Shown: piece after piece, positions 1-64,000 of the stretch
Position numbering within the stretch: position 1 is the stretch's first letter
How the letters are laid out: every line of letters starts with the position of its first letter
Source: Nemertoderma westbladi
Taxonomy: Eukaryota > Animalia > Xenacoelomorpha
Length of the DNA stretch: 64,000 nucleotides
Assembly: GCA_032718475.1 (NCBI GenBank)
Contig: JAUCBJ010006822.1
Location: 1 to 64,000, forward strand
Reading direction: 5' to 3'
Program-made: the position numbers and the translations under genes
Notes under the pieces: model-generated
What the model saw: only the letters and a program-made list of their open reading frames with translations
What the model was told of the DNA's origin: nothing
The model's database searches: none

Positions 1-1031
1 TTTATTATATTCCTATAAACCACCTGGCTTTGCATATTTAACGTGCGATTGGAAATAAGTTCGTGCTACCCTTCCGTGGGTGGTAGATGTCGCGGTTATG
101 TATTGGTGGTTGGGAAGGGTGGGGGGGGGGGGGGGGGGGGGATTAAAAGGGGTGAACACGTACTGTCCACCTTTCTTTGATTGATTGGTGGTGTGGGTAA
201 ATTTCTCAAAACCTGATTTTGTGATACAGTCGCTGCATTTTAATTTGTATATAATAACTAGGCCTCGTGCTGCGCGAAGTCCCCACGAACGTGTAATCTC
301 TGCATGATTCAATGTCGACAAACTCGGCGCGTTCATATTTACCATACAGATACCGCTTGATTTGGTTTAATAGTGCCTTTTTTAAGACTTCCATTCGTTC
401 CACTTTCGTTTCTATTATAGCGTTTCTCATGAAGCTAAGGATACATAAGACGTTAGGACCACTTAGGGAGACCTCTAGTATTCACTCCATTGTTGGTGTT
501 TTATTCGGTGTTGTTGGTTAATTTCCAGGTGGATTTTGTGGCTTTAAAAGGCTTCATACGCCGCAGTGGCGAAGTTGGTAGAGCGTGGGACTTGGAATAT
601 CTAGGTACAGAGTTCAGTACCACTTTCCCGGTGAACCATAGTTTGGTTTTGGTTCAATGCGTTAGTTTATGTGGACCTTTGCGCGATTTCACCCTTTTTG
701 TTCTAATCTAAATGCAGTTGATAATGGTATTACATTTAGTTGATTTTAATATAGGCCTGCCTATATTACTATATTACAAATTGCGACATAGGCCTATTAC
801 TTATGTAAGTGTTTTCATTTTGGCACTGGTACATTATTTATTTGTTGAAAAAAATCATGGGTTCACAATCGGGAGAGACATTCCCAGAAAACTCGATAAA
901 AAAAATGGAAAAAAATGGAAGGTACTCACTTCGTAAACGGAATGACTTGAGAAATGCAAGCGTCTTCTGATTCGGCTTTGGTTGATACCTCATCTATCAC
1001 TGAGAGCAACTCAATAGTCTAAAATAATCAT

Positions 1032-1994
1032 GTACATATGCGTTAGTATGTAGTGTACAGTACATATGCGTTAGTATGTAGTGTACAGTACATATGCGTT
1101 AGTATGTAGTGTACAGTACATATGCGTTAGTATGTAGTGTACAGTACATATGCGTTAGTATGTAGTGTACAGTACATATGCGTTAGTATGTAGTGTACAG
1201 TACATATGCGTTAGTATGTAGTGTACAGTACATATGCGTTAGTATGTAGTGTACAGTACATATGCGTTAGTATGTAGTGTACAGTACATATGCGTTAGTA
1301 TGTAGTGTACAGTACAATATGCGTTAGTATGTAGTGTACAGTACATATGCGTTAGTATGTAGTGTACAGTACATATGCGTTAGTATGTAGTGTACAGTAC
1401 ATATGCGTTAGTATGTAGTGTACAGTACATATGCGTTAGTATGTAGTGTACAGTACATATGCGTTAGTATGTAGTGTACAGTACATATGCGTTAGTATGT
1501 AGTGTACAGTACATATGCGTTAGTATGTAGTGTACAGTACATATGCGTTAGTATGTAGTGTACAGTACATATGCGTTAGTATGTAGTGTACAGTACATAT
1601 GCGTTAGTATGTAGTGTACAGTACATATGCGTTAGTATGTAGTGTACAGTACATATGCGTTAGTATGTAGTGTACAGTACATATGCGTTAGTATGTAGTG
1701 TACAGTACATATGCGTTAGTATGTAGTGTACAGTACATATGCGTTAGTATGTAGTGTACAGTACATATGCGTTAGTATGTAGTGTACAGTACATATGCGT
1801 TAGTATGTAGTGTACAGTACATATGCGTTAGTATGTAGTGTACAGTACATATGCGTTAGTATGTAGTGTACAGTACATATGCGTTAGTATGTAGTGTACA
1901 GTACATATGCGTTAGTATGTAGTGTACAGTACATATGCGTTAGTATGTAGTGTACAGTACATATGCGTTAGTATGTAGTGTACAGTACAATATG
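1032..1994. repeat. 28-bp tandem minisatellite (TACATATGCGTTAGTATGTAGTGTACAG), about 34 near-identical copies
   Basis: Unit recurs every 28 nt (1061, 1089 ... 1201); the only variant seen is a 1-nt insertion near 1316 and in the last partial unit. Confidence 0.98.
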
Positions 1995-2338
1995 TACACA
2001 ATAGTTAATAAATACTAGACCTATTCTGATTCCGAAAGAAAAATTTAATATCGACATGCATGTCGTAATAAACCTCTTAAACAGATATTTGAAGAACAAT
2101 GGAACAATGGAACAATGGAACAATATTCAAAATGCAATACTAATTTTAATTAAACTGAAACTGATAAATATTTTAATTACACTTGTACATTATTAATTTG
2201 TAATGATTTGGAAATCAATGCTAAATTAAAAGAAAATATCTATGTAGTTCAAACATAGGAGAAACAGCACAAACATATTAACATATTTATTTGTCTGACT
2301 ACAGTAAATTTAATTAATTTAATATTTAGTAGGCCAAT

Positions 2339-3784
2339 TTAAATAAATAAACCAACCTCCACTATTCTATCCTTATTGGTTGAACTCATCCAGGTGGGGA
2401 TATCTTGGCCAACTGATACCAGTACGTGTTGAATGGCCTGCCATAGCTGGTTGACTCGATTTAGCATTAGGAAAACGCGGCTCCATCTTGTCTTGGATGG
2501 TAATGTTAACGTAAGTTGAGATTTGTCATGTGATTGAGCCTCCAGTAATAGGGAGTGGGCACGGCTTGATTTTTTGAAATAAAGCACCGTTTTCCTTACC
2601 TCCTCTATCAATGTTGTAAGGTTACAATCTGCTTCCAGTGCGGCTCCACTACTAGATTTAATAAATGGTTAAAACACCCTCTAGATTTAAAATTGGCATC
2701 TGTAAGTCCTTTGATGATATTTTTCGACCAGAAAATGGTTCACATTGAAGTATTACGGCGGTACGCTTCCACTCGTTGTCGACGTAATGGATGGTTAGAG
2801 AGATAAAACCCTCCATTTTCCTCGAAGTCCACATATCAGTGGATGGTGAACAATATTCGAATGAGTTTATTATTGCTTCTTTAATTGCACTCTTAGTTCT
2901 CCCGTATATATCGGGCATGAGGACTGTACGGACAATTTTTTCTGACGGAATGATGAATCTAGGATTAAGTTCTGCAATAAAATATTTAATTGTTCTGTTT
3001 CGACAGTAGTGTAGGGTTGTAAGTCACTTATATGCCAAGAAGTTAGTTTAGATTTTAGTATAACATCTTTATTGCTTCCCTACAGACAGAGCATAGCAGG
3101 CACATTATGTATTGCAATAAATTTATTGATAGCCAATATTTTGAAATATTTTAACATTTCTATCTCGACACAAAATTCTGATATGGTACTGAGCTTTATT
3201 TATTGAGTCATTTTTTTCGCTTGCGGTTAATTTGTTTTACTATCTGTCTTTATTATATGACTTTATTACATATACTGTACTTACATATATCACATTACAA
3301 AACAATTATAATTGTATAAATGTACTATCGTTTCATTTTTTTGTTAGTCTTTATAATACTTTGGCCATGCATACACCATGCCATCTGAATTTTACGTGTA
3401 GAAACGGTACAGGTGTCCGGTACCAGCTCTGGTTTATTACAATGAAATGTGCTGCGCTGCCCTACCTTTATATATGGCGGTTGCCTTACGAACTGGTCTA
3501 TCATGGACTGAATAGGTTTTTTTGATTCATTGGCTGGAGCTGTCAGTAGTAGTGGTAGTTGTAGGTCTATTAACTGAGTATATGGAGGAAGTTGAAGTTT
3601 TATCAGTGGGAGTGGATGTAGATGTTCGTTTCGGAAGTGTTCGATGGGCATTGGGGTGGTGTAATTTTATATGTTGAAACATTGACCCTGTCCCAAAAGT
3701 TCGTTTGTCAGAACTCTGTTTTCCGCGACTCACCTCTGCTCCACAGTTATCAATAATACCGTTATCGGGGGTGAAGTGAAACAT
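2339..3784 (-). pseudogene. Decayed hAT-family (ZBED-like) transposase
   Basis: Collinear fragments: BED-finger remnant (C..EVSRG..GTGSMFQHIKLHHP, 3527-3784), catalytic block STDMWTS..FISLTIHYVDNEW (2658-2918), and LPSKTRWSRVFLMLNRV (2339-2611). Broken by stops and frameshifts. Confidence 0.85.
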
Positions 3785-4123
3785 GCATGGTGGAGTAATA
3801 ATTATTAGTAATGGAGTAATAAGTTAGTGGAGTAATAAAATAATTTTTTGTTTTGGTAATTGATTATAAAAATACTCCCATCAGCATCCCTCATTAAATT
3901 GATTATTACCAATAATAAAGTAACTATCAACGTAATATTTAATCAGGAAAGGGGATTCACCTGCTAGAATTACATGGAAACAATATATAGTATGAAAACT
4001 ATATGCAAGTTAAAATTTTTAAAATTGTAGTTCTGAAAATTACATCTGGTATAACCAAATATGACAATGCTTTGTATTTTTACTTGATCATATGTTATAC
4101 TGCTTTGATTTTTACATAGCTGA

Positions 4124-4304
4124 AACTTGTTGCTGGACCCCCTCACACACAGAACTTGTTGCTGCAACTTGTTTCCGAAACTTGTTTCTGTGTGTGAGGA
4201 CTCCAGCAACAAGTTTCTGCAACTTGTTTCCGAAACTTATTCTGTGTGTGAGGGGGTCCAGCAACAAGTTGCAGAAACAAGTTGCTCCGTTTGAGGGGCG
4301 CCTA
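4124..4304. mobile_element. Palindromic MITE remnant, possibly the right end of a PIF/Harbinger-type element
   Basis: Perfect 31-bp inverted repeat 4124-4154 / 4240-4270, internal repeats of GCAACTTGTTTCCGAAACTT, ending GAGGGGCGCCTAA. Superfamily is inferred. Confidence 0.55.
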
Positions 4305-4769
4305 AGTGGGAACCTTTAATTACCAAATAAAATCTATTAAAACGTATGTTTTCTAAAATGAGTTCAAGTGAAACAGAAAAAGGGGTGAAGTGGAACATTA
4401 CATCATTGTCAATTATCCTTTGGTGTATTTACTGTATTTATTCTCATGTAACGGTAGCATGAATGAATGCCTTGGTTTGCCACACAGGTATGCTTTAGTT
4501 CAGGACTAGAATGGGCTTCTAATTTTGCTATATTTGATAATTTGGACCTTGTATAAACAACAAGACTCAAACTGCAGGTATCTGGTATATATCTTTGAAT
4601 TGTAGCCTATTCCATCCAAGCATGGTCAGATTTTACAAGCACATGCCTGGTGCTGGTACCAAGACTTTTCCTAATTACCATGATCAAGATGTTGAGAGGG
4701 CTGTACTCGAGCCAAGTTGGCTAGGAAGACATATCAGGAGATAGAGCAGGAGTTCTATATATTTATTAA

Positions 4770-5005
4770 AAAAGCAAAGGAAACAGTCGGCCGAAGCCGG
4801 AGGCGACCCGAAGGCTCCTCTTTCGATAGCTGCTACCCGAGGGTAGGGGTGGGCGCTACTCCTATCCCAAGATTTGCTCCCAGTTATTTAACTCGTACTC
4901 ATTTCATCGACCCCAGTGGATGAAAGGCTGAGTGGACCCTGGCGGGGCTGAACCTACAACCAATAGATTGCAGGCCCGGCGCTCAACCAACTGAGCTACC
5001 CCGCC
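4770..5005 (-). mobile_element. tRNA-derived SINE with Deu/Nin-type central domain
   Basis: Minus strand starts GGCGGGGTAGCTCAGTTGGTTGAGCG (A box), has a degenerate B box GGTTCAGCCC, then CACTCAGCCTTTCATCC..GGGGTCGATGAAATGAGTAC. Flanked by TSD (C)TATATATTTATTAA at 4755-4769 and 5005-5019. Confidence 0.88.
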
Positions 5006-5345
5006 TATATATTTATTAATGCTATTTATATGCTTTTACGTATGTTACCTTTACTTTTAGTAAATTTTGCAATGTCATTTACTCTATGCAATAATGTCCC
5101 ATATGCAATAAACATGTTTACAACCAGTTGGCCCGGTATGGTTATCATTTTAACAGTGTCAATAGTTAGTGTTTACTATAAACAGGGCCTGCTGGCCAGT
5201 AGTATGAAATATTGAAGTTAAATAGAGTAAACTCTATAGGTTTTGTTAATTTATAATAATAAATTAATTAATAATGTTAAATTAGTAAATGTTAAGTTTC
5301 AAAATAAAATTTTAACAATAAAACAACATATTATATTGTGTATAA

Positions 5346-7109
5346 GGAGCCTCTCTCCGACTTGAGCCTCTCTCCGACTCAGTTGTATTCGAAACAATAC
5401 AATCCTCAGCAAACAATAAAGCCTCTGGGCCCGACAACATCTACTACGAACATCTAAAACAAGCCTGTCCGTTCATTCTGGTAACTCTAACTTTGCTCTA
5501 CAACGTATGTCTCAATGTTGGCAAGCTTCCTTTCATCTGGAAGAACAGCATTATAAACATCCTGTATAAAGGTAAAGGTGCAATATCGAACCCGGACAAC
5601 TACCGTGGCATCGCCCTTCTCTGCGTTACCCTTAAAATACTAACATCGACTTTAAACAAACGTATTCGTCAACATGTTGGCCAACTGATCCCACCCGAAC
5701 AATACGGATTCCTCCCCGGTCGCTCTACGAATCAAGCTATATCAAAACTCCTCTGCGATATAGCATCAGCGTTCCGCTCGAGTCGCCGCAAAGAACGGAT
5801 CGTCTACGCGGCATTCGTCGACTTCCGAAAGGCATTCGACTTTGTAAGCCGTGCCAAGCTACTCCATAAAATATATGCCCTCGGTATCAAAGGAAAGACA
5901 TACGATCTCGTAAAGGAACTACTAGATAATTACATCCGGGTTTATGATGGCCTACGTTTCTCGAATATAATCCACCAACTCCGCGGTGTCCTTCAAGGGG
6001 ACTGCCTCTCTCCGACTCTTTTCATCATCTTCATTGCGGATCTGGCGTCAGCCCTCCGTAACTCTGTGGCTCTCCTTAAATTTATATTCTACGCAGACGA
6101 CCTAGTGTTCTACTCCTGCAACAAACGCGAAATCCAATCTGCGCTTGACGTCCTCCAAACCTGGTGTGTCGCTAATGGGATGGAGGTGAACCTCACCAAA
6201 ACAAAAATTGTAAAATTCCGCAAAGGCGGCCGCATTGCACGCAGCGACCACTTCACTTACAACAACCGCGAAGTTCAACTCGCCAGCCATTACGAATATC
6301 TCGGAGTCACCTTCCAGTCCTCACTATCCTTCTCTCTCCACCTCAAACAGAAAAAAGAAAAAGCTTATTGCATCATCGGTTCCCTTAAACACATCCACCT
6401 CTTGTCTGTAGAAACTGGAATTAAAATTTTCAACTCAAAAATATCTCCAATGATGACATACGCACTACAAATAATCTCACCACATCTCTCCCTGCAAAAT
6501 GTGAAAGATATCGACAAAGTAAAAACAACCCACGTAAAACGAATGCTTCGACTACACAGCTCTGCTTCCTCGACTCTTGTATTAAAATTGGCAGGGGAAA
6601 AATCATTCATCGAAGCCCTCCTAGAGACCTCCCTGTATGCGTTTAACCCAGAAGTTATCCGAAACTACCGGTCGTACCGCTCCGAACGCGAGGAGAATTT
6701 TGTTAACGAGGGATACTCCCGCGGTCCAGCATTCCAAACCTCGGTTTGGAAGACTCATGGCCAGACTAACAGGCATGTTGTCTCCCGGACGACAGCCCAC
6801 GGATTCCACTTTAAAGTCTGCAACAACTCCGTTCCCTTCCATGCCTTAACCCCGGAATGCCATTGCAAGTTCTGCAAACTCTCCTGCAGTGACCGCTACC
6901 ACATACTTTCCTGCAACCTCTGCCCGCCGCTGTCGGTACTCGCCGCAAACTAACCACAACGCCCGACCCCCCCCCCCCCCCCCCCCCCACTCCCCTCGCA
7001 TATTACTGTACTTTTATATACTGTACTGTATTGGTATATGTTTTTCTCCTATTGGCTGATTGGTATACTGTATCTCATATTTACCCCGCCCGGGGTGTAT
7101 ATATTAATA
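5346..7109 (+). mobile_element. 5'-truncated non-LTR retrotransposon (LINE) with 14-bp TSD
   Basis: TSD TATATTGTGTATAA at 5332-5345 and 7110-7123; contains an RT frame and a short 3' UTR with poly-C and a CCCCG..CGGGG hairpin. Confidence 0.92.
5493..6953 (+). CDS. LINE ORF2 reverse transcriptase, N-terminally truncated, with Cys/His-rich C-terminus
   Basis: Motifs NYRGIALL, FVDFRKAFD, GVLQGDCLSPTLF, FYADD, YEYLG. The frame stays open upstream (NNKASGPDNI) to about 5380, so the start and endonuclease domain are missing. Confidence 0.93.
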   Translation: MLYNVCLNVGKLPFIWKNSIINILYKGKGAISNPDNYRGIALLCVTLKILTSTLNKRIRQHVGQLIPPEQYGFLPGRSTNQAISKLLCDIASAFRSSRRKERIVYAAFVDFRKAFDFVSRAKLLHKIYALGIKGKTYDLVKELLDNYIRVYDGLRFSNIIHQLRGVLQGDCLSPTLFIIFIADLASALRNSVALLKFIFYADDLVFYSCNKREIQSALDVLQTWCVANGMEVNLTKTKIVKFRKGGRIARSDHFTYNNREVQLASHYEYLGVTFQSSLSFSLHLKQKKEKAYCIIGSLKHIHLLSVETGIKIFNSKISPMMTYALQIISPHLSLQNVKDIDKVKTTHVKRMLRLHSSASSTLVLKLAGEKSFIEALLETSLYAFNPEVIRNYRSYRSEREENFVNEGYSRGPAFQTSVWKTHGQTNRHVVSRTTAHGFHFKVCNNSVPFHALTPECHCKFCKLSCSDRYHILSCNLCPPLSVLAAN

Positions 7110-7255
7110 TATATTGTGTATAAAGTAAAGTTCCTTTATCTGACTTCGGGTCCTAATTTCAATATTTCACTAACTCGCTTCGCTCGTTCGTTTAAATATT
7201 CACACTCTGGACTGATGTGAGATAAAGTCCTACTTTTACACAATACAATAAATAG
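7110..7255. mobile_element. Short MITE-like element whose left TIR was the LINE target
   Basis: TATTGTGTATAAAGTAAAGTTCCTTTATCTGAC is an imperfect inverted repeat of GTGAGATAAAGTCCTACTTTTACACAATA (about 7217-7245); central CTCGCTTCGCTCG motif. Confidence 0.5.
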
Positions 7256-7503
7256 TTAAAACTATAGATATAGACTATGCAATGTACTAAACATGGTCAT
7301 TTATTTGTAGTTAGAACTCATCTCATATCCGTATCGTTGCACTCAGCCTGCACACCACACCTGTTCACCAAAATATATAACTTACAACCTTCCTTAGCTG
7401 GTACCGATCAAAATGTGGTATTGTTCAATGCGCTAAAGTTCTCCGTTAAAACTGTCCTGGTAGTTTAAAAACCGGTCTTTGCAAGCTGAGTCCGAATTTC
7501 TAG

Positions 7504-8970
7504 TTAGGAACCGAGAGGTTCATTACTGTAAGAATTGTTAGCTGACTGGCTGACTGGCTGGCTGACTGGCTGGCTGATCTACAGCCAAAACTACTCTAAC
7601 GATTTTGATGAAATTTTCACAGCATCTAGATACCGCGATTCTAAGGTCCCTGGTATGTTCCGCTATTTCGTCCATGAGCCGTGGGCTCGAAAAATGGACA
7701 TAAACGAAAAAACGCCATATGCGCAATGGTAAAATAACACCAATAACAGCTGGTGTCGTGATGAAAAATGGCTTATGTAATGGATTTCTACACAAGGCTT
7801 AGTATAAATCGATGAGGTTGCCAAGATTATTGTACTTAGTACACCCATACTGTTTGTTTAGGCCCTGCACTCTCTGTCAAAGCAAATATTAACTGGTTGA
7901 TTTAGTTTGTGGTTCTACACAAGCTTAGTATAAATCGATGAGGCTGCCAACTGGTTGGTTTAGTTTGCAATCTATTACCGCCTCAGCTGAATAACTCTTC
8001 CCCCTGCTGAATGACTATTAGGTATACCGTGTATCGGCTTCTCCCCTTCAGAACATTGTAAAGGGAATTTACTTTAGTTTACTCTACTGTGCCATTCAGC
8101 TGAATGGATTTGAGCGATTGCCAAGTACAGAGTTGGATCATTCTCTGACCATAGGCAAAGACATCAAATCTTTTTAAAAATATACTTTTTCCATGTTTTT
8201 TTTTCTGAACAAAAATTTCAAAAAAAATTTTTCGTAGCCAGTACTGCCAATCGATTCGCCATCAAAAATAACGCAAAAAATTTTTTTTGCAAAATTTTAA
8301 ATTACTGTAAATTTTTGGCGACTGGGGGGGGGGTCAATTTTTTTCGATCCGCTATAACTCCGGAACGCTTTGTCCAAATTCGATGGGGTTTTCATTTTTC
8401 AACTTAATTCGATGTCCTCTTTCAGCCTATCCATGTTTCGAAACCCCCAAACAGCGCCGTTCAAAAATTATTTTTTTCTAGTTCTAGAATTTTACAAATT
8501 TCAAAAAAGTTGCAGTATTTTATTAACGCCTTTACGGAATTCGATAGCGTTTTCGATTTTTATATTAAACGCAATATCCTGAATCTCACTAGCCTAGTTT
8601 CGCGTCACCAATGCCAAGATTTCATACTTTTGAAGAAAATTTTTCTAGAATAATTTTTATTTAATTACATTTATCGCGATTTCTTATTACTGATTGCACA
8701 TGAATTGATGGAGTTTTCAATTAATTAACTAAACACGATATCGCGCATCGCACCAGCGTGGTTTCGAAATTCCAAAACGAGGTCTTCACTAGTTGCAGGT
8801 CGATTTTGTTCTTGAATTGAGCATCTAATAATAGATCGAATTTATTAATAATTATTGTATGAAATATGATTGTATTTTTAGATAATTATTAGTTCTATAC
8901 TAATTCTCGTTGTCTCTTTTATTTAAAATAAAAAGTCGGTTCCTTATCGGGCCGCTAGGCCCGTCACTAG
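7504..8970 (+). mobile_element. Unit 1, type A (A key, A/T-tract body)
   Basis: 5' TTAGGAACCGAGAGGTTC ... 3' TCGGTTCCTTATCGGGCCGCTAGGCCCGTCACTAG. Confidence 0.9.
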
Positions 8971-10466
8971 TTAGCAAGTCGTTAGACTTGATTACTGTAA
9001 GAATTGTTGACTGACTGACTGGCTGGCTGGCTGGCTGACTGGCTGGCTGATCTACAGCCAAAACTACTCTAACGATTTTGATGAAATTTTCACAGCATCT
9101 AGATACCGCGATTCTAAGGTCCCTGGCATGATCGGCTACTCCGTCCATAGCCTCTGGGCTCGAAAAATAGAGATAAACGAAAAAACGCCATAGGCGCAAT
9201 GGTAAAATAACACCAATGACAGCTGGTGTCCTGATGAAAAATGGCTTATGTAATGCATTTCTACACAAGGCTTAGTAATAAATCGATGAGGTTGCCAAGA
9301 TTATTATACTTAGTACACCCATACTGTTTGTTTAGGCCCTAGGACACTCTGTCAAAGCAAATATTAACTGGTTGATTTAGTTTGTGGTTCTACACAGGCT
9401 TAGTATAAATCGGTGAGGCTGCCAACTGGTTGGTTTAGTTTGCAATCTATTACCGCCTCAGCTGAATAACTCTTCCCCCTGCTGAATGACTGTTAGGTAC
9501 AGGTTATTGGCTACATTAATGCCAACATTAATACAGTGGAAGCTGTATGCTTATAAGGTGGAATGTTTACTCAGCCTTATACTGATACTCTGTAAGGTTA
9601 AGACTAACATTATAGTTTGAAATATAAAAATCACTTATTATTATCTGTATTGGGTTAATAATCACTGTGGCATTCAAAATGTTTTATAGGTGATTGACAT
9701 TTAGTGCAAGCTGAATGACTGTTAGTTACAGAGTACTACAGTACTGCACTCTTATTTTATTTTTAAATCTTTCGTCCAACATTAATACTTTGGAGGTTGT
9801 ATGCTTATAAGGCGAATGTTTACTCAGCTTCATACTGATACACTGTAAGGCTAACACTAACGTTATAGTTTAACACATAAAAATCACTGCTTATTATCTG
9901 TATCAGGTTACATACTGTGGCATTCAAAATGTTTAAATGTTTTATAGGTGATTGATATTTAGTGCAAGCTGAATGACTGTAGGTTACAGAGTACTATTGC
10001 ACTGTATTTTATTTTTAAATCTTTTGGCCAACATTAATACTGTGGAGGCTGTATGCTTATAAGGCGGAATGTTTACTCAGCCTCATACTGATACTCTGTA
10101 AGGCTTACACTAACATTATTGTTTGAAATATAAAAATAACTGCTTATTATCTGTATTGGGTTAATCACTGTGGCATTCAAAATGTTTTGTTAGGTGAATG
10201 ACATTTAGTGGCTAAGATTATTCTCTGTCAGATTCCCTTCACACCATAGGCAAACATTGTTGAGGCTGAGGGAATTTACTTTAGTTTACTCTACTGAGTC
10301 ATTCAGCTGAATGGATTTGAGCAATTGCCAAATTACAGAGTGGGATCTCTCTCTGACCATAGATAAATAACACTTCCCTTCTGAACAAAGGTAAACATTG
10401 TTGAGGGAACTTACCTTTGATTGACGACTTCCGACTTGCTTAACGGCGTCTTGACGCCGTCTCTAG
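8971..10466 (+). mobile_element. Unit 2, type B-long (1496 bp, three internal repeats of about 250 bp)
   Basis: 5' TTAGCAAGTCGTTAGACTTG ... 3' CGACTTGCTTAACGGCGTCTTGACGCCGTCTCTAG; internal repeats start near 9523, 9776 and 10028. Confidence 0.9.
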
Positions 10467-10800
10467 TTAGCAAGTCGTAGGACTTGATTACTGTAAGAAT
10501 TGTTGGCTGATTGACTGGCTGGCTGGCTGGCTGACTGGCTGGCTGGCTGGCTGGCTGATCTACAGCCAAAACTACTCTAACGATTTTGATGAAATTTTCA
10601 CAGCGGCTAGATACCGCGATTCTAAGGTCCCTGGTATGTTCCGCTATTTCGTCCATGAGCCGTGGGCTCGAAAAATAGACATAAACGAAAAAACGCCATA
10701 GGCGCAATGGTAAAATAACACCAATGACAGCTTGTTGATGGAATTTACATTTGATTGATGACTTCCGACTTTCTTAACGGCGTCTTGACGCCGTCTCTAG
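10467..10800 (+). mobile_element. Unit 3, type B-short (334 bp)
   Basis: B ends joined to the core only. Confidence 0.9.
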
Positions 10801-12288
10801 TTAGGAACCGAGAGGTTCATTACTGTAAGAATTGTTGGCTGATTGACTGGCTGGCTGGCTGATCTACAGCCAAAACTACTCTAACGATTTTGATGAAATT
10901 TTCACAGCATCTAGATACCGCGATTCTAAGGTCCCTGGTATGATCGGCTACTCCGTCCATAGCCTCTGGGCTCGAAAAATAGAGATAAACGAAAAAACGC
11001 CATAGACGCAATGGTAAAATAACACCCATGACAGCTGGTGTCCTGATGAAAAATGGCTTATGTAATGCATTTCTACACAAGGCTTAGTATAAATCGATGA
11101 GGTTGCCAAGATTATTGTACTTAGTACACCCATACTGTTTGTATAGGCCACCACTCTCTGTCAAAGCAAACATTAACGAGTTGGTTTAGTTTGAAATCTA
11201 ATATCGCCTCAGCTGAATTACTCTTCCCAATGCATTCTATGCGAATATCTCACTCTGCAAAATGTAAGCTGAATGACTCTTACGTACACAGTGAGTTGGC
11301 TACATTAATGCCAACATTATTGCAAAATGTTTTATTGTTGGATTACTCTCTGTCAGTCTCCCCTTCAGAACATTGTATAGGGAATTTACTTTAGTTTACT
11401 CTACTGTGCCATTCAGCTGAATGGATTTGAGCGATTGCCAAGTTACAGAGTTGGATCATTCTCTGACCATAGGCAAAGACATCAAATCTTTTTAAAAATA
11501 TACTTTTTCCATGTTTTTTTTTCTGATCAAAAATTTCAAAAAAAAATTTTTCTTAGCCAGTACTGCCAATCGATTCGCCATCAAAAATAACGCAAAAAAA
11601 TTTTTTTGCAAAATTTTAAATTACTGTAATTTTTGGCGACTGGGGGGGGGTCAATTTTTTTTGATCCGCTATAACTCCGGAACGCTTTGTCCAAATTCGA
11701 TGGGGTTTTCATTTTTCAACTTAATTCGATGTCCTCTTTCAGCCTATCCATGTTTCGAAACCCCAAACAGCGCCGTTCAAAAATAAATTTTTTCTAGTTC
11801 TAGAATTTTACAAATTTCAAAAAAGTTGCAGTATTTTATTAACGCCTTTACGGAATTCGATAGCGTTTTCGATTTTTATATTAAACGCAATATCCTGAAT
11901 CTCACTAGCCTAGTTTCGCGTCACCAATGCCAAGACTTCATACTTTTTGAGGAAAATTTTTCTAGAATAATTTTTATTCAAATTACATTTATCGCGATTT
12001 CTTATTACTGGTTGCACATGAATTGATGGAGTTTTCACTTTATTAACTAAACACGATATCGCGCATCGCACCAGCGTGGTTTCGAAATTCCAAAACGAGG
12101 TCTTCACTAGTTGCAGGTCGAATTTGTTCTAGAATTGAGCATCTAATAATAGATCGAATTTATTAATAATTATTGTATGAAATATGATTGTATTTTTACA
12201 TAATTATTAGTTCTATACTAATTCTCGTTGTTTCTTTTATTTAAAATAAAAAGTCGGTTCCTTATCGGGCCGCTAGGCCCGTCACTAG
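10801..12288 (+). mobile_element. Unit 4, type A
   Basis: A ends; followed by a 12-bp A stub at 12289-12300. Confidence 0.9.
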
Positions 12289-12300
12289 TTAGGAACCGAG

Positions 12301-13796
12301 TTAGCAAGTCGTTAGACTTGATTACTGTAAGAATTGTTGACTGACTGACTGGCTGGCTGGCTGGCTGACTGGCTGGCTGATCTACAGCCAAAACTACTCT
12401 AACGATTTTGATGAAATTTTCACAGCATCTAGATACCGCGATTCTAAGGTCCCTGGCATGATCGGCTACTCCGTCCATAGCCTCTGGGCTCGAAAAATAG
12501 AGATAAACGAAAAAACGCCATAGGCGCAATGGTAAAATAACACCAATGACAGCTGGTGTCCTGATGAAAAATGGCTTATGTAATGCATTTCTACACAAGG
12601 CTTAGTAATAAATCGATGAGGTTGCCAAGATTATTATACTTAGTACACCCATACTGTTTGTTTAGGCCCTAGGACACTCTGTCAAAGCAAATATTAACTG
12701 GTTGATTTAGTTTGTGGTTCTACACAGGCTTAGTATAAATCGGTGAGGCTGCCAACTGGTTGGTTTAGTTTGCAATCTATTACCGCCTCAGCTGAATAAC
12801 TCTTCCCCCTGCTGAATGACTGTTAGGTACAGGTTATTGGCTACATTAATGCCAACATTAATACAGTGGAAGCTGTATGCTTATAAGGTGGAATGTTTAC
12901 TCAGCCTTATACTGATACTCTGTAAGGTTAAGACTAACATTATAGTTTGAAATATAAAAATCACTTATTATTATCTGTATTGGGTTAATAATCACTGTGG
13001 CATTCAAAATGTTTTATAGGTGATTGACATTTAGTGCAAGCTGAATGACTGTTAGTTACAGAGTACTACAGTACTGCACTCTTATTTTATTTTTAAATCT
13101 TTCGTCCAACATTAATACTTTGGAGGTTGTATGCTTATAAGGCGAATGTTTACTCAGCTTCATACTGATACACTGTAAGGCTAACACTAACGTTATAGTT
13201 TAACACATAAAAATCACTGCTTATTATCTGTATCAGGTTACATACTGTGGCATTCAAAATGTTTAAATGTTTTATAGGTGATTGATATTTAGTGCAAGCT
13301 GAATGACTGTAGGTTACAGAGTACTATTGCACTGTATTTTATTTTTAAATCTTTTGGCCAACATTAATACTGTGGAGGCTGTATGCTTATAAGGCGGAAT
13401 GTTTACTCAGCCTCATACTGATACTCTGTAAGGCTTACACTAACATTATTGTTTGAAATATAAAAATAACTGCTTATTATCTGTATTGGGTTAATCACTG
13501 TGGCATTCAAAATGTTTTGTTAGGTGAATGACATTTAGTGGCTAAGATTATTCTCTGTCAGATTCCCTTCACACCATAGGCAAACATTGTTGAGGCTGAG
13601 GGAATTTACTTTAGTTTACTCTACTGAGTCATTCAGCTGAATGGATTTGAGCAATTGCCAAATTACAGAGTGGGATCTCTCTCTGACCATAGATAAATAA
13701 CACTTCCCTTCTGAACAAAGGTAAACATTGTTGAGGGAACTTACCTTTGATTGACGACTTCCGACTTGCTTAACGGCGTCTTGACGCCGTCTCTAG
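12301..13796 (+). mobile_element. Unit 5, type B-long (1496 bp)
   Basis: B ends; appears identical to unit 2. Confidence 0.9.
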
Positions 13797-15406
13797 TTAG
13801 GAACCGAGAGGTTCATTACTGTAAGAATTGCTCGTGGCTGGCTGGCTGGCTGACTGACTGGCTGATCTACAGCCAAAACTACTCTAACGATTTTGATGAA
13901 ATTTTCACAGCGGCTAGATACCGCGATTCTAAGGTCCCTGGAATGTTCCGCTATTTTGTCCATGAGCCGTGGGCTCGAAAAATAGACATAAACGAAAAAA
14001 CGCCATAGGCGCAATGATAAAAACACCAGCTGGCACTCATGAAAAATGCATAGAGATGGCCTAGTAATGCTATTCTATAGGAATGGCCACCTAACAAGGA
14101 AATGCTTTCTCTGCCAAGTATTATCCTCACTCTACAACTCAGACAGTAAGCAAACAAAAGCTGTGGGATTCTAATGTATTACATCATAAGCTGATTGCTC
14201 TCCCAATAGCCCTCACACACTCACTGAATCCAATGAAATCGAATATCTATTAGCTTAATGCGAATAGCTGGTAAGCTGAATGCCATTTTAGTTATTGTGT
14301 ACTGTTGATAGCAGAGTTGACTGCTATGTTGTATGTATTTAATTAAAATAATTTTCGTAGAGGGAAGTTAATTTGGGATTACTTTCTATCAGATGTAAGC
14401 AAAGCTGTTCAATGGGGTGGGTCATGGGACCCAAATATAGTACATTATGCATGGCAAACATTAATAAAATCATTCAGTCAACATGGAGGGTATTTGCTTA
14501 GTTAACTCTACTGTGCGAAAAACGAATTTATAATGTTACCCATACTTCAGGTGAATGAATTTTTAGATATTTGTACTGGAGGCAAGGATTTCTGATATAA
14601 TTAAATATATATTTCGATATTATGTAGTTGCGCCCTTCTAGCAGCACGTGAGATAATCAAGTAATAGACACAATGTTTGACTTTGTCCCTTCAAGCAGCA
14701 CGTGAGTTTTGCTTTGACCCTTCGATATATGTATTTGCGCCCTTCGAGCAGCACGTGAATTACATCAAATAATAGACACATTGTTTAACTTTGTCCCTTC
14801 GAGCAGCACGTGAGTTTTGCTTTGACCCTTCGATATATGTATTTGCGCCCTTCGAGCAGCACGGGGAGTTGACTCAGACCGAGCCGAGCCGAGCCGAGCC
14901 GAGCCGAGCCGAGCCGAGCCGAGCCGAGCCGAGCCGAGCCGAGCCGAGCCGAGCCGAGCCGAGCCGAGCCGAGGCGAGCAAAGCCGAGCCGAGTTGAGCC
15001 GAGCCGAGCCGAGCGGAGCCGAGCCGAGCCGAGCCGAGCCGAGCCGAGCCGAGCCGTGCCGAGCCGAGCCGAGCCGAGCCGAGCCGAGCCGAGCCGAGCC
15101 GAGCCGAGCCGAGCCGAGCCGAGCCGAGCCGAGCCGAGCCGAGCCGAGCCGAGCCGAACCGAGCCGAGCCGAACCGAGCCGAGCCGAGCCGAGCCGAGAC
15201 AAGCCAAGCCAAGCCGAGCCGAGCCGAGCCGAGCCGAGCCGAGCCGAGCCGAGCCGAGCCGAGCCGAGCCGAGCCGAGCCGAACCGAACCAAACCAAACC
15301 GAACCGAGCCGAGCCGAGCCAAATCGTGCAAGACCGAGCCGAGCTCGTTGTCTCTTTTATTTGAAAAAAAATCGGTTCCTTATCGGGCCGCTAGGCCCGT
15401 CACTAG
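13797..15406 (+). mobile_element. Unit 6, type C (A key, CACGTG repeats and (GAGCC)n)
   Basis: A ends with a different body. Confidence 0.9.
14876..15345 (+). repeat. (GAGCC)n pentamer microsatellite inside unit 6
   Basis: Read directly; source of the AEPSR/SARLG ORFs. Confidence 0.98.
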
Positions 15407-16900
15407 TTAGGAACCGAGAGGTTCATTACTGTAAGAATTGTTGGCTGATTGACTGGCTGGCTGACTGGCTGGCTGGCTGGCTGGCTGATCTACAGCCAAA
15501 ACTACTCTAACAATTTTGATGAAATTTTCACAGTGGCTTGATACCGCGATTCGAAGGTCCCTGGTATGTTCCGCTATTTCGTCCATGAGCCGTGGGCTCG
15601 AAAAATAGACATAAACGAAAAAACGCCATTGGTGCAATGGTAAAATATCACCAATAACAGCTGGTGTCGTGATGAAAAATGGCTTATGTAATGGATTTCT
15701 ACACAAGGCTTAGTATAAATCGATGAGGTTGCCAAGATTATTCACTTAGTACACCAATACTGTTTGTTTAGGCCCTATGACACTCTGTCAAAGCAAATAT
15801 TTACTGGTTGGTTTAGTTTGAAATCTATTATTGCCTCAGCTGAATTACTCTTCCCAATGCGCACTCTATGGGAATATCTCCCTCTGCTAATGTAAGCTGA
15901 ATGACTTAAGTACACAGTGTGTTGGCTACATTAATGCCGTTTTATTGTTGGATTACTCTCTGTCAGTCTCCCCTTCAGAACATTGTATAGGGAATTTAAT
16001 TTAGTTTACTCTACTGTGCCATTCAGCTGAATGGATTTGAGCGATTGCCAAGTTACAGAGTTGGATCATTCTCTGACCATAGGCAAAGACATGAAATCTT
16101 TTTAAAAATATACTTTTTCCATGTTTTTTTTTCTGACCAAAAATTTCAAAAAAAAATTTTTCGTAGCCAGTACTGCCAATCGATTCGCCATCAAAAATAA
16201 CGCAAAAATTTTTTTTTGCAAAATTTTAAATTGCTGTAAATTTTTGGCGACTGGGGGGGGGGGTCAATTTTTTTCGATCCGCTATAACTCCGGAACGCTT
16301 TGTCCAAATTCGATGGGGTTTTCATTTTTCAACTTAATTCGACGTCCTCTTTCAGCCTATCCATGTTTCGAAACCCCAAACAGCGCCGTTCAAAAATTGA
16401 TTTTTTCTAGTTCTAGAATTTTACAAATTTCAAAAAAGTTGCAGTATTTTATTAACGCCTTTACGGAATTCGATAGCGTTTTCGATTTTTATATTAAACG
16501 CAATATCCTGAATCTCACTAGCCTAGTTTCGCGTCACCAATGCCAAGACTTCATACTTTTTGAGGAAAATTTTTCTAGAATAATTTTTACTTAATTACAT
16601 TTATCGCGATTTCTTATTACTGCTTGCACATGAATTGATGGAGTTTTCAATTTATTAACTAAACACGATATCGCGCATCGCACCAGCGTGGTTTCGAAAT
16701 TCCAAAACGAGGTCTTCACTAGTTGCAGGTCGATTTTGTTCTAGAATTGAGCAACTAATAATAGATCGAATTTATTAATAATTATTGTATGAAATATGAT
16801 TGTATTTTTACATAATTATTAGTTCTATACTAATTCTCGTTGTCTCTTTTATTTAAAATAAAAAGTCGGTTCCTTATCGGGCCGCTAGGCCCGTCACTAG
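15407..16900 (+). mobile_element. Unit 7, type A
   Basis: A ends and A body. Confidence 0.9.
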
Positions 16901-17234
16901 TTAGCAAGTCGTAGGACTTGATTACTGTAAGAATTGTTGGCTGATTGACTGGCTGGCTGGCTGGCTGACTGGCTGGCTGGCTGGCTGGCTGATCTACAGC
17001 CAAAACTACTCTAACGATTTTGATGAAATTTTCACAGCGGCTAGATACCGCGATTCTAAGGTCCCTGGTATGTTCCGCTATTTCGTCCATGAGCCGTGGG
17101 CTCGAAAAATAGACATAAACGAAAAAACGCCATAGGCGCAATGGTAAAATAACACCAATGACAGCTTGTTGATGGAATTTACATTTGATTGATGACTTCC
17201 GACTTGCTTAACGGCGTCTTGACGCCGTCTCTAG
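16901..17234 (+). mobile_element. Unit 8, type B-short (334 bp)
   Basis: B ends. Confidence 0.9.
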
Positions 17235-18723
17235 TTAGGAACCGAGAGGTTCATTACTGTAAGAATTGCTCGTGACTGACTGACTGACTGGCTGGCTGAT
17301 CTACAGCCAAAACTACTCTAACGATTTTGATGAAATTTTCACAGCGGCTAGATACCGCGATTCTAAGGTCCCTGGTATGTTCCGCTATTTCGTCCATGAG
17401 CCGTGGGCTCGAAAAATAGACATAAACGAAAAAACGCCATAGGCGCAATGGTAAAATAACACCAATAACAGCTGGTGTCGTGATGAAAAATGGCTTATGT
17501 AATGCATTTCTACAGAAGGCTTAGTAATAAATCGATGAGGTTGCCAAGATTATTATACTCAGTACACCCATACTGTTTGTATAGGCCACCACTCTCTGTC
17601 AAAGCAAACATTAACTGGTTGGTTTAGTTTGAAATCTAATATCGCCTCAGCTGAATTACTCTTCCCAATGCAATCTATGGGAATATCTCACTCTGCTAAT
17701 GTAAGCTGAATGACTGTTACGTACACAGTGAGTTGGCTACATTAATGCCAACATTATTGCAAAATGTTTTATTGTTGGATTACTCTCTGTCAGTCTCCCC
17801 TTCAGAACATTGTATAGGGAATTTACTTTAGTTTACTCTACTGTGCCATTCAGCTGAATGGATTTGAGCGATTGCCAAGTTACAGAGTTGGATCATTCTC
17901 TGACCATAGGCAAAGACATCAAATCTTTTTAAAAATATACTTTTTCCATGTTTTTTTTTCTGACCAAAAATTTCAAAAAAAATTTTTCGTAGCCAGTACT
18001 GCCAATCGATTCGCCATCAAAAATAACGCAAAAAATTTTTTTTGCAAAATTTTAAATTACTGTAAATTTTTGGCGACTGGGGGGGGTCAATTTTTTTCGA
18101 TCCGCTATAACTCCGGAACGCTTTGTCCAAATTCGATGGGGTTTTCATTTTTCAACTTAATTCGATGTCCTCTTTCAGCCTATCCATGTTTCGAAACCCC
18201 AAACAGCGCCGTTCAAAAATTAATTTTTTCTAGTTCTAGAATTTTACAAATTTCAAAAAAGTTGCAGTATTTTATTAACGCCTTTACGGAATTCGATAGC
18301 GTTTTCGATTTTTATATTAAACGCAATATCCTGAATCTCACTAGCCTAGTTTCGCGTCACCAATGCCAAGACTTCATACTTTTTGAGGAAAATTTTTCTA
18401 GAATAATTTTTATTTAATTACATTTATCGCGATTTCTTATTACTGGTTGCACATGAATTGATGGAGTTTTCAATTTATTAACTAAACACGATATCGCGCA
18501 TCGCACCAGCGTGGTTTCGAAATTCCAAAACGAGGTCTTCACTAGTTGCAGGTCGATTTTGTTCTAGAATTGAGCAACTAATAATAGATCGAATTTATTA
18601 ATAATTATTGTATGAAATATGATTGTATTTTTACATAATTATTAGTTCTATACTAATTCTCGTTGTCTCTTTTATTTAAAATAAAAAGTCGGTTCCTTAT
18701 CGGGCCGCTAGGCCCGTCACTAG
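17235..18723 (+). mobile_element. Unit 9, type A
   Basis: A ends and A body. Confidence 0.9.
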
Positions 18724-20368
18724 TTAGGAACCGAGAGGTTCATTACTGTAAGAATTGTTAGCTGACTGGCTGACTGACTGGCTGGCTGATCTACAGCCAA
18801 AACTACTCTAACGATTTTGATGAAATTTTCACAGCGGCTAGATACCGCGATTCTAAGGTCCCTGGTATGTTCCGCTATTTCGTCCATGAGCCGTGGGCTC
18901 GAAAAATAGACATAAACGAAAAAACGCCATAGGCGCAATGGTAAAATAACACCAATGACAGCTGGTGTCCTGATGAAAAATGGCTTATGTAATGCATTTC
19001 TACACAAGGCTTAGTATAAATCGATGAGGTTGCCAAGATTATTGTACTTAGTACACCCATACTGTTTGTTTAGGCCCTGCACTCTCTGTCAAAGCAAATA
19101 TTAACTGGTTGATTTAGTTTGTGGTTCTACACAGGCTTAGTATAAATCGATGAGGCTGCCAACTGGTTGGTTTAGTTTGCAATCTATTACCGCCTCAGCT
19201 GAATAACTCTTCCCCCTGCTGAATGACTATTAGGTATACAGTGTATCGGCTACATTAATGCCAACATTAATACTGTGGAGGCTGTATGCTTATAAGGTGG
19301 AATGTTTACTCAGCCTTATACTGATACTCTGTAAGGCTAAGACTAACATTATAGTTTGAAATATAAAAATCACTTCTTGGCTACATTAATGCCAACATTA
19401 TTGCAAAGTGTTTTATTGTTGGATTACTCTCTGTCAGTCTCCCCTTCAGAACATTGTATTGGGAATTTACTTTAGTTTACTCTACTGTGCCATTCAGCTG
19501 AATGGATTTGAGCGATTGCCAAGTTACAGAGTTGGATCATTCTCTGACCATATGCAAAGACATGAAATCTTTTTAAAAATATACTTTTTCCATGTTTTTT
19601 TTTCTGACCTAAAATTTCAAAAAAAAATTTTTCGTAGCCAGTACTGCCAATCGATTCGCCATCAAAAATAACGCAAAAAATTTTTTTTGCAAAATTTTAA
19701 ATTACTGTAAATTTTTGGCGACTGGGGGGGGTCAATTTTTTTCGATCCGCTATAACTCCGGAACGCTTTGTCCAAATTCGATGGGGTTTTCATTTTTCAA
19801 CTTAATTCGATGTCCTCTTTCAGCCTATCCATGTTTCGAAACCCCAAACAGCGCCGTTCAAAAATTAATTTTTTCTAGTTCTAGAATTTTACAAATTTCA
19901 AAAAAGTTGCAGTATTTTATTAACGCCTTTACGGAATTCGATAGCGTTTTCGATTTTTATATTAAACGCAATATCCTGAATCTCAATAGCCTAGTTTCGC
20001 GTCACCAATGCCAAGACTTCATACTTTTTGAGGAAAATTTTTCTAGATTAATTTTTATTTAATTACATTTATCGCGATTTCTTATTACTGGTTGCACATG
20101 AACTGATGGAGTTTTCAATTTATTAACCAAACACGATATCGCGCATCGCACCAGCGTGGTTTCGAAATTCCAAAACGAGGTCTTCACTAGTTGCAGGTCG
20201 ATTTTGTTCTAGAATTGAGCAACTAATAATAGATCAAATTTATTAATAATTATTGTATGAAATATGATTGTATTTTTACATAATTATTAGTTCTATACTA
20301 ATTCTCGTTGTCTCTTTTAATTAAAATAAAAAGTCGGTTCCTTATCGGGCCGCTAGGCCCGTCACTAG
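18724..20368 (+). mobile_element. Unit 10, type A, longer variant carrying part of the B-long body
   Basis: A ends; about 19100-19377 matches the B-long interior. Confidence 0.88.
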
Positions 20369-20701
20369 TTAGCAAGTCGTAGACTTGATTACTGTAAGAA
20401 TTGTTGGCTGATTGACTGGCTGGCTGGCTGGCTGACTGGCTGGCTGGCTGGCTGGCTGATCTACAGCCAAAACTACTCTAACGATTTTGATGAAATTTTC
20501 ACAGCGGCTAGATACCGCGATTCTAAGGTCCCTGGTATGTTCCGCTATTTCGTCCATGAGCCGTGGGCTCGAAAAATAGACATAAACGAAAAAACGCCAT
20601 AGGCGCAATGGTAAAATAACACCAATGACAGCTTGTTGATGGAATTTACATTTGATTGATGACTTCCGACTTGCTTAACGGCGTCTTGACGCCGTCTCTA
20701 G
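20369..20701 (+). mobile_element. Unit 11, type B-short
   Basis: B ends. Confidence 0.9.
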
Positions 20702-20992
20702 TTAGGAACCGAGAGGTTCATTACTGTAAGAATTGTTTGCTGATTGACTGACTGGCTGACTGACTGGCTGGCTGATCTACAGCCAAAACTACTCTAACGA
20801 TTTTGATGAAATTTTCACAGCGGCTAGATACCGCGATTCTAAGGTCCCTGATATGTTCCGCTATTTCGTCCATGAGCCGTGGGCTCGAAAAATAGAGATA
20901 AACGAAAAAACGCCATAGGCGCAATGGTAAAATAACACACCCATGACAGCTGGTGTCCTGATGAAAAATGGCTTATGTAATGCATTTCTACA

Positions 20993-23313
20993 CTAGTGAC
21001 GGGCCTAGCGGCCCGATAAGGAACCGACTTTTTATTTCAAATAAAAGAGACAACGAGCTCGGCTCGGTCTTGCACGATTGGGCACGATTAAGTTCGACTT
21101 GGCTTGATCGGCTCGGCTTGGCTTGGTTCGGCTCGGCTCGGCTCGTTTCGGCTCGGCTCGGCTCGGCTCGGCTCGGCTCGGCTCGGTTCGGCTCGGCTCG
21201 GCTCGGCTCGGCTCGGCTCGGCTCGGCTCGGCACGGCTCGGCTCGGCTCGGCTCGGCTCGGCTCGGCTCGGCTCGGCTCGGCTCGGGTCGGCTCGGCTCG
21301 GCTCGGCTCGGCTCGGCTCGGCTCGGCTCTGCTCGGCTCGGCTTGGCTCGGCTCGGCTCGGCTCGGCTCGGCTCGGCTCGGCTTGGCTCGGCTCGGCTCG
21401 GCTCGGCTCGGCTTGGCTCGGCTCGGCTCGGCTCGGCTCGGCTCGGCTCGGCTCGGCTCGGCTCGGCTCGGCTCGGCTCGGCTCGGCTCGGCTCGGCTCG
21501 GCTCGGCTCGGTTCGGCTCGGCTCGGCTCGGCTCGGCTCGGCTCGGCTCGGCTCGGCTCGGCTCGGCTCGGCTCGGCTCGGCTCGGCTCGGCTCGGCTCG
21601 GCTCGGCTCGGCTCGGCTCGGCTCGGCTCGGCTCGGCTCGGCTCGGCTCGGCTCGGCTCGGCTCGGCTCGGCTCGGCTCGGCTCGGCTCGGCTCGGCTCG
21701 GCTCGGCTCGGCTCGGCTTGGCTCGGCTCGGCTCGGCTCGGCTCGGCTTGGCTCGGCTCGGCTCGGCTCGGCTCCGCTCGGCTCGGCTCGGCTCGGCTCG
21801 GCTCGGCTCGGCTCGGCTCGGCTCGGCTCGGCTCGGCTCGGCTCGGCTCGGTTCGGCTCGGCTCGGCACGGCACGGCTCGGCTCGGCTCGGTTCGGCTCG
21901 GCTCGGCTCGGCTCGGCTCGGCTCGGCTTGGCTCGGCTCGGCTCGGCTCGGCTCGGCTCGGCTCGGCTCGGCTCGGCTCGGCTCGGCTCGGCTCGGCTCG
22001 GCTCGGCTCGGCTCGGCTCGGCTCGGCTCGGCTCGGCTCGGCTCGGCTCGGCTCGGCTCGGCTCGGCTCGGCTTGGCTCGGCTTGGCTTGGCTCGGCTCG
22101 GCTCGGCTCGGCTCGGCTCGGCTCGGCTCCGCTCGGCTCCGCTCGGCTCGGCTCGACTCGGCTCGGCTCGGTCTGAGTCGACTCCCCGTGCTGCTCGAAG
22201 GGCGCAAATACATATATCGAAGGGTCAAAGCAAAACTCACGTGCTGCTCGAAGGGACAAAGTCAAATATCGAAGGGTCAAAGCAAAACTCACGTGCTGCT
22301 CGAAGGGACAAAGTCAAACAATGTGTCTATTATTTGATGTAATTCACGTGCTGCTCGAAGGGCGCAAATACATATATCGAAGGGTCAAAGCAAAACTCAC
22401 GTGCTGCTCGAAGGGACAAAGTCAAACATTGTGTCTATTATTTGATTATCTCACGTGCTGCTAGAAGGGCGCAACTACATATATCGAAACAAGCCCCTGT
22501 CTTGTATTTTAATTATATCAGAAATCCTTGCCTTCAGTACAAATATCTAAAAATTCATTCACCTGAAGTATGGGTAACATTATAAATTCGTTTTTCGCAC
22601 AGTAGAGTTAACTAAGCAAATACCCTCGGTCCAGGTTGACTGAATGATTTTATTAATGTTTGCCATGCATAATGTACTATATTTGGGTCCCATGACCCAC
22701 CCCATTGAACAGCTTTGCTTACATCTGATAGAAAGTAATCCCAAATTAACTTCCCTCTACGAAAATTATTTTAATTAAATACATACAACATAGCAGTCTA
22801 CTCTGCAATCAACAGTACACAATAACTAAAATGGCATTCAGCTTACCAGCTATTCGCATTAAGCTAATAGATATACGATTTCATTCGATTCAGTGAGTGT
22901 GTGAGGGCTATTGGGAGAGCAATCAGCTTATGATGTAATACATTAGAATCCCACGGCTTTTGTTTGCTTACTGTCTGAGTTGTAGAGTGAGGATAATACT
23001 TGGCAGAGAAAGCATTTCCTTGTTAGGTGGCCATTCCTATAGAATAGCATTACTAGGCTTTCTCTATCCATTTTTCATGAGTGCCAGCTGGTGTTTTTAT
23101 CATTGCGCCTATGGCGTTTTTTCGTTTATGTCTATTTTTCGAGCCCAAGGCTCATGGACGAAATAGCGGAACATACCAGGGACCTTAGAATCGCGGTATC
23201 CAGCCGCTGTGAAAATTTCATCAAAATCGTTAGAGTAGTTTTGGCTATAGATTAACCAGCCAGTCAATCAATCAGCCAACAATTCTTACAGTAATGAACC
23301 TCTCGGTTCCTAA
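20993..23313 (-). mobile_element. Inverted complete type C element nested in unit 12
   Basis: Begins CTAGTGACGGGCCTAGCGGCCCG and ends CTCTCGGTTCCTAA, the reverse complements of the A ends. Confidence 0.93.
21055..22175 (-). repeat. (GGCTC)n pentamer tract, about 1.1 kb
   Basis: Read directly. Confidence 0.98.
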
Positions 23314-24678
23314 CAAGGCTTAATATAAATCGATGAGGTTGCCAAGATTATTGTACTTAGTACACCCATACTGTTTGTTTAGGCCCTGCACTCTCTGTCA
23401 AAGCAAATATTAACTGGTTGATTTAGTTTGTGGTTCTACACAGGCTTAGTATAAATCGATGAGGCTGCCAACTGGTTGGTTTAGTTTGCAATCTATTACC
23501 GCCTCAGCTGAATAACTCTACCCCCTGCTGAATGACTATTAGGTATACAGTGTATCGGCTACATTAATGCCAACATTAATACTGTGGAGGCTGTATGCTT
23601 ATAAGGTGGAATGTTTACTCAGCCTTATACTGATACTCTGTAAGGCTAAGACTAACATTATAGTTTGAAATATAAAAATCACTTCTTGGCTACATTAATG
23701 CCAACATTATTGCAAAGTGTTTTATTGTTGGATTACTCTCTGTCAGTCTCCCCTTCAGAACATTGTATTGGGAATTTACTTTAGTTTACTCTACTGTGCC
23801 ATTCAGCTGAATGGATTTGAGCGATTGCCAAGTTACAGAGTTGGATCATTCTCTGACCATATGCAAAGACATGAAATCTTTTTAAAAATATACTTTTTCA
23901 ATGTTTTTTTTTCTGACCTAAAATTTCAAAAAAAAAATTTTCGTAGCCAGTACTGCCAATCGATTCGCCATCAAAAATAACGCAAAAAATTTTTTTTGCA
24001 AAATTTTAAATTACTGTAAATTTTTGGCGACTGGGGGGGGTCAATTTTTTTCGATCCGCTATAACTCCGGAACGCTTTGTCCAAATTCGATGGGGTTTTC
24101 ATTTTTCAACTTAATTCGATGTCCTCTTTCAGCCTATCCATGTTTCGAAACCCCAAACAGCGCCTTTTCAAAAATTAATTTTTTCTAGTTCTAGAATTTT
24201 ACAAATTTCAAAAAAGTTGCAGTATTTTATTAACGCCTTTACGGAATTCGATAACGTTTTCGATTTTTATATTAAACGCAATATCCTGAATCTCAATAGC
24301 CTAGTTTCGCGTCACCAATGCCAAGATTTCATACTTTTTGAGGAAAATTTTTCTAGATTAATATTTATTTAATTACATTTATCGCGATTTCTTATTACTG
24401 GTTGCACATGAACTGATGGAGTTTTCAATTTATTAACCAAACACGATATCGCGCATCGCACCAGCGTGGTTTCGAAATTCCAAAACGAGGTCTTCACTAG
24501 TTGCAGGTCGATTTTGTTCTAGAATTGAGCAACTAATAATAGATCAAATTTATTAATAATTATTGTATGAAATATGATTGTATTTTTACATAATTATTAG
24601 TTCTATACTAATTCTCGTTGTCTCTTTTATTTAAAATAAAAAGTCGGTTCCTTATCGGGCCGCTAGGCCCGTCACTAG

Positions 24679-26182
24679 TTAGGAACCGAGAGGTTCATTA
24701 CTGTAAGAATTGTTGGCTGATTGATTGACTGGCTGGCTGACTGACTGGCTGATCTACAGCCAAAACTACTCTAACGATTTTGATGAAATTTTCACAGTGG
24801 CTTGATACCGCGATTCTAAGGTCCCTGGTATGTTCCGCTATTTCGTCCATGAGCCGTGGGCTCGAAAAATAGACATAAACGAAAAAACGCCATAGGCGCA
24901 ATGGTAAAATAACACCAATGACAGCTGGTGTCATGATGAAAAATGACTTATGTAATGCATTTCTACAGAAGGCTTAGTATAAATCGATGAGGTTGCCAAG
25001 ATTATTGTACTTAGTACACCCATACTGTTTGTTTAGGCCCTGCCAAAGCAAATATAAACTGGTTGGTTTAGTTTGAAATCTATTATTGCCTCAGCTGAAT
25101 AACTCTTCCCAATGCATTCTAGTTGAGTATCCAAGTTTCTCCCTCTGCTAATGTAAGCTGAATGACGGTTTAGTACACAGTGTGTTGGCTACATTAATGC
25201 CAACATTCTTGCAAAATGTTTTATTGTTGGATTACTCTCTGTCAGTCTCCCCTTCAGAACATTGTATAGGGAATTTACTTTAGTTTACTCTACTGTGCCA
25301 TTCAGCTGAATGGATTTGAGCGATTGCCAAGTTACAGAGTTGGATCATTCTCTGACCATAGGCAAAGACATCAAATCTTGTTAAAAATATACTTTTTCCA
25401 TGTTTTTTTTTCTGACCAAAAATTAAAAAAAAATTTTTTCGTAGCCAGTACTGCCAATCGATTCGCCATCAAAAATAACGCCAAAAAATTTTTTGCAAAA
25501 TTTTAAATTACTGTAAATTTTTGGTGGCGACTGGGGGGGGGGGGTCAATTTTTTTCGATCCGCTATAACTCCGGAACGCTTTGTCCAAATTCGATGGGGT
25601 TTTCATTTTTCAACTTAATTCGATGTCCTCTTTCAGCCTATCCATGTTTCGAAACCCCAAACAGCGCCGTTCAAAAATTAATTTTTTCTAGTTCTAGAAT
25701 TTTACAAATTTCAAAAAAGTTGCAGTATTTTATTAACGCCTTTACGGAATTCGATAGCGTTTTCGATTTTTATATTAAACGCAATATCCTGAATCTCACT
25801 AGCCTAGTTTCGCGCTCACCAATGCCAAGACTTCATACTTTTTGAGGAAAATTTTTCTAGAATAATTTTTATTTAATTACATTTATCGCGATTTCTTATT
25901 ACTGGTTGCACATGAATTGATGGAGTTTTCAATTTATTAACTAAACACGATATCGCGCATCGCACCAGCGTGGTTTCGAAATTCCAAAACGAGGTCTTCA
26001 CTAGTTGCAGGTCGATTTTGTTCTAGAATTGAGCAACTAATAATAGATCGAATTTATTAATAATTATTGTATGAAATATGATTGTATTTTTACATAATTA
26101 TTAGTTCTATACTAATTCTCGTTGTCTCTTTTATTTAAAATAAAAAGTCGGTTCCTTATCGGGCCGCTAGGCCCGTCACTAG
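24679..26182 (+). mobile_element. Unit 13, type A
   Basis: A ends and A body. Confidence 0.9.
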
Positions 26183-27669
26183 TTAGCAAGTCGTTAGACT
26201 TGATTACTGTAAGAATTGTTAGCTGACTGACTGACTGGCTGACTGACTGGCTGGCTGATCTACAGCCAAAACTGCTCTAACGATTTTGATGAAATTTTCA
26301 CAGCATCTAGATACCGCGATTCTAAGGTCCCTGGCATGATCGGCTACTCCGTCCATAGCCTCTGGGCTCGAAAAATAGAGATAAACGAAAAAAACGCCAT
26401 AGGCGCAATGGTAAAATAACACCCATGACAGCTGGTGTCCTGATGAAAAATGGCTTATGTAATGCATTTCTACACAAGGCTTAGTATAAATCGATGAGGT
26501 TGCCAAGAGTATTGTACTTAGTACACCCATACTGTTTGTTTAGGCCCTGCACTCTCTGTCAAAGCAAATATTAACTGGTTGATTTAGTTTGTGGTTCTAC
26601 ACAGGCTTAGTATAAATCGATGAGGCTGCCAACTGGTTGGTTTAGTTTGCAATCTATTACCGCCTCAGCTGAATAACTCTTCCCCCTGCTGAATGACTAT
26701 TAGGTATACAGTGTATCGGCTACATTAATGCCAACATTAATACTGTGGAGGCTGTATGCTTATAAGGTGGAATGTTTACTCAGCCTTATACTGATACTCT
26801 GTAAGGCTAAGACTAACATTATAGTTTGAAATATAAAAATCACTTCTTATTATCTGTATTGGGTTAATAATCACTGTGGCATTCAAAATGTTTTATAGGT
26901 GATTGACATTTAGTGCAAGCTGAATGACTGTTAGTTACAGAGTACTACTGCACTGTATTTTATTTTTAAATCTTTCGTCCAACATTAATACTTTGGAGGT
27001 TGTATGCTTATAAGGCGAATGTTTACTCAGCTTCATACTGATACACTGTAAGGCTAACACTAACGTTATAGTTTAAAACATAAAAATCACTGCTTATTAT
27101 CTGTATCAGGTTACACACTGTGGCATTCAAAATGTTTAAATGTTTTATAGGTGATTGATATTTAGTGCAAGCTGAATGACTGTAGGTTACAGAGTACTAT
27201 TGCACTGTATTTTATTTTTAAATCTTTTGGCCAACATTAATACTGTGGAGGCTGTATGCTTATAAGGCGGAATGTTTACTCAGCCTCATACTGATACTCT
27301 GTAAGGCTTACACTAACATTATAGTTTGAAATATAAAAATAACTGCTTATTATCTGTATTGGGTTAATCACTGTGGCATTCAAAATGTTTTGTTAGGTGA
27401 ATGACATTTAGTGGCTAAGATTATTCTCTGTCAGATTCCCTTCACACCATAGGCAAACATTGTTGAGGCTGAGGGAATTTACTTTAGTTTACTCTACTGA
27501 GTCATTCAGCTGAATGGATTTGAGCAATTGCCAAATTACAGAGTGGGATCTCTCTCTGACCATAGGTAAATAACACTTCCCTTCTGAACATAGGTAAACA
27601 TTGTTGAGGGAACTTACCTTTGATTGACGACTTCCGACTTGCTTAACGGCGTCTTGACGCCGTCTCTAG
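26183..27669 (+). mobile_element. Unit 14, type B-long variant
   Basis: B ends; several substitutions relative to units 2 and 5. Confidence 0.9.
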
Positions 27670-29155
27670 TTAGGAACCGAGAGGTTCATTACTGTAAGAA
27701 TTGCTCGTGGCTGACTGGCTGACTGGCTGGCTGATCTACAGCCAAAACTACTCTAACGATTTTGATGAAATTTTCACAGCATCTAGATACCGCGATTCTA
27801 AGGTCCCTGGCATGATCGGCTACTCCGTCCATAGCCTCTGGGCTCGAAAAATAGAGATAAACGAAAAAACGCCATAGGCGCAATAGTAAAATAACACCAA
27901 TGACAGCTGGTGTCCTGATGAAAAATGGCTTATGTAATGCATTTCTACACAAGGCTTAGTATAAATCGATGAGGTTGCCAAGATTATTATACTCAGTACA
28001 CCCATACTGTTTGTATAGGCCACCACTCTCTGTCAAAGCAAACATTAACTCGTTGGTTTAGTTTGAAATCTAATATCGCCTCAGCTGAATTACTCTTCCC
28101 AATGCGTTCTATGGGAATATCTCACTCTGCTAATGTAAGCTGAATGACTTAAGTACACAGTGCGTTGGCTACATTAATGCCAACATTATTGCAAAATGTT
28201 TTATTGTTGGAATACTCTCTGTCAGTCTCCCCTTCAGAACATTGTATAGGGAATTTACTTTAGTTTACTCTACTGTGCCATTCAGCTGAATGGATTTGAG
28301 CGATTGCCAAGTACAGAGTTGGATCATTCTCTGACCATAGGCAAAGACATCAAATCTTTTTAAAAATATACTTTTTCCATGTTTTTTTTTCTGACCAAAA
28401 ATTTCAAAAAAAAATTTTCGTAGCCAGTACTGCCAATCGATTCGCCATCAAAAATAACGCAAAAAATTTTTTTTGCAAAATTTTAAATTACTGTAAATTT
28501 TTGGCGACTGGGGGGGGTAAATTTTTTTCGATCCGCTATAACTCCTGAACGCTTTGTCCAAATTCGATGGGGTTTTCATTTTTAAACTTAATTCGATGTC
28601 CTCTTTCAGCCTATCCATGTTTCGAAACCCCAAACAGCGCCGTTCAAAAATTAATTTTTTCTAGTTCTAGAATTTTACAAATTTCAAAAAAGTTGCAGTA
28701 TTTTATTAACGCCTTTACGGAATTCGATAGCGTTTTCGATTTTTATATTAAACGCAATATCCTGAATCTCACTAGCCTAGTTTCGCGTCACCAATGCCAA
28801 GACTTCATACTTTTTGAGGAAAATTTTTCTAGAATAATTTTTATTTAATTACATTTATCGCGATTTCTTATTACTGGTTGCACATGAATTGATGGAGTTT
28901 TCAATTTATTAACTAAACACGATATCGCGCATCGCACCAGCGTGGTTTCGAAATTCCAAAACGAGGTCTTCACTAGTTGCAGGTCGATTTTGTTCTAGAA
29001 TTGAGCAACTAATAATAGATCGAATTTATTAATAATTATTGTATGAAATATGATTGTATTTTTACATAATTATTAGTTCTATACTAATTCTCGTTGTCTC
29101 TTTTATATTAAAATAAAAAGTCGGTTCCTTATCGGGCCGCTAGGCCCGTCACTAG
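27670..29155 (+). mobile_element. Unit 15, type A
   Basis: A ends and A body. Confidence 0.9.
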
Positions 29156-31366
29156 TTAGGAACCGAGAGGTTCATTACTGTAAGAATTGCTCGAGACTGG
29201 CTGGCTGGACTGACTGACTGACTGACTGATCTACAGCCAAAACTACTCTAACGATTTTGATGAAATTTTCACAGCGGCTAGATACCGCGATTCTAAGGTC
29301 CCTGGTATGTTCCGCTATTTCGTCCATGAGCCGTGGGCTCGAAAAATAGACATAAACGAAAAAACGCCATAGGCGCAATGATAAAAACACCAGCTGGCAC
29401 TCATGAAAAATGGATAGAGATGGCCTAGTAATGCTATTCTATAGGAATGGCCACCTAACAAGGAAATGCTTTCTGTGCCAAGTATTATCCTCACTCTACA
29501 ACTCAGACAGTGAGCAAACATAAGCTGTGGGCTTCTAATGTATTACATCATAAGCTGATTGCTCTCCCAATAGCCCTCACACACTCACTGAATCGAATGA
29601 AATCGAATATCTATTAGCTTAATGCGAATAGCTGGTAAGCTGAATGCCATTTTAGTTATTGTGTACTGTTGACTGTAGAGTTGACTGCCATGTTGTATGT
29701 ATTTAATTAAAATAATTTTCGTAGAGGGAAGTTAATTTGGGATTACTCTCTATCAGATGTAAGCAATGGGGTGGGTCATGGGACCCAAATATAGTACATT
29801 ATGCATATGCAGGGCAAACATTAATAAAATCATTCAGTCAACCTGAAGGGTATTTGCTTTAGTTAACTACTGTGTGAAAAGCGAATTTATGATGTTACCC
29901 ATACTTCAGGTAAATGAATTTTTAGATATTTTGTACTGAAGGCAAGGATTTCTGATATAATTAAAATACAAGACAGGGGCTTGTTTCGATATATGTAGTT
30001 GCGCCCTTCGAGCAACACGTGAGTTAATCAAATATTAGACACAATGTTTGAGTTGTCCCTTCGAGCAGCACGTGAGTTTGGCTTTGACCCTTCGATATAT
30101 GTATTTGCGCCCTTCGAGCAGCACGTGAGTTACATCAAATAATAGACACACTGTTTGACTTTGTCCCTTCGAGCAGCACGTGAGTTTTGCTTTGACCCTT
30201 GATATATGATGTTGTGCCCTTCGAGCAGCACGTGAGTTACATCAAATAATAGACACACTGTTTGACTTTGTCCCTTCGAGCAGCACGTGAGTTTGGCTTT
30301 GACCCTTCCAGCAGCATGTGTCAATCGAGCCGAATCATACCGATCGAGCCGAATAGAACCAATCGAGGCGATCAAGCCGAGTCGAGCCCAATCGAGCCGA
30401 ACGGAGCCGAGTTGAGCCCAATCAAGCCGAGCGAGCCAGACTGAGCCGATTCAAGCCCAATCGAGTCGAGTCGAGCCCAATAGAGCCGAGTCGAGCCCAA
30501 TCAATCCTAGTCGAGCCCAATTGAGCCGGACTGGGCCAAGTCGAGCCCAATCGAGCCAGACTGTGCCAAGTTGAGCCAAATCGAACCGGGTCAAGCCCAA
30601 TCAATCCCAATCGAGCCGAGTTGAGCGGATTGAGCCGAATCGAGCCCAATTGAGCCAAGTCGAGCCGGACCGAGCCAAGTCGAACCGAATCGAGCCGATT
30701 GAGCCGAATCGAGCTGAGTCGACTCAGACCGAGCTGAGCCGAAACCAATCGAGCCGAGTCGAGCCGTGACATGCCAAATTGAGCCGGACTGAGTCGAGTC
30801 AAGACCAATCAAGCCGAGTCGAGCCCAATCGATCCGGACGGAGCCGAGTTGAGCCTAATCAAGCCGAGTCGAGCCCGACTGAGCCGAGTTAAGCCCAATC
30901 GAACCGAGTCGAGCCCAATAGAGCCGAGTAGAGCCCAATCAAGCCTAGTCGAGCCCAATTGAGCCGGACCAAGCCCAGTCGAGCCGGACTGAGCCAAGTT
31001 GAGCCAAATCGAGCCGAGTCAAGCCCAATTAATCCCAATCGAGCCGATTCAAGCCCAATCGAGCCGAGTCGAGACCAATCGAGCCCAATCGAGCCGATTC
31101 AAGCCCAATCGAGCCGAGTCGAGACCAATCGAGCCGAGTCGAGCCCAATTGAGCCAAGTCAAGCCGAACCAAGCCGAGTCGAACCCAATCAAGCCGATTG
31201 AGCCGAATCGAGCTGAGTCGAGTCGAGCCCAATCGAGCCAAACCGAGCCGATCAAGCCAAGTCGAACTGAATCGAGCCCAATCATGCCAGACCGAGCCGA
31301 GCTCGTTGTCTCCTTTATTTGAAATAAAAAGTCGGTTCCTTATCGGGCCGCTAGGCCCGTCACTAG
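29156..31366 (+). mobile_element. Unit 16, type C with degenerate pentamer tract
   Basis: A ends, C body; about 30323-31305 is a mosaic of CGAGC/CCAAT/CGAGT/CAAGC pentamers. Confidence 0.9.
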
Positions 31367-32861
31367 TTAGGAACCGAGAGGTTCATTACTGTAAGAATTG
31401 CTCGAGACTGGCTGGCTGACTGACTGACTGATCTACAGCCAAAACTACTCTAACGATTTTGATGAAATTTTCACAGCGGCTAGATACCGCGATTCTAAGG
31501 TCCCTGGTATGTTCCGCTATTTCGTCCATGAGCCGTGGGCTCGAAAAATAGACATAAACGAAAAAACGCCATAGGCGCAATGGTAAAATAACACCAATAA
31601 CAGCTGGTGTCGTGATGAAAAATGGCTTATGTAATGCATTTCTACAGAAGGCTTAGTAATAAATCGATGAGGTTGCCAAGATTATTATACTCAGTACACC
31701 CATACTGTTTGTATAGGCCACCACTCTCTGTCAAAGCAAACATTATTAACTGGTTGGTTTAGTTTGAAATCTAATATCGCCTCAGCTGAATTACTCTTCC
31801 CAATGCCATCTATGGGAATATCTCACTCTGCTAATGTAAGCTGAATGACTGTTACGTACACAGTGAGTTGGCTACATTAATGCCAACATTATTGCAAAAT
31901 GTTTTATTGTTGGATTACTCTCTGTCAGTCATCCCCTTCAGAACATTGTATAGGGAATTTACTTTAGTTTACTCTACTGTGCCATTCAGCTGAATGGATT
32001 TGAGCGATTGCCAAGTTACAGAGTTGGATCATTCTCTGACCATAGGCAAAGACATCAAATCTTTTTAAAAATATACTTTTTCCATGTTTTTTTTTCTGAC
32101 CAAAAATTTCAAAAAAAAATTTTTCGTAGCCAGTACTGCCAATCGATTCGCCATCAAAAATAACGCAAAAAATTTTTTTTGCAAAATTTTAAATTACTGT
32201 AAATTTTTGGCGACTGGGGGGGGGTCAATTTTTTTCGATCCGCTATAACTCCGGAACGCTTTGTCCAAATTCGATGGGGTTTTCATTTTTCAACTTAATT
32301 AGATGTCCTCTTTCAGCCTATCCATGTTTCCAAACCCCAAACAGCGCCGTTCAAAAATTAATTTTTTCCAGTTCTAGAATTTTACAAATTTCAAAAAAGT
32401 TGCAGTATTTTATTAACGCCTTTACGGAATTCGATAGCGTTTTCGATTTTTATATTAAACGCAATATCCTGAATCTCACTAGCCTAGTTTCGCGTCACCA
32501 ACGCCAAGACTTCATACTTTTTGAGGAAAATTTTTCTAGAATAATTTTTATTTAATTACATTTATCGCGATTTCTTATTACTGGTTGCACATGAATTGAT
32601 GGAGTTTTCAATTTATTAACTAAACACGATATCGCGCATCGCACCAGCGTGGTTTCGAAATTCCAAAACGAGGTCTTCACTAGTTGCAGGTCGATTTTGT
32701 TCTAGAATTGAGCAACTAATAATAGATCGAATTTATTAATAATTATTGTATGAAATATGATTGTATTTTTACATAATTATTAGTTCTATACTAATTCTCG
32801 TTGTCTCTTTTATTTAAAATAAAAAGTCGGTTCCTTATCGGGCCGCTAGGCCCGTCACTAG
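31367..32861 (+). mobile_element. Unit 17, type A
   Basis: A ends and A body. Confidence 0.9.
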
Positions 32862-35800
32862 TTAGGAACCGAGAGGTTCATTACTGTAAGAATTGCTCGT
32901 GACTGACTGACTGACTGGCTGGCTGAGCTGATCTACAGCCAAAACTACTCTAACGATTTTGATGAAATTTTCACAGCGGCTAGATACCGCGATTCTAAGG
33001 TCCCTGGTATGTTCCGCTATTTCGTCCATGAGCCGTGGGCTCGAAAAATGGACATAAACGAAAAAACGCCATAGGCGCAATGGTAAAATAACACCAATAA
33101 CAGCTGGTGTCGTGATGAAAAATGGCTTATGTAATGGATTTCTACACAAGGCTTAGTAACTAGAGACGGCGTCAAGACGCCGTTAAGCAAGTCGGAAGTC
33201 GTCAATCAAAGGTAAGTTCCCTCAACAATGTTTACCTTTGTTCAGAAGGGAAGTGTTATTTATCTATGGTCAGAGAGAGATCCCACTCTGTAATTTGGCA
33301 ATTGCTCAAATCCATTCAGCTGAATGACTCAGTAGAGTAAACTAAAGTAAATTCCCTCAGCCTCAACAATGTTTGCCTATGGTGTGAAGGGAATCTGACA
33401 GAGAATAATCTTAGCCACTAAATGTCATTCACCTAACAAAACATTTTGAATGCCACAGTGATTAACCCAATACAGATAATAAGCAGTTATTTTTATATTT
33501 CAAACAATAATGTTAGTGTAAGCCTTACAGAGTATCAGTATGAGGCTGAGTAAACATTCCGCCTTATAAGCATACAGCCTCCACAGTATTAATGTTGGCC
33601 AAAAGATTTAAAAATAAAATACAGTGCAATAGTACTCTGTAACCTACAGTCATTCAGCTTGCACTAAATATCAATCACCTATAAAACATTTAAACATTTT
33701 GAATGCCACAGTATGTAACCTGATACAGATAATAAGCAGTGATTTTTATGTGTTAAACTATAACGTTAGTGTTAGCCTTACAGTGTATCAGTATGAAGCT
33801 GAGTAAACATTCGCCTTATAAGCATACAACCTCCAAAGTATTAATGTTGGACGAAAGATTTAAAAATAAAATAAGAGTGCAGTACTGTAGTACTCTGTAA
33901 CTAACAGTCATTCAGCTTGCACTAAATGTCAATCACCTATAAAACATTTTGAATGCCACAGTGATTATTAACCCAATACAGATAATAATAAGTGATTTTT
34001 ATATTTCAAACTATAATGTTAGTCTTAACCTTACAGAGTATCAGTATAAGGCTGAGTAAACATTCCACCTTATAAGCATACAGCTTCCACTGTATTAATG
34101 TTGGCATTAATGTAGCCAATAACCTGTACCTAACAGTCATTCAGCAGGGGGAAGAGTTATTCAGCTGAGGCGGTAATAGATTGCAAACTAAACCAACCAG
34201 TTGGCAGCCTCACCGATTTATACTAAGCCTGTGTAGAACCACAAACTAAATCAACCAGTTAATATTTGCTTTGACAGAGTGTCCTAGGGCCTAAACAAAC
34301 AGTATGGGTGTACTAAGTATAATAATCTTGGCAACCTCATCGATTTATTACTAAGCCTTGTGTAGAAATGCATTACATAAGCCATTTTTCATCAGGACAC
34401 CAGCTGTCATTGGTGTTATTTTACCATTGCGCCTATGGCGTTTTTTCGTTTATCTCTATTTTTCGAGCCCAGAGGCTATGGACGGAGTAGCCGATCATGC
34501 CAGGGACCTTAGAATCGCGGTATCTAGATGCTGTGAAAATTTCATCAAAATCGTTAGAGTAGTTTTGGCTGTAGATCAGCCAGCCAGTCAGCCAGCCAGC
34601 CAGCCAGTCAGTCAGTCAACAATTCTTACAGTAATCAAGTCTAACGACTTGCTAATAAATCGATGAGGTTGCCAAGATTATTATACTTAGTATTACACCC
34701 ATACTGTTTGTTTAGGCCCTGCACTCTTTGTCAAAGCAAATATTAACTGGTTGGTTTAGTTTGAAATCTATTATCGCCTCAGCTGAATTACTCTTCCCAA
34801 TGCAATCTATGGGAATATCTCACTCTGCTAATGTAAGCTGAATGACTGTTACTTACACAGTGTAGTTGGCTACATTAATGCCAACATTATTGCAACATGT
34901 TTTATTGTTGGATTACTCTCTGTCAGTCTCCCCTTCAGGAACATTGTATAGGGAATTTACTTTAGTTTACTCTACTGTGCCATTCAGCTGAATGGGTTTG
35001 AGCGATTGCCAAGTTACAGAGTTGGATCATTCTCTGACCATAGGCAAAGACATGAAATCTTTTTAAAAATATACTTTTTCCATGTTTTTTTTTCTGACCA
35101 AAAATTTCAAAAAAAAAAATTTTCGTAGCCAGTACTGCCAATCGATTCGCCATCAAAAATAACGCAAAAAATTTTTTTTGCAAAATTTTAAATTACTGTA
35201 AATTTTTGGCGACTGGGGGGGGGGTCAATTTTTTTCGATCCGCTATAACTCCGGAACGCTTTGTCCAAATTCGATGGGGTTTTCATTTTTCAACTTAATT
35301 CGATGTCCTCTTTCAGCCTATCCATGTTTCGAAACCCCAAACAGCGCCGTTCAAAAATTAATTTTTTCTAGTTCTAGAATATTACAAATTTCAAAAAAGT
35401 TGCAGTATTTTATTAACGCCTTTACGGAATTCGATAGCGTTTTCGATTTTTATATTAAACGCAATATCCTGAATCTCACGAGCCTAGTTTCGCGTCACCA
35501 ATGCCAAGACTTCATACTTTTTGAGGAAAATTTTTCTAGAATAATTTTTATTTAATTACATTTATCGCGATTTCTTATTACTGGTTGCACATGAATTGAT
35601 GGAGTTTTAAATTTATTAACTAAACACGATATCGCGCATCGCACCAGCGTGGTTTCGAAATTCCAAAACAAGGTCTTCACTAGTTGCAGGTCGATTTTGT
35701 TCTAGAATTGAGCAACTTTACTTTACTTTTACTTTTAACTAATAATGGATCGAATTTATTAATAATTATTGTACAGTATGAAATATGATTGTATTTTTAG

Positions 35801-35889
35801 ATAATTATTAGTTCTATACTAATTCTCGTTGTCTCTTTTATTTAAAATAAAAAGTCGGTTCCTTATCGGGCCGCTAGGCCCGTCACTAG
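32862..35889 (+). mobile_element. Unit 18, type A, interrupted by an inverted B-long copy
   Basis: Removing 33160-34655 restores GCTTAGTAA|TAAATCG. Confidence 0.9.
33160..34655 (-). mobile_element. Inverted complete B-long element (1496 bp) nested in unit 18
   Basis: Begins CTAGAGACGGCGTCAAGACGCCGT and ends CTAACGACTTGCTAA; no TSD. Confidence 0.93.
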
Positions 35890-37379
35890 TTAGGAACCGA
35901 GAGGTTCATTACTGTAAGAATTGCTTGTGGCTGACTGACTGACTGACTGACTGATCTACAGCCAAAACTACTCTAACGATTTTGATGAAATTTTCACAGC
36001 GGCTAGATACCGCGATTCTAAGGTCCCTGGTATGTTCCGCTATTTCGTCCATGAGCCGTGGGCTCGAAAAATAGATATAAACGAAAAAACGCCATAGGCG
36101 CAATGGTAAAATAACACCAATAACAGCTGGTGTCCTGGTGAAAAATGGCTTATGTAATGCATTTCTACACAAGGCTTAGTAATAAATCGATGAGGTTGCC
36201 AAGATTATTATACTCAGTACACCCATACTGTTTGTATAGGCCACCACTCTCTGTCAAAGCAAATATTAACTGGTTGGTTTAGTTTGAAATCTAATATCGC
36301 CTCAGCTGAATTACTCTTCCCAATGCATTCTATGGGAATATCTCACTCTGCTAATGTAAGCTGAATGACTTTACGTACACAGTGTGTTGGCTACATTAAT
36401 GCCAACATTATTGCAAAATGTTTTATTGTTGGATTACTCTCTGTCAGTCTCCCCTTCAGAACATTGTATAGGGAATTTACTTTAGTTTACTCTACTGTGC
36501 CATTCAGCTGAATGGATTTGAGCGATTGCCAAGTTACAGAGTTGGATCATTCTCTGACCATAGGCAAAGACATCAAATCTTTTTAAAAATATACTTTTTC
36601 CATGTTTTTTTTTCTGACCAAAAATTTCAAAAAAAAATTTTTCGTAGCCAGTACTGCCAATCGATTCGCCATCAAAAATAACGCAAAAAATTTTTTTTGC
36701 AAAATTTTAAATTACTGTAAATTTTTGGCGACTGGGGGGGGGTCAATTTTTTTCGATCCGCTATAACTCCGGAACGCTTTGTCCAAATTCGATGGGGTTT
36801 TCATTTTTCAACTTAATTCGATGTCCTCTTTCAGCCTATCCATGTTTCGAAACCCCAAACAGCGCCGTTCAAAAATTAATTTTTTCTAGTTCTAGAATTT
36901 TACAAATTTCAAAAAAGTTGCAGTATTTTATTAACGCCTTTACGGAATTCGATAGCGTTTTCGATTTTTATATTAAACGCAATATCCTGAATCTCACTAG
37001 CCTAGTTTCGCGTCACCAATGCCAAGACTTCATACTTTTTGAGGAAAATTTTTCTAGAATAATTTTTATTTAATTACATTTATCGCGATTTCTTATTACT
37101 GGTTGCACATGAATTGATGGAGTTTTCAATTTATTAACTAAACACGATATCGCGCATCGCACCAGCGTGGTTTCGAAATTCCAAAACGAGGTCTTCACTA
37201 GTTGCAGGTCGATTTTGTTCTAGAATTGAGCAACTAATAATAGATCGAATTTATTAATAATTATTGTATGAAATATGATTGTATTTTTACATAATTATTA
37301 GTTCTATACTAATTCTCGTTGTCTCTTTTATTTAAAATAAAAAGTCGGTTCCTTATCGGGCCGCTAGGCCCGTCACTAG
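35890..37379 (+). mobile_element. Unit 19, type A
   Basis: A ends and A body. Confidence 0.9.
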
Positions 37380-38888
37380 TTAGGAACCGAGAGGTTCATT
37401 ACTGTAAGAATTGCTCGAGACTGGCTGGCTGGCTGGCTGGCTGACTGACTGACTGACTAATCTACAGCCAAAACTACTCTAACGATTTTGATGAAATTTT
37501 CACAGCGGCTAGATACCGCGATTCTAAGGTCCCTGGTATGTTCCGCTATTTCGTCCATGAGCCGTGGGCTCGAAAAATAGACATAAACGAAAAAACGCCA
37601 TAGGCGCAATGGTAAAATAACACCCATGACAGCTGGTGTCGTGATGAAAAATGGCTTATGTAATGCATTTCTACAGAAGGCTTAGTAATAAATCGATGAG
37701 GTTGCCAAGATTATTATACTCAGTACACCCATACTGTTTGTATAGGCCACCACTCTCTGTCAAAGCAAACATTATGAACTGGTTGGTTTAGTTTGAAATC
37801 TAATATCGCCTCAGCTGAATTACTCTTCCCAATGCAATCTATGGTAATATCTCACTCTGCTAATGTAAGCTGAATGACTGTTACGTACACAGTGAGTTGG
37901 CTACATTAATGCCAACATTATTGCAAAATGTTTTATTGTTGGATTACTCTCTGTCAGTCACCCCTTCAGAACATTGTATAGGGAATTTACTTTAGTTTAC
38001 TCTACTGTGCCATTCAGCTGAATGGATTTGAGCGATTGCCAAGTTACAGAGTTGGATCATTCTCTGACCATAGGCAAAGACATCAAATCTTTTTAAAAAT
38101 ATACTTTTTCCATGTTTTTTTTCTGACCAAAAATTTCAAAAAAAAATTTTTCGTAGCCAGTACTGCCAATCGATTCGCCATCAAAAATAACGCAAAAAAT
38201 TTTTTTTGCAAAATTTTAAATTACTGTAAATTTTTGGCGACTGGGGGGGGGTCAATTTTTTTCGATCCGCTATAACTCCGGAACGCTTTGTCCAAATTCG
38301 ATGGGGTTTTCATTTTTCAACTTAATTAGATGTCCTCTTTCAGCCTATCCATGTTTCCAAACCCCAAACAGCGCCGTTCAAAAAATAATTTTTTCCAGTT
38401 CTAGAATTTTACAAATTTCAAAAAAGTTTCAGTATTTTATTAACGCCTTTACGGAATTCGATAGCGTTTTCGATTTTTATATTAAACGCAATATCCTGAA
38501 TCTCACTAGCCTAGTTTCGCGTCACCAACGCCAAGACTTCATACTTTTTGAGGAAAATTTTTCTAGAATAATTTTTATTTAATTACATTTATCGCGATTT
38601 CTTATTACTGGTTGCACATGAATTGATGGAGTTTTCAATTTATTAACTAAACACGATATCGCGCATCGCACCAGCGTGGTTTCGAAATTCCAAAACGAGG
38701 TCTTCACTAGTTGCAGGTCGATTTTGTTCTAGAATTGAGTAACTAATAATAGATCGAATTTATTAATAATTATTGTATGAAATATGATTGTATTTTTACA
38801 TAATTATTAGTTCTATAATAATTCTCGTTGTCTCTTTTATTTGAAATAAAAAGTCGGTTCCTTATCGGGCCGCTAGGCCCGTCACTAG
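37380..38888 (+). mobile_element. Unit 20, type A
   Basis: A ends and A body. Confidence 0.9.
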
Positions 38889-39222
38889 TTAGCAAGTCGT
38901 AGGACTTGATTACTGTAAGAATTGTTGGCTGATTGACTGGCTGGCTGGCTGGCTGACTGGCTGGCTGGCTGGCTGGCTGATCTACAGCCAAAACTACTCT
39001 AACGATTTTGATGAAATTTTCACAGCGGCTAGATACCGCGATTCTAAGGTCCCTGGTATGTTCCGCTATTTCGTCCATGAGCCGTGGGCTCGAAAAATAG
39101 ACATAAACGAAAAAACGCCATAGGCGCAATGGTAAAATAACACCAATGACAGCTTGTTGATGGAATTTACATTTGATTGATGACTTCCGACTTGCTTAAC
39201 GGCGTCTTGACGCCGTCTCTAG
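38889..39222 (+). mobile_element. Unit 21, type B-short (334 bp)
   Basis: B ends. Confidence 0.9.
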
Positions 39223-40717
39223 TTAGGAACCGAGAGGTTCATTACTGTAAGAATTGTTGGCTGATTGATTGACTGGCTGGCTGACTGACTGATCTACAGC
39301 CAAAACTACTCTAACGATTTTGATGAAATTTTCACAGCATCTAGATACCGCGATTATAAGGTCCCTGGTATGTTCCGCTATTTCGTCCATGAGCCGTGGG
39401 CTCGAAAAATAGACATAAACGAAAAAACGCCATAGGCGCAATGGTAAAATAACACCAATAACAGCTGGTGTCGTGCTGAAAAATGGCTTATGTAATGCAT
39501 TTCTACAGAAGGCTTAGTAATAAATCGATGAGGTTGCCAAGATTATTATACTCAGTACACCCATACTGTTTGTATAGGCCACCACTCTCTGTCAAAGCAA
39601 ACATTAACTGGTTGGTTTAGTTTGAAATCTAATATCGCCTCAGCTGAATTACTCTTCCCAATGCAATCTATGGGAATATCTCACTCTGCTAATGTAAGCT
39701 GAATGACTGTTACGTACACAGTGAGTTGGCTACATTAATGCCAACATTATTGCAAAATGTTTTATTGTTGGATTACTCTCTGTCAGTCTCCCCTTCAGAA
39801 CATTGTATAGGGAATTTACTTTAGTTTACTCTACTGTGCCATTCAGCTGAATGGATTTGAGCGATTGCCAAGTTACAGAGTTGGATCATTCTCTGACCAT
39901 AGGCAAAGACATCAAATCTTTTTAAAAATATACTTTTTCCATGTTTTTTTTTCTGACCAAAAATTTCAAAAAAAATTTTTTCGTAGCCAGTACTGCCAAT
40001 CGATTCGCCATCAAAAATAACGCAAAAAATTTTTTTTGCAAAATTTTAAATTACTGTAAATTTTTGGCGACTGGGGGGGGTCAATTTTTTTCGATCCGCT
40101 ATAACTCCGGAACGCTTTGTCCAAATTCGATGGGGTTTTCATTTTTCAACTTAATTCGATGTCCTCTTTCAGCCTATCCATGTTTCGAAACCCCAAACAG
40201 CGCCGTTCAAAAATTAATTTTTTCTAGTTCTAGAATTTTACAAATTTCAAAAAAGTTGCAGTATTTTATTAACGCCTTTACGGAATTCGATAGCGTTTTC
40301 GATTTTTATATTAAACGCAATATCCTGAATCTCACTAGCCTAGTTTCGCGTCACCAATGCCAAGACTTCATACTTTTTGAGGAAAATTTTTCTAGAATAA
40401 TTTTTATTTAATTACATTTATCGCGATTTCTTATTACTGGTTGCACATGAATTGATGGAGTTTTCAATTTATTAACTAAACACGATATCGCGCATCGCAC
40501 CAGCGTGGTTTCGAAATTCCAAAACGAGGTCTTCACTAGTTGCAGGTCGATTTTGTTCTAGAATTGAGCAACTAATAATAGATCGAATTTATTAATAATT
40601 ATTGTATGAAATATGATTGTATTTTTACATAATTATTAGTTCTATACTAATTCTCGTTGTCTCTTTTATTTAAAATAAAAAGTCGGTTCCTTATCGGGCC
40701 GCTAGGCCCGTCACTAG
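39223..40717 (+). mobile_element. Unit 22, type A
   Basis: A ends and A body. Confidence 0.9.
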
Positions 40718-42223
40718 TTAGGAACCGAGAGGTTCATTACTGTAAGAATTGCTCGAGACTGGCTGGCTGGCTGGCTGACTGACTGACTGACTGATCTACA
40801 GCCAAAACTACTCTAACGATTTTGATGAAATTTTCACAGCGGCTAGATACCGCGATTCTAAGGTGCCTGGTATGTTCCGCTATTTTGTCCATGAGCCGTG
40901 GGCTCGAAAAATAGACATAAACGAAAAAACGCCATAGGCGCAATGGTAAAATAACACCAATAACAGCTGGTGTCGTGATGAAAAATGGCTTATGTAATGC
41001 ATTTCTACAGAAGGCTTAGTAATAAATCGATGAGGTTGCCAAGATTATTATACTCAGTACACCCATACTGTTTGTATAGGCCACCACTCTCTGTCAAAGC
41101 AAACATTATTAACTGGTTGGTTTAGTTTGAAATCTAATATCGCCTCAGCTGAATTACTCTTCCCAATGCCATCTATGGGAATATCTCACTCTGCTAATGT
41201 AAGCTGAATGACTGTTACGTACACAGTGAGTTGGCTACATTAATGCCAACATTATTGCAAAATGTTTTATTGTTGGATTACTCTCTGTCAGTCATCCCCT
41301 TCAGAACATTGTATAGGGAGTTTACTTTAGTTTACTCTACTGTGCCATTCAGCTGAATGGATTTGAGCGATTGCCAAGTTACAGAGTTGGATCATTCTCT
41401 GACCATAGGCAAAGACATCAAATCTTTTTAAAAATATACTTTTTCCATGTTTTTTTTTCTGACCAAAAATTTCAAAAAAAAATTTTTCGTAGCCAGTACT
41501 GCCAATCGATTCGCCATCAAAAATAACGCAAAAAATTTTTTTTGCAAAATTTTAAATTACTGTAAATTTTTGGCGACTGGGGGGGGTCAATTTTTTTCGA
41601 TCCGCTATAACTCCGGAACGCTTTGTCCAAATTCGATGGGGTTTTCATTTTTCAACTTAATTCGATGTCCTCTTTCAGCCTATCCATGTTTCGAAACCCC
41701 AAACAGCGCCGTTCAAAAATTAATTTTTTCTAGTTCTAGAATTTTACAAATTTCAAAAAAGTTGCAGTATTTTATTAACGCCTTTACGGAATTCGATAGC
41801 GCTTTCGATTTTTATATTAAACGCAATATCCTGAATCTCACTAGCCTAGTTTCGCGTCACCAATGCCAAGACTTCATACTTTTTGAGGAAAATTTTTCTA
41901 GAATAATTTTTATTGAATTACATTTATCGCGATTTCTTATTACTGGTTGCACATGAATTGATGGAGTTATCAATTTATTAACTAAACAGGATATCGCGCA
42001 TCGCACCAGCGTGGTTTCGAAATTCCAAAACGAGGTCTTCACTAGTTGCAGGTCGATTTTGTTCTAGAATTGAGCAACTAATAATAGATCGAATTTATTA
42101 ATAATTATTGTATGAAATATGATTGTATTTTTACATAATTATTAGTTCTATACTAATTCTCGTTGTCTCTTTTATTTAAAATAAAAAGTCGGTTCCTTAT
42201 CGGGCCGCTAGGCCCGTCACTAG
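40718..42223 (+). mobile_element. Unit 23, type A
   Basis: A ends and A body. Confidence 0.9.
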
Positions 42224-43198
42224 TTAGGAACCGAGAGGTTCATTACTGTAAGAATTGCTTGTGGCTGACTGACTGACTGACTGACTGATCTACAGCCAAA
42301 ACTACTCTAACGATTTTGATGAAATTTTCACAGCGGCTAGATACCGCGATTCTAAGGTCCCTGGTATGTTCCGCTATTTCGTCCATGAGCCGTGGGCTCG
42401 AAAAATAGATATAAACGAAAAAACGCCATAGGCGCAATGGTAAAATAACACCAATAACAGCTGGTGTCCTGGTGAAAAATGGCTTATGTAATGCATTTCT
42501 ACACAAGGCTTAGTAATAAATCGATGAGGTTGCCAAGATTATTATACTCAGTACACCCATACTGTTTGTATAGGCCACCACTCTCTGTCAAAGCAAATAT
42601 TAACTGGTTGGTTTAGTTTGAAATCTAATATCGCCTCAGCTGAATTACTCTTCCCAATGCATTGTATGGGAATATCTCATCTGCTAATGTAAGCTGAATG
42701 ACTTAGGTACACAGTGTGTTGGCTACATTAATGCCAACATTATTGCAAAATGTTTTATTGTTTGATTACTCTCTGTCAGTCTCCCCTTCAGAACATTCTA
42801 TAGGGAATTTACTTTAGTTTACTCTACTGTGCCATTCAGCTGAATGGATTTGAGCGATTGCCAAGTTACAGAGTTGGATCATTCTCTGACCATAGGCAAA
42901 GACAAATCTTTTTAAAAATATACTTTTTCCATGTTTTTTTTTCTGACCAAAAATTTCAAAAAGAAATTTTTCGTAGCCAGTACTGCCAATCGATTCGCCA
43001 TCAAAAATAACGCAAAAAATTTTTTTTGCAAAATTTTAAATTACTGTAAATTTTTGGCGACTGGGGGGGGTCAATTTTTTTCGATCCGCAATAACTCCGG
43101 AACGCTTTGTCCATTATTAGTTCTATACTAATTCTCGTTGTCTCTTTTATTTAAAATAAAAAGTCGGTTCCTTATCGGGCCGCTAGGCCCGTCACTAG
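42224..43198 (+). mobile_element. Unit 24, type A with an internal deletion of about 0.5 kb
   Basis: ACGCTTTGTCC is fused to ATTATTAGTTCTATAC near 43112; both ends intact. Confidence 0.88.
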
Positions 43199-44519
43199 TT
43201 AGCAAGTCGTTAGACTTGATTACTGTAAGAAAAAAAAGCTACTGGCTACTGGCTACTGACCTAGAGCAAAAACGGCTCTAACGATTTTGATGAAATTTTG
43301 CATGGACCATGAAAATGGATTTCTAAGGGTACTTGTGAAATCGCGGTTTAAATTGAAACATCTCAACTTGTTTTATTTCGAAAAATAGCCCCAAAACACT
43401 AAAATTGCCATAGGCGCAATGATAAAACACCAGCTGGCACTCATGAAAAATGTATAGAGATGGCCTGGTAATGCATTCAATAGTAAGGGCAACTAACAAA
43501 GAAGTACTTTCTCTGCCAAGTTTTATTATCACTCTACTATACAACCCAGACCGACAGTAAGCAAACATTAACTCATTTAGCTATGGCTATTACAAACTCA
43601 GCTGAATAACTCTTCCCAATGCATCCTTGCTATGTTAATTAATTGGCGTGCAAGCTAAATGACTGTTAGTTAAACAGTGTGTTGGCTACACAGTGTATTG
43701 TACTATGCTCTCATCGCATTATTGTTTTATTTTGAAATGTTTGTGCCAACATTAATACTGTGGAGGCTGTATGCTTATAAGGCTGAATATTTACTCAGCC
43801 TCAAAATGATTCTCCATAAGGCTAACATTATTGTTTGAAATATAAAAATATGATATGCAAATTGTATGTATTTAATTCCAAACATATGGAGTAAAATGAA
43901 CAACATGGTTATTAAAAGTTTTACAAAATAAATAAAATAATATATAAAATATTGTGCTATTAAAACGTTTTATTTGGTTGTGGGGGGGGGGGGGGGTCAT
44001 TGGTTTAGGGGTAAATATGTTATAATAATAATATAATAGTTATATTTAATTAATATCGTGGTTTACATTGAACAGTGTAAATTGTTAATCGCGGTTTACA
44101 TTGAAACATCTCAACTTGTTTTATTTATTACAAAAATAAGAACGAATTTGTCTTATCACTTCTTGTGCGCGATTGTATTGAATTCATGATTTGGATTTGG
44201 ATTTGGATTCATGGATTCTGCTGTTATTGTTATTAATTAATTGATACCTCGACTCCTCTCTGAGACTCCGACTACTCTATCCGATAGAATAAAATAATCA
44301 TTTCGCTAACTGCTCTCTATCTTCTATAATCACAACAGCTTTTATAATTCATTAGATGATTACAACATAATAATTATAGTTTGAAGTTGTCTAGGAAAAT
44401 TTTCGTACACCACCGGGACTACCCTCACACTGATTGATTATCAGACAGAACAAAAAGCGTTTACTTGATTCGTACTGTCTCCTACGACTTGCTTCACGGG
44501 CCGCTAGGCCCGTCTCTAG
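43199..44519 (+). mobile_element. Unit 25, divergent type D (B subTIRs, A-type 3' hairpin)
   Basis: 5' TTAGCAAGTCGTTAGACTTG, a (GCTACTG)n microsatellite, diverged core, 3' CGACTTGCTTCACGGGCCGCTAGGCCCGTCTCTAG. Confidence 0.87.
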
Positions 44520-44699
44520 TCTACCTAGTAAAGTTGTCCTTGATTATATCATGCAACATGATTCTCGTTAAATCAATCAAGCCATTAATTAGTTCAACAA
44601 CAGGCGACCAATGCGGGAAACTATCAGTGTCCAAAACAACCTTTATACATAATTAATCTTCCATGTTTGCTTAATGTTTAATGGGTGCTTAATGTTAAA

Positions 44700-45035
44700 A
44701 AATATTGATTTATTCGGATTAAATGTGATATCAACTTCTAAACCATAATCTTGTTAAATGTTAACCAAAACACGAAGACCAAAAATACTGGGAGAAATTA
44801 AACAAAGATCATCAGAATAACATAATGATAACCAGATCATCACTTTGTTAAGCCATCGTGTCCTACTTAACTCATTTACATAAATATTGTATAATAACGA
44901 AGAACAAGAAATGATACTTCCTCCTTGTTTTATTCCGTTCAGGACCTTAAAACTAGATGAAGTTGCATTTACCCAACTAACTGTAACTGACTGTTTACTA
45001 TACCAATAAGCTAAGATACTAACAATATACACGGA
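44700..45035 (-). pseudogene. Decayed LINE reverse transcriptase fragment
   Basis: WYSKQ..V.W....SSFKVLNGIKQGG..S.LLYNIYVNEL..CYSDDLCLISPS. Confidence 0.8.
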
Positions 45036-46379
45036 TATATGCGGAAGCCCACAACTGTCAAGGACAAAACATTAATAAATCTAGGAAACAATTAAATAAA
45101 TTTTATAGAAAGCTATAGAAAGCATGCACTCAATACAGGGGCGTAGGCAGGGGGTGGATACTGGTTATGCATCCACCCCCCCGAAAATTTGAAACTTAGG
45201 CTAAGTACTGAAGTAAACTGATATATAGTCATTCTCATTAGTGTCTCGCTCATCATACCAAATTTTGTAGGATTGATTGAAAAATATTGAAATTAAAAAA
45301 TACAGTAGGTGTAGGAGGAGGAGGTGCCCCAAATTGGAATTGATAAAAGGTTTAATAAGGGTGATGTTGTAAGACAGTGTTTAAGTGTAAGGTAAATTTC
45401 ACCTTATAATCGCTGAAACGGTTAAATAATGGGGAAACGGTGTCATACACAACTACACAAATATAGCTGCATCAGCCCATCTGCCATAGTAATTCAGTAG
45501 TATCAGATTACAGTATTAGAAACCCTACATCTTACATAGTCATCAATAACAAATAAAGTTTATAGAGTTAAAGACAGTAATCTAAATATGACCTTGGGTA
45601 CAGCTGAAACTATTATCAACATGCTTTTGATAAATCCTTCTGCTTTTCTCTTAAAGTCAAAATGCACAGTGGTTCGCAATGACTTTGCATGTGCATTATT
45701 GGATGCAAGAGAAATTTAAATTATTAGATGTAAAGCTGATTATAATCGCCTTTATGTTCAAGAAAGTTGAGCTAAGAAGTTAAACGCGACAATGCTAAAG
45801 TTTCTCAAGTACATTGGTGTAAAAAAGGAAGTGATACTCTTTTAGTCTTAGATCGTGTTTCAACTGGGATTGGGGGTAAAACTTATGAAAAACGTTTAAT
45901 CTAACGTTTACTTACATATGAGTTCTTGTGGGAATACTGATCAATGCTAAAATGGGGCAGGTAGGGGAAATAATAATTACTCAATACAAATTATAATGAC
46001 CAATATCATAACAATACATACACTGCCTATTTAATACTTTCTATTATCTGGATCCATTTAATTGTAGGAATAATGAGATACTTCCCACATAATAGTAATA
46101 AGGATTGATGATCATGAATACTGATTGATGATCATAATTTTGATACCAATTTTTATCATTTCCAAGGAGCTGTGGTGCAAGATGAAAGTGTATAATAGTG
46201 CATTCATTGCCTGACAATGTAAAATGTTGATGTTTTAGATAATTAAAATGAAATGAGAAACAGAATGAGCTGAGGAGTTGCAAACTAAGTATTATTAATT
46301 ATTAGTATATATAATTATTAGTGCATATTGTTATATTATTCTGTAAATGAGATAATAACCGATGTCAGTATGGTTGGTA

Positions 46380-46938
46380 TTTCTATTATAATATTATACT
46401 TTCTTTTTTAACGGCATTAAAAATTGTTAACGGCATTAAAAATTATTTCTATTATTACTATTATACTTTCTTTTTTAATGGCATTAAAAATTTGAACGCT
46501 CTGCCTAATGAAATTAAAAACCTAGATAATCAACATTCTTTTAAATCTGCATTTAAATCTCACCTCCGTGTGTAATGTAAAAATAGGTACAATAGTCCTA
46601 CAGTAAGTTATTAGTTTATTAATTATTTACTATTTATACTGGAATTACGTTTTATAATAAATTGTTCTGTACATTACATCTTTATCGTTGAGTCGGGCAT
46701 TGTCACGCTCTCGGTAAAGTTGTACATGTACATAGTGTAATTACGTTTTATATTGGTTTTAGGTTAGCGTAGTGTAATATTGTATTTGTAACCAAGTAAC
46801 ATAAAGGACCCCCTTGGAAATAAGCTGCAAAGCTTTAGGGGTAATCCTATATGTTATGTTGGACAATACCTGTACATTGTTTGGTGTATTTGTTATTGTT
46901 TTTACATAATGTATAAATAAATCTATCTATCTATCTAT
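46380..46938 (+). mobile_element. 3' end of a CR1/L2-type LINE
   Basis: Degenerate C-terminus TFFFNGIK..NALPNEIKNLDNQHSFKSAFKSHL*, 3' UTR stem AGGACCCCCTTGGAAATAAG..GGGGTAATCCT, then AATAAA and an (ATCT)n tail. Confidence 0.75.
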
Positions 46939-48489
46939 TGGTTCCCTTGAAAATGACATTGTTAATGATACTGGAAACGAGTGCTGTCAAAATTATTCTA
47001 ATAAAAATAATCTTTATACTTATTTTTTTCTTCTTATTTTTTTTTTATACTTCTATAAAAGCCACAAATGATTAGTCACTGTTTTTTCCTTAGTTTACTG
47101 GTGTCTGTTGCCATTCTATTGCCCCACTGGTATTAAAGAACGCTCTAAACGTTCTTGATTTGCCTCATTCTTATCGGATGCTTTTATGATGATGGTGGTA
47201 AATAAACTTTGATATGATATATTTTCAACCTCTGGTCGCCAATTACTATCAACTATTTGGCCATCGTCATCCTAAAGTTTTTTGGGATATAAGATGGCTA
47301 TATAGTGCAGCCTTAACTATAGCAACCACGGAGGTTGGTTGTGCTTCAATTTTATTAAGAAAATATCTATGCCCACAAGATTCTGAAACAATTTTCTGAA
47401 ATGCTGCATTCTCGAGTCAGATGGTAGGTAATTGGAGATCTTATTTTCTAACATTTCATAACTGTATGGAAGCATAATATTTGCACGTAACCCGAAAGCT
47501 TGTATGCTACTAACAAGTCATGGAGAAATCAGATTACTTCCTGCTAATATCAAACTTTTGACTGAAACTTGTTGAGGAAAAACTTTCCCCATCACTGTAA
47601 TATCCATAACATCCTATGTTAACAAATATTAATTTATGATTTGCATCAGTAATAAGTACAATAAAATAGAAAACCTTGATGATTGTAATATAAAGACCCA
47701 CTTTAGGATTGTGCCCTTATGCAACATGTTTCCCATCATGAGTGCCTATACAGTTGGGAAACTGCCACAACCCCTAAAAATTACCGGTGATGATGCCCTA
47801 AAAATTATCATTGGCTTGTGATGGCTGTTAAGGCCTATAGAAACCTGTATATTAATTAAATCGATATACCCTCCCATTAAATGAAGATTGCATTGATTTT
47901 TTTTTAAAACCATGGTGGCCCAATATGTTATATATATTAAACCATTGTGGGAATTCTTGAGCCATCACAAAAAGCCCGTCATAAACACCATCCTAATTTG
48001 TTATATTGATAATTTGTGGCTGCAATAACTACAGTTGGTGGTTACTTGGTTCAATAAAACGTTTTTAAAAGGTGCCTACCAAGGTGGGGATACTGGGGCT
48101 TCTTTCATTATATGCCAGTTTATTATTGCACATAATCAATCATTTTAAATTATAGGCCTATACCGAATAACATAGGGCTAAACATTGGTAAGGATCAATT
48201 TTCACATTACAAGAGATGGCAATTCAAATTTTAGTTAAATCTACAGTTAACAATTACAGTATTGAAATTACAAGAAAATTCACAGGAAAAATAACAAACA
48301 GACAAAATCAAATCTGGATTACTCGGTTCTAGTGATGCATACCTGCATCTATCATTACTGTCAATGAGTGGATGTGGAAACAGTTATCCCTGCTTCTTCA
48401 ACCTCCGTGTTAGCTACACAAGTATGATTGATATTGGAATCTTCTCCTTCCCTCACGTAGTGGTTCTAGCCACTGCCTCTTTGCTATGA

Positions 48490-49330
48490 CACCAGCTTAT
48501 ATAGACTGGCCTGTCACAATATTAACCTTTTTGCCCTGGTTTCGAGTATTAACATCGGCTTGCATTCTCGCAGTAACATTCTTTAATAATGCAAATAGGG
48601 CATCATCGACTTCATCTAGTCCCAGCCGAAGTTGATCAATGGGCTTCAGATGGTAGCATTGATATAATCTTATCCCTCTGGAAAGGATAGAGTCCTGTTT
48701 TTGCGAATCCAGATTCAAAATTTTTATTTTGTGTTGATGACTAATCCGGTTTGCTCTCCATCACACCAGCCAGTAACCTATACCATAATGCTGGAAATGT
48801 ATTCTAAGGTGAATTCACTTTGGGATATTTCAGGTTTGCATAAACCAGTCCACAAAACCGTCACCTTTGAACCACCCGGATTTAGATCATGAATAATGAG
48901 TCCCTTGTGGGCCACCAAGGGTCCATGTCCATGATGAGTATACTGATTGGCACTTATCATTATACTGATATTTGCTTTGGTATGGTCGATAACCCATTCT
49001 GGATATTTTCTACCCCTCTTCATCAACACCTTTTTTGACCTGGGATATCACTGACATCAGATAAATTAGGCTTGTCGTAATTGTATATACACAGTCTGGT
49101 GATACCACTGCAACTTACTTTTCATGAGTTAACGAGTTGAAGAACTCATAACTGTATCCAATTGTGTACTTGAACTCAATATTTTAATGTTGCCAGCAAA
49201 TCTAGTGGTTAGACAATTGTGGAGCCCAAGGAATGGAGACACACATTTGTGGCTTAGATGGTTAGGTTATCTTTAAAAGCTTAAAGACAACACCTTTTTG
49301 GTCCAGGATATTTTTTTACTAAGATTTGAA
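48490..49330 (-). pseudogene. Decayed pogo/Tigger-like (DDE_1) transposase
   Basis: Fragments TTRFAGNIK, IYNYD.PNLSD..PGQK, KRGRKYPEWVIDHTKANISIMISA, GKKVNIVTGQSI; boundaries approximate. Confidence 0.65.
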
Positions 49331-50407
49331 GATCAAATCCATTGATTAGAGTGCCGGTATTGTAGGTGGTGAACTGGAGAACGTGCTGAATGGGGTAAAT
49401 TTTGAGCTAATTTTCATCCAATGAAGAAAATTGTTCATTTAATGTGGTTGCTATTTTGATGGGGTCCGCGGTTGTTGTTTCTTTACTGCCAGATGCAAAT
49501 GTTGAATTTAAATTTAGTAGGGAAAGAAGTTTTTTGTGCTTTGTTATTACTTAATTAATAATGCACGAAGTTTTTGCAATTACCCTTAGTATCCTCAAAT
49601 TTCTTACAATCATTTTTTTTCATGTATACCAAAGCACTGTGCCAAGTTTCTTCCGATGTTCTTTGTAGGTTTATTCATTCTGAACGGTAGGGTGGTAGGT
49701 GCCTTCACATATTTAATGAAAAGTGATTTAAGTTTTAAATAAAATTTTTAAAATTTGTGCAAGTGATTTTAATAAGCCTTCTGTTGTCCATGGTTTATAC
49801 AAGTCTTCTAATGAGTATATTATTCTTTTTTATTATTCGTCCGGCTTCATGCCCCGGCGGCTATATTCGGTAAAAGGTCGGGCTAAATTTCCAGACTTCT
49901 AGAGATACATACACCCATGATACATAATTTACAATATTTACAAACACAAATTAATAAACGTTTCAAGAAGTTCCAATGTCAGTCATAATATGCACAATTA
50001 ATATTATATGTTTTAAAACCAACCCAAAGTATACAGTTATAAGATTTAAGTTAGCCTAGTTCCTTAGTTTGTTAGTTAACGTTGAAGTATTCCAAGACTC
50101 GTGTGTGTTTCTGTTTAAAGCTCAAATTCTGTATACCGTATGTAGATTTAATAAATGACACTGTTATTAACTCTTGTATTGTTAGACACCCAGTTTCAAT
50201 CTCCAATTGGATACATTTTTTACTATAAAGTCCATTCAGCAAGTTTATGAGAGATGGTATTGGATAGTTTATGGCGGCGGAGTTGAACGCACTTCCCAGC
50301 CCCTGATACTTCTGATTTTTGTTTTCCAATAATAGTATCAGTAGGAGTTTTTGGATACTTTTGTTTGGACATAATGAAATTCGAAATATCACGGATAAAA
50401 TTTCACG

Positions 50408-52358
50408 TTATATCATCATTCTGAGCGGCAACTTATTTAAGAGTTCGTATATAACCTGGTTATTTGCATAACGTCCTAAATGGAGTAACTTTTGCAAAAC
50501 CTTTCTATAGGTTACATCTATTCTTGCAATATCTTGTTTCGACAGTCCACCCAGATAGAATCGTATGCTATATAAAATCTTTGGGAGAGCGTATGAAGTC
50601 CATAGTTTTGCAATTGTGTTCAAGCTAAACCATTCAGGGGTCCAACTATTCCGTAGAAACTCGTTCGAGATACCATACAAAATACTATCTATTTCACCCT
50701 TTATTTTGTTTGGGTTTGGAATAACTTTACACCAAGGAATTTAATTCGGTCACTGGATTTTATATGTTTCCCATTAATTACAAGTTGATTTGATGACTCT
50801 TCTTGCTGTTTTGATATACATATCCATTTGGTTTTTGAACTCTCAATATCTAGGTTAATTTTCGATGCACTTTTCATTAATACAGTGGCGAGTCGAGTTA
50901 TGTCATGTCTATTTGTTGATATAAGCAGATAATCATCAGCGTAACAAACTGCTCCTATCCATTCAGAGGCTATATGGCATCCCAGCTGAGAGTTCTCAAT
51001 ATCATCCATTATCTCAGAAGTATAAAAATTAAAAAGCAATGGTGACTAAATTGATCCTTGTTTTACTCCGTTTGATACTCTGAACCCATTAATATCCACG
51101 AGATTATCAAATTTACAGAACATTTCTGTTACTTCATAATAGCTAATTAGCAGAAGAGTTATACATGGGTCTATGAACCTTGATAGGTTTCTAAATAGTT
51201 TCACATGATTGACGCTATCAAATGCCGAGGCTATGTCCATTTGGCATAAATATACTGGGACTTTACGTTTTCGATAATGTTCTAAACATTCAAAGGATTA
51301 ACGATATTACTAGGTCTGCTCCATTTCTTTTCCTATAAGCCGTCTGTAACCTGTGAACCTTAAGTTTGGAGTAGGTGGTTATACTATATGCTAATACTCC
51401 TTCGAATATCTTTCCGAACACACTAATGCTTGAAACAGGACGATAGGATTGGGATAATTGCGCCTCTCTGCCTCCACCCTTGAATATGCTACTAATTATT
51501 GTTTTTCCAAATAATGACGGTACTTAGCCTTGTCTCGTGGCTACCACAAACACTATTTCTAGGTGATTACTAAAATTATCTATATCTAAGCATTATAATA
51601 ATAATAATAATAATAGAATTTACAAGAGCTGTGTGCACTTGATGGGTGTGAACCCGTAAACAAAATACGTAGTCCTACAATAGAGTTTGTTAGTAGAGTT
51701 TAGTGGTAGAAACGTTGGAGATTGGGCTTTACAGGAAGGCAGTTGGAGCAAGAGCAGGCGAGTATCCAGGTGCAGGGTGAGTGTTCGTTGTATTTGGTCG
51801 TGAAAAAGTTCCAGAATAGTAGCGACAGACGTTGTTTGATTCCGACAGGGTTGAGAAAGTTTATTGTTGCAGGCAGGTGGTTGGCTAGTCGTTGCGAGCG
51901 GTACCAGAAATTACAGCATTGTAAGTATTCTGATGTTAGGGACGCAAAATCCAAAGCTTTTCCACGCGGTAACCTCTTTATTACCCTACTTATTTCGACT
52001 GGGCTGAAGGATGGCATTGTTCCTTTATACTTTTCGTGTAATTCCCTACGTAATTCCTCCATATCATTATCTACACTATCCTTTGAACTTTTGTTGAATT
52101 TAGCTTGTAAATGTTCCCTATTGTTTGTCTGTAACATGCTCGACATGGTTCCAACGCCTTGACGTCTTTTCCTTTCTTTCTTTGTAAAATTATTCCAGAA
52201 TTGTTTTGAAGTGGATATATGAGGGTCTATGCCCATAGTTACTTCCCTAACATTATTTTTCGAAATCATATTTCTTAGTCGGCGAATATTCGTCCTTGCT
52301 TCCTTGAAAGCCGTACCATATGGGTCATTTATCTCCTTCCCTCTTCTCGCCCATATAT
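50408..52358 (-). pseudogene. LINE ORF2 RT region with stops and frameshifts
   Basis: LPRGKALDFASLTSEYLQC, YRPVSSISVFGKIFE, DIASAFDSVNH, GVKQGSI*SPLLFNFY, CYADD, IKFLGV. Confidence 0.88.
51595..51914 (-). mobile_element. 5'-truncated LINE (3' end only) nested in the host ORF2
   Basis: (TTA)n tail at 51595-51615; TSD AGCATT at 51589-51594 and 51915-51920; encodes RLANHLP..CTWILACSCSNC..*. Removal restores host SEYLQCLDIDNF. Confidence 0.85.
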
Positions 52359-52362
52359 TTAA

Positions 52363-53928
52363 CCCTATTAGTACCGGGCTATAAAATGTTGTACAAATAC
52401 CGGGGGGGGGGTCATATTGACCCCCCCCCCCCCCTCTAAAATCTACAAATATTTACGAAAACGTCTGATTTTTTGTTTGTACGTAGGTATCACTTGTCTG
52501 GATCCGACCGAAAAAAAAAAATTTCGAAAAAATTTACTGGGGTGGTTATATTGCAGCACCAAAATTACAAGTAGTGCACAATTTTCACAAAATTTGAAAG
52601 TTAAATTTTCGGCTAATTATTTTTCAATACAGGTTTTTTGGGGTGTAAAATACATTGGAAAATATTTAAAAATGATATGATTACTATAAATGGCTGTTTA
52701 GTCCTCTCTGCGTAGGAAAAAAATGAAAAAAACAAGTAACCAGCACTTTTCAGTTAGAACACAAAATTTTTAATTCACTTATACGATGCTATAAATTCAC
52801 ATTTTCAGGTTTTCGAGGGCTCTGATTCTAATGGAATACATTTCTAATATGCCAGATCATTGCTACTTGTATTTTTCGGCGTAATTTGGCAAATTTTGGT
52901 GCTAGCACCAAATTTCGTACCCATCACCAAAAAGTACAAGTTTGCGATGTCCAGTGCTGTTGTTATTGATTCCATCGGATTCAGGACCCTCATAAACCCG
53001 TATAACGCAAGAAACAAGGTGATGATACTATCTACTTATCAATTTGCATATTTTCCAAAATTTGGTGCTGGCACAACAATTTTCACCCAACGGCGAAAAA
53101 TACAAGTTTGAGAACTCTTATGAAATTTTTACTGATTCCATTGAATTCAGAACCATCACAAACCCGTATAACGCAAGAAACAAGGTGACACAATCAATTG
53201 ATATATTTGATGGTTTTTAAAATTTGGTGCTAGCACCACATTTTGCACCCACATCCGAAAAATACAAGTTTGAGATGTCTAGTTCGATAATTATATTTTC
53301 CATTGAATTCAGAACAGCCATAAACCTCTAAAACGCAAGAAATAAATTGTCACAAGCAATTTTATATATTGAATGGATTTTCAAAATTTCGTGCTAGCAC
53401 CAAAATTTGCATACAGCACCGAAAAATACAAGTTTGATACGCTTGGTGCAACTCGTATATATTTCATCGAATCCAGAACCCCACAAAACCCCAATTGCGA
53501 AAAAAACAAGTTTCAAACAATCAATTTACAAAATTGACTTATTTCAAAATTTGGTGCTGGCACCAAAATTTGGCACCCATCGAAAAAAACAAGTTTGAAA
53601 TTTCTAAATCAATTTATATGAATTCCATCCAATTTCTAACTCCAAAAAACCGGTGTAAATCAAAAATAGAGATGTTACAATTCATATTTAATGAAATGTA
53701 ATTTTCAAAAAACGTCTCAAAAAAAGTGCCAAAAGTAGGGTTAAAAAATGGTGCTATAACTCGAGAAGTACCCAATATTTTTGAAAACGGTTTTCACTAC
53801 CATGAAGACAATAGATTTTTAGGAAAAGTCATAAAATTTCAGATTCCCAACTTCGTTTGTTTCAGAATTATAATAAAAAAACCACGGGGGGGGGGGTCAT
53901 ATTGACCCCCCCCCCGGGTTTAATAGGG
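52363..53928. mobile_element. TTAA-specific non-autonomous DNA transposon (piggyBac-like MITE)
   Basis: TTAA TSDs at 52359-52362 and 53929-53932; imperfect TIR CCCTATTA..CCGGG; internal repeats of about 120-180 bp. Removal restores the host frame KKLLNIWARRGKE. Confidence 0.88.
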
Positions 53929-55165
53929 TTAACAGCTTCTTAGTGACCTTTGATCGCTCGGCTAATATGATATTATGAATTCTAACATTCTTAGTATGTT
54001 TTCTATGGTTCACCTGTGGTAAATACTTCAAAGCTGCAGACGTAATGGCAATTTTGATTCCTTCCATGTAACTATTCATATCCATTTCTGACCATGAGCT
54101 AACGGGGCCGTGTCTAAGTTTTAGTTGCTCCAACTCACTACTGACTTGCTCCCTATACATTTTAGCCTGAGCCGCATTCACTCGTCGCCATGCGGTGGCT
54201 TTCTGTTTCCGTACAGAGCAGTTCTGGTTATTTTGGTTATTAGATTTTGGCATATGTATTATGGCTGCGATAGGAGCGTGATCCGATAAGTTTGATTCTT
54301 CATTCTGTATGTGAACCTTACCCCGAGTAATACATTTTTCTCCCATCTTCGTTGATATTATATGGTCTATGTATGTCTTCCCACGTCCGTAAAAAGTTGC
54401 CACTGGCCCTGTAAATTTAGGTGTTGTATCCACTGTGATCATACCCATGTCATTAAGAAGATTAAGAAGAAGATATCCTTGAGAAGACGGTTTACTCCTC
54501 TGAAAACGTGGTCCTTGGGTGGCCCCAACGTCGGCGTTCATGTCTCCTAGGATAAATGGTATTGAAGTTCCATTTTCTTGTATTACGTTCTTGAGCCTTG
54601 ACAAAAAATTTATGTATTCACTGGGGTGCTTGCTAGAGTCCGGAGCATAACATGAGATAAACAATAATTCCTGTATACAATTATGTAGCTTCGCATTTAT
54701 TCCCACAATATCATCTCTGGACTTTATTGCATTGATGCTTCCAAGAATACCATTCCTGAAAATCAACGATGTCCCACCCATTCCCCTCCATCTGTTTATA
54801 TTTGTCATCTTCTCACTAACCGTATAGACACTATCAAAATTATCATCAATATCCTTTGATATGCTCTGATGGTATTCTTGCTCATCCAACCAATGTTCCT
54901 GTATTGCTAATACATCCAACTCTGATAGAAGTTCTTTAAAGTATCCTATATTTCCTATTATCCCATGACAGTTCAAGGTTCCAATACGTATTGTATTATT
55001 AGATTTTTTGATTCCAATAATGCTACCGCCCATTTCAGTTTTATTGTCATCTTTGGGCTCCATGATTTGTGTTTTACTATTGTTAGGAGCATTGATATAC
55101 ACCCCTACTCGTTTTGATGTCATCGATTTGGTAGTCTGAGGTACGGATGGTTCTTGTACTTCCAT
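53929..55165 (-). CDS. LINE ORF2 apurinic-like endonuclease domain, interrupted by the MITE
   Basis: GTLNCHG, LAIQEHWL, SCYAP, ILGDMNA, TYIDHI, SDHAPI. Confidence 0.9.
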
Positions 55166-55199
55166 TCACTTGTCTCCACTGGGTTGTATATACTGGGGA

Positions 55200-56573
55200 G
55201 CTGTAATATCCCCAATGTTCTAGTTTTATACCGTTCCCAAAGTGTTTACTGGTCATTAGTTTCTCAACGTAGTGATTTCATACTATGACTTTCATATTTT
55301 TTGCATCTCTGTATAGCCGAGTGGTTATTATATACACCGGTATTCCATTTTCTTCTAGATGATTGACAATGTCCCCCTCGTTGTGCTTCCTATGGATCCC
55401 CTTGATAAGTATTGCCCCGTATTTTTGAGAATCTGCACATATTATTTGGCTGCTACTGTTACTCCGTTTCCTCGTAGTCCTCGAGTGAGTAACTGCCAAT
55501 GAAACCTGGTCAGTTCTATATGTTTTCTTGGATTCGTAATGGTCCACCTGTGCGCTTGCTTATTGTTCTGCGTAATGGCGTTTCTTTAACCGTATTAACT
55601 TCATCTATATGTTTGCTAATTAGTATTGATTTCTGTCTGTCGGCTTCTAGTGGAGGCTTTGAAGGTGAACATATGGCTTCATCTACAGTTAATATACTTT
55701 CATCATCTGTCGAGTGTCCACCATTAAATGTGTGTTCTACCTGCAGCTGTTTGTAGCTCTCCACAAATGTTGGTGTGCTATTTATTACTCCTGAAGCATT
55801 CGTCACCGGTACTGGCTTATTAATTGCGTGATTGGAAGTTTCATTTTTAGCTGCAGTTCCCAATACTTCATATCTAGTACTTATACCGTTTGGTTGGTGA
55901 TTTCTTTGGCCATTAGGATAGAGTGTTGTAGCTGATCGTTTATGTTTCACTTTTCTACGGTTCTTTTTCGGGTTAACCTGTTGATACCCACTTGATTCCA
56001 ATGATTCAGAGCCCGCTATTTCGTCCACTGTTATGAACTCATCGTCATTTGCGGATCTTTCAGCTCCTTTAGTTGATTTCATAGCCATTCCTCGACGTTC
56101 AACATTTACTTTGTTATTATCATTTTCTAATAGCTCTGTATTGGTCAATAAATTGTTGATCTGTTCCTGAAGAATCATTCTAATATGCCGCTCATGTGTG
56201 AGCTCGCTATGAAGTATGTCATTAGCCTGTTGTATATGGTTGTAATCAGTTTCAAGTTTGCAAATTCTTGTTTGAAGACAGCTGATTGATGTCAGAAATT
56301 CTGATCGCAGCTGTGACACCGCATCGCCATTAATAGCTGGTTGTTCATATTTGAGCCTCTTTCTGCATTGCTCTGTGAAGCAATTCTCCATTAGTGCTCG
56401 CATGATTTCATATAAGTCAATAGCCATCTCATTCATAGAACCTCTCTGCCTCATCTTGAGAGTCATTGCTTGTGTTGGCGACATCATCGGTTTAATTCTT
56501 TCATATAGCACCGTTCGTGTCAAATCTCTATCTTCATCAGACAGTGATAGGATGACCGATATTACCTCCTTCC
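55200..56573 (-). pseudogene. LINE ORF1 (coiled coil plus RRM-like C-terminus), frameshifted and 5'-interrupted
   Basis: 335-aa ORF with a heptad-like segment, then a frameshift into AILIKGIH..DIVNHLEENGI..MKVIV; lies directly upstream of ORF2. Confidence 0.7.
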
Positions 56574-57110
56574 TGTTAGCTTATTCAATCCCGCCAACAC
56601 CCCATAAAGTTATTAGCCGATAAGCAATATTGGGAGCCACGAGATTGGGCAATTAACCAACTCGTGCCTTCCCAATAAGAGTGGGAAGGAAGCACACAAT
56701 AGAGGGTCAGGGGCCAAACCCCTAACCCAAGGAGAACAGGTGGAGTGAACGGGAATACTCCACGGGGCGCCAACAAGGGTATTAACCAATCAGAGGGGGG
56801 AATGGCATCGATTGAGTAGCAGTAAGGCCACCGTGCAATATAACCAATAACCTACTAATCAGTGATTCAGTTATCTCAGTGCAGCAGTGCTAGCGTAGGG
56901 TACAGCCAATTAGTTTAGTTAGGGGATCACGGGACTTTAGTTACCGTATCCCGCCTTGTACACATTCACAACATATCTATATCTTATAACCTCCTATTAT
57001 ACACCGAACTTCAGAACTCAATTATCTTTACTTTACCCTTACACACGGCGGGGACGCGTGGACTAAATACCACACCGGATAAATCGGGATCCCTCCTGGA
57101 TTCCGTCACA
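56574..57110 (+). repeat. Putative 5' LTR of the BEL element (right boundary tentative)
   Basis: TGT start and candidate ..TCACA end before GTAAC. The second LTR is not in the window and no canonical PBS was seen. Confidence 0.4.
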
Positions 57111-57231
57111 GTAACTAAATCGGTGTTGCTTCCCCAGCTAAACTCAGTAACTAAAACCGAGCTGCCGCCCTAGTTAAACTCTAAGAACTACCGGTACAAC
57201 CTAGCTAGCCGAATCATCAGCCACAGACGAG

Positions 57232-59847
57232 ATGAGTGAATCGGGCGAGACACCGACGCGGACCCCGGACGAAGATCAAACGATCCGCGAGTCCGCGACT
57301 AAGCGATACAGGCCCACGACGCCGGAGCCATCGATAACGGGCGAACCGGAAGTCCAGGACGAGGAGGGCCTGGAACCCGAAGTCGAGCCAAGAGAGAGAG
57401 AGAGCGAGACGGAGGGAGAAGGAGACGAGTCGACACGAGAGGGAGAACGGCGCGCCGATGTCGCCAGCCAGCTACCGGCCGAGGGCGACGGGCGGCCCAC
57501 CGAAACGGCGACGGTAGGGCCGACGGTGCGACGCCGGACACGGAGGGACGGAGGAGAGGTCGGCGACGAGGACGTCGGGGTTTCTGAGCGACTTCGACGG
57601 GCCTACAACGCGACCCGGAAGCTGATAAACGACGCCAAGAAGGAAGGGGCGAAGGTAGACGAGGTGAGACTGAGAAAGCGACTAGGTGAGTCGGATAAAC
57701 ACTTAAATTACCTAATACGTTTTGGGCAGAGAGAACTGGCCGGGGAGAGAGCAGAAAGGATAGCCGGCGAACTGTTTGAACTATGGGAGTGTGGGAGTAT
57801 GGGACCTAGCGTAGCGCCAGTGTACATAGGGCCATACTTGGTCGATGCCCGGGGAGTGAAACCAGTGGGTTGGAAGGGACCTGAAGAGGGCGAATCCGAG
57901 GTTAACACCGAGGATTCGGCCTCGTCGGTCGGAGAAAGCTCCGAAAAGGGGGAGAAAGCTAGTAGGTCGGGAAGGCGGGGGAAGTCCGTCGTAACCGATA
58001 AGTCTGCTACATCCTCCGCGAAAGAAAGAGCGGTGAGAAAAATAGGAGCCACATACCGTCTCAGCATGGCAGAGCAAGGTCAGAGAGAAATGAAGGAACG
58101 GCTAGAGGAGGGAAGAGTGCGGTTAGAGAGGGAAACGGTATTGCTTAGAGAAACCGGAGAAAGGGCCGAAAGGGCTTTGAAAAGCCTAAGGGAGTATGAT
58201 GAGATAGAGGAAAGGGAATGTAGGGAGCGTGAAGCGAGAGAGGAAAAGGAACGCGAGGAGCGTGAGGCGAGAATGGAAAAGGAACGCAAGGAGCGTGAGG
58301 CGGAACGCGAGGAGCGTGAGGTGAGAATGGAAAAGGAACGCAAGGAGCGTGAGGCGAGAATGGAAAAGGAACGCAAGGAGCGTGAGGCGGAACGCAAGGA
58401 ACGTGAGGCGGGATTGGAAAAGGAACGCAAGGAGCGTGAGGCGAGAAAGGAAAAGGAACGCAAAGAGCGTGGGGCGAGACGAAGGGAGAGCATTAAGAGT
58501 GCCGCAGACTCGGCCATCAAGGACACCCAGGAGCGTGAGGGGATAGTGGCAGAGGGTGAAAAGGAGCGCAAGGAATTAAAGGAACGGCGGAGTGAGTATG
58601 CGAAAAATATAATTAGAGGGACGCATGAGTTGGAATACGTGCGAGTGGGACCGCCGTCTGAAACTGGGGCCGGCTCGAGTATTTTTGAGGAGCCGAGGGC
58701 CGTAGATGTAATTGTTAATACTCCACTGACAGGGGCCGCACGACAGACTCAAGACTGGTGCGACCGTACGAGCGGGGGGGGTAATAATAATAATAATGGT
58801 ACAGTAGACGTTGTTGATATTAATAGTACCGTATGGGATAACGCTAATCAAACCTTTATTACAGGAAATACTTTGCCTGGTGGTAGTAATTTAAATTTAA
58901 ATCAGAACAATCCCAGTGTTAATGTAGAAAATAATCCTAATATTGATGTAGTTACGCAAAATAATTCAAATAATCAAAATAATAACTCGAATTCGGACCT
59001 ACAAAATAACTTAAATAACGCAATTACACAGAATAATTCGAATAATTCAAATAATGATCTTAGCCCGAATTTACAAAATAATTCAGATAACGTAGTCGCG
59101 CAGAATAATACAAATGATTTTGTTTCAAATGAGCAAATTAATTCCGTTTCCAATATGGGTGCTATTAATGTAAACACGTCGGGCCACGTAGTTAGTAGAC
59201 AGGGAGCAGAGGGCCTGGTAGGCCACGTAGTTAGTAGACAGGCAGCAGAGGGCCTGGTAGGCCACGTAGTTAGTAGACAGGGAGCAGAGGGCCTGGTAGG
59301 CCACGTAGTTGGTAGGCAGGGAGTAGAGGGTCCAGTAGGCCGCGCAATAGCAGAGGGAGAGGCGGGGGTGAATAGACCCGACTGTGGTAGGGTTGATGTG
59401 TCGACTAGAGAGATATATAGTAGCAGGGCGAGAGGTAGCGAAGTTAGATGTAGCGAGCGGGGGGGGGGGCTACGAGCACCCCACAACGGAAAGTTAGCGG
59501 CGAGAGGGGGGGGGGGGGGGCAGAGAGTGTCCCACAGCCGTCAGCGGACAATGCGAGGGCCGAACAAGGTAAACCGCAACAACCGGCGACGGAAAGTAAT
59601 AGGGGGATTGCGAGTATCCCCAGCGACGTGCGATCGAGCAGAGAAAGACAGGTTGACGTCGCGGGAGGGCAGACGGAGCGTCGAGCCCGATCAGAGGAGG
59701 AAAGAAGAACAGTGGGGTTTAACCGGGAGGTCGACGAGAGATCTCGTGAGCGGGAATATTCCACTGATAGGAGAAGAGAGGAAGAGAATAGTAGAAGTAT
59801 CGCCGCAAAAGATAGAAGAGCGAGGACGGACAGCGAGCCGTCGGTAG
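57232..59847 (+). CDS. N-terminal low-complexity part of the BEL polyprotein (E/R/K coiled coil, Asn-rich tract, four 13-aa repeats)
   Basis: 871-aa ORF; the part after about 59460-59520 is probably out of the true frame. Confidence 0.75.
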   Translation: MSESGETPTRTPDEDQTIRESATKRYRPTTPEPSITGEPEVQDEEGLEPEVEPRERESETEGEGDESTREGERRADVASQLPAEGDGRPTETATVGPTVRRRTRRDGGEVGDEDVGVSERLRRAYNATRKLINDAKKEGAKVDEVRLRKRLGESDKHLNYLIRFGQRELAGERAERIAGELFELWECGSMGPSVAPVYIGPYLVDARGVKPVGWKGPEEGESEVNTEDSASSVGESSEKGEKASRSGRRGKSVVTDKSATSSAKERAVRKIGATYRLSMAEQGQREMKERLEEGRVRLERETVLLRETGERAERALKSLREYDEIEERECREREAREEKEREEREARMEKERKEREAEREEREVRMEKERKEREARMEKERKEREAERKEREAGLEKERKEREARKEKERKERGARRRESIKSAADSAIKDTQEREGIVAEGEKERKELKERRSEYAKNIIRGTHELEYVRVGPPSETGAGSSIFEEPRAVDVIVNTPLTGAARQTQDWCDRTSGGGNNNNNGTVDVVDINSTVWDNANQTFITGNTLPGGSNLNLNQNNPSVNVENNPNIDVVTQNNSNNQNNNSNSDLQNNLNNAITQNNSNNSNNDLSPNLQNNSDNVVAQNNTNDFVSNEQINSVSNMGAINVNTSGHVVSRQGAEGLVGHVVSRQAAEGLVGHVVSRQGAEGLVGHVVGRQGVEGPVGRAIAEGEAGVNRPDCGRVDVSTREIYSSRARGSEVRCSERGGGLRAPHNGKLAARGGGGGQRVSHSRQRTMRGPNKVNRNNRRRKVIGGLRVSPATCDRAEKDRLTSREGRRSVEPDQRRKEEQWGLTGRSTRDLVSGNIPLIGEERKRIVEVSPQKIEERGRTASRR

Positions 59848-62800
59848 TCGAGATGAGAACGGAGAGTCAGTGGGGTCGGACTCCGGGAGATTGCCGTCGC
59901 CCCGGAGGGATGCGATCCGGTGAGACGCATTACACACCGAGGGAGGGGTACGCGATGTACCGGTACGAAGATGAAAACAGTGGTGAGGGGGGTCGAAGAG
60001 AAACTTTCCGACGGAATATACCTACCGATCGAGAATACGGTAGCCGCGGGGAGGATTATTCGAGAAGAATAAACTTCGATCCCGAGCAACACATGCAGAC
60101 TGTAGGGCATACTGTAGGTCTTACTGCACATACCGTAGGCCATACTGAGAGAGGCAATGTAGGCGATAGGATAGCGCGGACAACGGGATTAAACCCGGAA
60201 GTCGCGGAATACATACCGGCGGGTAGGCCAGAAGCTGATAGGCCTATACCGGTACCAGCACAGCAGTATGACTACAGCATGCAGGGACATAACATATACC
60301 CAGGGGAGGGGGGAATTATTGTGGATAGGTGCATGGGCCCCAACATACTAACATCAACCCCAGTACCAGACATACCGGTGGGGGGGGGACAGGGTGACAT
60401 TCCCCCATCACAATATCAACAATATACCCCGACAGGAACAAGAACGACGAGACCCCTAGATGAAAACAGGTCGTGTGATACAGACATATGGAGGGGGCCG
60501 CTACCCCCGATGACATATCCGAGTCAGAGAAGATCAAGAAATAGGACGGACGAACCGCACCAGACAAGGGAAACTATACAGCACCCGTCGAATCCATTAG
60601 AAGCGCAGGCAATGGGGATGGCCACGTTGATCGATGCGTTGAAAACGAGGATCGAATTACCACCCGTGGAACCGTTCAAATTCGATGGGAGCAGGCCGGA
60701 AGAATACTTACAGTTTCGGCGAATGTATAGTAACGAAATACTAACAAAAAACTTGACGCAGGCGGAGTGCCTAAAGTATCTACAAGTGTACACGGGAGGC
60801 CCAGCATACGATATCGTGAGGCAATACCAGGGAATAGAGGGCGGCTTCACGACAGCATGGCGGGCACTGGATAGGGAATACGGGCACCCGGCCAAGATCA
60901 TCAGGCAGACGCTGAGAGGCATAACATCGGGTGGCCTACAGGATAATCCCGTTAGCATTAAGACGTTTGCTAACAAAGTCGAGAAGGCGCTGATCGTGCT
61001 GAAGACGCTAGACGCGCCATATGAACTCAACGCGTCCAATAACATCACCACGATAGCGCAGGCACTACCGAGCTGGCTGCGCAACAAATGGAGGAAGATC
61101 GCTTTCTCCACCCGAGACAAAAAGGGTGCGGAACCAGGTTTAGAAGAAATGTCAAACTTCTTAAATTACGAGGCTGAACTAATAACGGACCCAGTTTATA
61201 GTGAAGATAGCCTGGGAAAGGGACCAAAGACGGATCATTACAGGCCCAAAACAGAGCACAATACATCGAACGCGTTACCGAGACTCAGGCAATCATTGCC
61301 ATATGCAGCGACGCAGGGGACTGCAAGTCCACAGACAAGCGAAGATAAGACAACATCAAGGGACGGACAGGGGAACAATAACAACATGAATAAACATAAC
61401 CCCAGTACGTCCAGTAGGTCAAACCCAGTCAATAAGAATAGTAGGGACTTTGGCACGAATATAACTGCGATACGCAATGCATTATATAAAGAGGGCTACG
61501 ACCCAAAGAGCAAATGCCAGTTACACGCAAATGCGCTTCATAAGACCATGAACTGCAGGTACTGGCAGGCGCTACCGAGGCAAGACCAGATAGATTACGC
61601 GTCGAGCAATAAAATCTGCTCGCGATGTGTGAAGAGTGGACACAAAGCCAGGGAATGCCAAGAGAAACCGGTCAAGTTTGGCCAAAGGAGAGGCCAGACG
61701 ATGGCAACGAGCACAGTAGGGGCGAAGAAGAGAGGAACAGTGCTACTTGGAGTAGTACCAGTACGAGTGATCGGGGAAGGCAATCGATCAGTAACAACAC
61801 TAATGCTGGTTGATAGCGGAGCTGCCTTCACATTAGTTGAGGAATGGGTAGCCGAAGAAATAGGGTTGAGAACGAGGCCAAGCAGGATGGCGGTGACAAC
61901 CATCTCTAGTAAAGACGAGATCCTAGAGATGAGGACAGGACGGTGCGCAATTGCAGCAGTGGCACCAGGATGCGATTATGGGGCAACCATCGACCCCATC
62001 CAAGTAATAGAGTCAATTAACATCAATGCCAGGCGGCCAACCAACATCGAGGTCGAGCAATACAAATTCCTGGATAACATTGACTTCTCAATCCCAAACG
62101 TGGACGTTAGGAAGGTATCCATCATAGTAGGCATGGACTGCCCAACGGCCCACGAGAGAATGCAGACGGTCTTCGGCGAAGACAAGCAGAGCGACCCGGT
62201 GGCCATATTAACGCCATTCGGGTGGACGCTGAGTGGCCCAATTAAGAGCAAGATACCATTCAGGATGTCGGAGACATCAGGATGCATGTTCGCGGGAACA
62301 ATGCAGGAAATGGGTGACGAGGGAGCAGAGGAGCAGCTTAAAAGACTGCTCAGACAGGACTTCGAGGGACTGAAAGAGACCGGGGTCGGGACCTCGGTAG
62401 AAGACAAGCAGGCTCTACAAAGTGTGGAGGAATCGATGACGTGTGATGAGGGGCGGTATACAATAGGAATGGTGTGGAAACTACCGAAGATACCGCTACC
62501 CGATAATAGAGGGATGGTACTCACGAGACTCCGCAAGCTGAAACAAACACTACAACGGAGCCCCGAGAAGAACGAGTACATTCACAAAACCATTAAGAAG
62601 TACGTCGAGAAAGGATGGGCCGTGGAGTTACCGGTCGACGAACCGAACACGGACAGGACATACTACCTGCCACTCCACGTAGCTTTAGACCCAAAGAAAG
62701 GTAAACTTAGGATGGTAGTCGATGCATCGGCAAAGACCGACGGAAAGTGCTTAAACGATTACCTACTAGAGGGCCCAAACATATACAATTCGGGCATAGA

Positions 62801-64000
62801 AGTACTACTTAGATTTAGGAATGGGAAACACGCCTTCACGTGTGACATAGAAGGCATGTTCAACCAAGTCCGAGTAACAGAAGAAGATAGTGACAGTCAA
62901 CGCTTCTTATGGTATAACGGCGAAGAAGAACCGCCGGTAATACCAGCGTATAAGATGGTAGTACAAAATATGGGGGCCAAGTCGTCCTCATTTACGACGA
63001 CTATGGCAGTGAGAGACACGGTAAAGGGCAAGGAAGATAGATATAGCAGTAGGGCCGTCGACATGATCAGACGCGGTTTCTACGTAGACGACGGCATGGA
63101 GTCTGGAAATACGGTTGAGGAGATACTGGAAACAGGGCGCGAGGTTCGCGACATCCTGAAAGGATCCGGCTTCAACCTGACCAAATTCCAATCCAGTTCA
63201 GAAGAATTTATCAGGGAAATAGAAGACAAGAAACCAGAATCGACCATGGACAACCCTACAACAGCCAAAGGACAGGACATGGCGATTAAGAGAACGGAAT
63301 CCCAGCAGAAGGCGTTGGGAATCGTGTGGGATAGAAAAACAGACGAACTGAAGTATCAGCTGAGCCAAGAGGGCGCAGACACCCATACGAAGAGGGGCTA
63401 CGTATCGTATATAGCAAGGATATACGATCCCTTAGGCCTAGCATCCCCATTACTAGTCACGGGGAAACAGATACTCAAGAGAGTATATAAGTTGAAGGAT
63501 GAGTGGGACGTAGAGGTACCAGAAGACATCAAGAAACAGTGGAGCAAATGGACAGGAGACTTGGAGAGGATGGGAACATACAACATGCCGCGAGTGTATT
63601 TCCCGGACGGGAACATGACGAATCTGGACCTACATATGTTCTCCGACGCGTCGTTAGAGGCATACGGAGCGGCACTCTATTTAGTACAACGAGAGGGGCC
63701 TCACAAGCCCAGACTAGCCTTTAGCAAAGCTAAGTCAACGCCGCCAGACTCAGCATCTGTTCCCAAGTTAGAATTGACAGCCGCAAGACTAGGAGTTAGA
63801 GCCACAGCCTACCTAGTGGATACAATTCCCAACATAGTGGAGACACACTACTGGACGGACTCCATGGTAGTGCTTGGTTGGTTACACAACGAAAAGACGA
63901 GGTACCCGATATTCGTCGCGAATAGAGTGGACGAAATAAGGGCGAGCACAGAACTGGAAAGGTGGCACTACTGCCCAACAGACGAGAACCCAGCGGACTT
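59454..64000 (+). CDS. BEL/Pao gag-pol polyprotein, open to the window end and absent from the ORF track
   Basis: Frame +3: PPVEPFKFDG..LKYLQVYTGG (gag, about 60660), CSRCVKSGHKAREC knuckle, LVDSGA protease (61812), YYLPLH..KLRMVVDAS, CDIEGMFNQV, FYVDD (63081), IYDPLG, LHMFSDAS, PKLEL, WTDS, FVANRV, ENPAD. Confidence 0.93.

Follow-up and report, generated by a model that had tools for sequence, protein, structure and literature searches.

The window, that is, the whole stretch of DNA analyzed here, spans 64,000 nt of the Nemertoderma westbladi assembly GCA_032718475.1 (contig JAUCBJ010006822.1, positions 1 to 64,000, forward strand), and from 7504 to 44519 it holds an array in which 25 HLE2/HINE-like elements, all of them complete and without coding capacity, are arranged head to tail (Table 1). 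The units are 333–2321 nt long and belong to six subfamilies (A1, 13 copies; A1-long, two; A2, two; B1, three; B-short, four; B3, one) that carry two types of ends, denoted A and B. Beyond the 25 units, the array contains a 12-nt stub and two nested copies in inverted orientation, which brings the number of elements with complete ends to 27. The common plan of these elements includes a 5' TT, a subterminal repeat (subTIR) that doubles as a 5' hairpin, and then a 4-nt microsatellite; in the 3' part, the subTIR appears again and is followed by a hairpin rich in GC and by the terminal CTAG. All 27 elements begin with TT and bear subTIRs, which form pairs of 10–11 bp, and the type of the 5' copy agrees with that of the 3' copy in every case (27 of 27). 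The open reading frames (ORFs) within the units are either short or derived from the microsatellites. The microsatellite of the A2 elements has a 5-nt period (CCGAG) and very unequal lengths (14879–15320, 21108–22171 and 30323–31283), and these elements additionally carry 108-bp repeats; the B1 elements bear 253-bp repeats.

The 3' ends of the elements are strongly structured: the three that were folded give z-scores from -3.4 to -4.4, with none of 200 shuffled sequences folding as well, and the two subTIRs that meet where one A element adjoins another are predicted to form a duplex spanning the nick site (-15.4 kcal/mol, z -4.1). A search of positions 6900–11000 against Rfam yielded no match. 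The second unit, U02, is identical over 1496 nt to U05 (12301–13796) and to the inverted nested copy at 33160–34655, with different neighbors each time. Neither terminal unit of the array has a close relative, and the same is true of 10 of the 25 units overall. The element family is clearly abundant, given that summed contig depth, which is not equivalent to copy number, reaches 1e4–4e5 on the element compared to approximately 30–300 on the flank.

A Pfam scan of five of the 44 long ORFs, all located in the flanks, detected no transposase; it identified a reverse transcriptase (5346–6953), an endonuclease (53897–55165) and a Pao/BEL retrotransposon polyprotein (59454–63998). The flanks also contain a near-perfect 28-bp tandem repeat with 34 copies (1032–1994), a diverged tandem repeat of 162–164 bp (52890–53606) and an imperfect MITE-like palindrome (7110–7240), where contig depth is several-fold above that of the adjoining flank.

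Table 1. Coordinates of the array, of its individual elements and of the flanking host sequence within the window
Feature	Position	Strand	Remarks
Left flank, low-copy	7270..7474	.	one ~85% paralog in runs X1–X3
Founder-site host CTAG, 5' of the insertion point	7500..7503	+	first element begins at 7504
Array of 25 HLE2/HINE-like units in head-to-tail order, complete and non-coding	7504..44519	all +	six subfamilies
First unit, U01, type A	7504..8970	+	5' TT; subTIR with 5' hairpin 7505-7521
U01 microsatellite, ACTG/GCTG	7541-7577	+	
U01 3' subTIR	8936-8946	+	GC hairpin 8948-8963; CTAG 8967-8970
U02, type B1	8971..10466	+	
Stub of a type A 5' end, 12 nt, ending CGAG	12289..12300	+	before U05
Nested inverted A2 element in U12	20993..23313	-	inserted at CTTG^T without duplication
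Nested inverted B1 element in U18	33160..34655	-	inserted at TTTA^T without duplication
Last unit, U25, B3	43199..44519	+	A-type 3' hairpin combined with B-type subTIRs; no relative within the window
Founder-site right half, first base T	44520..44529	+	second CTAG^T, unused, at 44525-44529

The founder site and its empty allele

The first-pass annotation had described the left flank as unique DNA that ends in CTAG without an upstream hairpin or subTIR, and the right flank as opening with TCTACC, so that the site of the first insertion would itself mimic the end of the element. Most of this description holds. The terminal CTAG of the last element ends at 44519 and TCTACC follows from 44520; the 60 nt upstream of 7504 fold no better than shuffled sequences (z 0.42; 130 of 200 shuffles are as good); and a search of both flanks detected neither subTIRs nor similarity to the elements, nor any further ends of the hairpin-CTRR^T form. 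The term "unique" is too strong, given the single paralog of the flank (Table 1), although the region is low-copy and does not resemble the end of an abundant element.

The empty allele, the search for which was proposed in the same annotation, was found in public sequencing data. Four runs (X1–X4, at most three samples) were compared with positions 7236–7520 at 80% likeness; X2 and X3 represent one sample, denoted S2. In each of these two runs, two contigs match the flank through 7504 and then depart from it, contig depth being 0 at 7506–7520, and no S2 contig matched here continues from the flank into the element. The 30-letter consensus of both loose ends agrees with positions 44521–44550 at 20 of 30 letters, better than with any other place in the window on both strands, and the mismatches are distributed unevenly, all 10 falling in the 16 G/T columns and leaving the 14 A/C columns intact (P 2.7e-4). 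This pattern is what an alphabetical tie-break between two differing contigs would produce if one of them is the right flank of the window; such a tie-break rule is undocumented, and we infer it from the pattern itself. The letters deducible for the second contig fit the right flank at a 3-nt shift (8 of 12, P 0.01), so that we probably see here the same flank in a diverged form. Thus, an empty site with CTAG^T exists in S2, probably in two diverged versions, and the retention of CTAG^T in both contigs, one of them diverged, suggests that the CTAG is old host sequence. Run X1 contains the filled junction and may be the source of the window, whereas X4 covers a short motif only.

Several further observations pertain to this region. 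One of the S2 contigs matches 7395–7504 with a single difference and has other letters, including a CTAG, before 7395, which is perhaps another insertion polymorphism. A joint on opposite strands, from 7362 to 8968, ties flank-like sequence to an element end in X1, X2 and X3; its orientation is ambiguous, and having two possible readings and being absent from the second contig comparison, it was set aside as evidence. In the contig comparison with U01, among the matches listed (24 of 499 merged loose-end rows), at least three X4 contigs read CTAG, then T, and then diverge, and at least two X1 contigs enter an A-type start via a CTAG located behind an element-like end.

In the flanks, the fraction of T sites that read CTAG^T is 0.0019, so that the match at the founder site would be unlikely if a T alone were required; nevertheless, a single site that was spotted post hoc proves little. 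CTAG is under-represented in the flanks (1–7503 and 44520–64000), with 57 occurrences observed against 98 expected from base composition.

Acceptor sites and growth of the array

Apart from the founder site, the first-pass annotation listed three acceptor sites, CTTG^T at 23313, TTTA^T at 34655 and CGAG at 12300, two of them within one mismatch of CTAG. The former two are clean: excision of the nested copies restores exactly the host sequence known from other units, which indicates that CTTG^T and TTTA^T are real acceptors and that CTAG is a part of the element. Interpretation of CTAG as a 4-bp target duplication is ruled out because the nested copies have it at the 3' end only. The site at 12300 does not count as an acceptor since the inserted unit, U05, is followed on its right by another complete A-type element start, so that excision of U05 would leave two consecutive element starts, an arrangement unique within the window. 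The 12-nt stub may stem from an aborted transfer, which left a 5' piece ending at the CTAG-like word CGAG, from a permuted read-through circle that was opened again at CTAG, or from duplication of 12 nt. Once this site is dropped, the claimed resemblance to CTAG shrinks to one of two nested sites (chance of at least one, P 0.08).

There are therefore three usable non-junction acceptor sites (the founder site, 23313 and 34655), and CTAG is present at one of them only. Neither nested site has an upstream hairpin. The match to the junction octamer is no better than chance for the two nested sites (6 of 14, P 0.12) and reaches 10 of 21 for all three (P 0.02). Both nested copies lie on the same strand and, in terms of homologous host position, within approximately 12 nt of each other (P ~0.008), a hotspot that is unexplained by junction mimicry. 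The segment involved is common to A and B elements and is present twice in many units.

The joints within the array are uniform, all 24 being exact CTAG^TTAG end-to-start junctions, one of which includes the 12-nt stub. An IS91-like tetranucleotide rule, under which CTAG^T and its near matches are the target and each inserted end supplies a new CTAG^T, could in principle build such an array on its own. In its favor, CTAG^T is matched exactly at the founder site and as CTTG^T at one of the nested sites, a CTAG weight of 20- to 200-fold fits the three sites 17–54 times better than no weight (likelihood ratio), and the targets of IS91 are reported to resemble its own ter cleavage tetranucleotide (bioRxiv 10.1101/2025.01.24.634351, in the part available). 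The units themselves provide the counterevidence. They contain 45 CTAG^T on the same strand and 42 on the opposite strand, and, with the exclusion of the 17 opposite-strand occurrences that are A-type ends read backwards, 70 are truly internal (45 and 25, respectively). None of these 70 has been used, against 24 of 24 insertions at junctions, whereas a model in which all CTAG^T are equal expects from 14 (same strand) to 18 (both strands) of the 24 later insertions to be internal (across 5000 random build orders, the probability of none is no more than 1e-5.6). Furthermore, neither nested copy is inserted at a CTAG^T, the CGAG site has to be discounted as an acceptor, and no insertion has occurred at the second CTAG^T, located 9 nt away from the founder site. 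A four-letter rule thus cannot account for the array; as the sole cause it is refuted, and we assign it next to no probability. The whole element end or the whole junction must matter for targeting. Of the IS91-like preference invoked in the first-pass annotation, what stands is the resemblance of the founder site to the element end, and the analogy is a fair lead for that site; as the cause of the array, it fails.

The junctions would be silent on target choice if the array was produced by rolling-circle concatemers, transposition of blocks or unequal crossing-over, and tandem arrays of Helitrons are usually attributed to rolling-circle replication (PMC12628747, PMC11934779, in the parts consulted). 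U10 and U12, which are nearest relatives (0.8%), lie on either side of one short unit, and young A1 units cluster weakly at the right (P 0.02; Mantel P 0.10). An age gradient is not significant. Against this origin, there are no identical neighboring units; joints between A and B account for 13 of the 24, and joints between different subfamilies for 19; and neighbors from the same subfamily number five compared to 7.1 expected at random and differ by 17–30 substitutions. Heterotypic joints cannot arise from a rolling circle on one template, so that, together with the lack of identical neighbors, they indicate that the array is not a rolling-circle concatemer. The units are also complete, in contrast to the 3'-truncated plant concatemers (PMC12628747, available part). 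No multi-unit block with matching partners recurs within the array, and the neighbors differ for each of the four B-short copies (0–1 substitutions once the first 100 nt are excluded). Homologous recombination via common internal sequence would yield chimeras, and no A/B crossover chimeras were detected among the 27 elements, so that one-by-one insertion at ends fits best. We consider an origin of the array by concatemers, blocks or crossing-over improbable; the weak clustering of A1 units leaves room for what may be some local copying. Most likely, the array was built by single copies inserting successively at the ends of resident elements.

A different possibility is that the founder site has its CTAG by coincidence or as a relic, left by an older element in the form of an eroded end or a footprint, and that the array grew through structure or transposase bound at the ends, without sequence mimicry. 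The founder site is a single case noticed after the fact, and the nested hotspot shows that insertion can be steered by features other than CTAG. In addition, the similarity of the ~85% paralog seems to stop at the founder site, where a 20-nt gap is followed by a 7-nt match ending at 7501 (P 0.004) and then by divergence, which is why a worn relic has to be considered. On its own, this alignment is insufficient for a footprint, as it adds only two matching letters beyond a gap that was placed freely. The absence of a hairpin and subTIR upstream speaks against a relic, as do the low contig depth of the flank (28–240 in most bins even at 80% likeness, with a maximum of 440 at a short shared motif, compared to 1e4–4e5 on the element) and the retention of CTAG^T in both S2 contigs, one of which is diverged. 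On balance, we regard coincidence or a relic as unlikely, albeit with appreciable weight. The reading of the left flank as a decayed 3' end, which the first-pass annotation had named as a danger to its own interpretation, is accordingly weakened by the lack of a hairpin or subTIR and by the low copy number, and retains the support of the paralog.

Relation to known systems and a candidate mechanism

The comparisons in this section are with the parts of the published descriptions that were available. The reported target sites are A^T for HLE1 and T^T for HLE2 (PMC11417382, PMC10288648). The elements of the array share with HINE/DINE-1-like HLE2 the subTIRs (typically ~11–15 bp), a 5' inverted repeat overlapping the subTIR, the 4-nt microsatellite, internal tandem repeats, a 3' stem-loop after the subTIR, the lack of target duplication and the non-coding character (PMC4067079, PMC7492417, PMC11417382). 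Duplications are indeed absent at the founder site and both nested sites, the 12-nt stub being the one unexplained exception. The differences are the CTAG terminus in place of a T-run (PMC4067079, PMC7492417, PMC11417382), the targets, two of which are G^T and the third A^T instead of T^T, and the long mixed head-to-tail array. At most one of the three sites could be read as T^T by shifting an ambiguous T. Of the HLE1 features, the 3' hairpin and CTRR are present, whereas the 5' end is not TC, subTIRs are present, and A^T is found at one of the three non-junction sites. The ends, 5' TT and 3' CTAG, are those of proto-Helentrons, for which a RepHel of the Helentron group lacking an endonuclease is also characteristic (PMC4067079). 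In particular, proto-Helentron-Pi of Phytophthora infestans has the same ends and no target duplication, but combines them with a Helitron-like structure, A^T targets and a RepHel gene (PMC4067079), in contrast to the subTIRs, the lack of coding capacity and the single A^T among three sites here. These elements are Helentron-like but lack the T^T target, and we therefore do not classify them as plain HINEs.

Membership in the IS91 family is rejected as well. The insertion point of IS91 lies beside a tetranucleotide that is akin to the one cleaved at ter, and the likeness extends to HUH rolling-circle logic and the lack of duplication (bioRxiv 10.1101/2025.01.24.634351). If its targets CTTG and CTCG are read on the engaged bottom strand, they would, in our reading, become CAAG and CGAG, near CTAG. 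The match to the element's own terminus is exact at the founder site and one mismatch off at one nested site, among three sites in all. Unlike IS91, which is prokaryotic and autonomous and follows a strict tetranucleotide (bioRxiv 10.1101/2025.01.24.634351), the elements described here do not require CTAG (two of three sites lack it), nor is CTAG sufficient (0 of 70). They are not prokaryotic elements encoding a Y2 transposase, and the Pao/BEL retrotransposon and reverse transcriptase ORFs in the flanks identify the host as a eukaryote. The 5'-end pattern had no matches in metagenome, viral or prokaryote contigs, and the 3'-end pattern had none in viral contigs; five metagenome matches of the latter were attributed to chance, being GC-rich (58–66%) and lacking subTIRs and similarity to the units.

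Target preferences longer than two bases are known in HLE2: those of FoHeli1/2 and Helitron2 are TNAT^ and TTTT^, and self-insertion has been discussed, but the hosts are fungal or algal and tandem copies number at most three (PMC5148889). To us, these preferences appear to resemble the T-rich 3' ends of the elements. Exact CTAG-to-5' junctions are found between adjacent Helitrons in maize, where the elements are dissimilar (PMC2267711), and in Helraiser circles (PMC4778049). These are HLE1 systems with 5' TC, A^T targets and two elements (PMC2267711, PMC4778049), compared to 25 elements of six subfamilies here, with the unused CTAG^T as an internal control. Reviewed sources of tandem arrays include multiple insertion at one site and truncated concatemers (PMC12628747). 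The available portions of PMC4224331, PMC12001565, PMC13404089, PMC11934779, PMC13085455 and PMC3879986 contain no comparable target rule, and neither a long mixed head-to-tail HINE array nor a CTAG^T target rule figures in the titles and abstract openings surveyed, which mostly come from outside the subscription journals. CTAG-ending HINEs may figure in the termini tables of PMC4067079 and PMC7492417. Head-to-tail insertion of Helitrons is thus already known, and it is the scale of the array and the structure of the ends for which the literature searched, in the parts available, offers no precedent.

We hypothesize that single copies stacked up at a host CTAG^T by inserting at the ends of resident elements, which a trans-acting HUH (RepHel) transposase took for a circle junction, and consider this scenario to be rather more probable than its negation. 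An autonomous HLE2 partner located elsewhere in the genome would provide RepHel, and the elements would move as circles bearing a CTAG^TT junction. By analogy with Helraiser, whose circles contain exact CTAG-to-5' junctions and whose transposase is modelled to cut circle and target alike (PMC4778049, available part), the HLE2 RepHel could nick the donor junction and the target with the same site. Because a genomic element junction resembles the circle junction, the best substrate would be a junction-like target (3' hairpin, CTAG^T, 5' hairpin), with bare CTAG^T being a weak substrate and any N^T a poor one; the part recognized at the junction could be the 3' end, the 5' start or both. The founder CTAG^T would then be half of a junction, a partial mimic that was either mildly favored or struck by chance. 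Even a chance strike would have seeded the stack because the first insertion created a junction-like CTAG^TTAG site. In maize, dissimilar Helitrons likewise meet at a G/T junction, which was read as the result of consecutive insertion (PMC2267711, available part).

Beyond this locus, a more general proposal, which we put forward tentatively and as somewhat doubtful, is that, in an animal HLE2 lineage possessing subTIRs and a CTAG terminus, the element end itself serves as the attachment site, with an IS91-like preference graded from the junction, by far the strongest, through CTAG^T to any T, so that a host CTAG^T seeds mixed arrays, in which several subfamilies accumulate insertion by insertion. 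Tandem arrays are commonly credited to concatemers, and with respect to the target choice of Helitron-like transposases beyond two bases, the locus described here separates the options: precise junctions were used 24 times, a bare CTAG^T within the units never, and a different sample confirms the founder site as empty. Were junction targeting to hold throughout the genome, it would explain mixed arrays, provide a harmless landing site and tie the target choice of HLE2 to that of IS91. If the graded preference for the element's own end is real, it would amount to a concatemer-free path from a transposon to satellite-like DNA, with arrays of tens of kilobases, and to a naturally site-selective eukaryotic HUH integrase.

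Follow-up and report, generated by a model that had tools for sequence, protein, structure and literature searches.

A polymorphic 37-kb array of Helentron-like elements of two subTIR families, joined end to start

Introduction

Head-to-tail Helitron arrays are usually read as footprints of rolling-circle read-through, and have been used as evidence for that mechanism. Integrons too are made up of units in one orientation with exact joints, in their case variable cassettes handled by a tyrosine recombinase at attI and attC sites, with a promoter and gene cargo. Tandem Helitron arrays were reportedly attributed to rolling-circle replication by Pritham and Feschotte in 2007 and by Xiong et al. 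in 2016, as copies of one donor.

In HINE/DINE-1 (HLE2) elements, as described in the available parts of PMC4067079 and PMC11417382, a subTIR lying 2 nt from the 5' end has a short inverted repeat nested with it, and there are a conserved core, a microsatellite, a variable body and a 3' subTIR with a stem-loop; these elements have no coding capacity and cause no target duplication. In the maize r1 region two different Helitrons meet at an exact joint between CTAG and the next 5' end, and maize lines carry both, one or neither of them; this was read as consecutive insertion in the accessible text of Du et al. (2008, PMC2267711). More generally, repeated insertion of transposable elements at one site is described as making tandems able to seed satellites (McGurk and Barbash 2018, PMC5932611, in part).

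Here we analyze a mixed array of 25 tandem and 2 nested elements (7504-44519, plus strand) within a 64,000-nt stretch of Nemertoderma westbladi DNA, referred to as the window. The maize pair, as far as the accessible text goes, consists of two HLE1 elements and is a single case, whereas here 25 HLE2-type units form 24 joints between two subTIR families; the size and mix of the array therefore allow duplication and motif-only targeting to be rejected statistically, unlike in the maize pair.

Results

Composition of the array

Both strands of the window were scanned for CTAGTTAG; 25 sites were found, all on the plus strand and none on the minus strand, the first unit starting at 7504 and the last at 43199. 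When the array was split at these sites, all 25 units displayed a 5' subTIR, the matching 3' subTIR, a hairpin and CTAG, in agreement with the original prediction of 25 complete forward elements of five types and with the order it gave for them. The units comprise 15 of type A (975-1656 bp, nested inserts excluded), 3 B-long (1487-1496 bp), 4 B-short (333-334 bp), 2 C (1610 and 2211 bp) and 1 D (1321 bp). All lie on the same strand and are non-coding, and the ORFs within the array are either microsatellite-derived or recurrent open non-ATG frames.

The type A units, all on the plus strand like the other tandem units, are u01 (7504-8970), u07 (15407-16900), u09 (17235-18723), u13 (24679-26182), u17 (31367-32861), u18 (32862-35889), u19 (35890-37379), u20 (37380-38888), u22 (39223-40717) and u23 (40718-42223), together with u04 (10801-12288) and u15 (27670-29155), which carry the B-long core haplotype, the long variants u10 (18724-20368) and u12 (20702-24678), of which u10 is nearest to u12, and u24 (42224-43198), which has a 0.5-kb internal deletion and is 98.7% like u19. 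B-long is represented by u02 (8971-10466), u05 (12301-13796) and the variant u14 (26183-27669; 26 substitutions relative to u02), and B-short by u03 (10467-10800), u08 (16901-17234), u11 (20369-20701, with u10 and u12 on either side) and u21 (38889-39222, identical to u08). Type C, found in u06 (13797-15406) and u16 (29156-31366), combines A ends with a body of its own and a GAGCC pentamer run, while the single D unit, u25 (43199-44519), has B subTIRs, an A-type hairpin and the most divergent core. Two extra elements, both complete, are inserted in the opposite orientation within units rather than at joints: n1, a type C element inside u12 (20993-23313, minus strand; minus-strand site CTTG^T), and n2, a B-long element inside u18 (33160-34655, minus strand; minus-strand site TTTA^T). 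With four unit types as queries, no unit fragments were found outside the array in the window.

Exact CTAG/TTAG is present at 23 of the 24 joints, and the remaining one holds a 12-nt stub (12289-12300, plus strand) identical to the beginning of an A/C 5' end; the expected exact joining without spacer DNA thus held at all joints but one. By subTIR family there are 10 A-to-A, 7 A-to-B, 6 B-to-A and 1 B-to-B joints. Twelve mixed joints had been predicted, six in each direction; the six B-to-A joints stand, but the count of A-to-B joints rises to seven and that of mixed joints to 13 of 24, because type D bears B subTIRs. Five of the eight B-family units are flanked on both sides by A-family ends.

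Structure of the elements

The elements are non-coding and HINE/DINE-1-like, of the Helentron/HLE2 type, and the anatomy foreseen for them (subTIRs, a 3' hairpin and no target-site duplication) was confirmed. All 27 elements carry exact 9-nt subTIR cores, the 5' copy at +3 and the 3' copy approximately 35 nt before the end, with a mismatch in one of the 3' copies; these cores are shorter than the 11-15 bp quoted for HLE2 unless one flanking mismatch is allowed. The GC-rich stem-loop characteristic of HLE2, between the 3' subTIR and the terminus, folds at all four end types with stems of 6-8 bp and 4-nt loops, and the DINE-1 layout is apparent in the 5' hairpins of the A and B starts, the shared core and a GACT/GGCT run. 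The core common to A, B and C units is about 250-650 bp long, with 84-98% identity and mosaic haplotypes, and almost all A units have their own microsatellite and their own substitutions.

Target-site duplication is absent: the empty allele described below shows neither gain nor loss at the site, and removing n1 or n2 restores the host core, the 12-nt stub at u05 being the exception to clean joining. With ends set as TTAG...CTAG, the three resolvable insertion sites read G^T, G^T and A^T, where T-T insertion is expected for HLE2; one terminal T is ambiguous, and both boundaries may instead lie one base further downstream, which would make T the last base of the element. Compared with HINE/DINE-1 as covered in the available parts of PMC4067079 and PMC11417382, the array elements share the layout from 5' subTIR through 3' stem-loop, but they end in CTAG, as HLE1 and proto-Helentron do, their sites are not T^T, and they stand in a 25-unit two-family array that those parts do not describe. 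HLE1, the canonical Helitron (5' TC, A^T target, no subTIRs), was ruled out by the TTAG start and the subTIRs, the hairpin and CTAG being the only features in common.

No RepHel was found in the window by inspection of the ORF list, 7 of the 44 ORFs having been compared with Pfam; among the 7 of 44 scanned, ORFs near the array encode reverse transcriptase, endonuclease and Pao polyprotein, and none beside the array encodes a tyrosine integrase. The 24-nt core was searched by exact pattern among metagenome and viral contigs, and the 22-nt A/D hairpin end among metagenome and GTDB contigs; each scan yielded 0 loci. Summed contig depth, which is no copy number, reached about 1e5 over the A element compared to 30-80 across most of the flank, and points to A being a high-copy family.

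Relations between units

The moving parts are single units. Over their 1496 bp, u02, u05 and the inverted n2 do not differ at all, and the four B-short units are 0-1 substitutions apart, yet in both groups the neighbours are unlike. The members of each of the seven adjacent A-A pairs are separated by 22-90 substitutions, neighbour similarity does not exceed that of shuffles (p 0.79), and none of the 24 adjacent pairs is near-identical, which rules out a rolling-circle homo-concatemer made of adjacent copies of one donor. No higher-order period was detected, the correlation between d(i,j) and d(i+1,j+1) being -0.008 (p 0.42). The dimer u08-u09 resembles u21-u22 on both units (1 seen, 0.24 expected, within chance), and shared dimers remained at chance level at the four thresholds tried; a satellite with a higher-order repeat was ruled out by these results. 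With 13 mixed joints against 10.9 expected (p 0.22), the order is indistinguishable from random. Ends are matched in 27 of 27 elements, despite core haplotypes common to both families; for the 25 tandem units, with ends taken as independent, this has a chance probability of about 6e-7. Taken together, the absence of a period and of identical neighbours, and the matched ends, support the earlier claim that independent whole elements were joined, rather than generated by read-through or duplication; a periodic unit that would explain the order by duplication was tested for and not found.

In 14 of the 15 A units, position and private substitutions gave a rho of -0.35 (p 0.22); u24 was left out because its 25 private substitutions are an alignment artefact at the deletion. 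Identical young units are spread over positions 2 to 21. Since no growth polarity was found, the unit order does not read as a timeline, and the suggestion that the array records mobilisation events was not upheld.

Empty and filled alleles

The whole array is missing from the contigs of sample S1. Runs X1 and X3, both from this sample, each yielded one contig that covers positions 44515-44760 and then matches 7469-7498 of the window with 1 mismatch in 30; in both runs it is the sole contig over 44530-44700. In this empty allele the left flank is joined to the right flank at CTAG^T without duplication: the host CTAG (7500-7503, plus strand) to the left of the insertion point is present, and position 7503 abuts the right host flank (44520-44525, plus strand), which starts with T. 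The filled allele is represented by X2 contigs that bridge both outer junctions with no differences, and the right flanks of the two alleles differ at 2 of 246 bases. These two states, each met in a single sample and the filled one possibly in the assembly source, were the only ones seen, with no intermediate alleles among the contigs examined. As the empty allele joins the flanks cleanly, the polymorphism is one of presence or absence of the whole array, with its breaks at the outer joints. Whole-unit presence/absence with breaks at joints, as anticipated, was thus borne out for the outer joints, and at the outer ends, to which the examination was confined, no breakpoint inside a unit was found. 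Joins of an A end to an A start also occur in X1, where this locus is empty, and in X4, a guessed RNA run that was left out as evidence of transcription.

Choice of target

None of the 41 internal plus-strand CTAG^TT sites has been used, indicating that bare CTAG^TT is not sufficient; the chance that all 24 additions hit joints by motif alone is about 5e-10. In the non-array part of the window, both strands included, 30 of 15,995 T positions (0.19%) are preceded by CTAG, and it is against this background that the host DNA left of the array ends in CTAG. Targeting specific to a family, only before or only after its own members, was ruled out by the 13 mixed joints. Two of the 27 elements (n1 and n2) are at internal sites, three further B-start joins in contigs fall inside A, and the 3' end runs into unlike DNA in 15 of 90 contigs of X1, 19 of 73 of X2, 18 of 64 of X3 and 5 of 7 of X5; joints are therefore a hot spot and not the only target. 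Of the proposed self-perpetuating insertion at resident joints, the exact mixed joints and the insufficiency of the bare motif speak in favor, but the targeting is not exclusive, as the internal insertions (2/27) and the dispersed copies demonstrate.

Discussion

We assign a probability of about 0.6 to the reading that the polymorphic row was built by a RepHel encoded elsewhere, swapping single circles of either family into existing joints. It draws on the observed anatomy, exact joints, mixed families, matched ends, clean empty allele and lack of a higher-order period. Each element would be copied out as a circle with the junction hairpin-CTAG/TTAG-subTIR; because a chromosomal joint has the same sequence, RepHel would nick it like a circle. 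The upstream resident, through the free 3'-OH of its CTAG, would attack the incoming strand at its enzyme-bound 5' end, and the CTAG of that strand would be sealed to the 5' end of the downstream resident; each event would thus add one unit, with no target duplication, and turn one joint into two. The putative founder, probably D (u25), likely landed by chance behind the host CTAG, and because this would have made a junction mimic at its 5' side, growth would have been only leftward of it. Target recognition is likely blind to subTIR family, whereas an element would likely be copied out only if its two subTIRs match. According to the available parts of the sources, purified Helraiser precisely cuts the plus-strand end-to-start junction (PMC5876387) and the HUH enzymes TrwC and AAV Rep perform site-specific DNA integration at their own origin-type sites (PMC6049929); these are an HLE1 enzyme and non-Helitron HUH proteins, whereas the array is HLE2-type. 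Helraiser retransposition showed no clustering around donor sites in 701 insertions (PMC4778049, in part), from donors that were not head-to-tail joints. A broader proposal is put forward tentatively, at slightly under even odds: Helentron-type transposases would prefer chromosomal end-to-start joints irrespective of family, so that an array, once started by one element happening to land behind a host CTAG, would amplify itself, the target doubling with each insertion.

One alternative, which we consider unlikely, is that donor circles fused at their junctions outside the chromosome, by the same nick-and-swap chemistry, and that a single integration at CTAG^T brought in all or much of the 37-kb multimer. 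The alleles seen are all-or-none only, the near-identity of the empty and filled right flanks implies a short time, and the order is random-like; however, the adjacent identical copies expected from rolling-circle multimers are absent, 25 donors would be required in one cell lineage, and the nested inserts, the stub and the deletion suggest several events. The clean all-or-none polymorphism would also be accounted for if the array grew by joint insertion elsewhere and was then copied here as one composite element running between the outermost 5' and 3' ends, via read-through of the inner terminators. Bypass of the Helraiser 3' end is established (recounted in PMC5148889, in part) and joints are present elsewhere in the genome, yet this scenario is very improbable: 24 terminators would have to be bypassed and unmatched outer ends used (an A start and a B-family end), when all 27 single elements are matched, the host CTAG at the left edge is left as a 0.19% coincidence, and joint formation is relocated rather than explained.

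The unused internal CTAG^TT sites weigh against ordinary target preference, in which insertion before T would be favored after CTAG or beside an extruded hairpin, with the resident 5' end unrecognised. Moreover, the D 3' end, which offers a hairpin and CTAG^T with no 5' end behind, has no element after it, and the internal hot spot lacks a strong hairpin (-4.1 and -7.7 kcal/mol over 106 nt). This explanation appears to us distinctly unlikely, even though ^T is found at all 3 window sites with both sides known, one internal site being CTTG^T, the nested insertions lie 13 bp apart in the A core and so point to local hot spots, and T-rich sites are favored by HLE2 elements (PMC4067079, PMC11417382, in part). 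That unequal crossing-over or conversion within the common core reshuffled a set of rolling-circle tandem copies, or that the assembly is artefactual, we find hardly credible. The A, B and C units do share a mosaic core, and the inner order is that given by the assembly; but core crossovers would yield A-start/B-end chimeras (0 of 27 seen) and would not make mixed joints, there is no period, the outer junctions and the empty site are both present in public contigs, and almost all A units are individually distinguishable by microsatellite and substitutions. The duplication form of this explanation was already disfavoured.

Mixed joints formed by consecutive insertion are already in print for a pair; no long multi-family Helentron array was found in the literature among the matches listed. 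A wheat study is said to contain tandem Helitron arrays with interleaved subfamilies; it was absent from the best 25 of 34 matches and, if real, lowers the novelty of the mixed array. The locus provides a long array that read-through does not explain, with boundaries fixed by the empty allele, and is now a defined substrate for studying Helitron-like target choice and the origin of tandem whole-element arrays. If joints are preferred acceptors, Helitron transposases would possess a latent site-specific mode, which would bear on satellite origin, large structural polymorphism and insertion tools; a eukaryotic HUH route of site-specific integration would then build tens of kilobases within the standing variation of a species, and the joint would be a ready target sequence for directed insertion.

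Rolling-circle Helitron arrays, in the accessible accounts, have perfect end-to-start junctions and one orientation, as found here; in contrast to them, neighbours here are never identical and more than half of the joints link different families. TrwC at oriT and AAV Rep at AAVS1 (PMC6049929, in part), HUH enzymes that attach incoming DNA where a copy of their own nick site is already resident, offer a model of how the array may work; there the joining was demonstrated biochemically whereas here we infer it, and the array is not a member of those systems. In the dimers of PMC5932611, as far as its available parts describe them, each junction still contains the duplicated target, whereas no host base lies between units here. 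The label "integron-like" attached to the array by the original prediction overstates the case, because targeting is not exclusive, no growth polarity was detected and no RepHel was found in the window; in the strict sense it is not supported, since neither a recombinase gene in the window nor cargo was found, and polarity was not detected. The array stacks its units in one orientation with exact joints, as integrons do, but without tyrosine recombinase, attI/attC, promoter, gene cargo or detectable age polarity, and every one of its joints, rather than one site, appears to be usable.

Composition of the array

Scanning of both strands with the 8-mer CTAGTTAG yielded 25 occurrences in the window, on the plus strand only and between positions 7500 and 43195. 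Cutting after CTAG divided the array (7504-44519) into 25 tandem units, the last ending at 44519 (15 A, 3 B-long, 4 B-short, 2 C and 1 D), and thereby reproduced the unit order and type counts of the original prediction. Each unit starts with TTAG; a subTIR core of 9 nt lies at +3, with a small hairpin nested there. Inward of these come a common core with a GACT/GGCT microsatellite and a type-specific body, and the 3' side carries the subTIR in reverse, then a GC-rich stem-loop, and ends in CTAG. Types A and C have one common pair of ends; the remaining types, B-long, B-short and D, carry the other subTIR, which D combines with an A-type hairpin. As far as the available parts of the sources describe them, the layout agrees with that of DINE-1/HINE elements (PMC4067079) and the elements with the definition of HLE2, the Helentron type (PMC11417382); they differ from both descriptions in the CTAG end and in insertion sites that do not read clearly as T^T. 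Five units (u01, u04, u10, u12 and u15) combine A ends with the core haplotypes of B-long or with as much as ~650 bp of its 5' body. Just inside its 3' end, type C has a run of GAGCC pentamers whose length varies (14878-15345; also within u16 and n1, a reversed element nested in u12), and this run accounts for the long repetitive ORFs.

Of the 24 joints, 23 are exact and one contains a 12-nt stub, so that the claim of exact joints with no spacer held for all but the latter. Joints between different subTIR families, also foreseen, number 13 rather than twelve.

Origin of the unit order

Block duplication was ruled out: the similarity of unit pairs was not correlated with that of the units following them (r = -0.008, p = 0.42), adjacent units were no more alike than in shuffled orders, and a higher-order periodic unit, raised in the original prediction, was looked for and not found. 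One dimer alike on both units was seen (u08-u09/u21-u22), as compared to 0.24 expected by chance. Rolling-circle read-through of a single donor was ruled out by the seven adjacent A-A pairs, which are 22-90 substitutions apart; divergence among A units was 0.7-6.6% (91 pairs, 14 full-length units). In addition, u02, u05 and n2 (a reversed element nested in u18) are identical across 1496 bp, the four B-short units differ by 0-1 substitutions, and identical units have unlike neighbours. Core haplotypes are common to both families; despite this, start and end match in all 27 elements (p ~6e-7 for the 25 tandem units), which rules out crossing-over in the common core. The families therefore trade internal segments but retain matched ends. 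With no duplication, no read-through and matched ends, it follows that elements moved as wholes and that the breaks fell at the joints, and the A-A distances and matched ends uphold the earlier view that the mixture arose from independent elements at joints and not from read-through.

Presence and absence in public contigs

Part of the array's left end was present in six of the seven listed runs. In run X2, single contigs span the left flank and u01 (7157-7529) and D and the right flank (44492-44760), each with 0 differences from the window; X2 is possibly the source of the assembly itself, and this support concerns the outer junctions. In X1 and X3, one sample with the same organism label, the sole contig over 44530-44700 goes from 44760 back to 44515 and then into left-flank sequence, its continuation matching window 7469-7498 at 29 of 30 bases. 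This contig is an empty allele: the left flank is followed by a single CTAG and then by the right flank, with no base added or missing. Over 246 bases of right flank, it shows 2 differences from the window. We infer that the empty state is ancestral. X1 also contains a second, more divergent left-flank version (14 differences and 5 gaps over 7348-7504).

Contigs of X1 and X2 link the left flank, near window position 7362, to the 3' end of an A-type element on the other strand, which marks a further insertion, in an allele or paralog, ~140 bp away from the array's site. In a contig of X1, the sample with the empty allele, an A start past a joint almost directly meets an A end (8974 joined to 8934/8938), suggestive of minimal ends-only elements of ~50 bp. 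In X4, which bears another organism label, an A end runs into an A start in a 298-nt contig of high identity; the source of this contig may be a related species, contamination or a circle.

Target choice and seeding

N^T sites number ~22,000 in the array. CTAG^TT occurs internally at 41 plus-strand sites, and 0 of these 41 were used; if the motif alone counted, the chance of 24 additions at joints would be ~5e-10 under a sequential model. Targeting is likely family-blind, mixed joints being as frequent as with random order (13 seen, 10.9 expected). It is not exclusive: two of the 27 elements, both complete and reversed, occupy internal, non-joint sites within u12 and u18 (20993 and 33160). These insertions lie 13 bp apart in the A core, ~290-300 nt into the units, in what appears to be a second hot spot with no obvious hairpin. 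In the contigs, B starts are joined at three further places inside A, each ahead of a T, and contigs leave the hairpin end via a T into unlike DNA in 15/90 (X1), 19/73 (X2), 18/64 (X3) and 5/7 (X5) cases.

The host context left of the array is CTAG (background 30 in 15,995), and the right end of D has a hairpin and CTAG with no element start behind it and nothing added there. This suggests that the acceptor consists of CTAG plus a 5' end. At this one locus it also suggests D as founder, which of all units diverges most (core 73-87% to the others).

Possible mechanism

According to the available text of two studies (PMC4778049, PMC5876387), Helraiser produces circles in which end and start are precisely joined, and at this junction the plus strand is cut exactly by the purified enzyme; comparable site-specific integration is described, in the accessible part of the source, for TrwC and AAV Rep (PMC6049929). 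A chromosomal joint would present the same sequence as the circle junction, and RepHel, the transposase of Helitron-like elements, could nick donor circle and resident joint alike; two crossed strand transfers would then insert the donor with no target duplication and leave two joints. The stub (12289-12300) consists of the first 12 bases of an A-type start, repeated on both sides of u05, and ends in CGAG, one base off CTAG. A free 3' end at a nicked joint, if extended by 12 bases before capture, would give stub, B and full start, as observed; the stub fits such nick-and-extend, and a deleted A unit yields the identical sequence. Against this mechanism, the RepHel enzyme was not found among the window ORFs (7 of 44 compared with Pfam) or in exact-pattern scans of metagenome, viral and GTDB contigs, nor was HLE2 biochemistry found in the available text of the cited literature.

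Also against it, the accessible text reports no clustering of Helraiser insertions near donors, the donors being non-tandem (PMC4778049). A mixed multimer may instead have been inserted in one step, a scenario with which the lack of an intermediate allele among the contigs examined is consistent. Taken together, the multi-family HLE2-type array is real and polymorphic, its structure rejects duplication and read-through, and it points to repeated insertion at end-to-start joints.

Neighbouring sequence

An open frame of 535 codons with a reverse transcriptase domain (RVT_1, E 9e-37) lies 550 bp left of the array (5346-6953, plus strand); a C run follows it, and it is likely part of a LINE. On the right, the minus strand has an endonuclease ORF (Exo_endo_phos) that is preceded by a 354-codon frame and followed by fragments (51700-56580), likely a broken LINE, and a plus-strand Pao/BEL-type retrotransposon polyprotein (Peptidase_A17, DUF1759; 59454-64000) runs off the window, its start overlapped by an 880-codon plus-strand open frame with no Pfam match (57205-59847). 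A 121-codon minus-strand fragment (2658-3023), also with no match in the Pfam scan, presumably resembles a hAT transposase.

Comparison with known systems

The label "integron-like" was not supported in the strict sense: no integrase was found among the window ORFs compared with Pfam, the array has no cargo, and no polarity was detected among 14 A units (rho = -0.35, p = 0.22). Tandem Helitron arrays in plants, bats and flies have been ascribed, in the source portions available, to rolling-circle copying, and Helitron self-insertion has been discussed in Fusarium. Other reports (PMC13286980, PMC13404089, PMC13085455, PMC10288648, PMC5932611) concern circles, centromeric or telomeric clustering and double insertion; in their accessible parts, none describes a mixed joint-exact array. 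Our literature search, with the two most relevant primary papers outside its reach, found neither such an array nor a match in print for the scale, family blindness, empty allele and seeding clue. The principle itself is already known from a two-element precedent: as given in the available text, Du et al. (2008) described a maize case in which two different Helitrons meet at an exact CTAG|TC joint, found lines carrying both, one or neither, and concluded consecutive insertion (PMC2267711).

Follow-up and report, generated by a model that had tools for sequence, protein, structure and literature searches.

The window, a 64,000-nucleotide stretch of a Nemertoderma westbladi contig, is repeat-rich, with a G+C content of 40%. 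Motif search and dissection delimited a mixed, head-to-tail array of 37 kb (7504-44519, + strand), preceded by a left flank whose final bases are CTAG and followed by a right flank whose first base is T. The array comprises 25 complete non-coding tandem units, 17 carrying one terminal sequence (key A) and 8 carrying another (key B), together with a stub of 12 bp and two nested copies in inverted orientation. The complete elements thus total 27 (18 key A and 9 key B), a count from which the stub, the beginning of a key A unit (12289-12300), is left out. Long open reading frames (ORFs) within units are shadows of microsatellites or are broken between copies, and no element copies were found elsewhere in the window.

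On both sides of the array lie ORFs of non-LTR retroelements (5346-6953, + strand; 53897-55165, - strand), with reverse transcriptase (PF00078) and endonuclease (PF14529/PF03372) domains. Two of the six window ORFs scanned had Pfam matches, and none of the six was a RepHel or an autonomous partner; a Helitron2 partner would be a RepHel of the HLE2 clade, and a DINE-1/HINE partner would carry an AP endonuclease domain. A stop-to-stop frame of 880 residues (57205-59847, + strand), which includes a charged repeat region, had no Pfam match and is probably, at a guess, derived from a retroelement. Two tandem repeats were also observed, a 28-bp satellite at 1032-1994 (34 copies, 99% identical) and a 162- to 164-bp repeat at 52890-53606 (~4 copies), which is unrelated to the array by BLAST. 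An Rfam search of window positions 1 to 16000 gave no matches.

Table 1. Coordinates of the principal features of the array (ATIR, asymmetric terminal inverted repeat)
Feature	Position	Strand	Basis or remark
Key A 5' end: 5' ATIR within a 5-bp hairpin	7504-7521	+	Motif search, folding
Unit 1, key A; 5' body common with B-long, 3' body of A type	7504-8970	+	Body comparison
Key A 3' end: 3' ATIR (8936-8946), hairpin (8948-8963), CTAG	8936-8970	+	Motif search, folding
B-long element, 1496 bp	8971-10466	+	B start at 8971-8990
B-short element, 334 bp (unit 3), private G>T in 3' ATIR	10467-10800	+	
12-bp stub, identical to bases 1-12 of the A unit at 13797	12289-12300	+	
Key A element of another body class, with 108-bp repeats and a CCGAG microsatellite	13797-15406	+	
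Inverted nested key A element (host unit 20702-24678)	20993-23313	-	Empty site CTTG^T on element strand, no duplication
Inverted nested key B element (host unit 32862-35889)	33160-34655	-	Empty site TTTA^T, no duplication
Last unit, both ends key B with a 10-bp perfect repeat, A-type 3' hairpin, divergent body	43199-44519	+	

The B-long element contains a 5' ATIR with a 6-bp hairpin, a CTGG/CTGA microsatellite, a core, 253-bp internal repeats, and a 3' terminus made up of the 3' ATIR (10432-10442), a hairpin (10443-10460), and CTAG. It is present in three identical copies, at 8971-10466, 12301-13796, and, inverted, 33160-34655. The B-short element at 10467-10800 has near-identical copies at 16901-17234, 20369-20701, and 38889-39222, and two 334-bp copies are identical to each other. 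Among key A elements, the body class of 13797-15406 recurs at 29156-31366 and 20993-23313. A CCGAG-type microsatellite of 440 to 1060 bp adjoins the 3' end of one A class (14879-15320, 21108-22171, and 30323-31283); two of its copies are homogeneous, and the third is degenerate.

The last unit has some body segments in common with A elements of the CCGAG class (~83%) and further segments in common with B-long, and a loose contig end in one public sequencing run (X4) is similar to its core. This unit may therefore be a representative of an older family. Both nested copies lie on the minus strand, and their insertion points are 13 bp apart at a homologous place in their host units (approximately base 291 to 298), which suggests a second, internal hot spot.

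Terminal anatomy and classification of the elements

A sequence-only reading of the window had proposed that the 5' and 3' keys always match within a unit, over bodies that are shared or swapped between keys. Both points were borne out, including the placement of the ends: the 5' key of every complete element corresponds to its 3' key (27/27; 18 A and 9 B), and body comparison recovered the shared and swapped interiors. The two single mismatches it listed are real. One is a G>T change at 10772 in unit 3, private to that copy (G accounts for a depth of 23026 of 23053 in run X1), and the other is an A>C change in the last unit, which lies outside the 9-bp perfect core. Compensatory change between the keys was likewise upheld: read by eye with one gap allowed, two substitutions and one indel separate A from B, and these differences are mirrored in the second arm of the 5' hairpin and in the 3' repeat. 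The B loops take three forms while the stems hold. Counted from base 3, the perfect inverted repeat is 9 bp long, or 10 bp in the last unit, and carries one mismatch in unit 3; counted from base 1, it is 11 bp long with one mismatch. The 3' repeat ends 24 nucleotides before the end of CTAG in all 27 elements.

The further claim that the 3' hairpin follows the key is correct for 26 of 27 elements and fails for the last unit, which combines key B with an A-type hairpin; hairpin and key are therefore separable. The two hairpin types are equally long and have the same outer arms; three inner pairs distinguish them, and their predicted energies are equal. A naive probability of 2e-7 can be calculated for the matching of keys if related copies are treated as independent, but it carries no weight because the copies are related through one A/B split and approximately four distinct B lineages. 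The comparison of A with B is one evolutionary contrast, not 27.

Judged from structure, the elements appear to be of Helitron2 type rather than strict HINEs. As described by Bao and Jurka in 2013 (PMC3627910), Helitron2 elements have short ATIRs of 8 to 15 bp, the 5' copy lying 0 to 2 bp from the end within a terminal hairpin and the 3' copy lying 20 to 30 bp from the end directly before a hairpin; the first base is T, and target-site duplication is as a rule absent. All of these features occur here, with a constant 3' spacing, a 3' hairpin of predicted energy -8.3 to -9.0 kcal/mol, and clean empty sites for both nested copies. The single 12-bp duplication in the array is of the rare kind known from CRe Helitron2 elements, in which target-site duplications of 7 to 19 bp are placed after the target motif (PMC3627910). 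Compensatory changes between two sister non-autonomous families are also described there. The elements in the window differ from these known Helitron2 elements in their CTAG ends, in the interleaving of two families with recombining interiors, and in a target that is not TTTT^T/C. They share the 3' hairpin and CTRR terminus of Helitron1 (CTAG in 27/27) but not its 5' TC without subterminal inverted repeats, since all 27 begin with TT and carry ATIRs.

The arrangement of core, microsatellite, and central tandem repeats between subterminal inverted repeats (subTIRs), with an inverted repeat at the 5' end and a 3' stem-loop, is that of DINE-1/HINE elements (Thomas et al. 2014, PMC4067079), a likeness in structure. 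Those elements, however, insert into TT, have variable T tails, and carry a 13-bp repeat, whereas the sites in the window are CTAG^T, CTTG^T, and TTTA^T, the terminus is a fixed CTAG, and the perfect repeat is 9 to 10 bp. Because the TT target is lacking, we keep the elements out of strict DINE-1/HINE. Solo 3' ends in public contigs mostly diverge after a single T (9, 7, 10, and 1 contigs among the matches listed). The proto-Helentron of Phytophthora (PMC4067079, PMC11417382) has the same 5' TT and 3' CTAG but differs in being autonomous, in inserting at A^T, and in having a stem-loop located 5' of the left repeat. Exact-pattern scans for element ends gave no matches in metagenome contigs (two scans) or viral contigs (one scan).

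Growth of the array and recombination of the interiors

The arrangement of units gives little sign of block duplication. The three identical 1496-bp copies and the two identical 334-bp copies each have different neighbors, and exact identity extends 2 to 48 bp past their ends, which is the background for any two ends (medians of 34 and 48.5). A test for block duplication by neighbor correlation was negative (r = -0.008, P = 0.42), and adjacent units were no more alike than shuffled ones (similarity of 0.21 versus 0.245). No adjacent units are identical, and at least six body classes are interleaved, so that the pattern of a satellite or concatemer, in which adjacent units are identical or fall in repeated blocks, is not seen. 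By overall similarity, the neighbor pairs 16901+17235 and 38889+39223 are alike as a dimer (1.0 and 0.88); duplication of a dimer (16901-18723 and 38889-40717) is not supported, however, as the second units are identical over their first 34 bp only. The array was therefore likely not built by block duplication.

The borders between units are precise. Twenty-four junctions are exactly CTAG|TT, and five B units are flanked by A-type ends with clean borders. Homologous exchange in the shared 5' body would have left chimeras in producing these five; the absence of chimeras among the 27 elements limits random crossovers to approximately five at most. CTAGT also occurs at 46 other plus-strand and 45 other minus-strand sites in the array, none of which carries an insertion. 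These ~90 unused internal sites rule out a short motif as the sole cause of stacking and indicate that the landing site is marked by an element end. The order of keys is random (AA 10, AB 7, BA 6, BB 1; 13 changes versus 10.9 expected), which indicates that landing is key-blind. Same-key neighbors can pair across the junction in folding predictions, and key-guided targeting was considered on that account, but it is ruled out by the random order.

The stub sits directly after CTAG and repeats the initial 12 bp of the A unit that follows the B copy at 12301-13796. Stub and A start likely represent a target-site duplication around this B copy, in which case the stub would be the footprint of a B insertion into a pre-existing A|A junction.

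Within the matched ends, the interiors have recombined. Core haplotypes X and Y occur with both keys (A-X 2, A-Y 16, B-X 4, B-Y 4), and the 5' bodies of three A units match B-long over several hundred bases. The swapped tracts are patches of approximately 100 to 400 bp, and linker, core, and mid markers are shuffled against one another over ~500 shared bases. Among 21 rows (five near-identical B copies and the divergent last unit being left out of the 27), all four gametes with the key occur at 13 of 18 informative core sites, which amount to ~3 linked blocks and have just three distinct B rows behind them. The 5' and 3' keys, in contrast, form only two gametes and never mismatch in the 27 elements. 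A four-gamete interior between matched ends fits a filter for matched ends; it also fits conversion without crossover, and it is the same under pairing and under protein binding. Crossovers between A units may be a partial source of the mosaicism.

Five public runs from three studies contain the stretch, all as short-read contigs in which the two ends of one element are unphased. Four of the five were compared; X1 and X3 are one sample, possibly the source of the window, and X2 comes from a different study. Run X2 contains the left flank of the array joined to the first unit, as well as an exact 47-bp contig over the A|A junction at a depth of 11088, compared with 6 to 46 in five flank contigs. 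With 21 and 26 letters on either side, this contig falls under our 31-letter bridging rule, and each of its 31-mers crosses the junction. A contig in X3 bridges the A|A junction with 36 and 34 letters, and B|A junction contigs are present in X1 and X3. Taken loosely, the X2 depth suggests a few hundred A|A junctions versus 11 in the window, depth being distinct from copy number and possibly including circles. At 92% likeness, no key variant over the A|A junction reached 2% of depth in any of the four runs, and the primary sequence of the key therefore appears to be tightly held.

In run X4, no junction contig occurred among the seven contigs compared. The A 3' end is much deeper there than the A start (~4200 versus 35). 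The deep contigs stop 2 bases before the terminus, and the difference was counted neither for nor against mismatched ends. In one X4 contig, an A-type 3' end without its last two bases runs into a constant 317-bp sequence at a depth of 2884, which fits one old end carried within another repeat. Given the few element starts and the lack of a junction in this run, the burst of amplification may have been confined to a single lineage of the organism.

Probable stacking by self-targeted insertion and its alternatives

We favor, with a probability of approximately 0.6, the interpretation that these are non-coding Helitron2-type elements of two terminal-repeat families, stacked at exact CTAG|TT junctions by one-at-a-time, key-blind insertion before resident 5' ends, and that matched ends were likely required for mobilization. 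A RepHel transposase encoded elsewhere would nick at the 5' end of a resident copy, and either the freed 3'-OH of the flank or the junction itself would accept an incoming circle, so that every insertion would restore the same CTAG|TT junction. In the array, the genomic junction is identical in sequence to the junction of a circle. In Helraiser circles, CTAG is joined precisely to the 5' end, and this junction has been proposed as the cleaved site (PMC5876387); the IS91 family, a bacterial system that serves as an analogy of mechanism only, uses HUH rolling-circle chemistry at a tetranucleotide target (CTTG/GTTC) that resembles and lies close to its cleavage site, without target-site duplication (PMC13181058). 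In the donor, the 5' repeat would leave its local hairpin and pair, or be co-bound, with the 3' repeat as the ends are joined, and recombinants with an A start and a B end would therefore not be amplified. As matching would act at this step and landing is key-blind, the key would work within a unit and not between units. Insertion at 5' ends would leave the founder last in the array, at its 3' end, which is also the place of the most divergent unit (one observation); under this presumed order of insertion, the last unit is a candidate founder.

Folding predictions are consistent with the donor step. Matched ends pair at -11.8/-12.1 kcal/mol, mismatched ends at -2.9 to -3.5 kcal/mol, and the local 5' hairpins fold at -4.0 to -4.9 kcal/mol. 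In the 334-nucleotide B element, both forms are predicted to be populated, at 0.42 for the local and 0.57 for the long-range one; the change in unit 3 is predicted to abolish the latter. The switch of the 5' subTIR between hairpin and long-range pairing that the sequence-only reading envisaged is therefore thermodynamically plausible, but it is not new: Bao and Jurka (PMC3627910) had already hypothesized that the 5' hairpin is lost when the two repeats pair with each other and that this pairing fixes the endpoint, so that the inference was in print. Matched ends alone are the known end rule of Helitron2. The suggestion that keys allow a single cassette to be copied from a mixed array is, by logic, dispensable: in a head-to-tail layout, each start is followed first by its own 3' end, so that copying one unit needs no key.

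The view that pairing rather than primary sequence defines the mobile unit meets two competitors that would predict the same picture of matched ends. In one, the keys are binding sites for two different transposases, each of which needs its own site, inverted, at both ends, with no DNA-DNA pairing. Helentron families are indeed defined by identical subTIRs common with an autonomous partner (PMC4067079), and the scarcity of key variants, all under 2% of depth over the A|A junction in the four runs, agrees with protein recognition. We nevertheless regard this as somewhat unlikely, as the change between keys is mirrored in three places, including the arm of the local hairpin, as loops vary while stems are kept, and as core, microsatellite, and junction type are common to A and B. 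In the other, matched ends reflect descent alone, with interior patches introduced by gene conversion without crossover and no filter on the ends. The patchy size of the swapped tracts and the single A/B split with its few B lineages accord with this, but the mutual shuffling of linker, core, and mid markers extends over ~500 bases in which a single crossover would mismatch the ends, and we consider descent alone unlikely.

Growth as a satellite, through rolling-circle concatemers, read-through multimers, or unequal crossover, would explain the mosaic A units and has a precedent, as known head-to-tail Helitron junctions and arrays have been ascribed to rolling-circle replication. It appears quite improbable here against the lack of identical neighbors and of a block signal, the absence of chimeras, and the interleaving of body classes. 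Assembly from collapsed repeats could in principle create a mixed order, since the data are short-read contigs and reads spanning a whole unit are absent. Yet most units have their own microsatellite pattern and SNPs, the nested copies have clean empty sites, and the A|A, B|A, and left-flank junctions recur in public contigs (X1 and X3 possibly being the source sample), and we therefore consider an artifact highly improbable.

Self-targeted insertion has partial parallels. In Drosophila, repeated insertion at a preserved target yields head-to-tail tandems of transposable elements (McGurk and Barbash 2018, PMC5932611), but there the preserved target is the target-site duplication and the tandems are mostly one-family dimers, in contrast to 25 units of several subfamilies without spacers; the word "Helitron" does not occur in the available text of that paper. 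The FoHeli elements of Fusarium (Chellapan et al. 2016, PMC5148889) are Helitron2 elements inserted at or near the 5' end of another copy, with short duplicated 5' termini and joined ends, but they are isolated cases and a three-copy tandem, whereas the array here is long and mixed and its units are intact. Helitron junctions of the head-to-tail kind are known (PMC5876387), and plant Helitron arrays have been described as truncated copies that arose through rolling-circle amplification (Xiong et al. 2016, as summarized in PMC12628747). No mixed array of intact units is described in the available text of PMC12001565, PMC13085455, or PMC11417382. We found no precedent for a mixed array of intact Helitron2 units in the literature searched, which lay outside most subscription papers, Repbase reports, supplements, and the review of Thomas and Pritham 2015, any of which may hold cases. 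The more unusual point is the likely growth of this mixed stack by single copies that landed exactly at the starts of resident ones; the matched ends over a recombining interior also go beyond the known end rule.

The array points to a third route to Helitron tandems, precise self-targeted insertion, beside concatemers and unequal crossover, and this route bears on Helitron target choice and on the origin of satellites. The locus also carries two natural keys over one shared body that recombines, and the 2013 pairing model thereby becomes testable. More tentatively, the 5' junction could be a regenerating landing pad at which key-blind addition of cassettes builds integron-like mixed arrays at many loci, while an end-pairing checkpoint purges recombinants. 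If so, the array would be a time-ordered record of insertions and would offer the first population-level evidence for that model.

The bases that precede element starts fit a pattern of T-W-R followed by T at all four single sites (CTAG, CTTG, TTTA, and ATTA), in a small post hoc sample taken from 7500-7503, 23314-23317, 34656-34659, and loose contig ends. Two consensus rows agree with this pattern, and the element's own CTAG end fits it as well.
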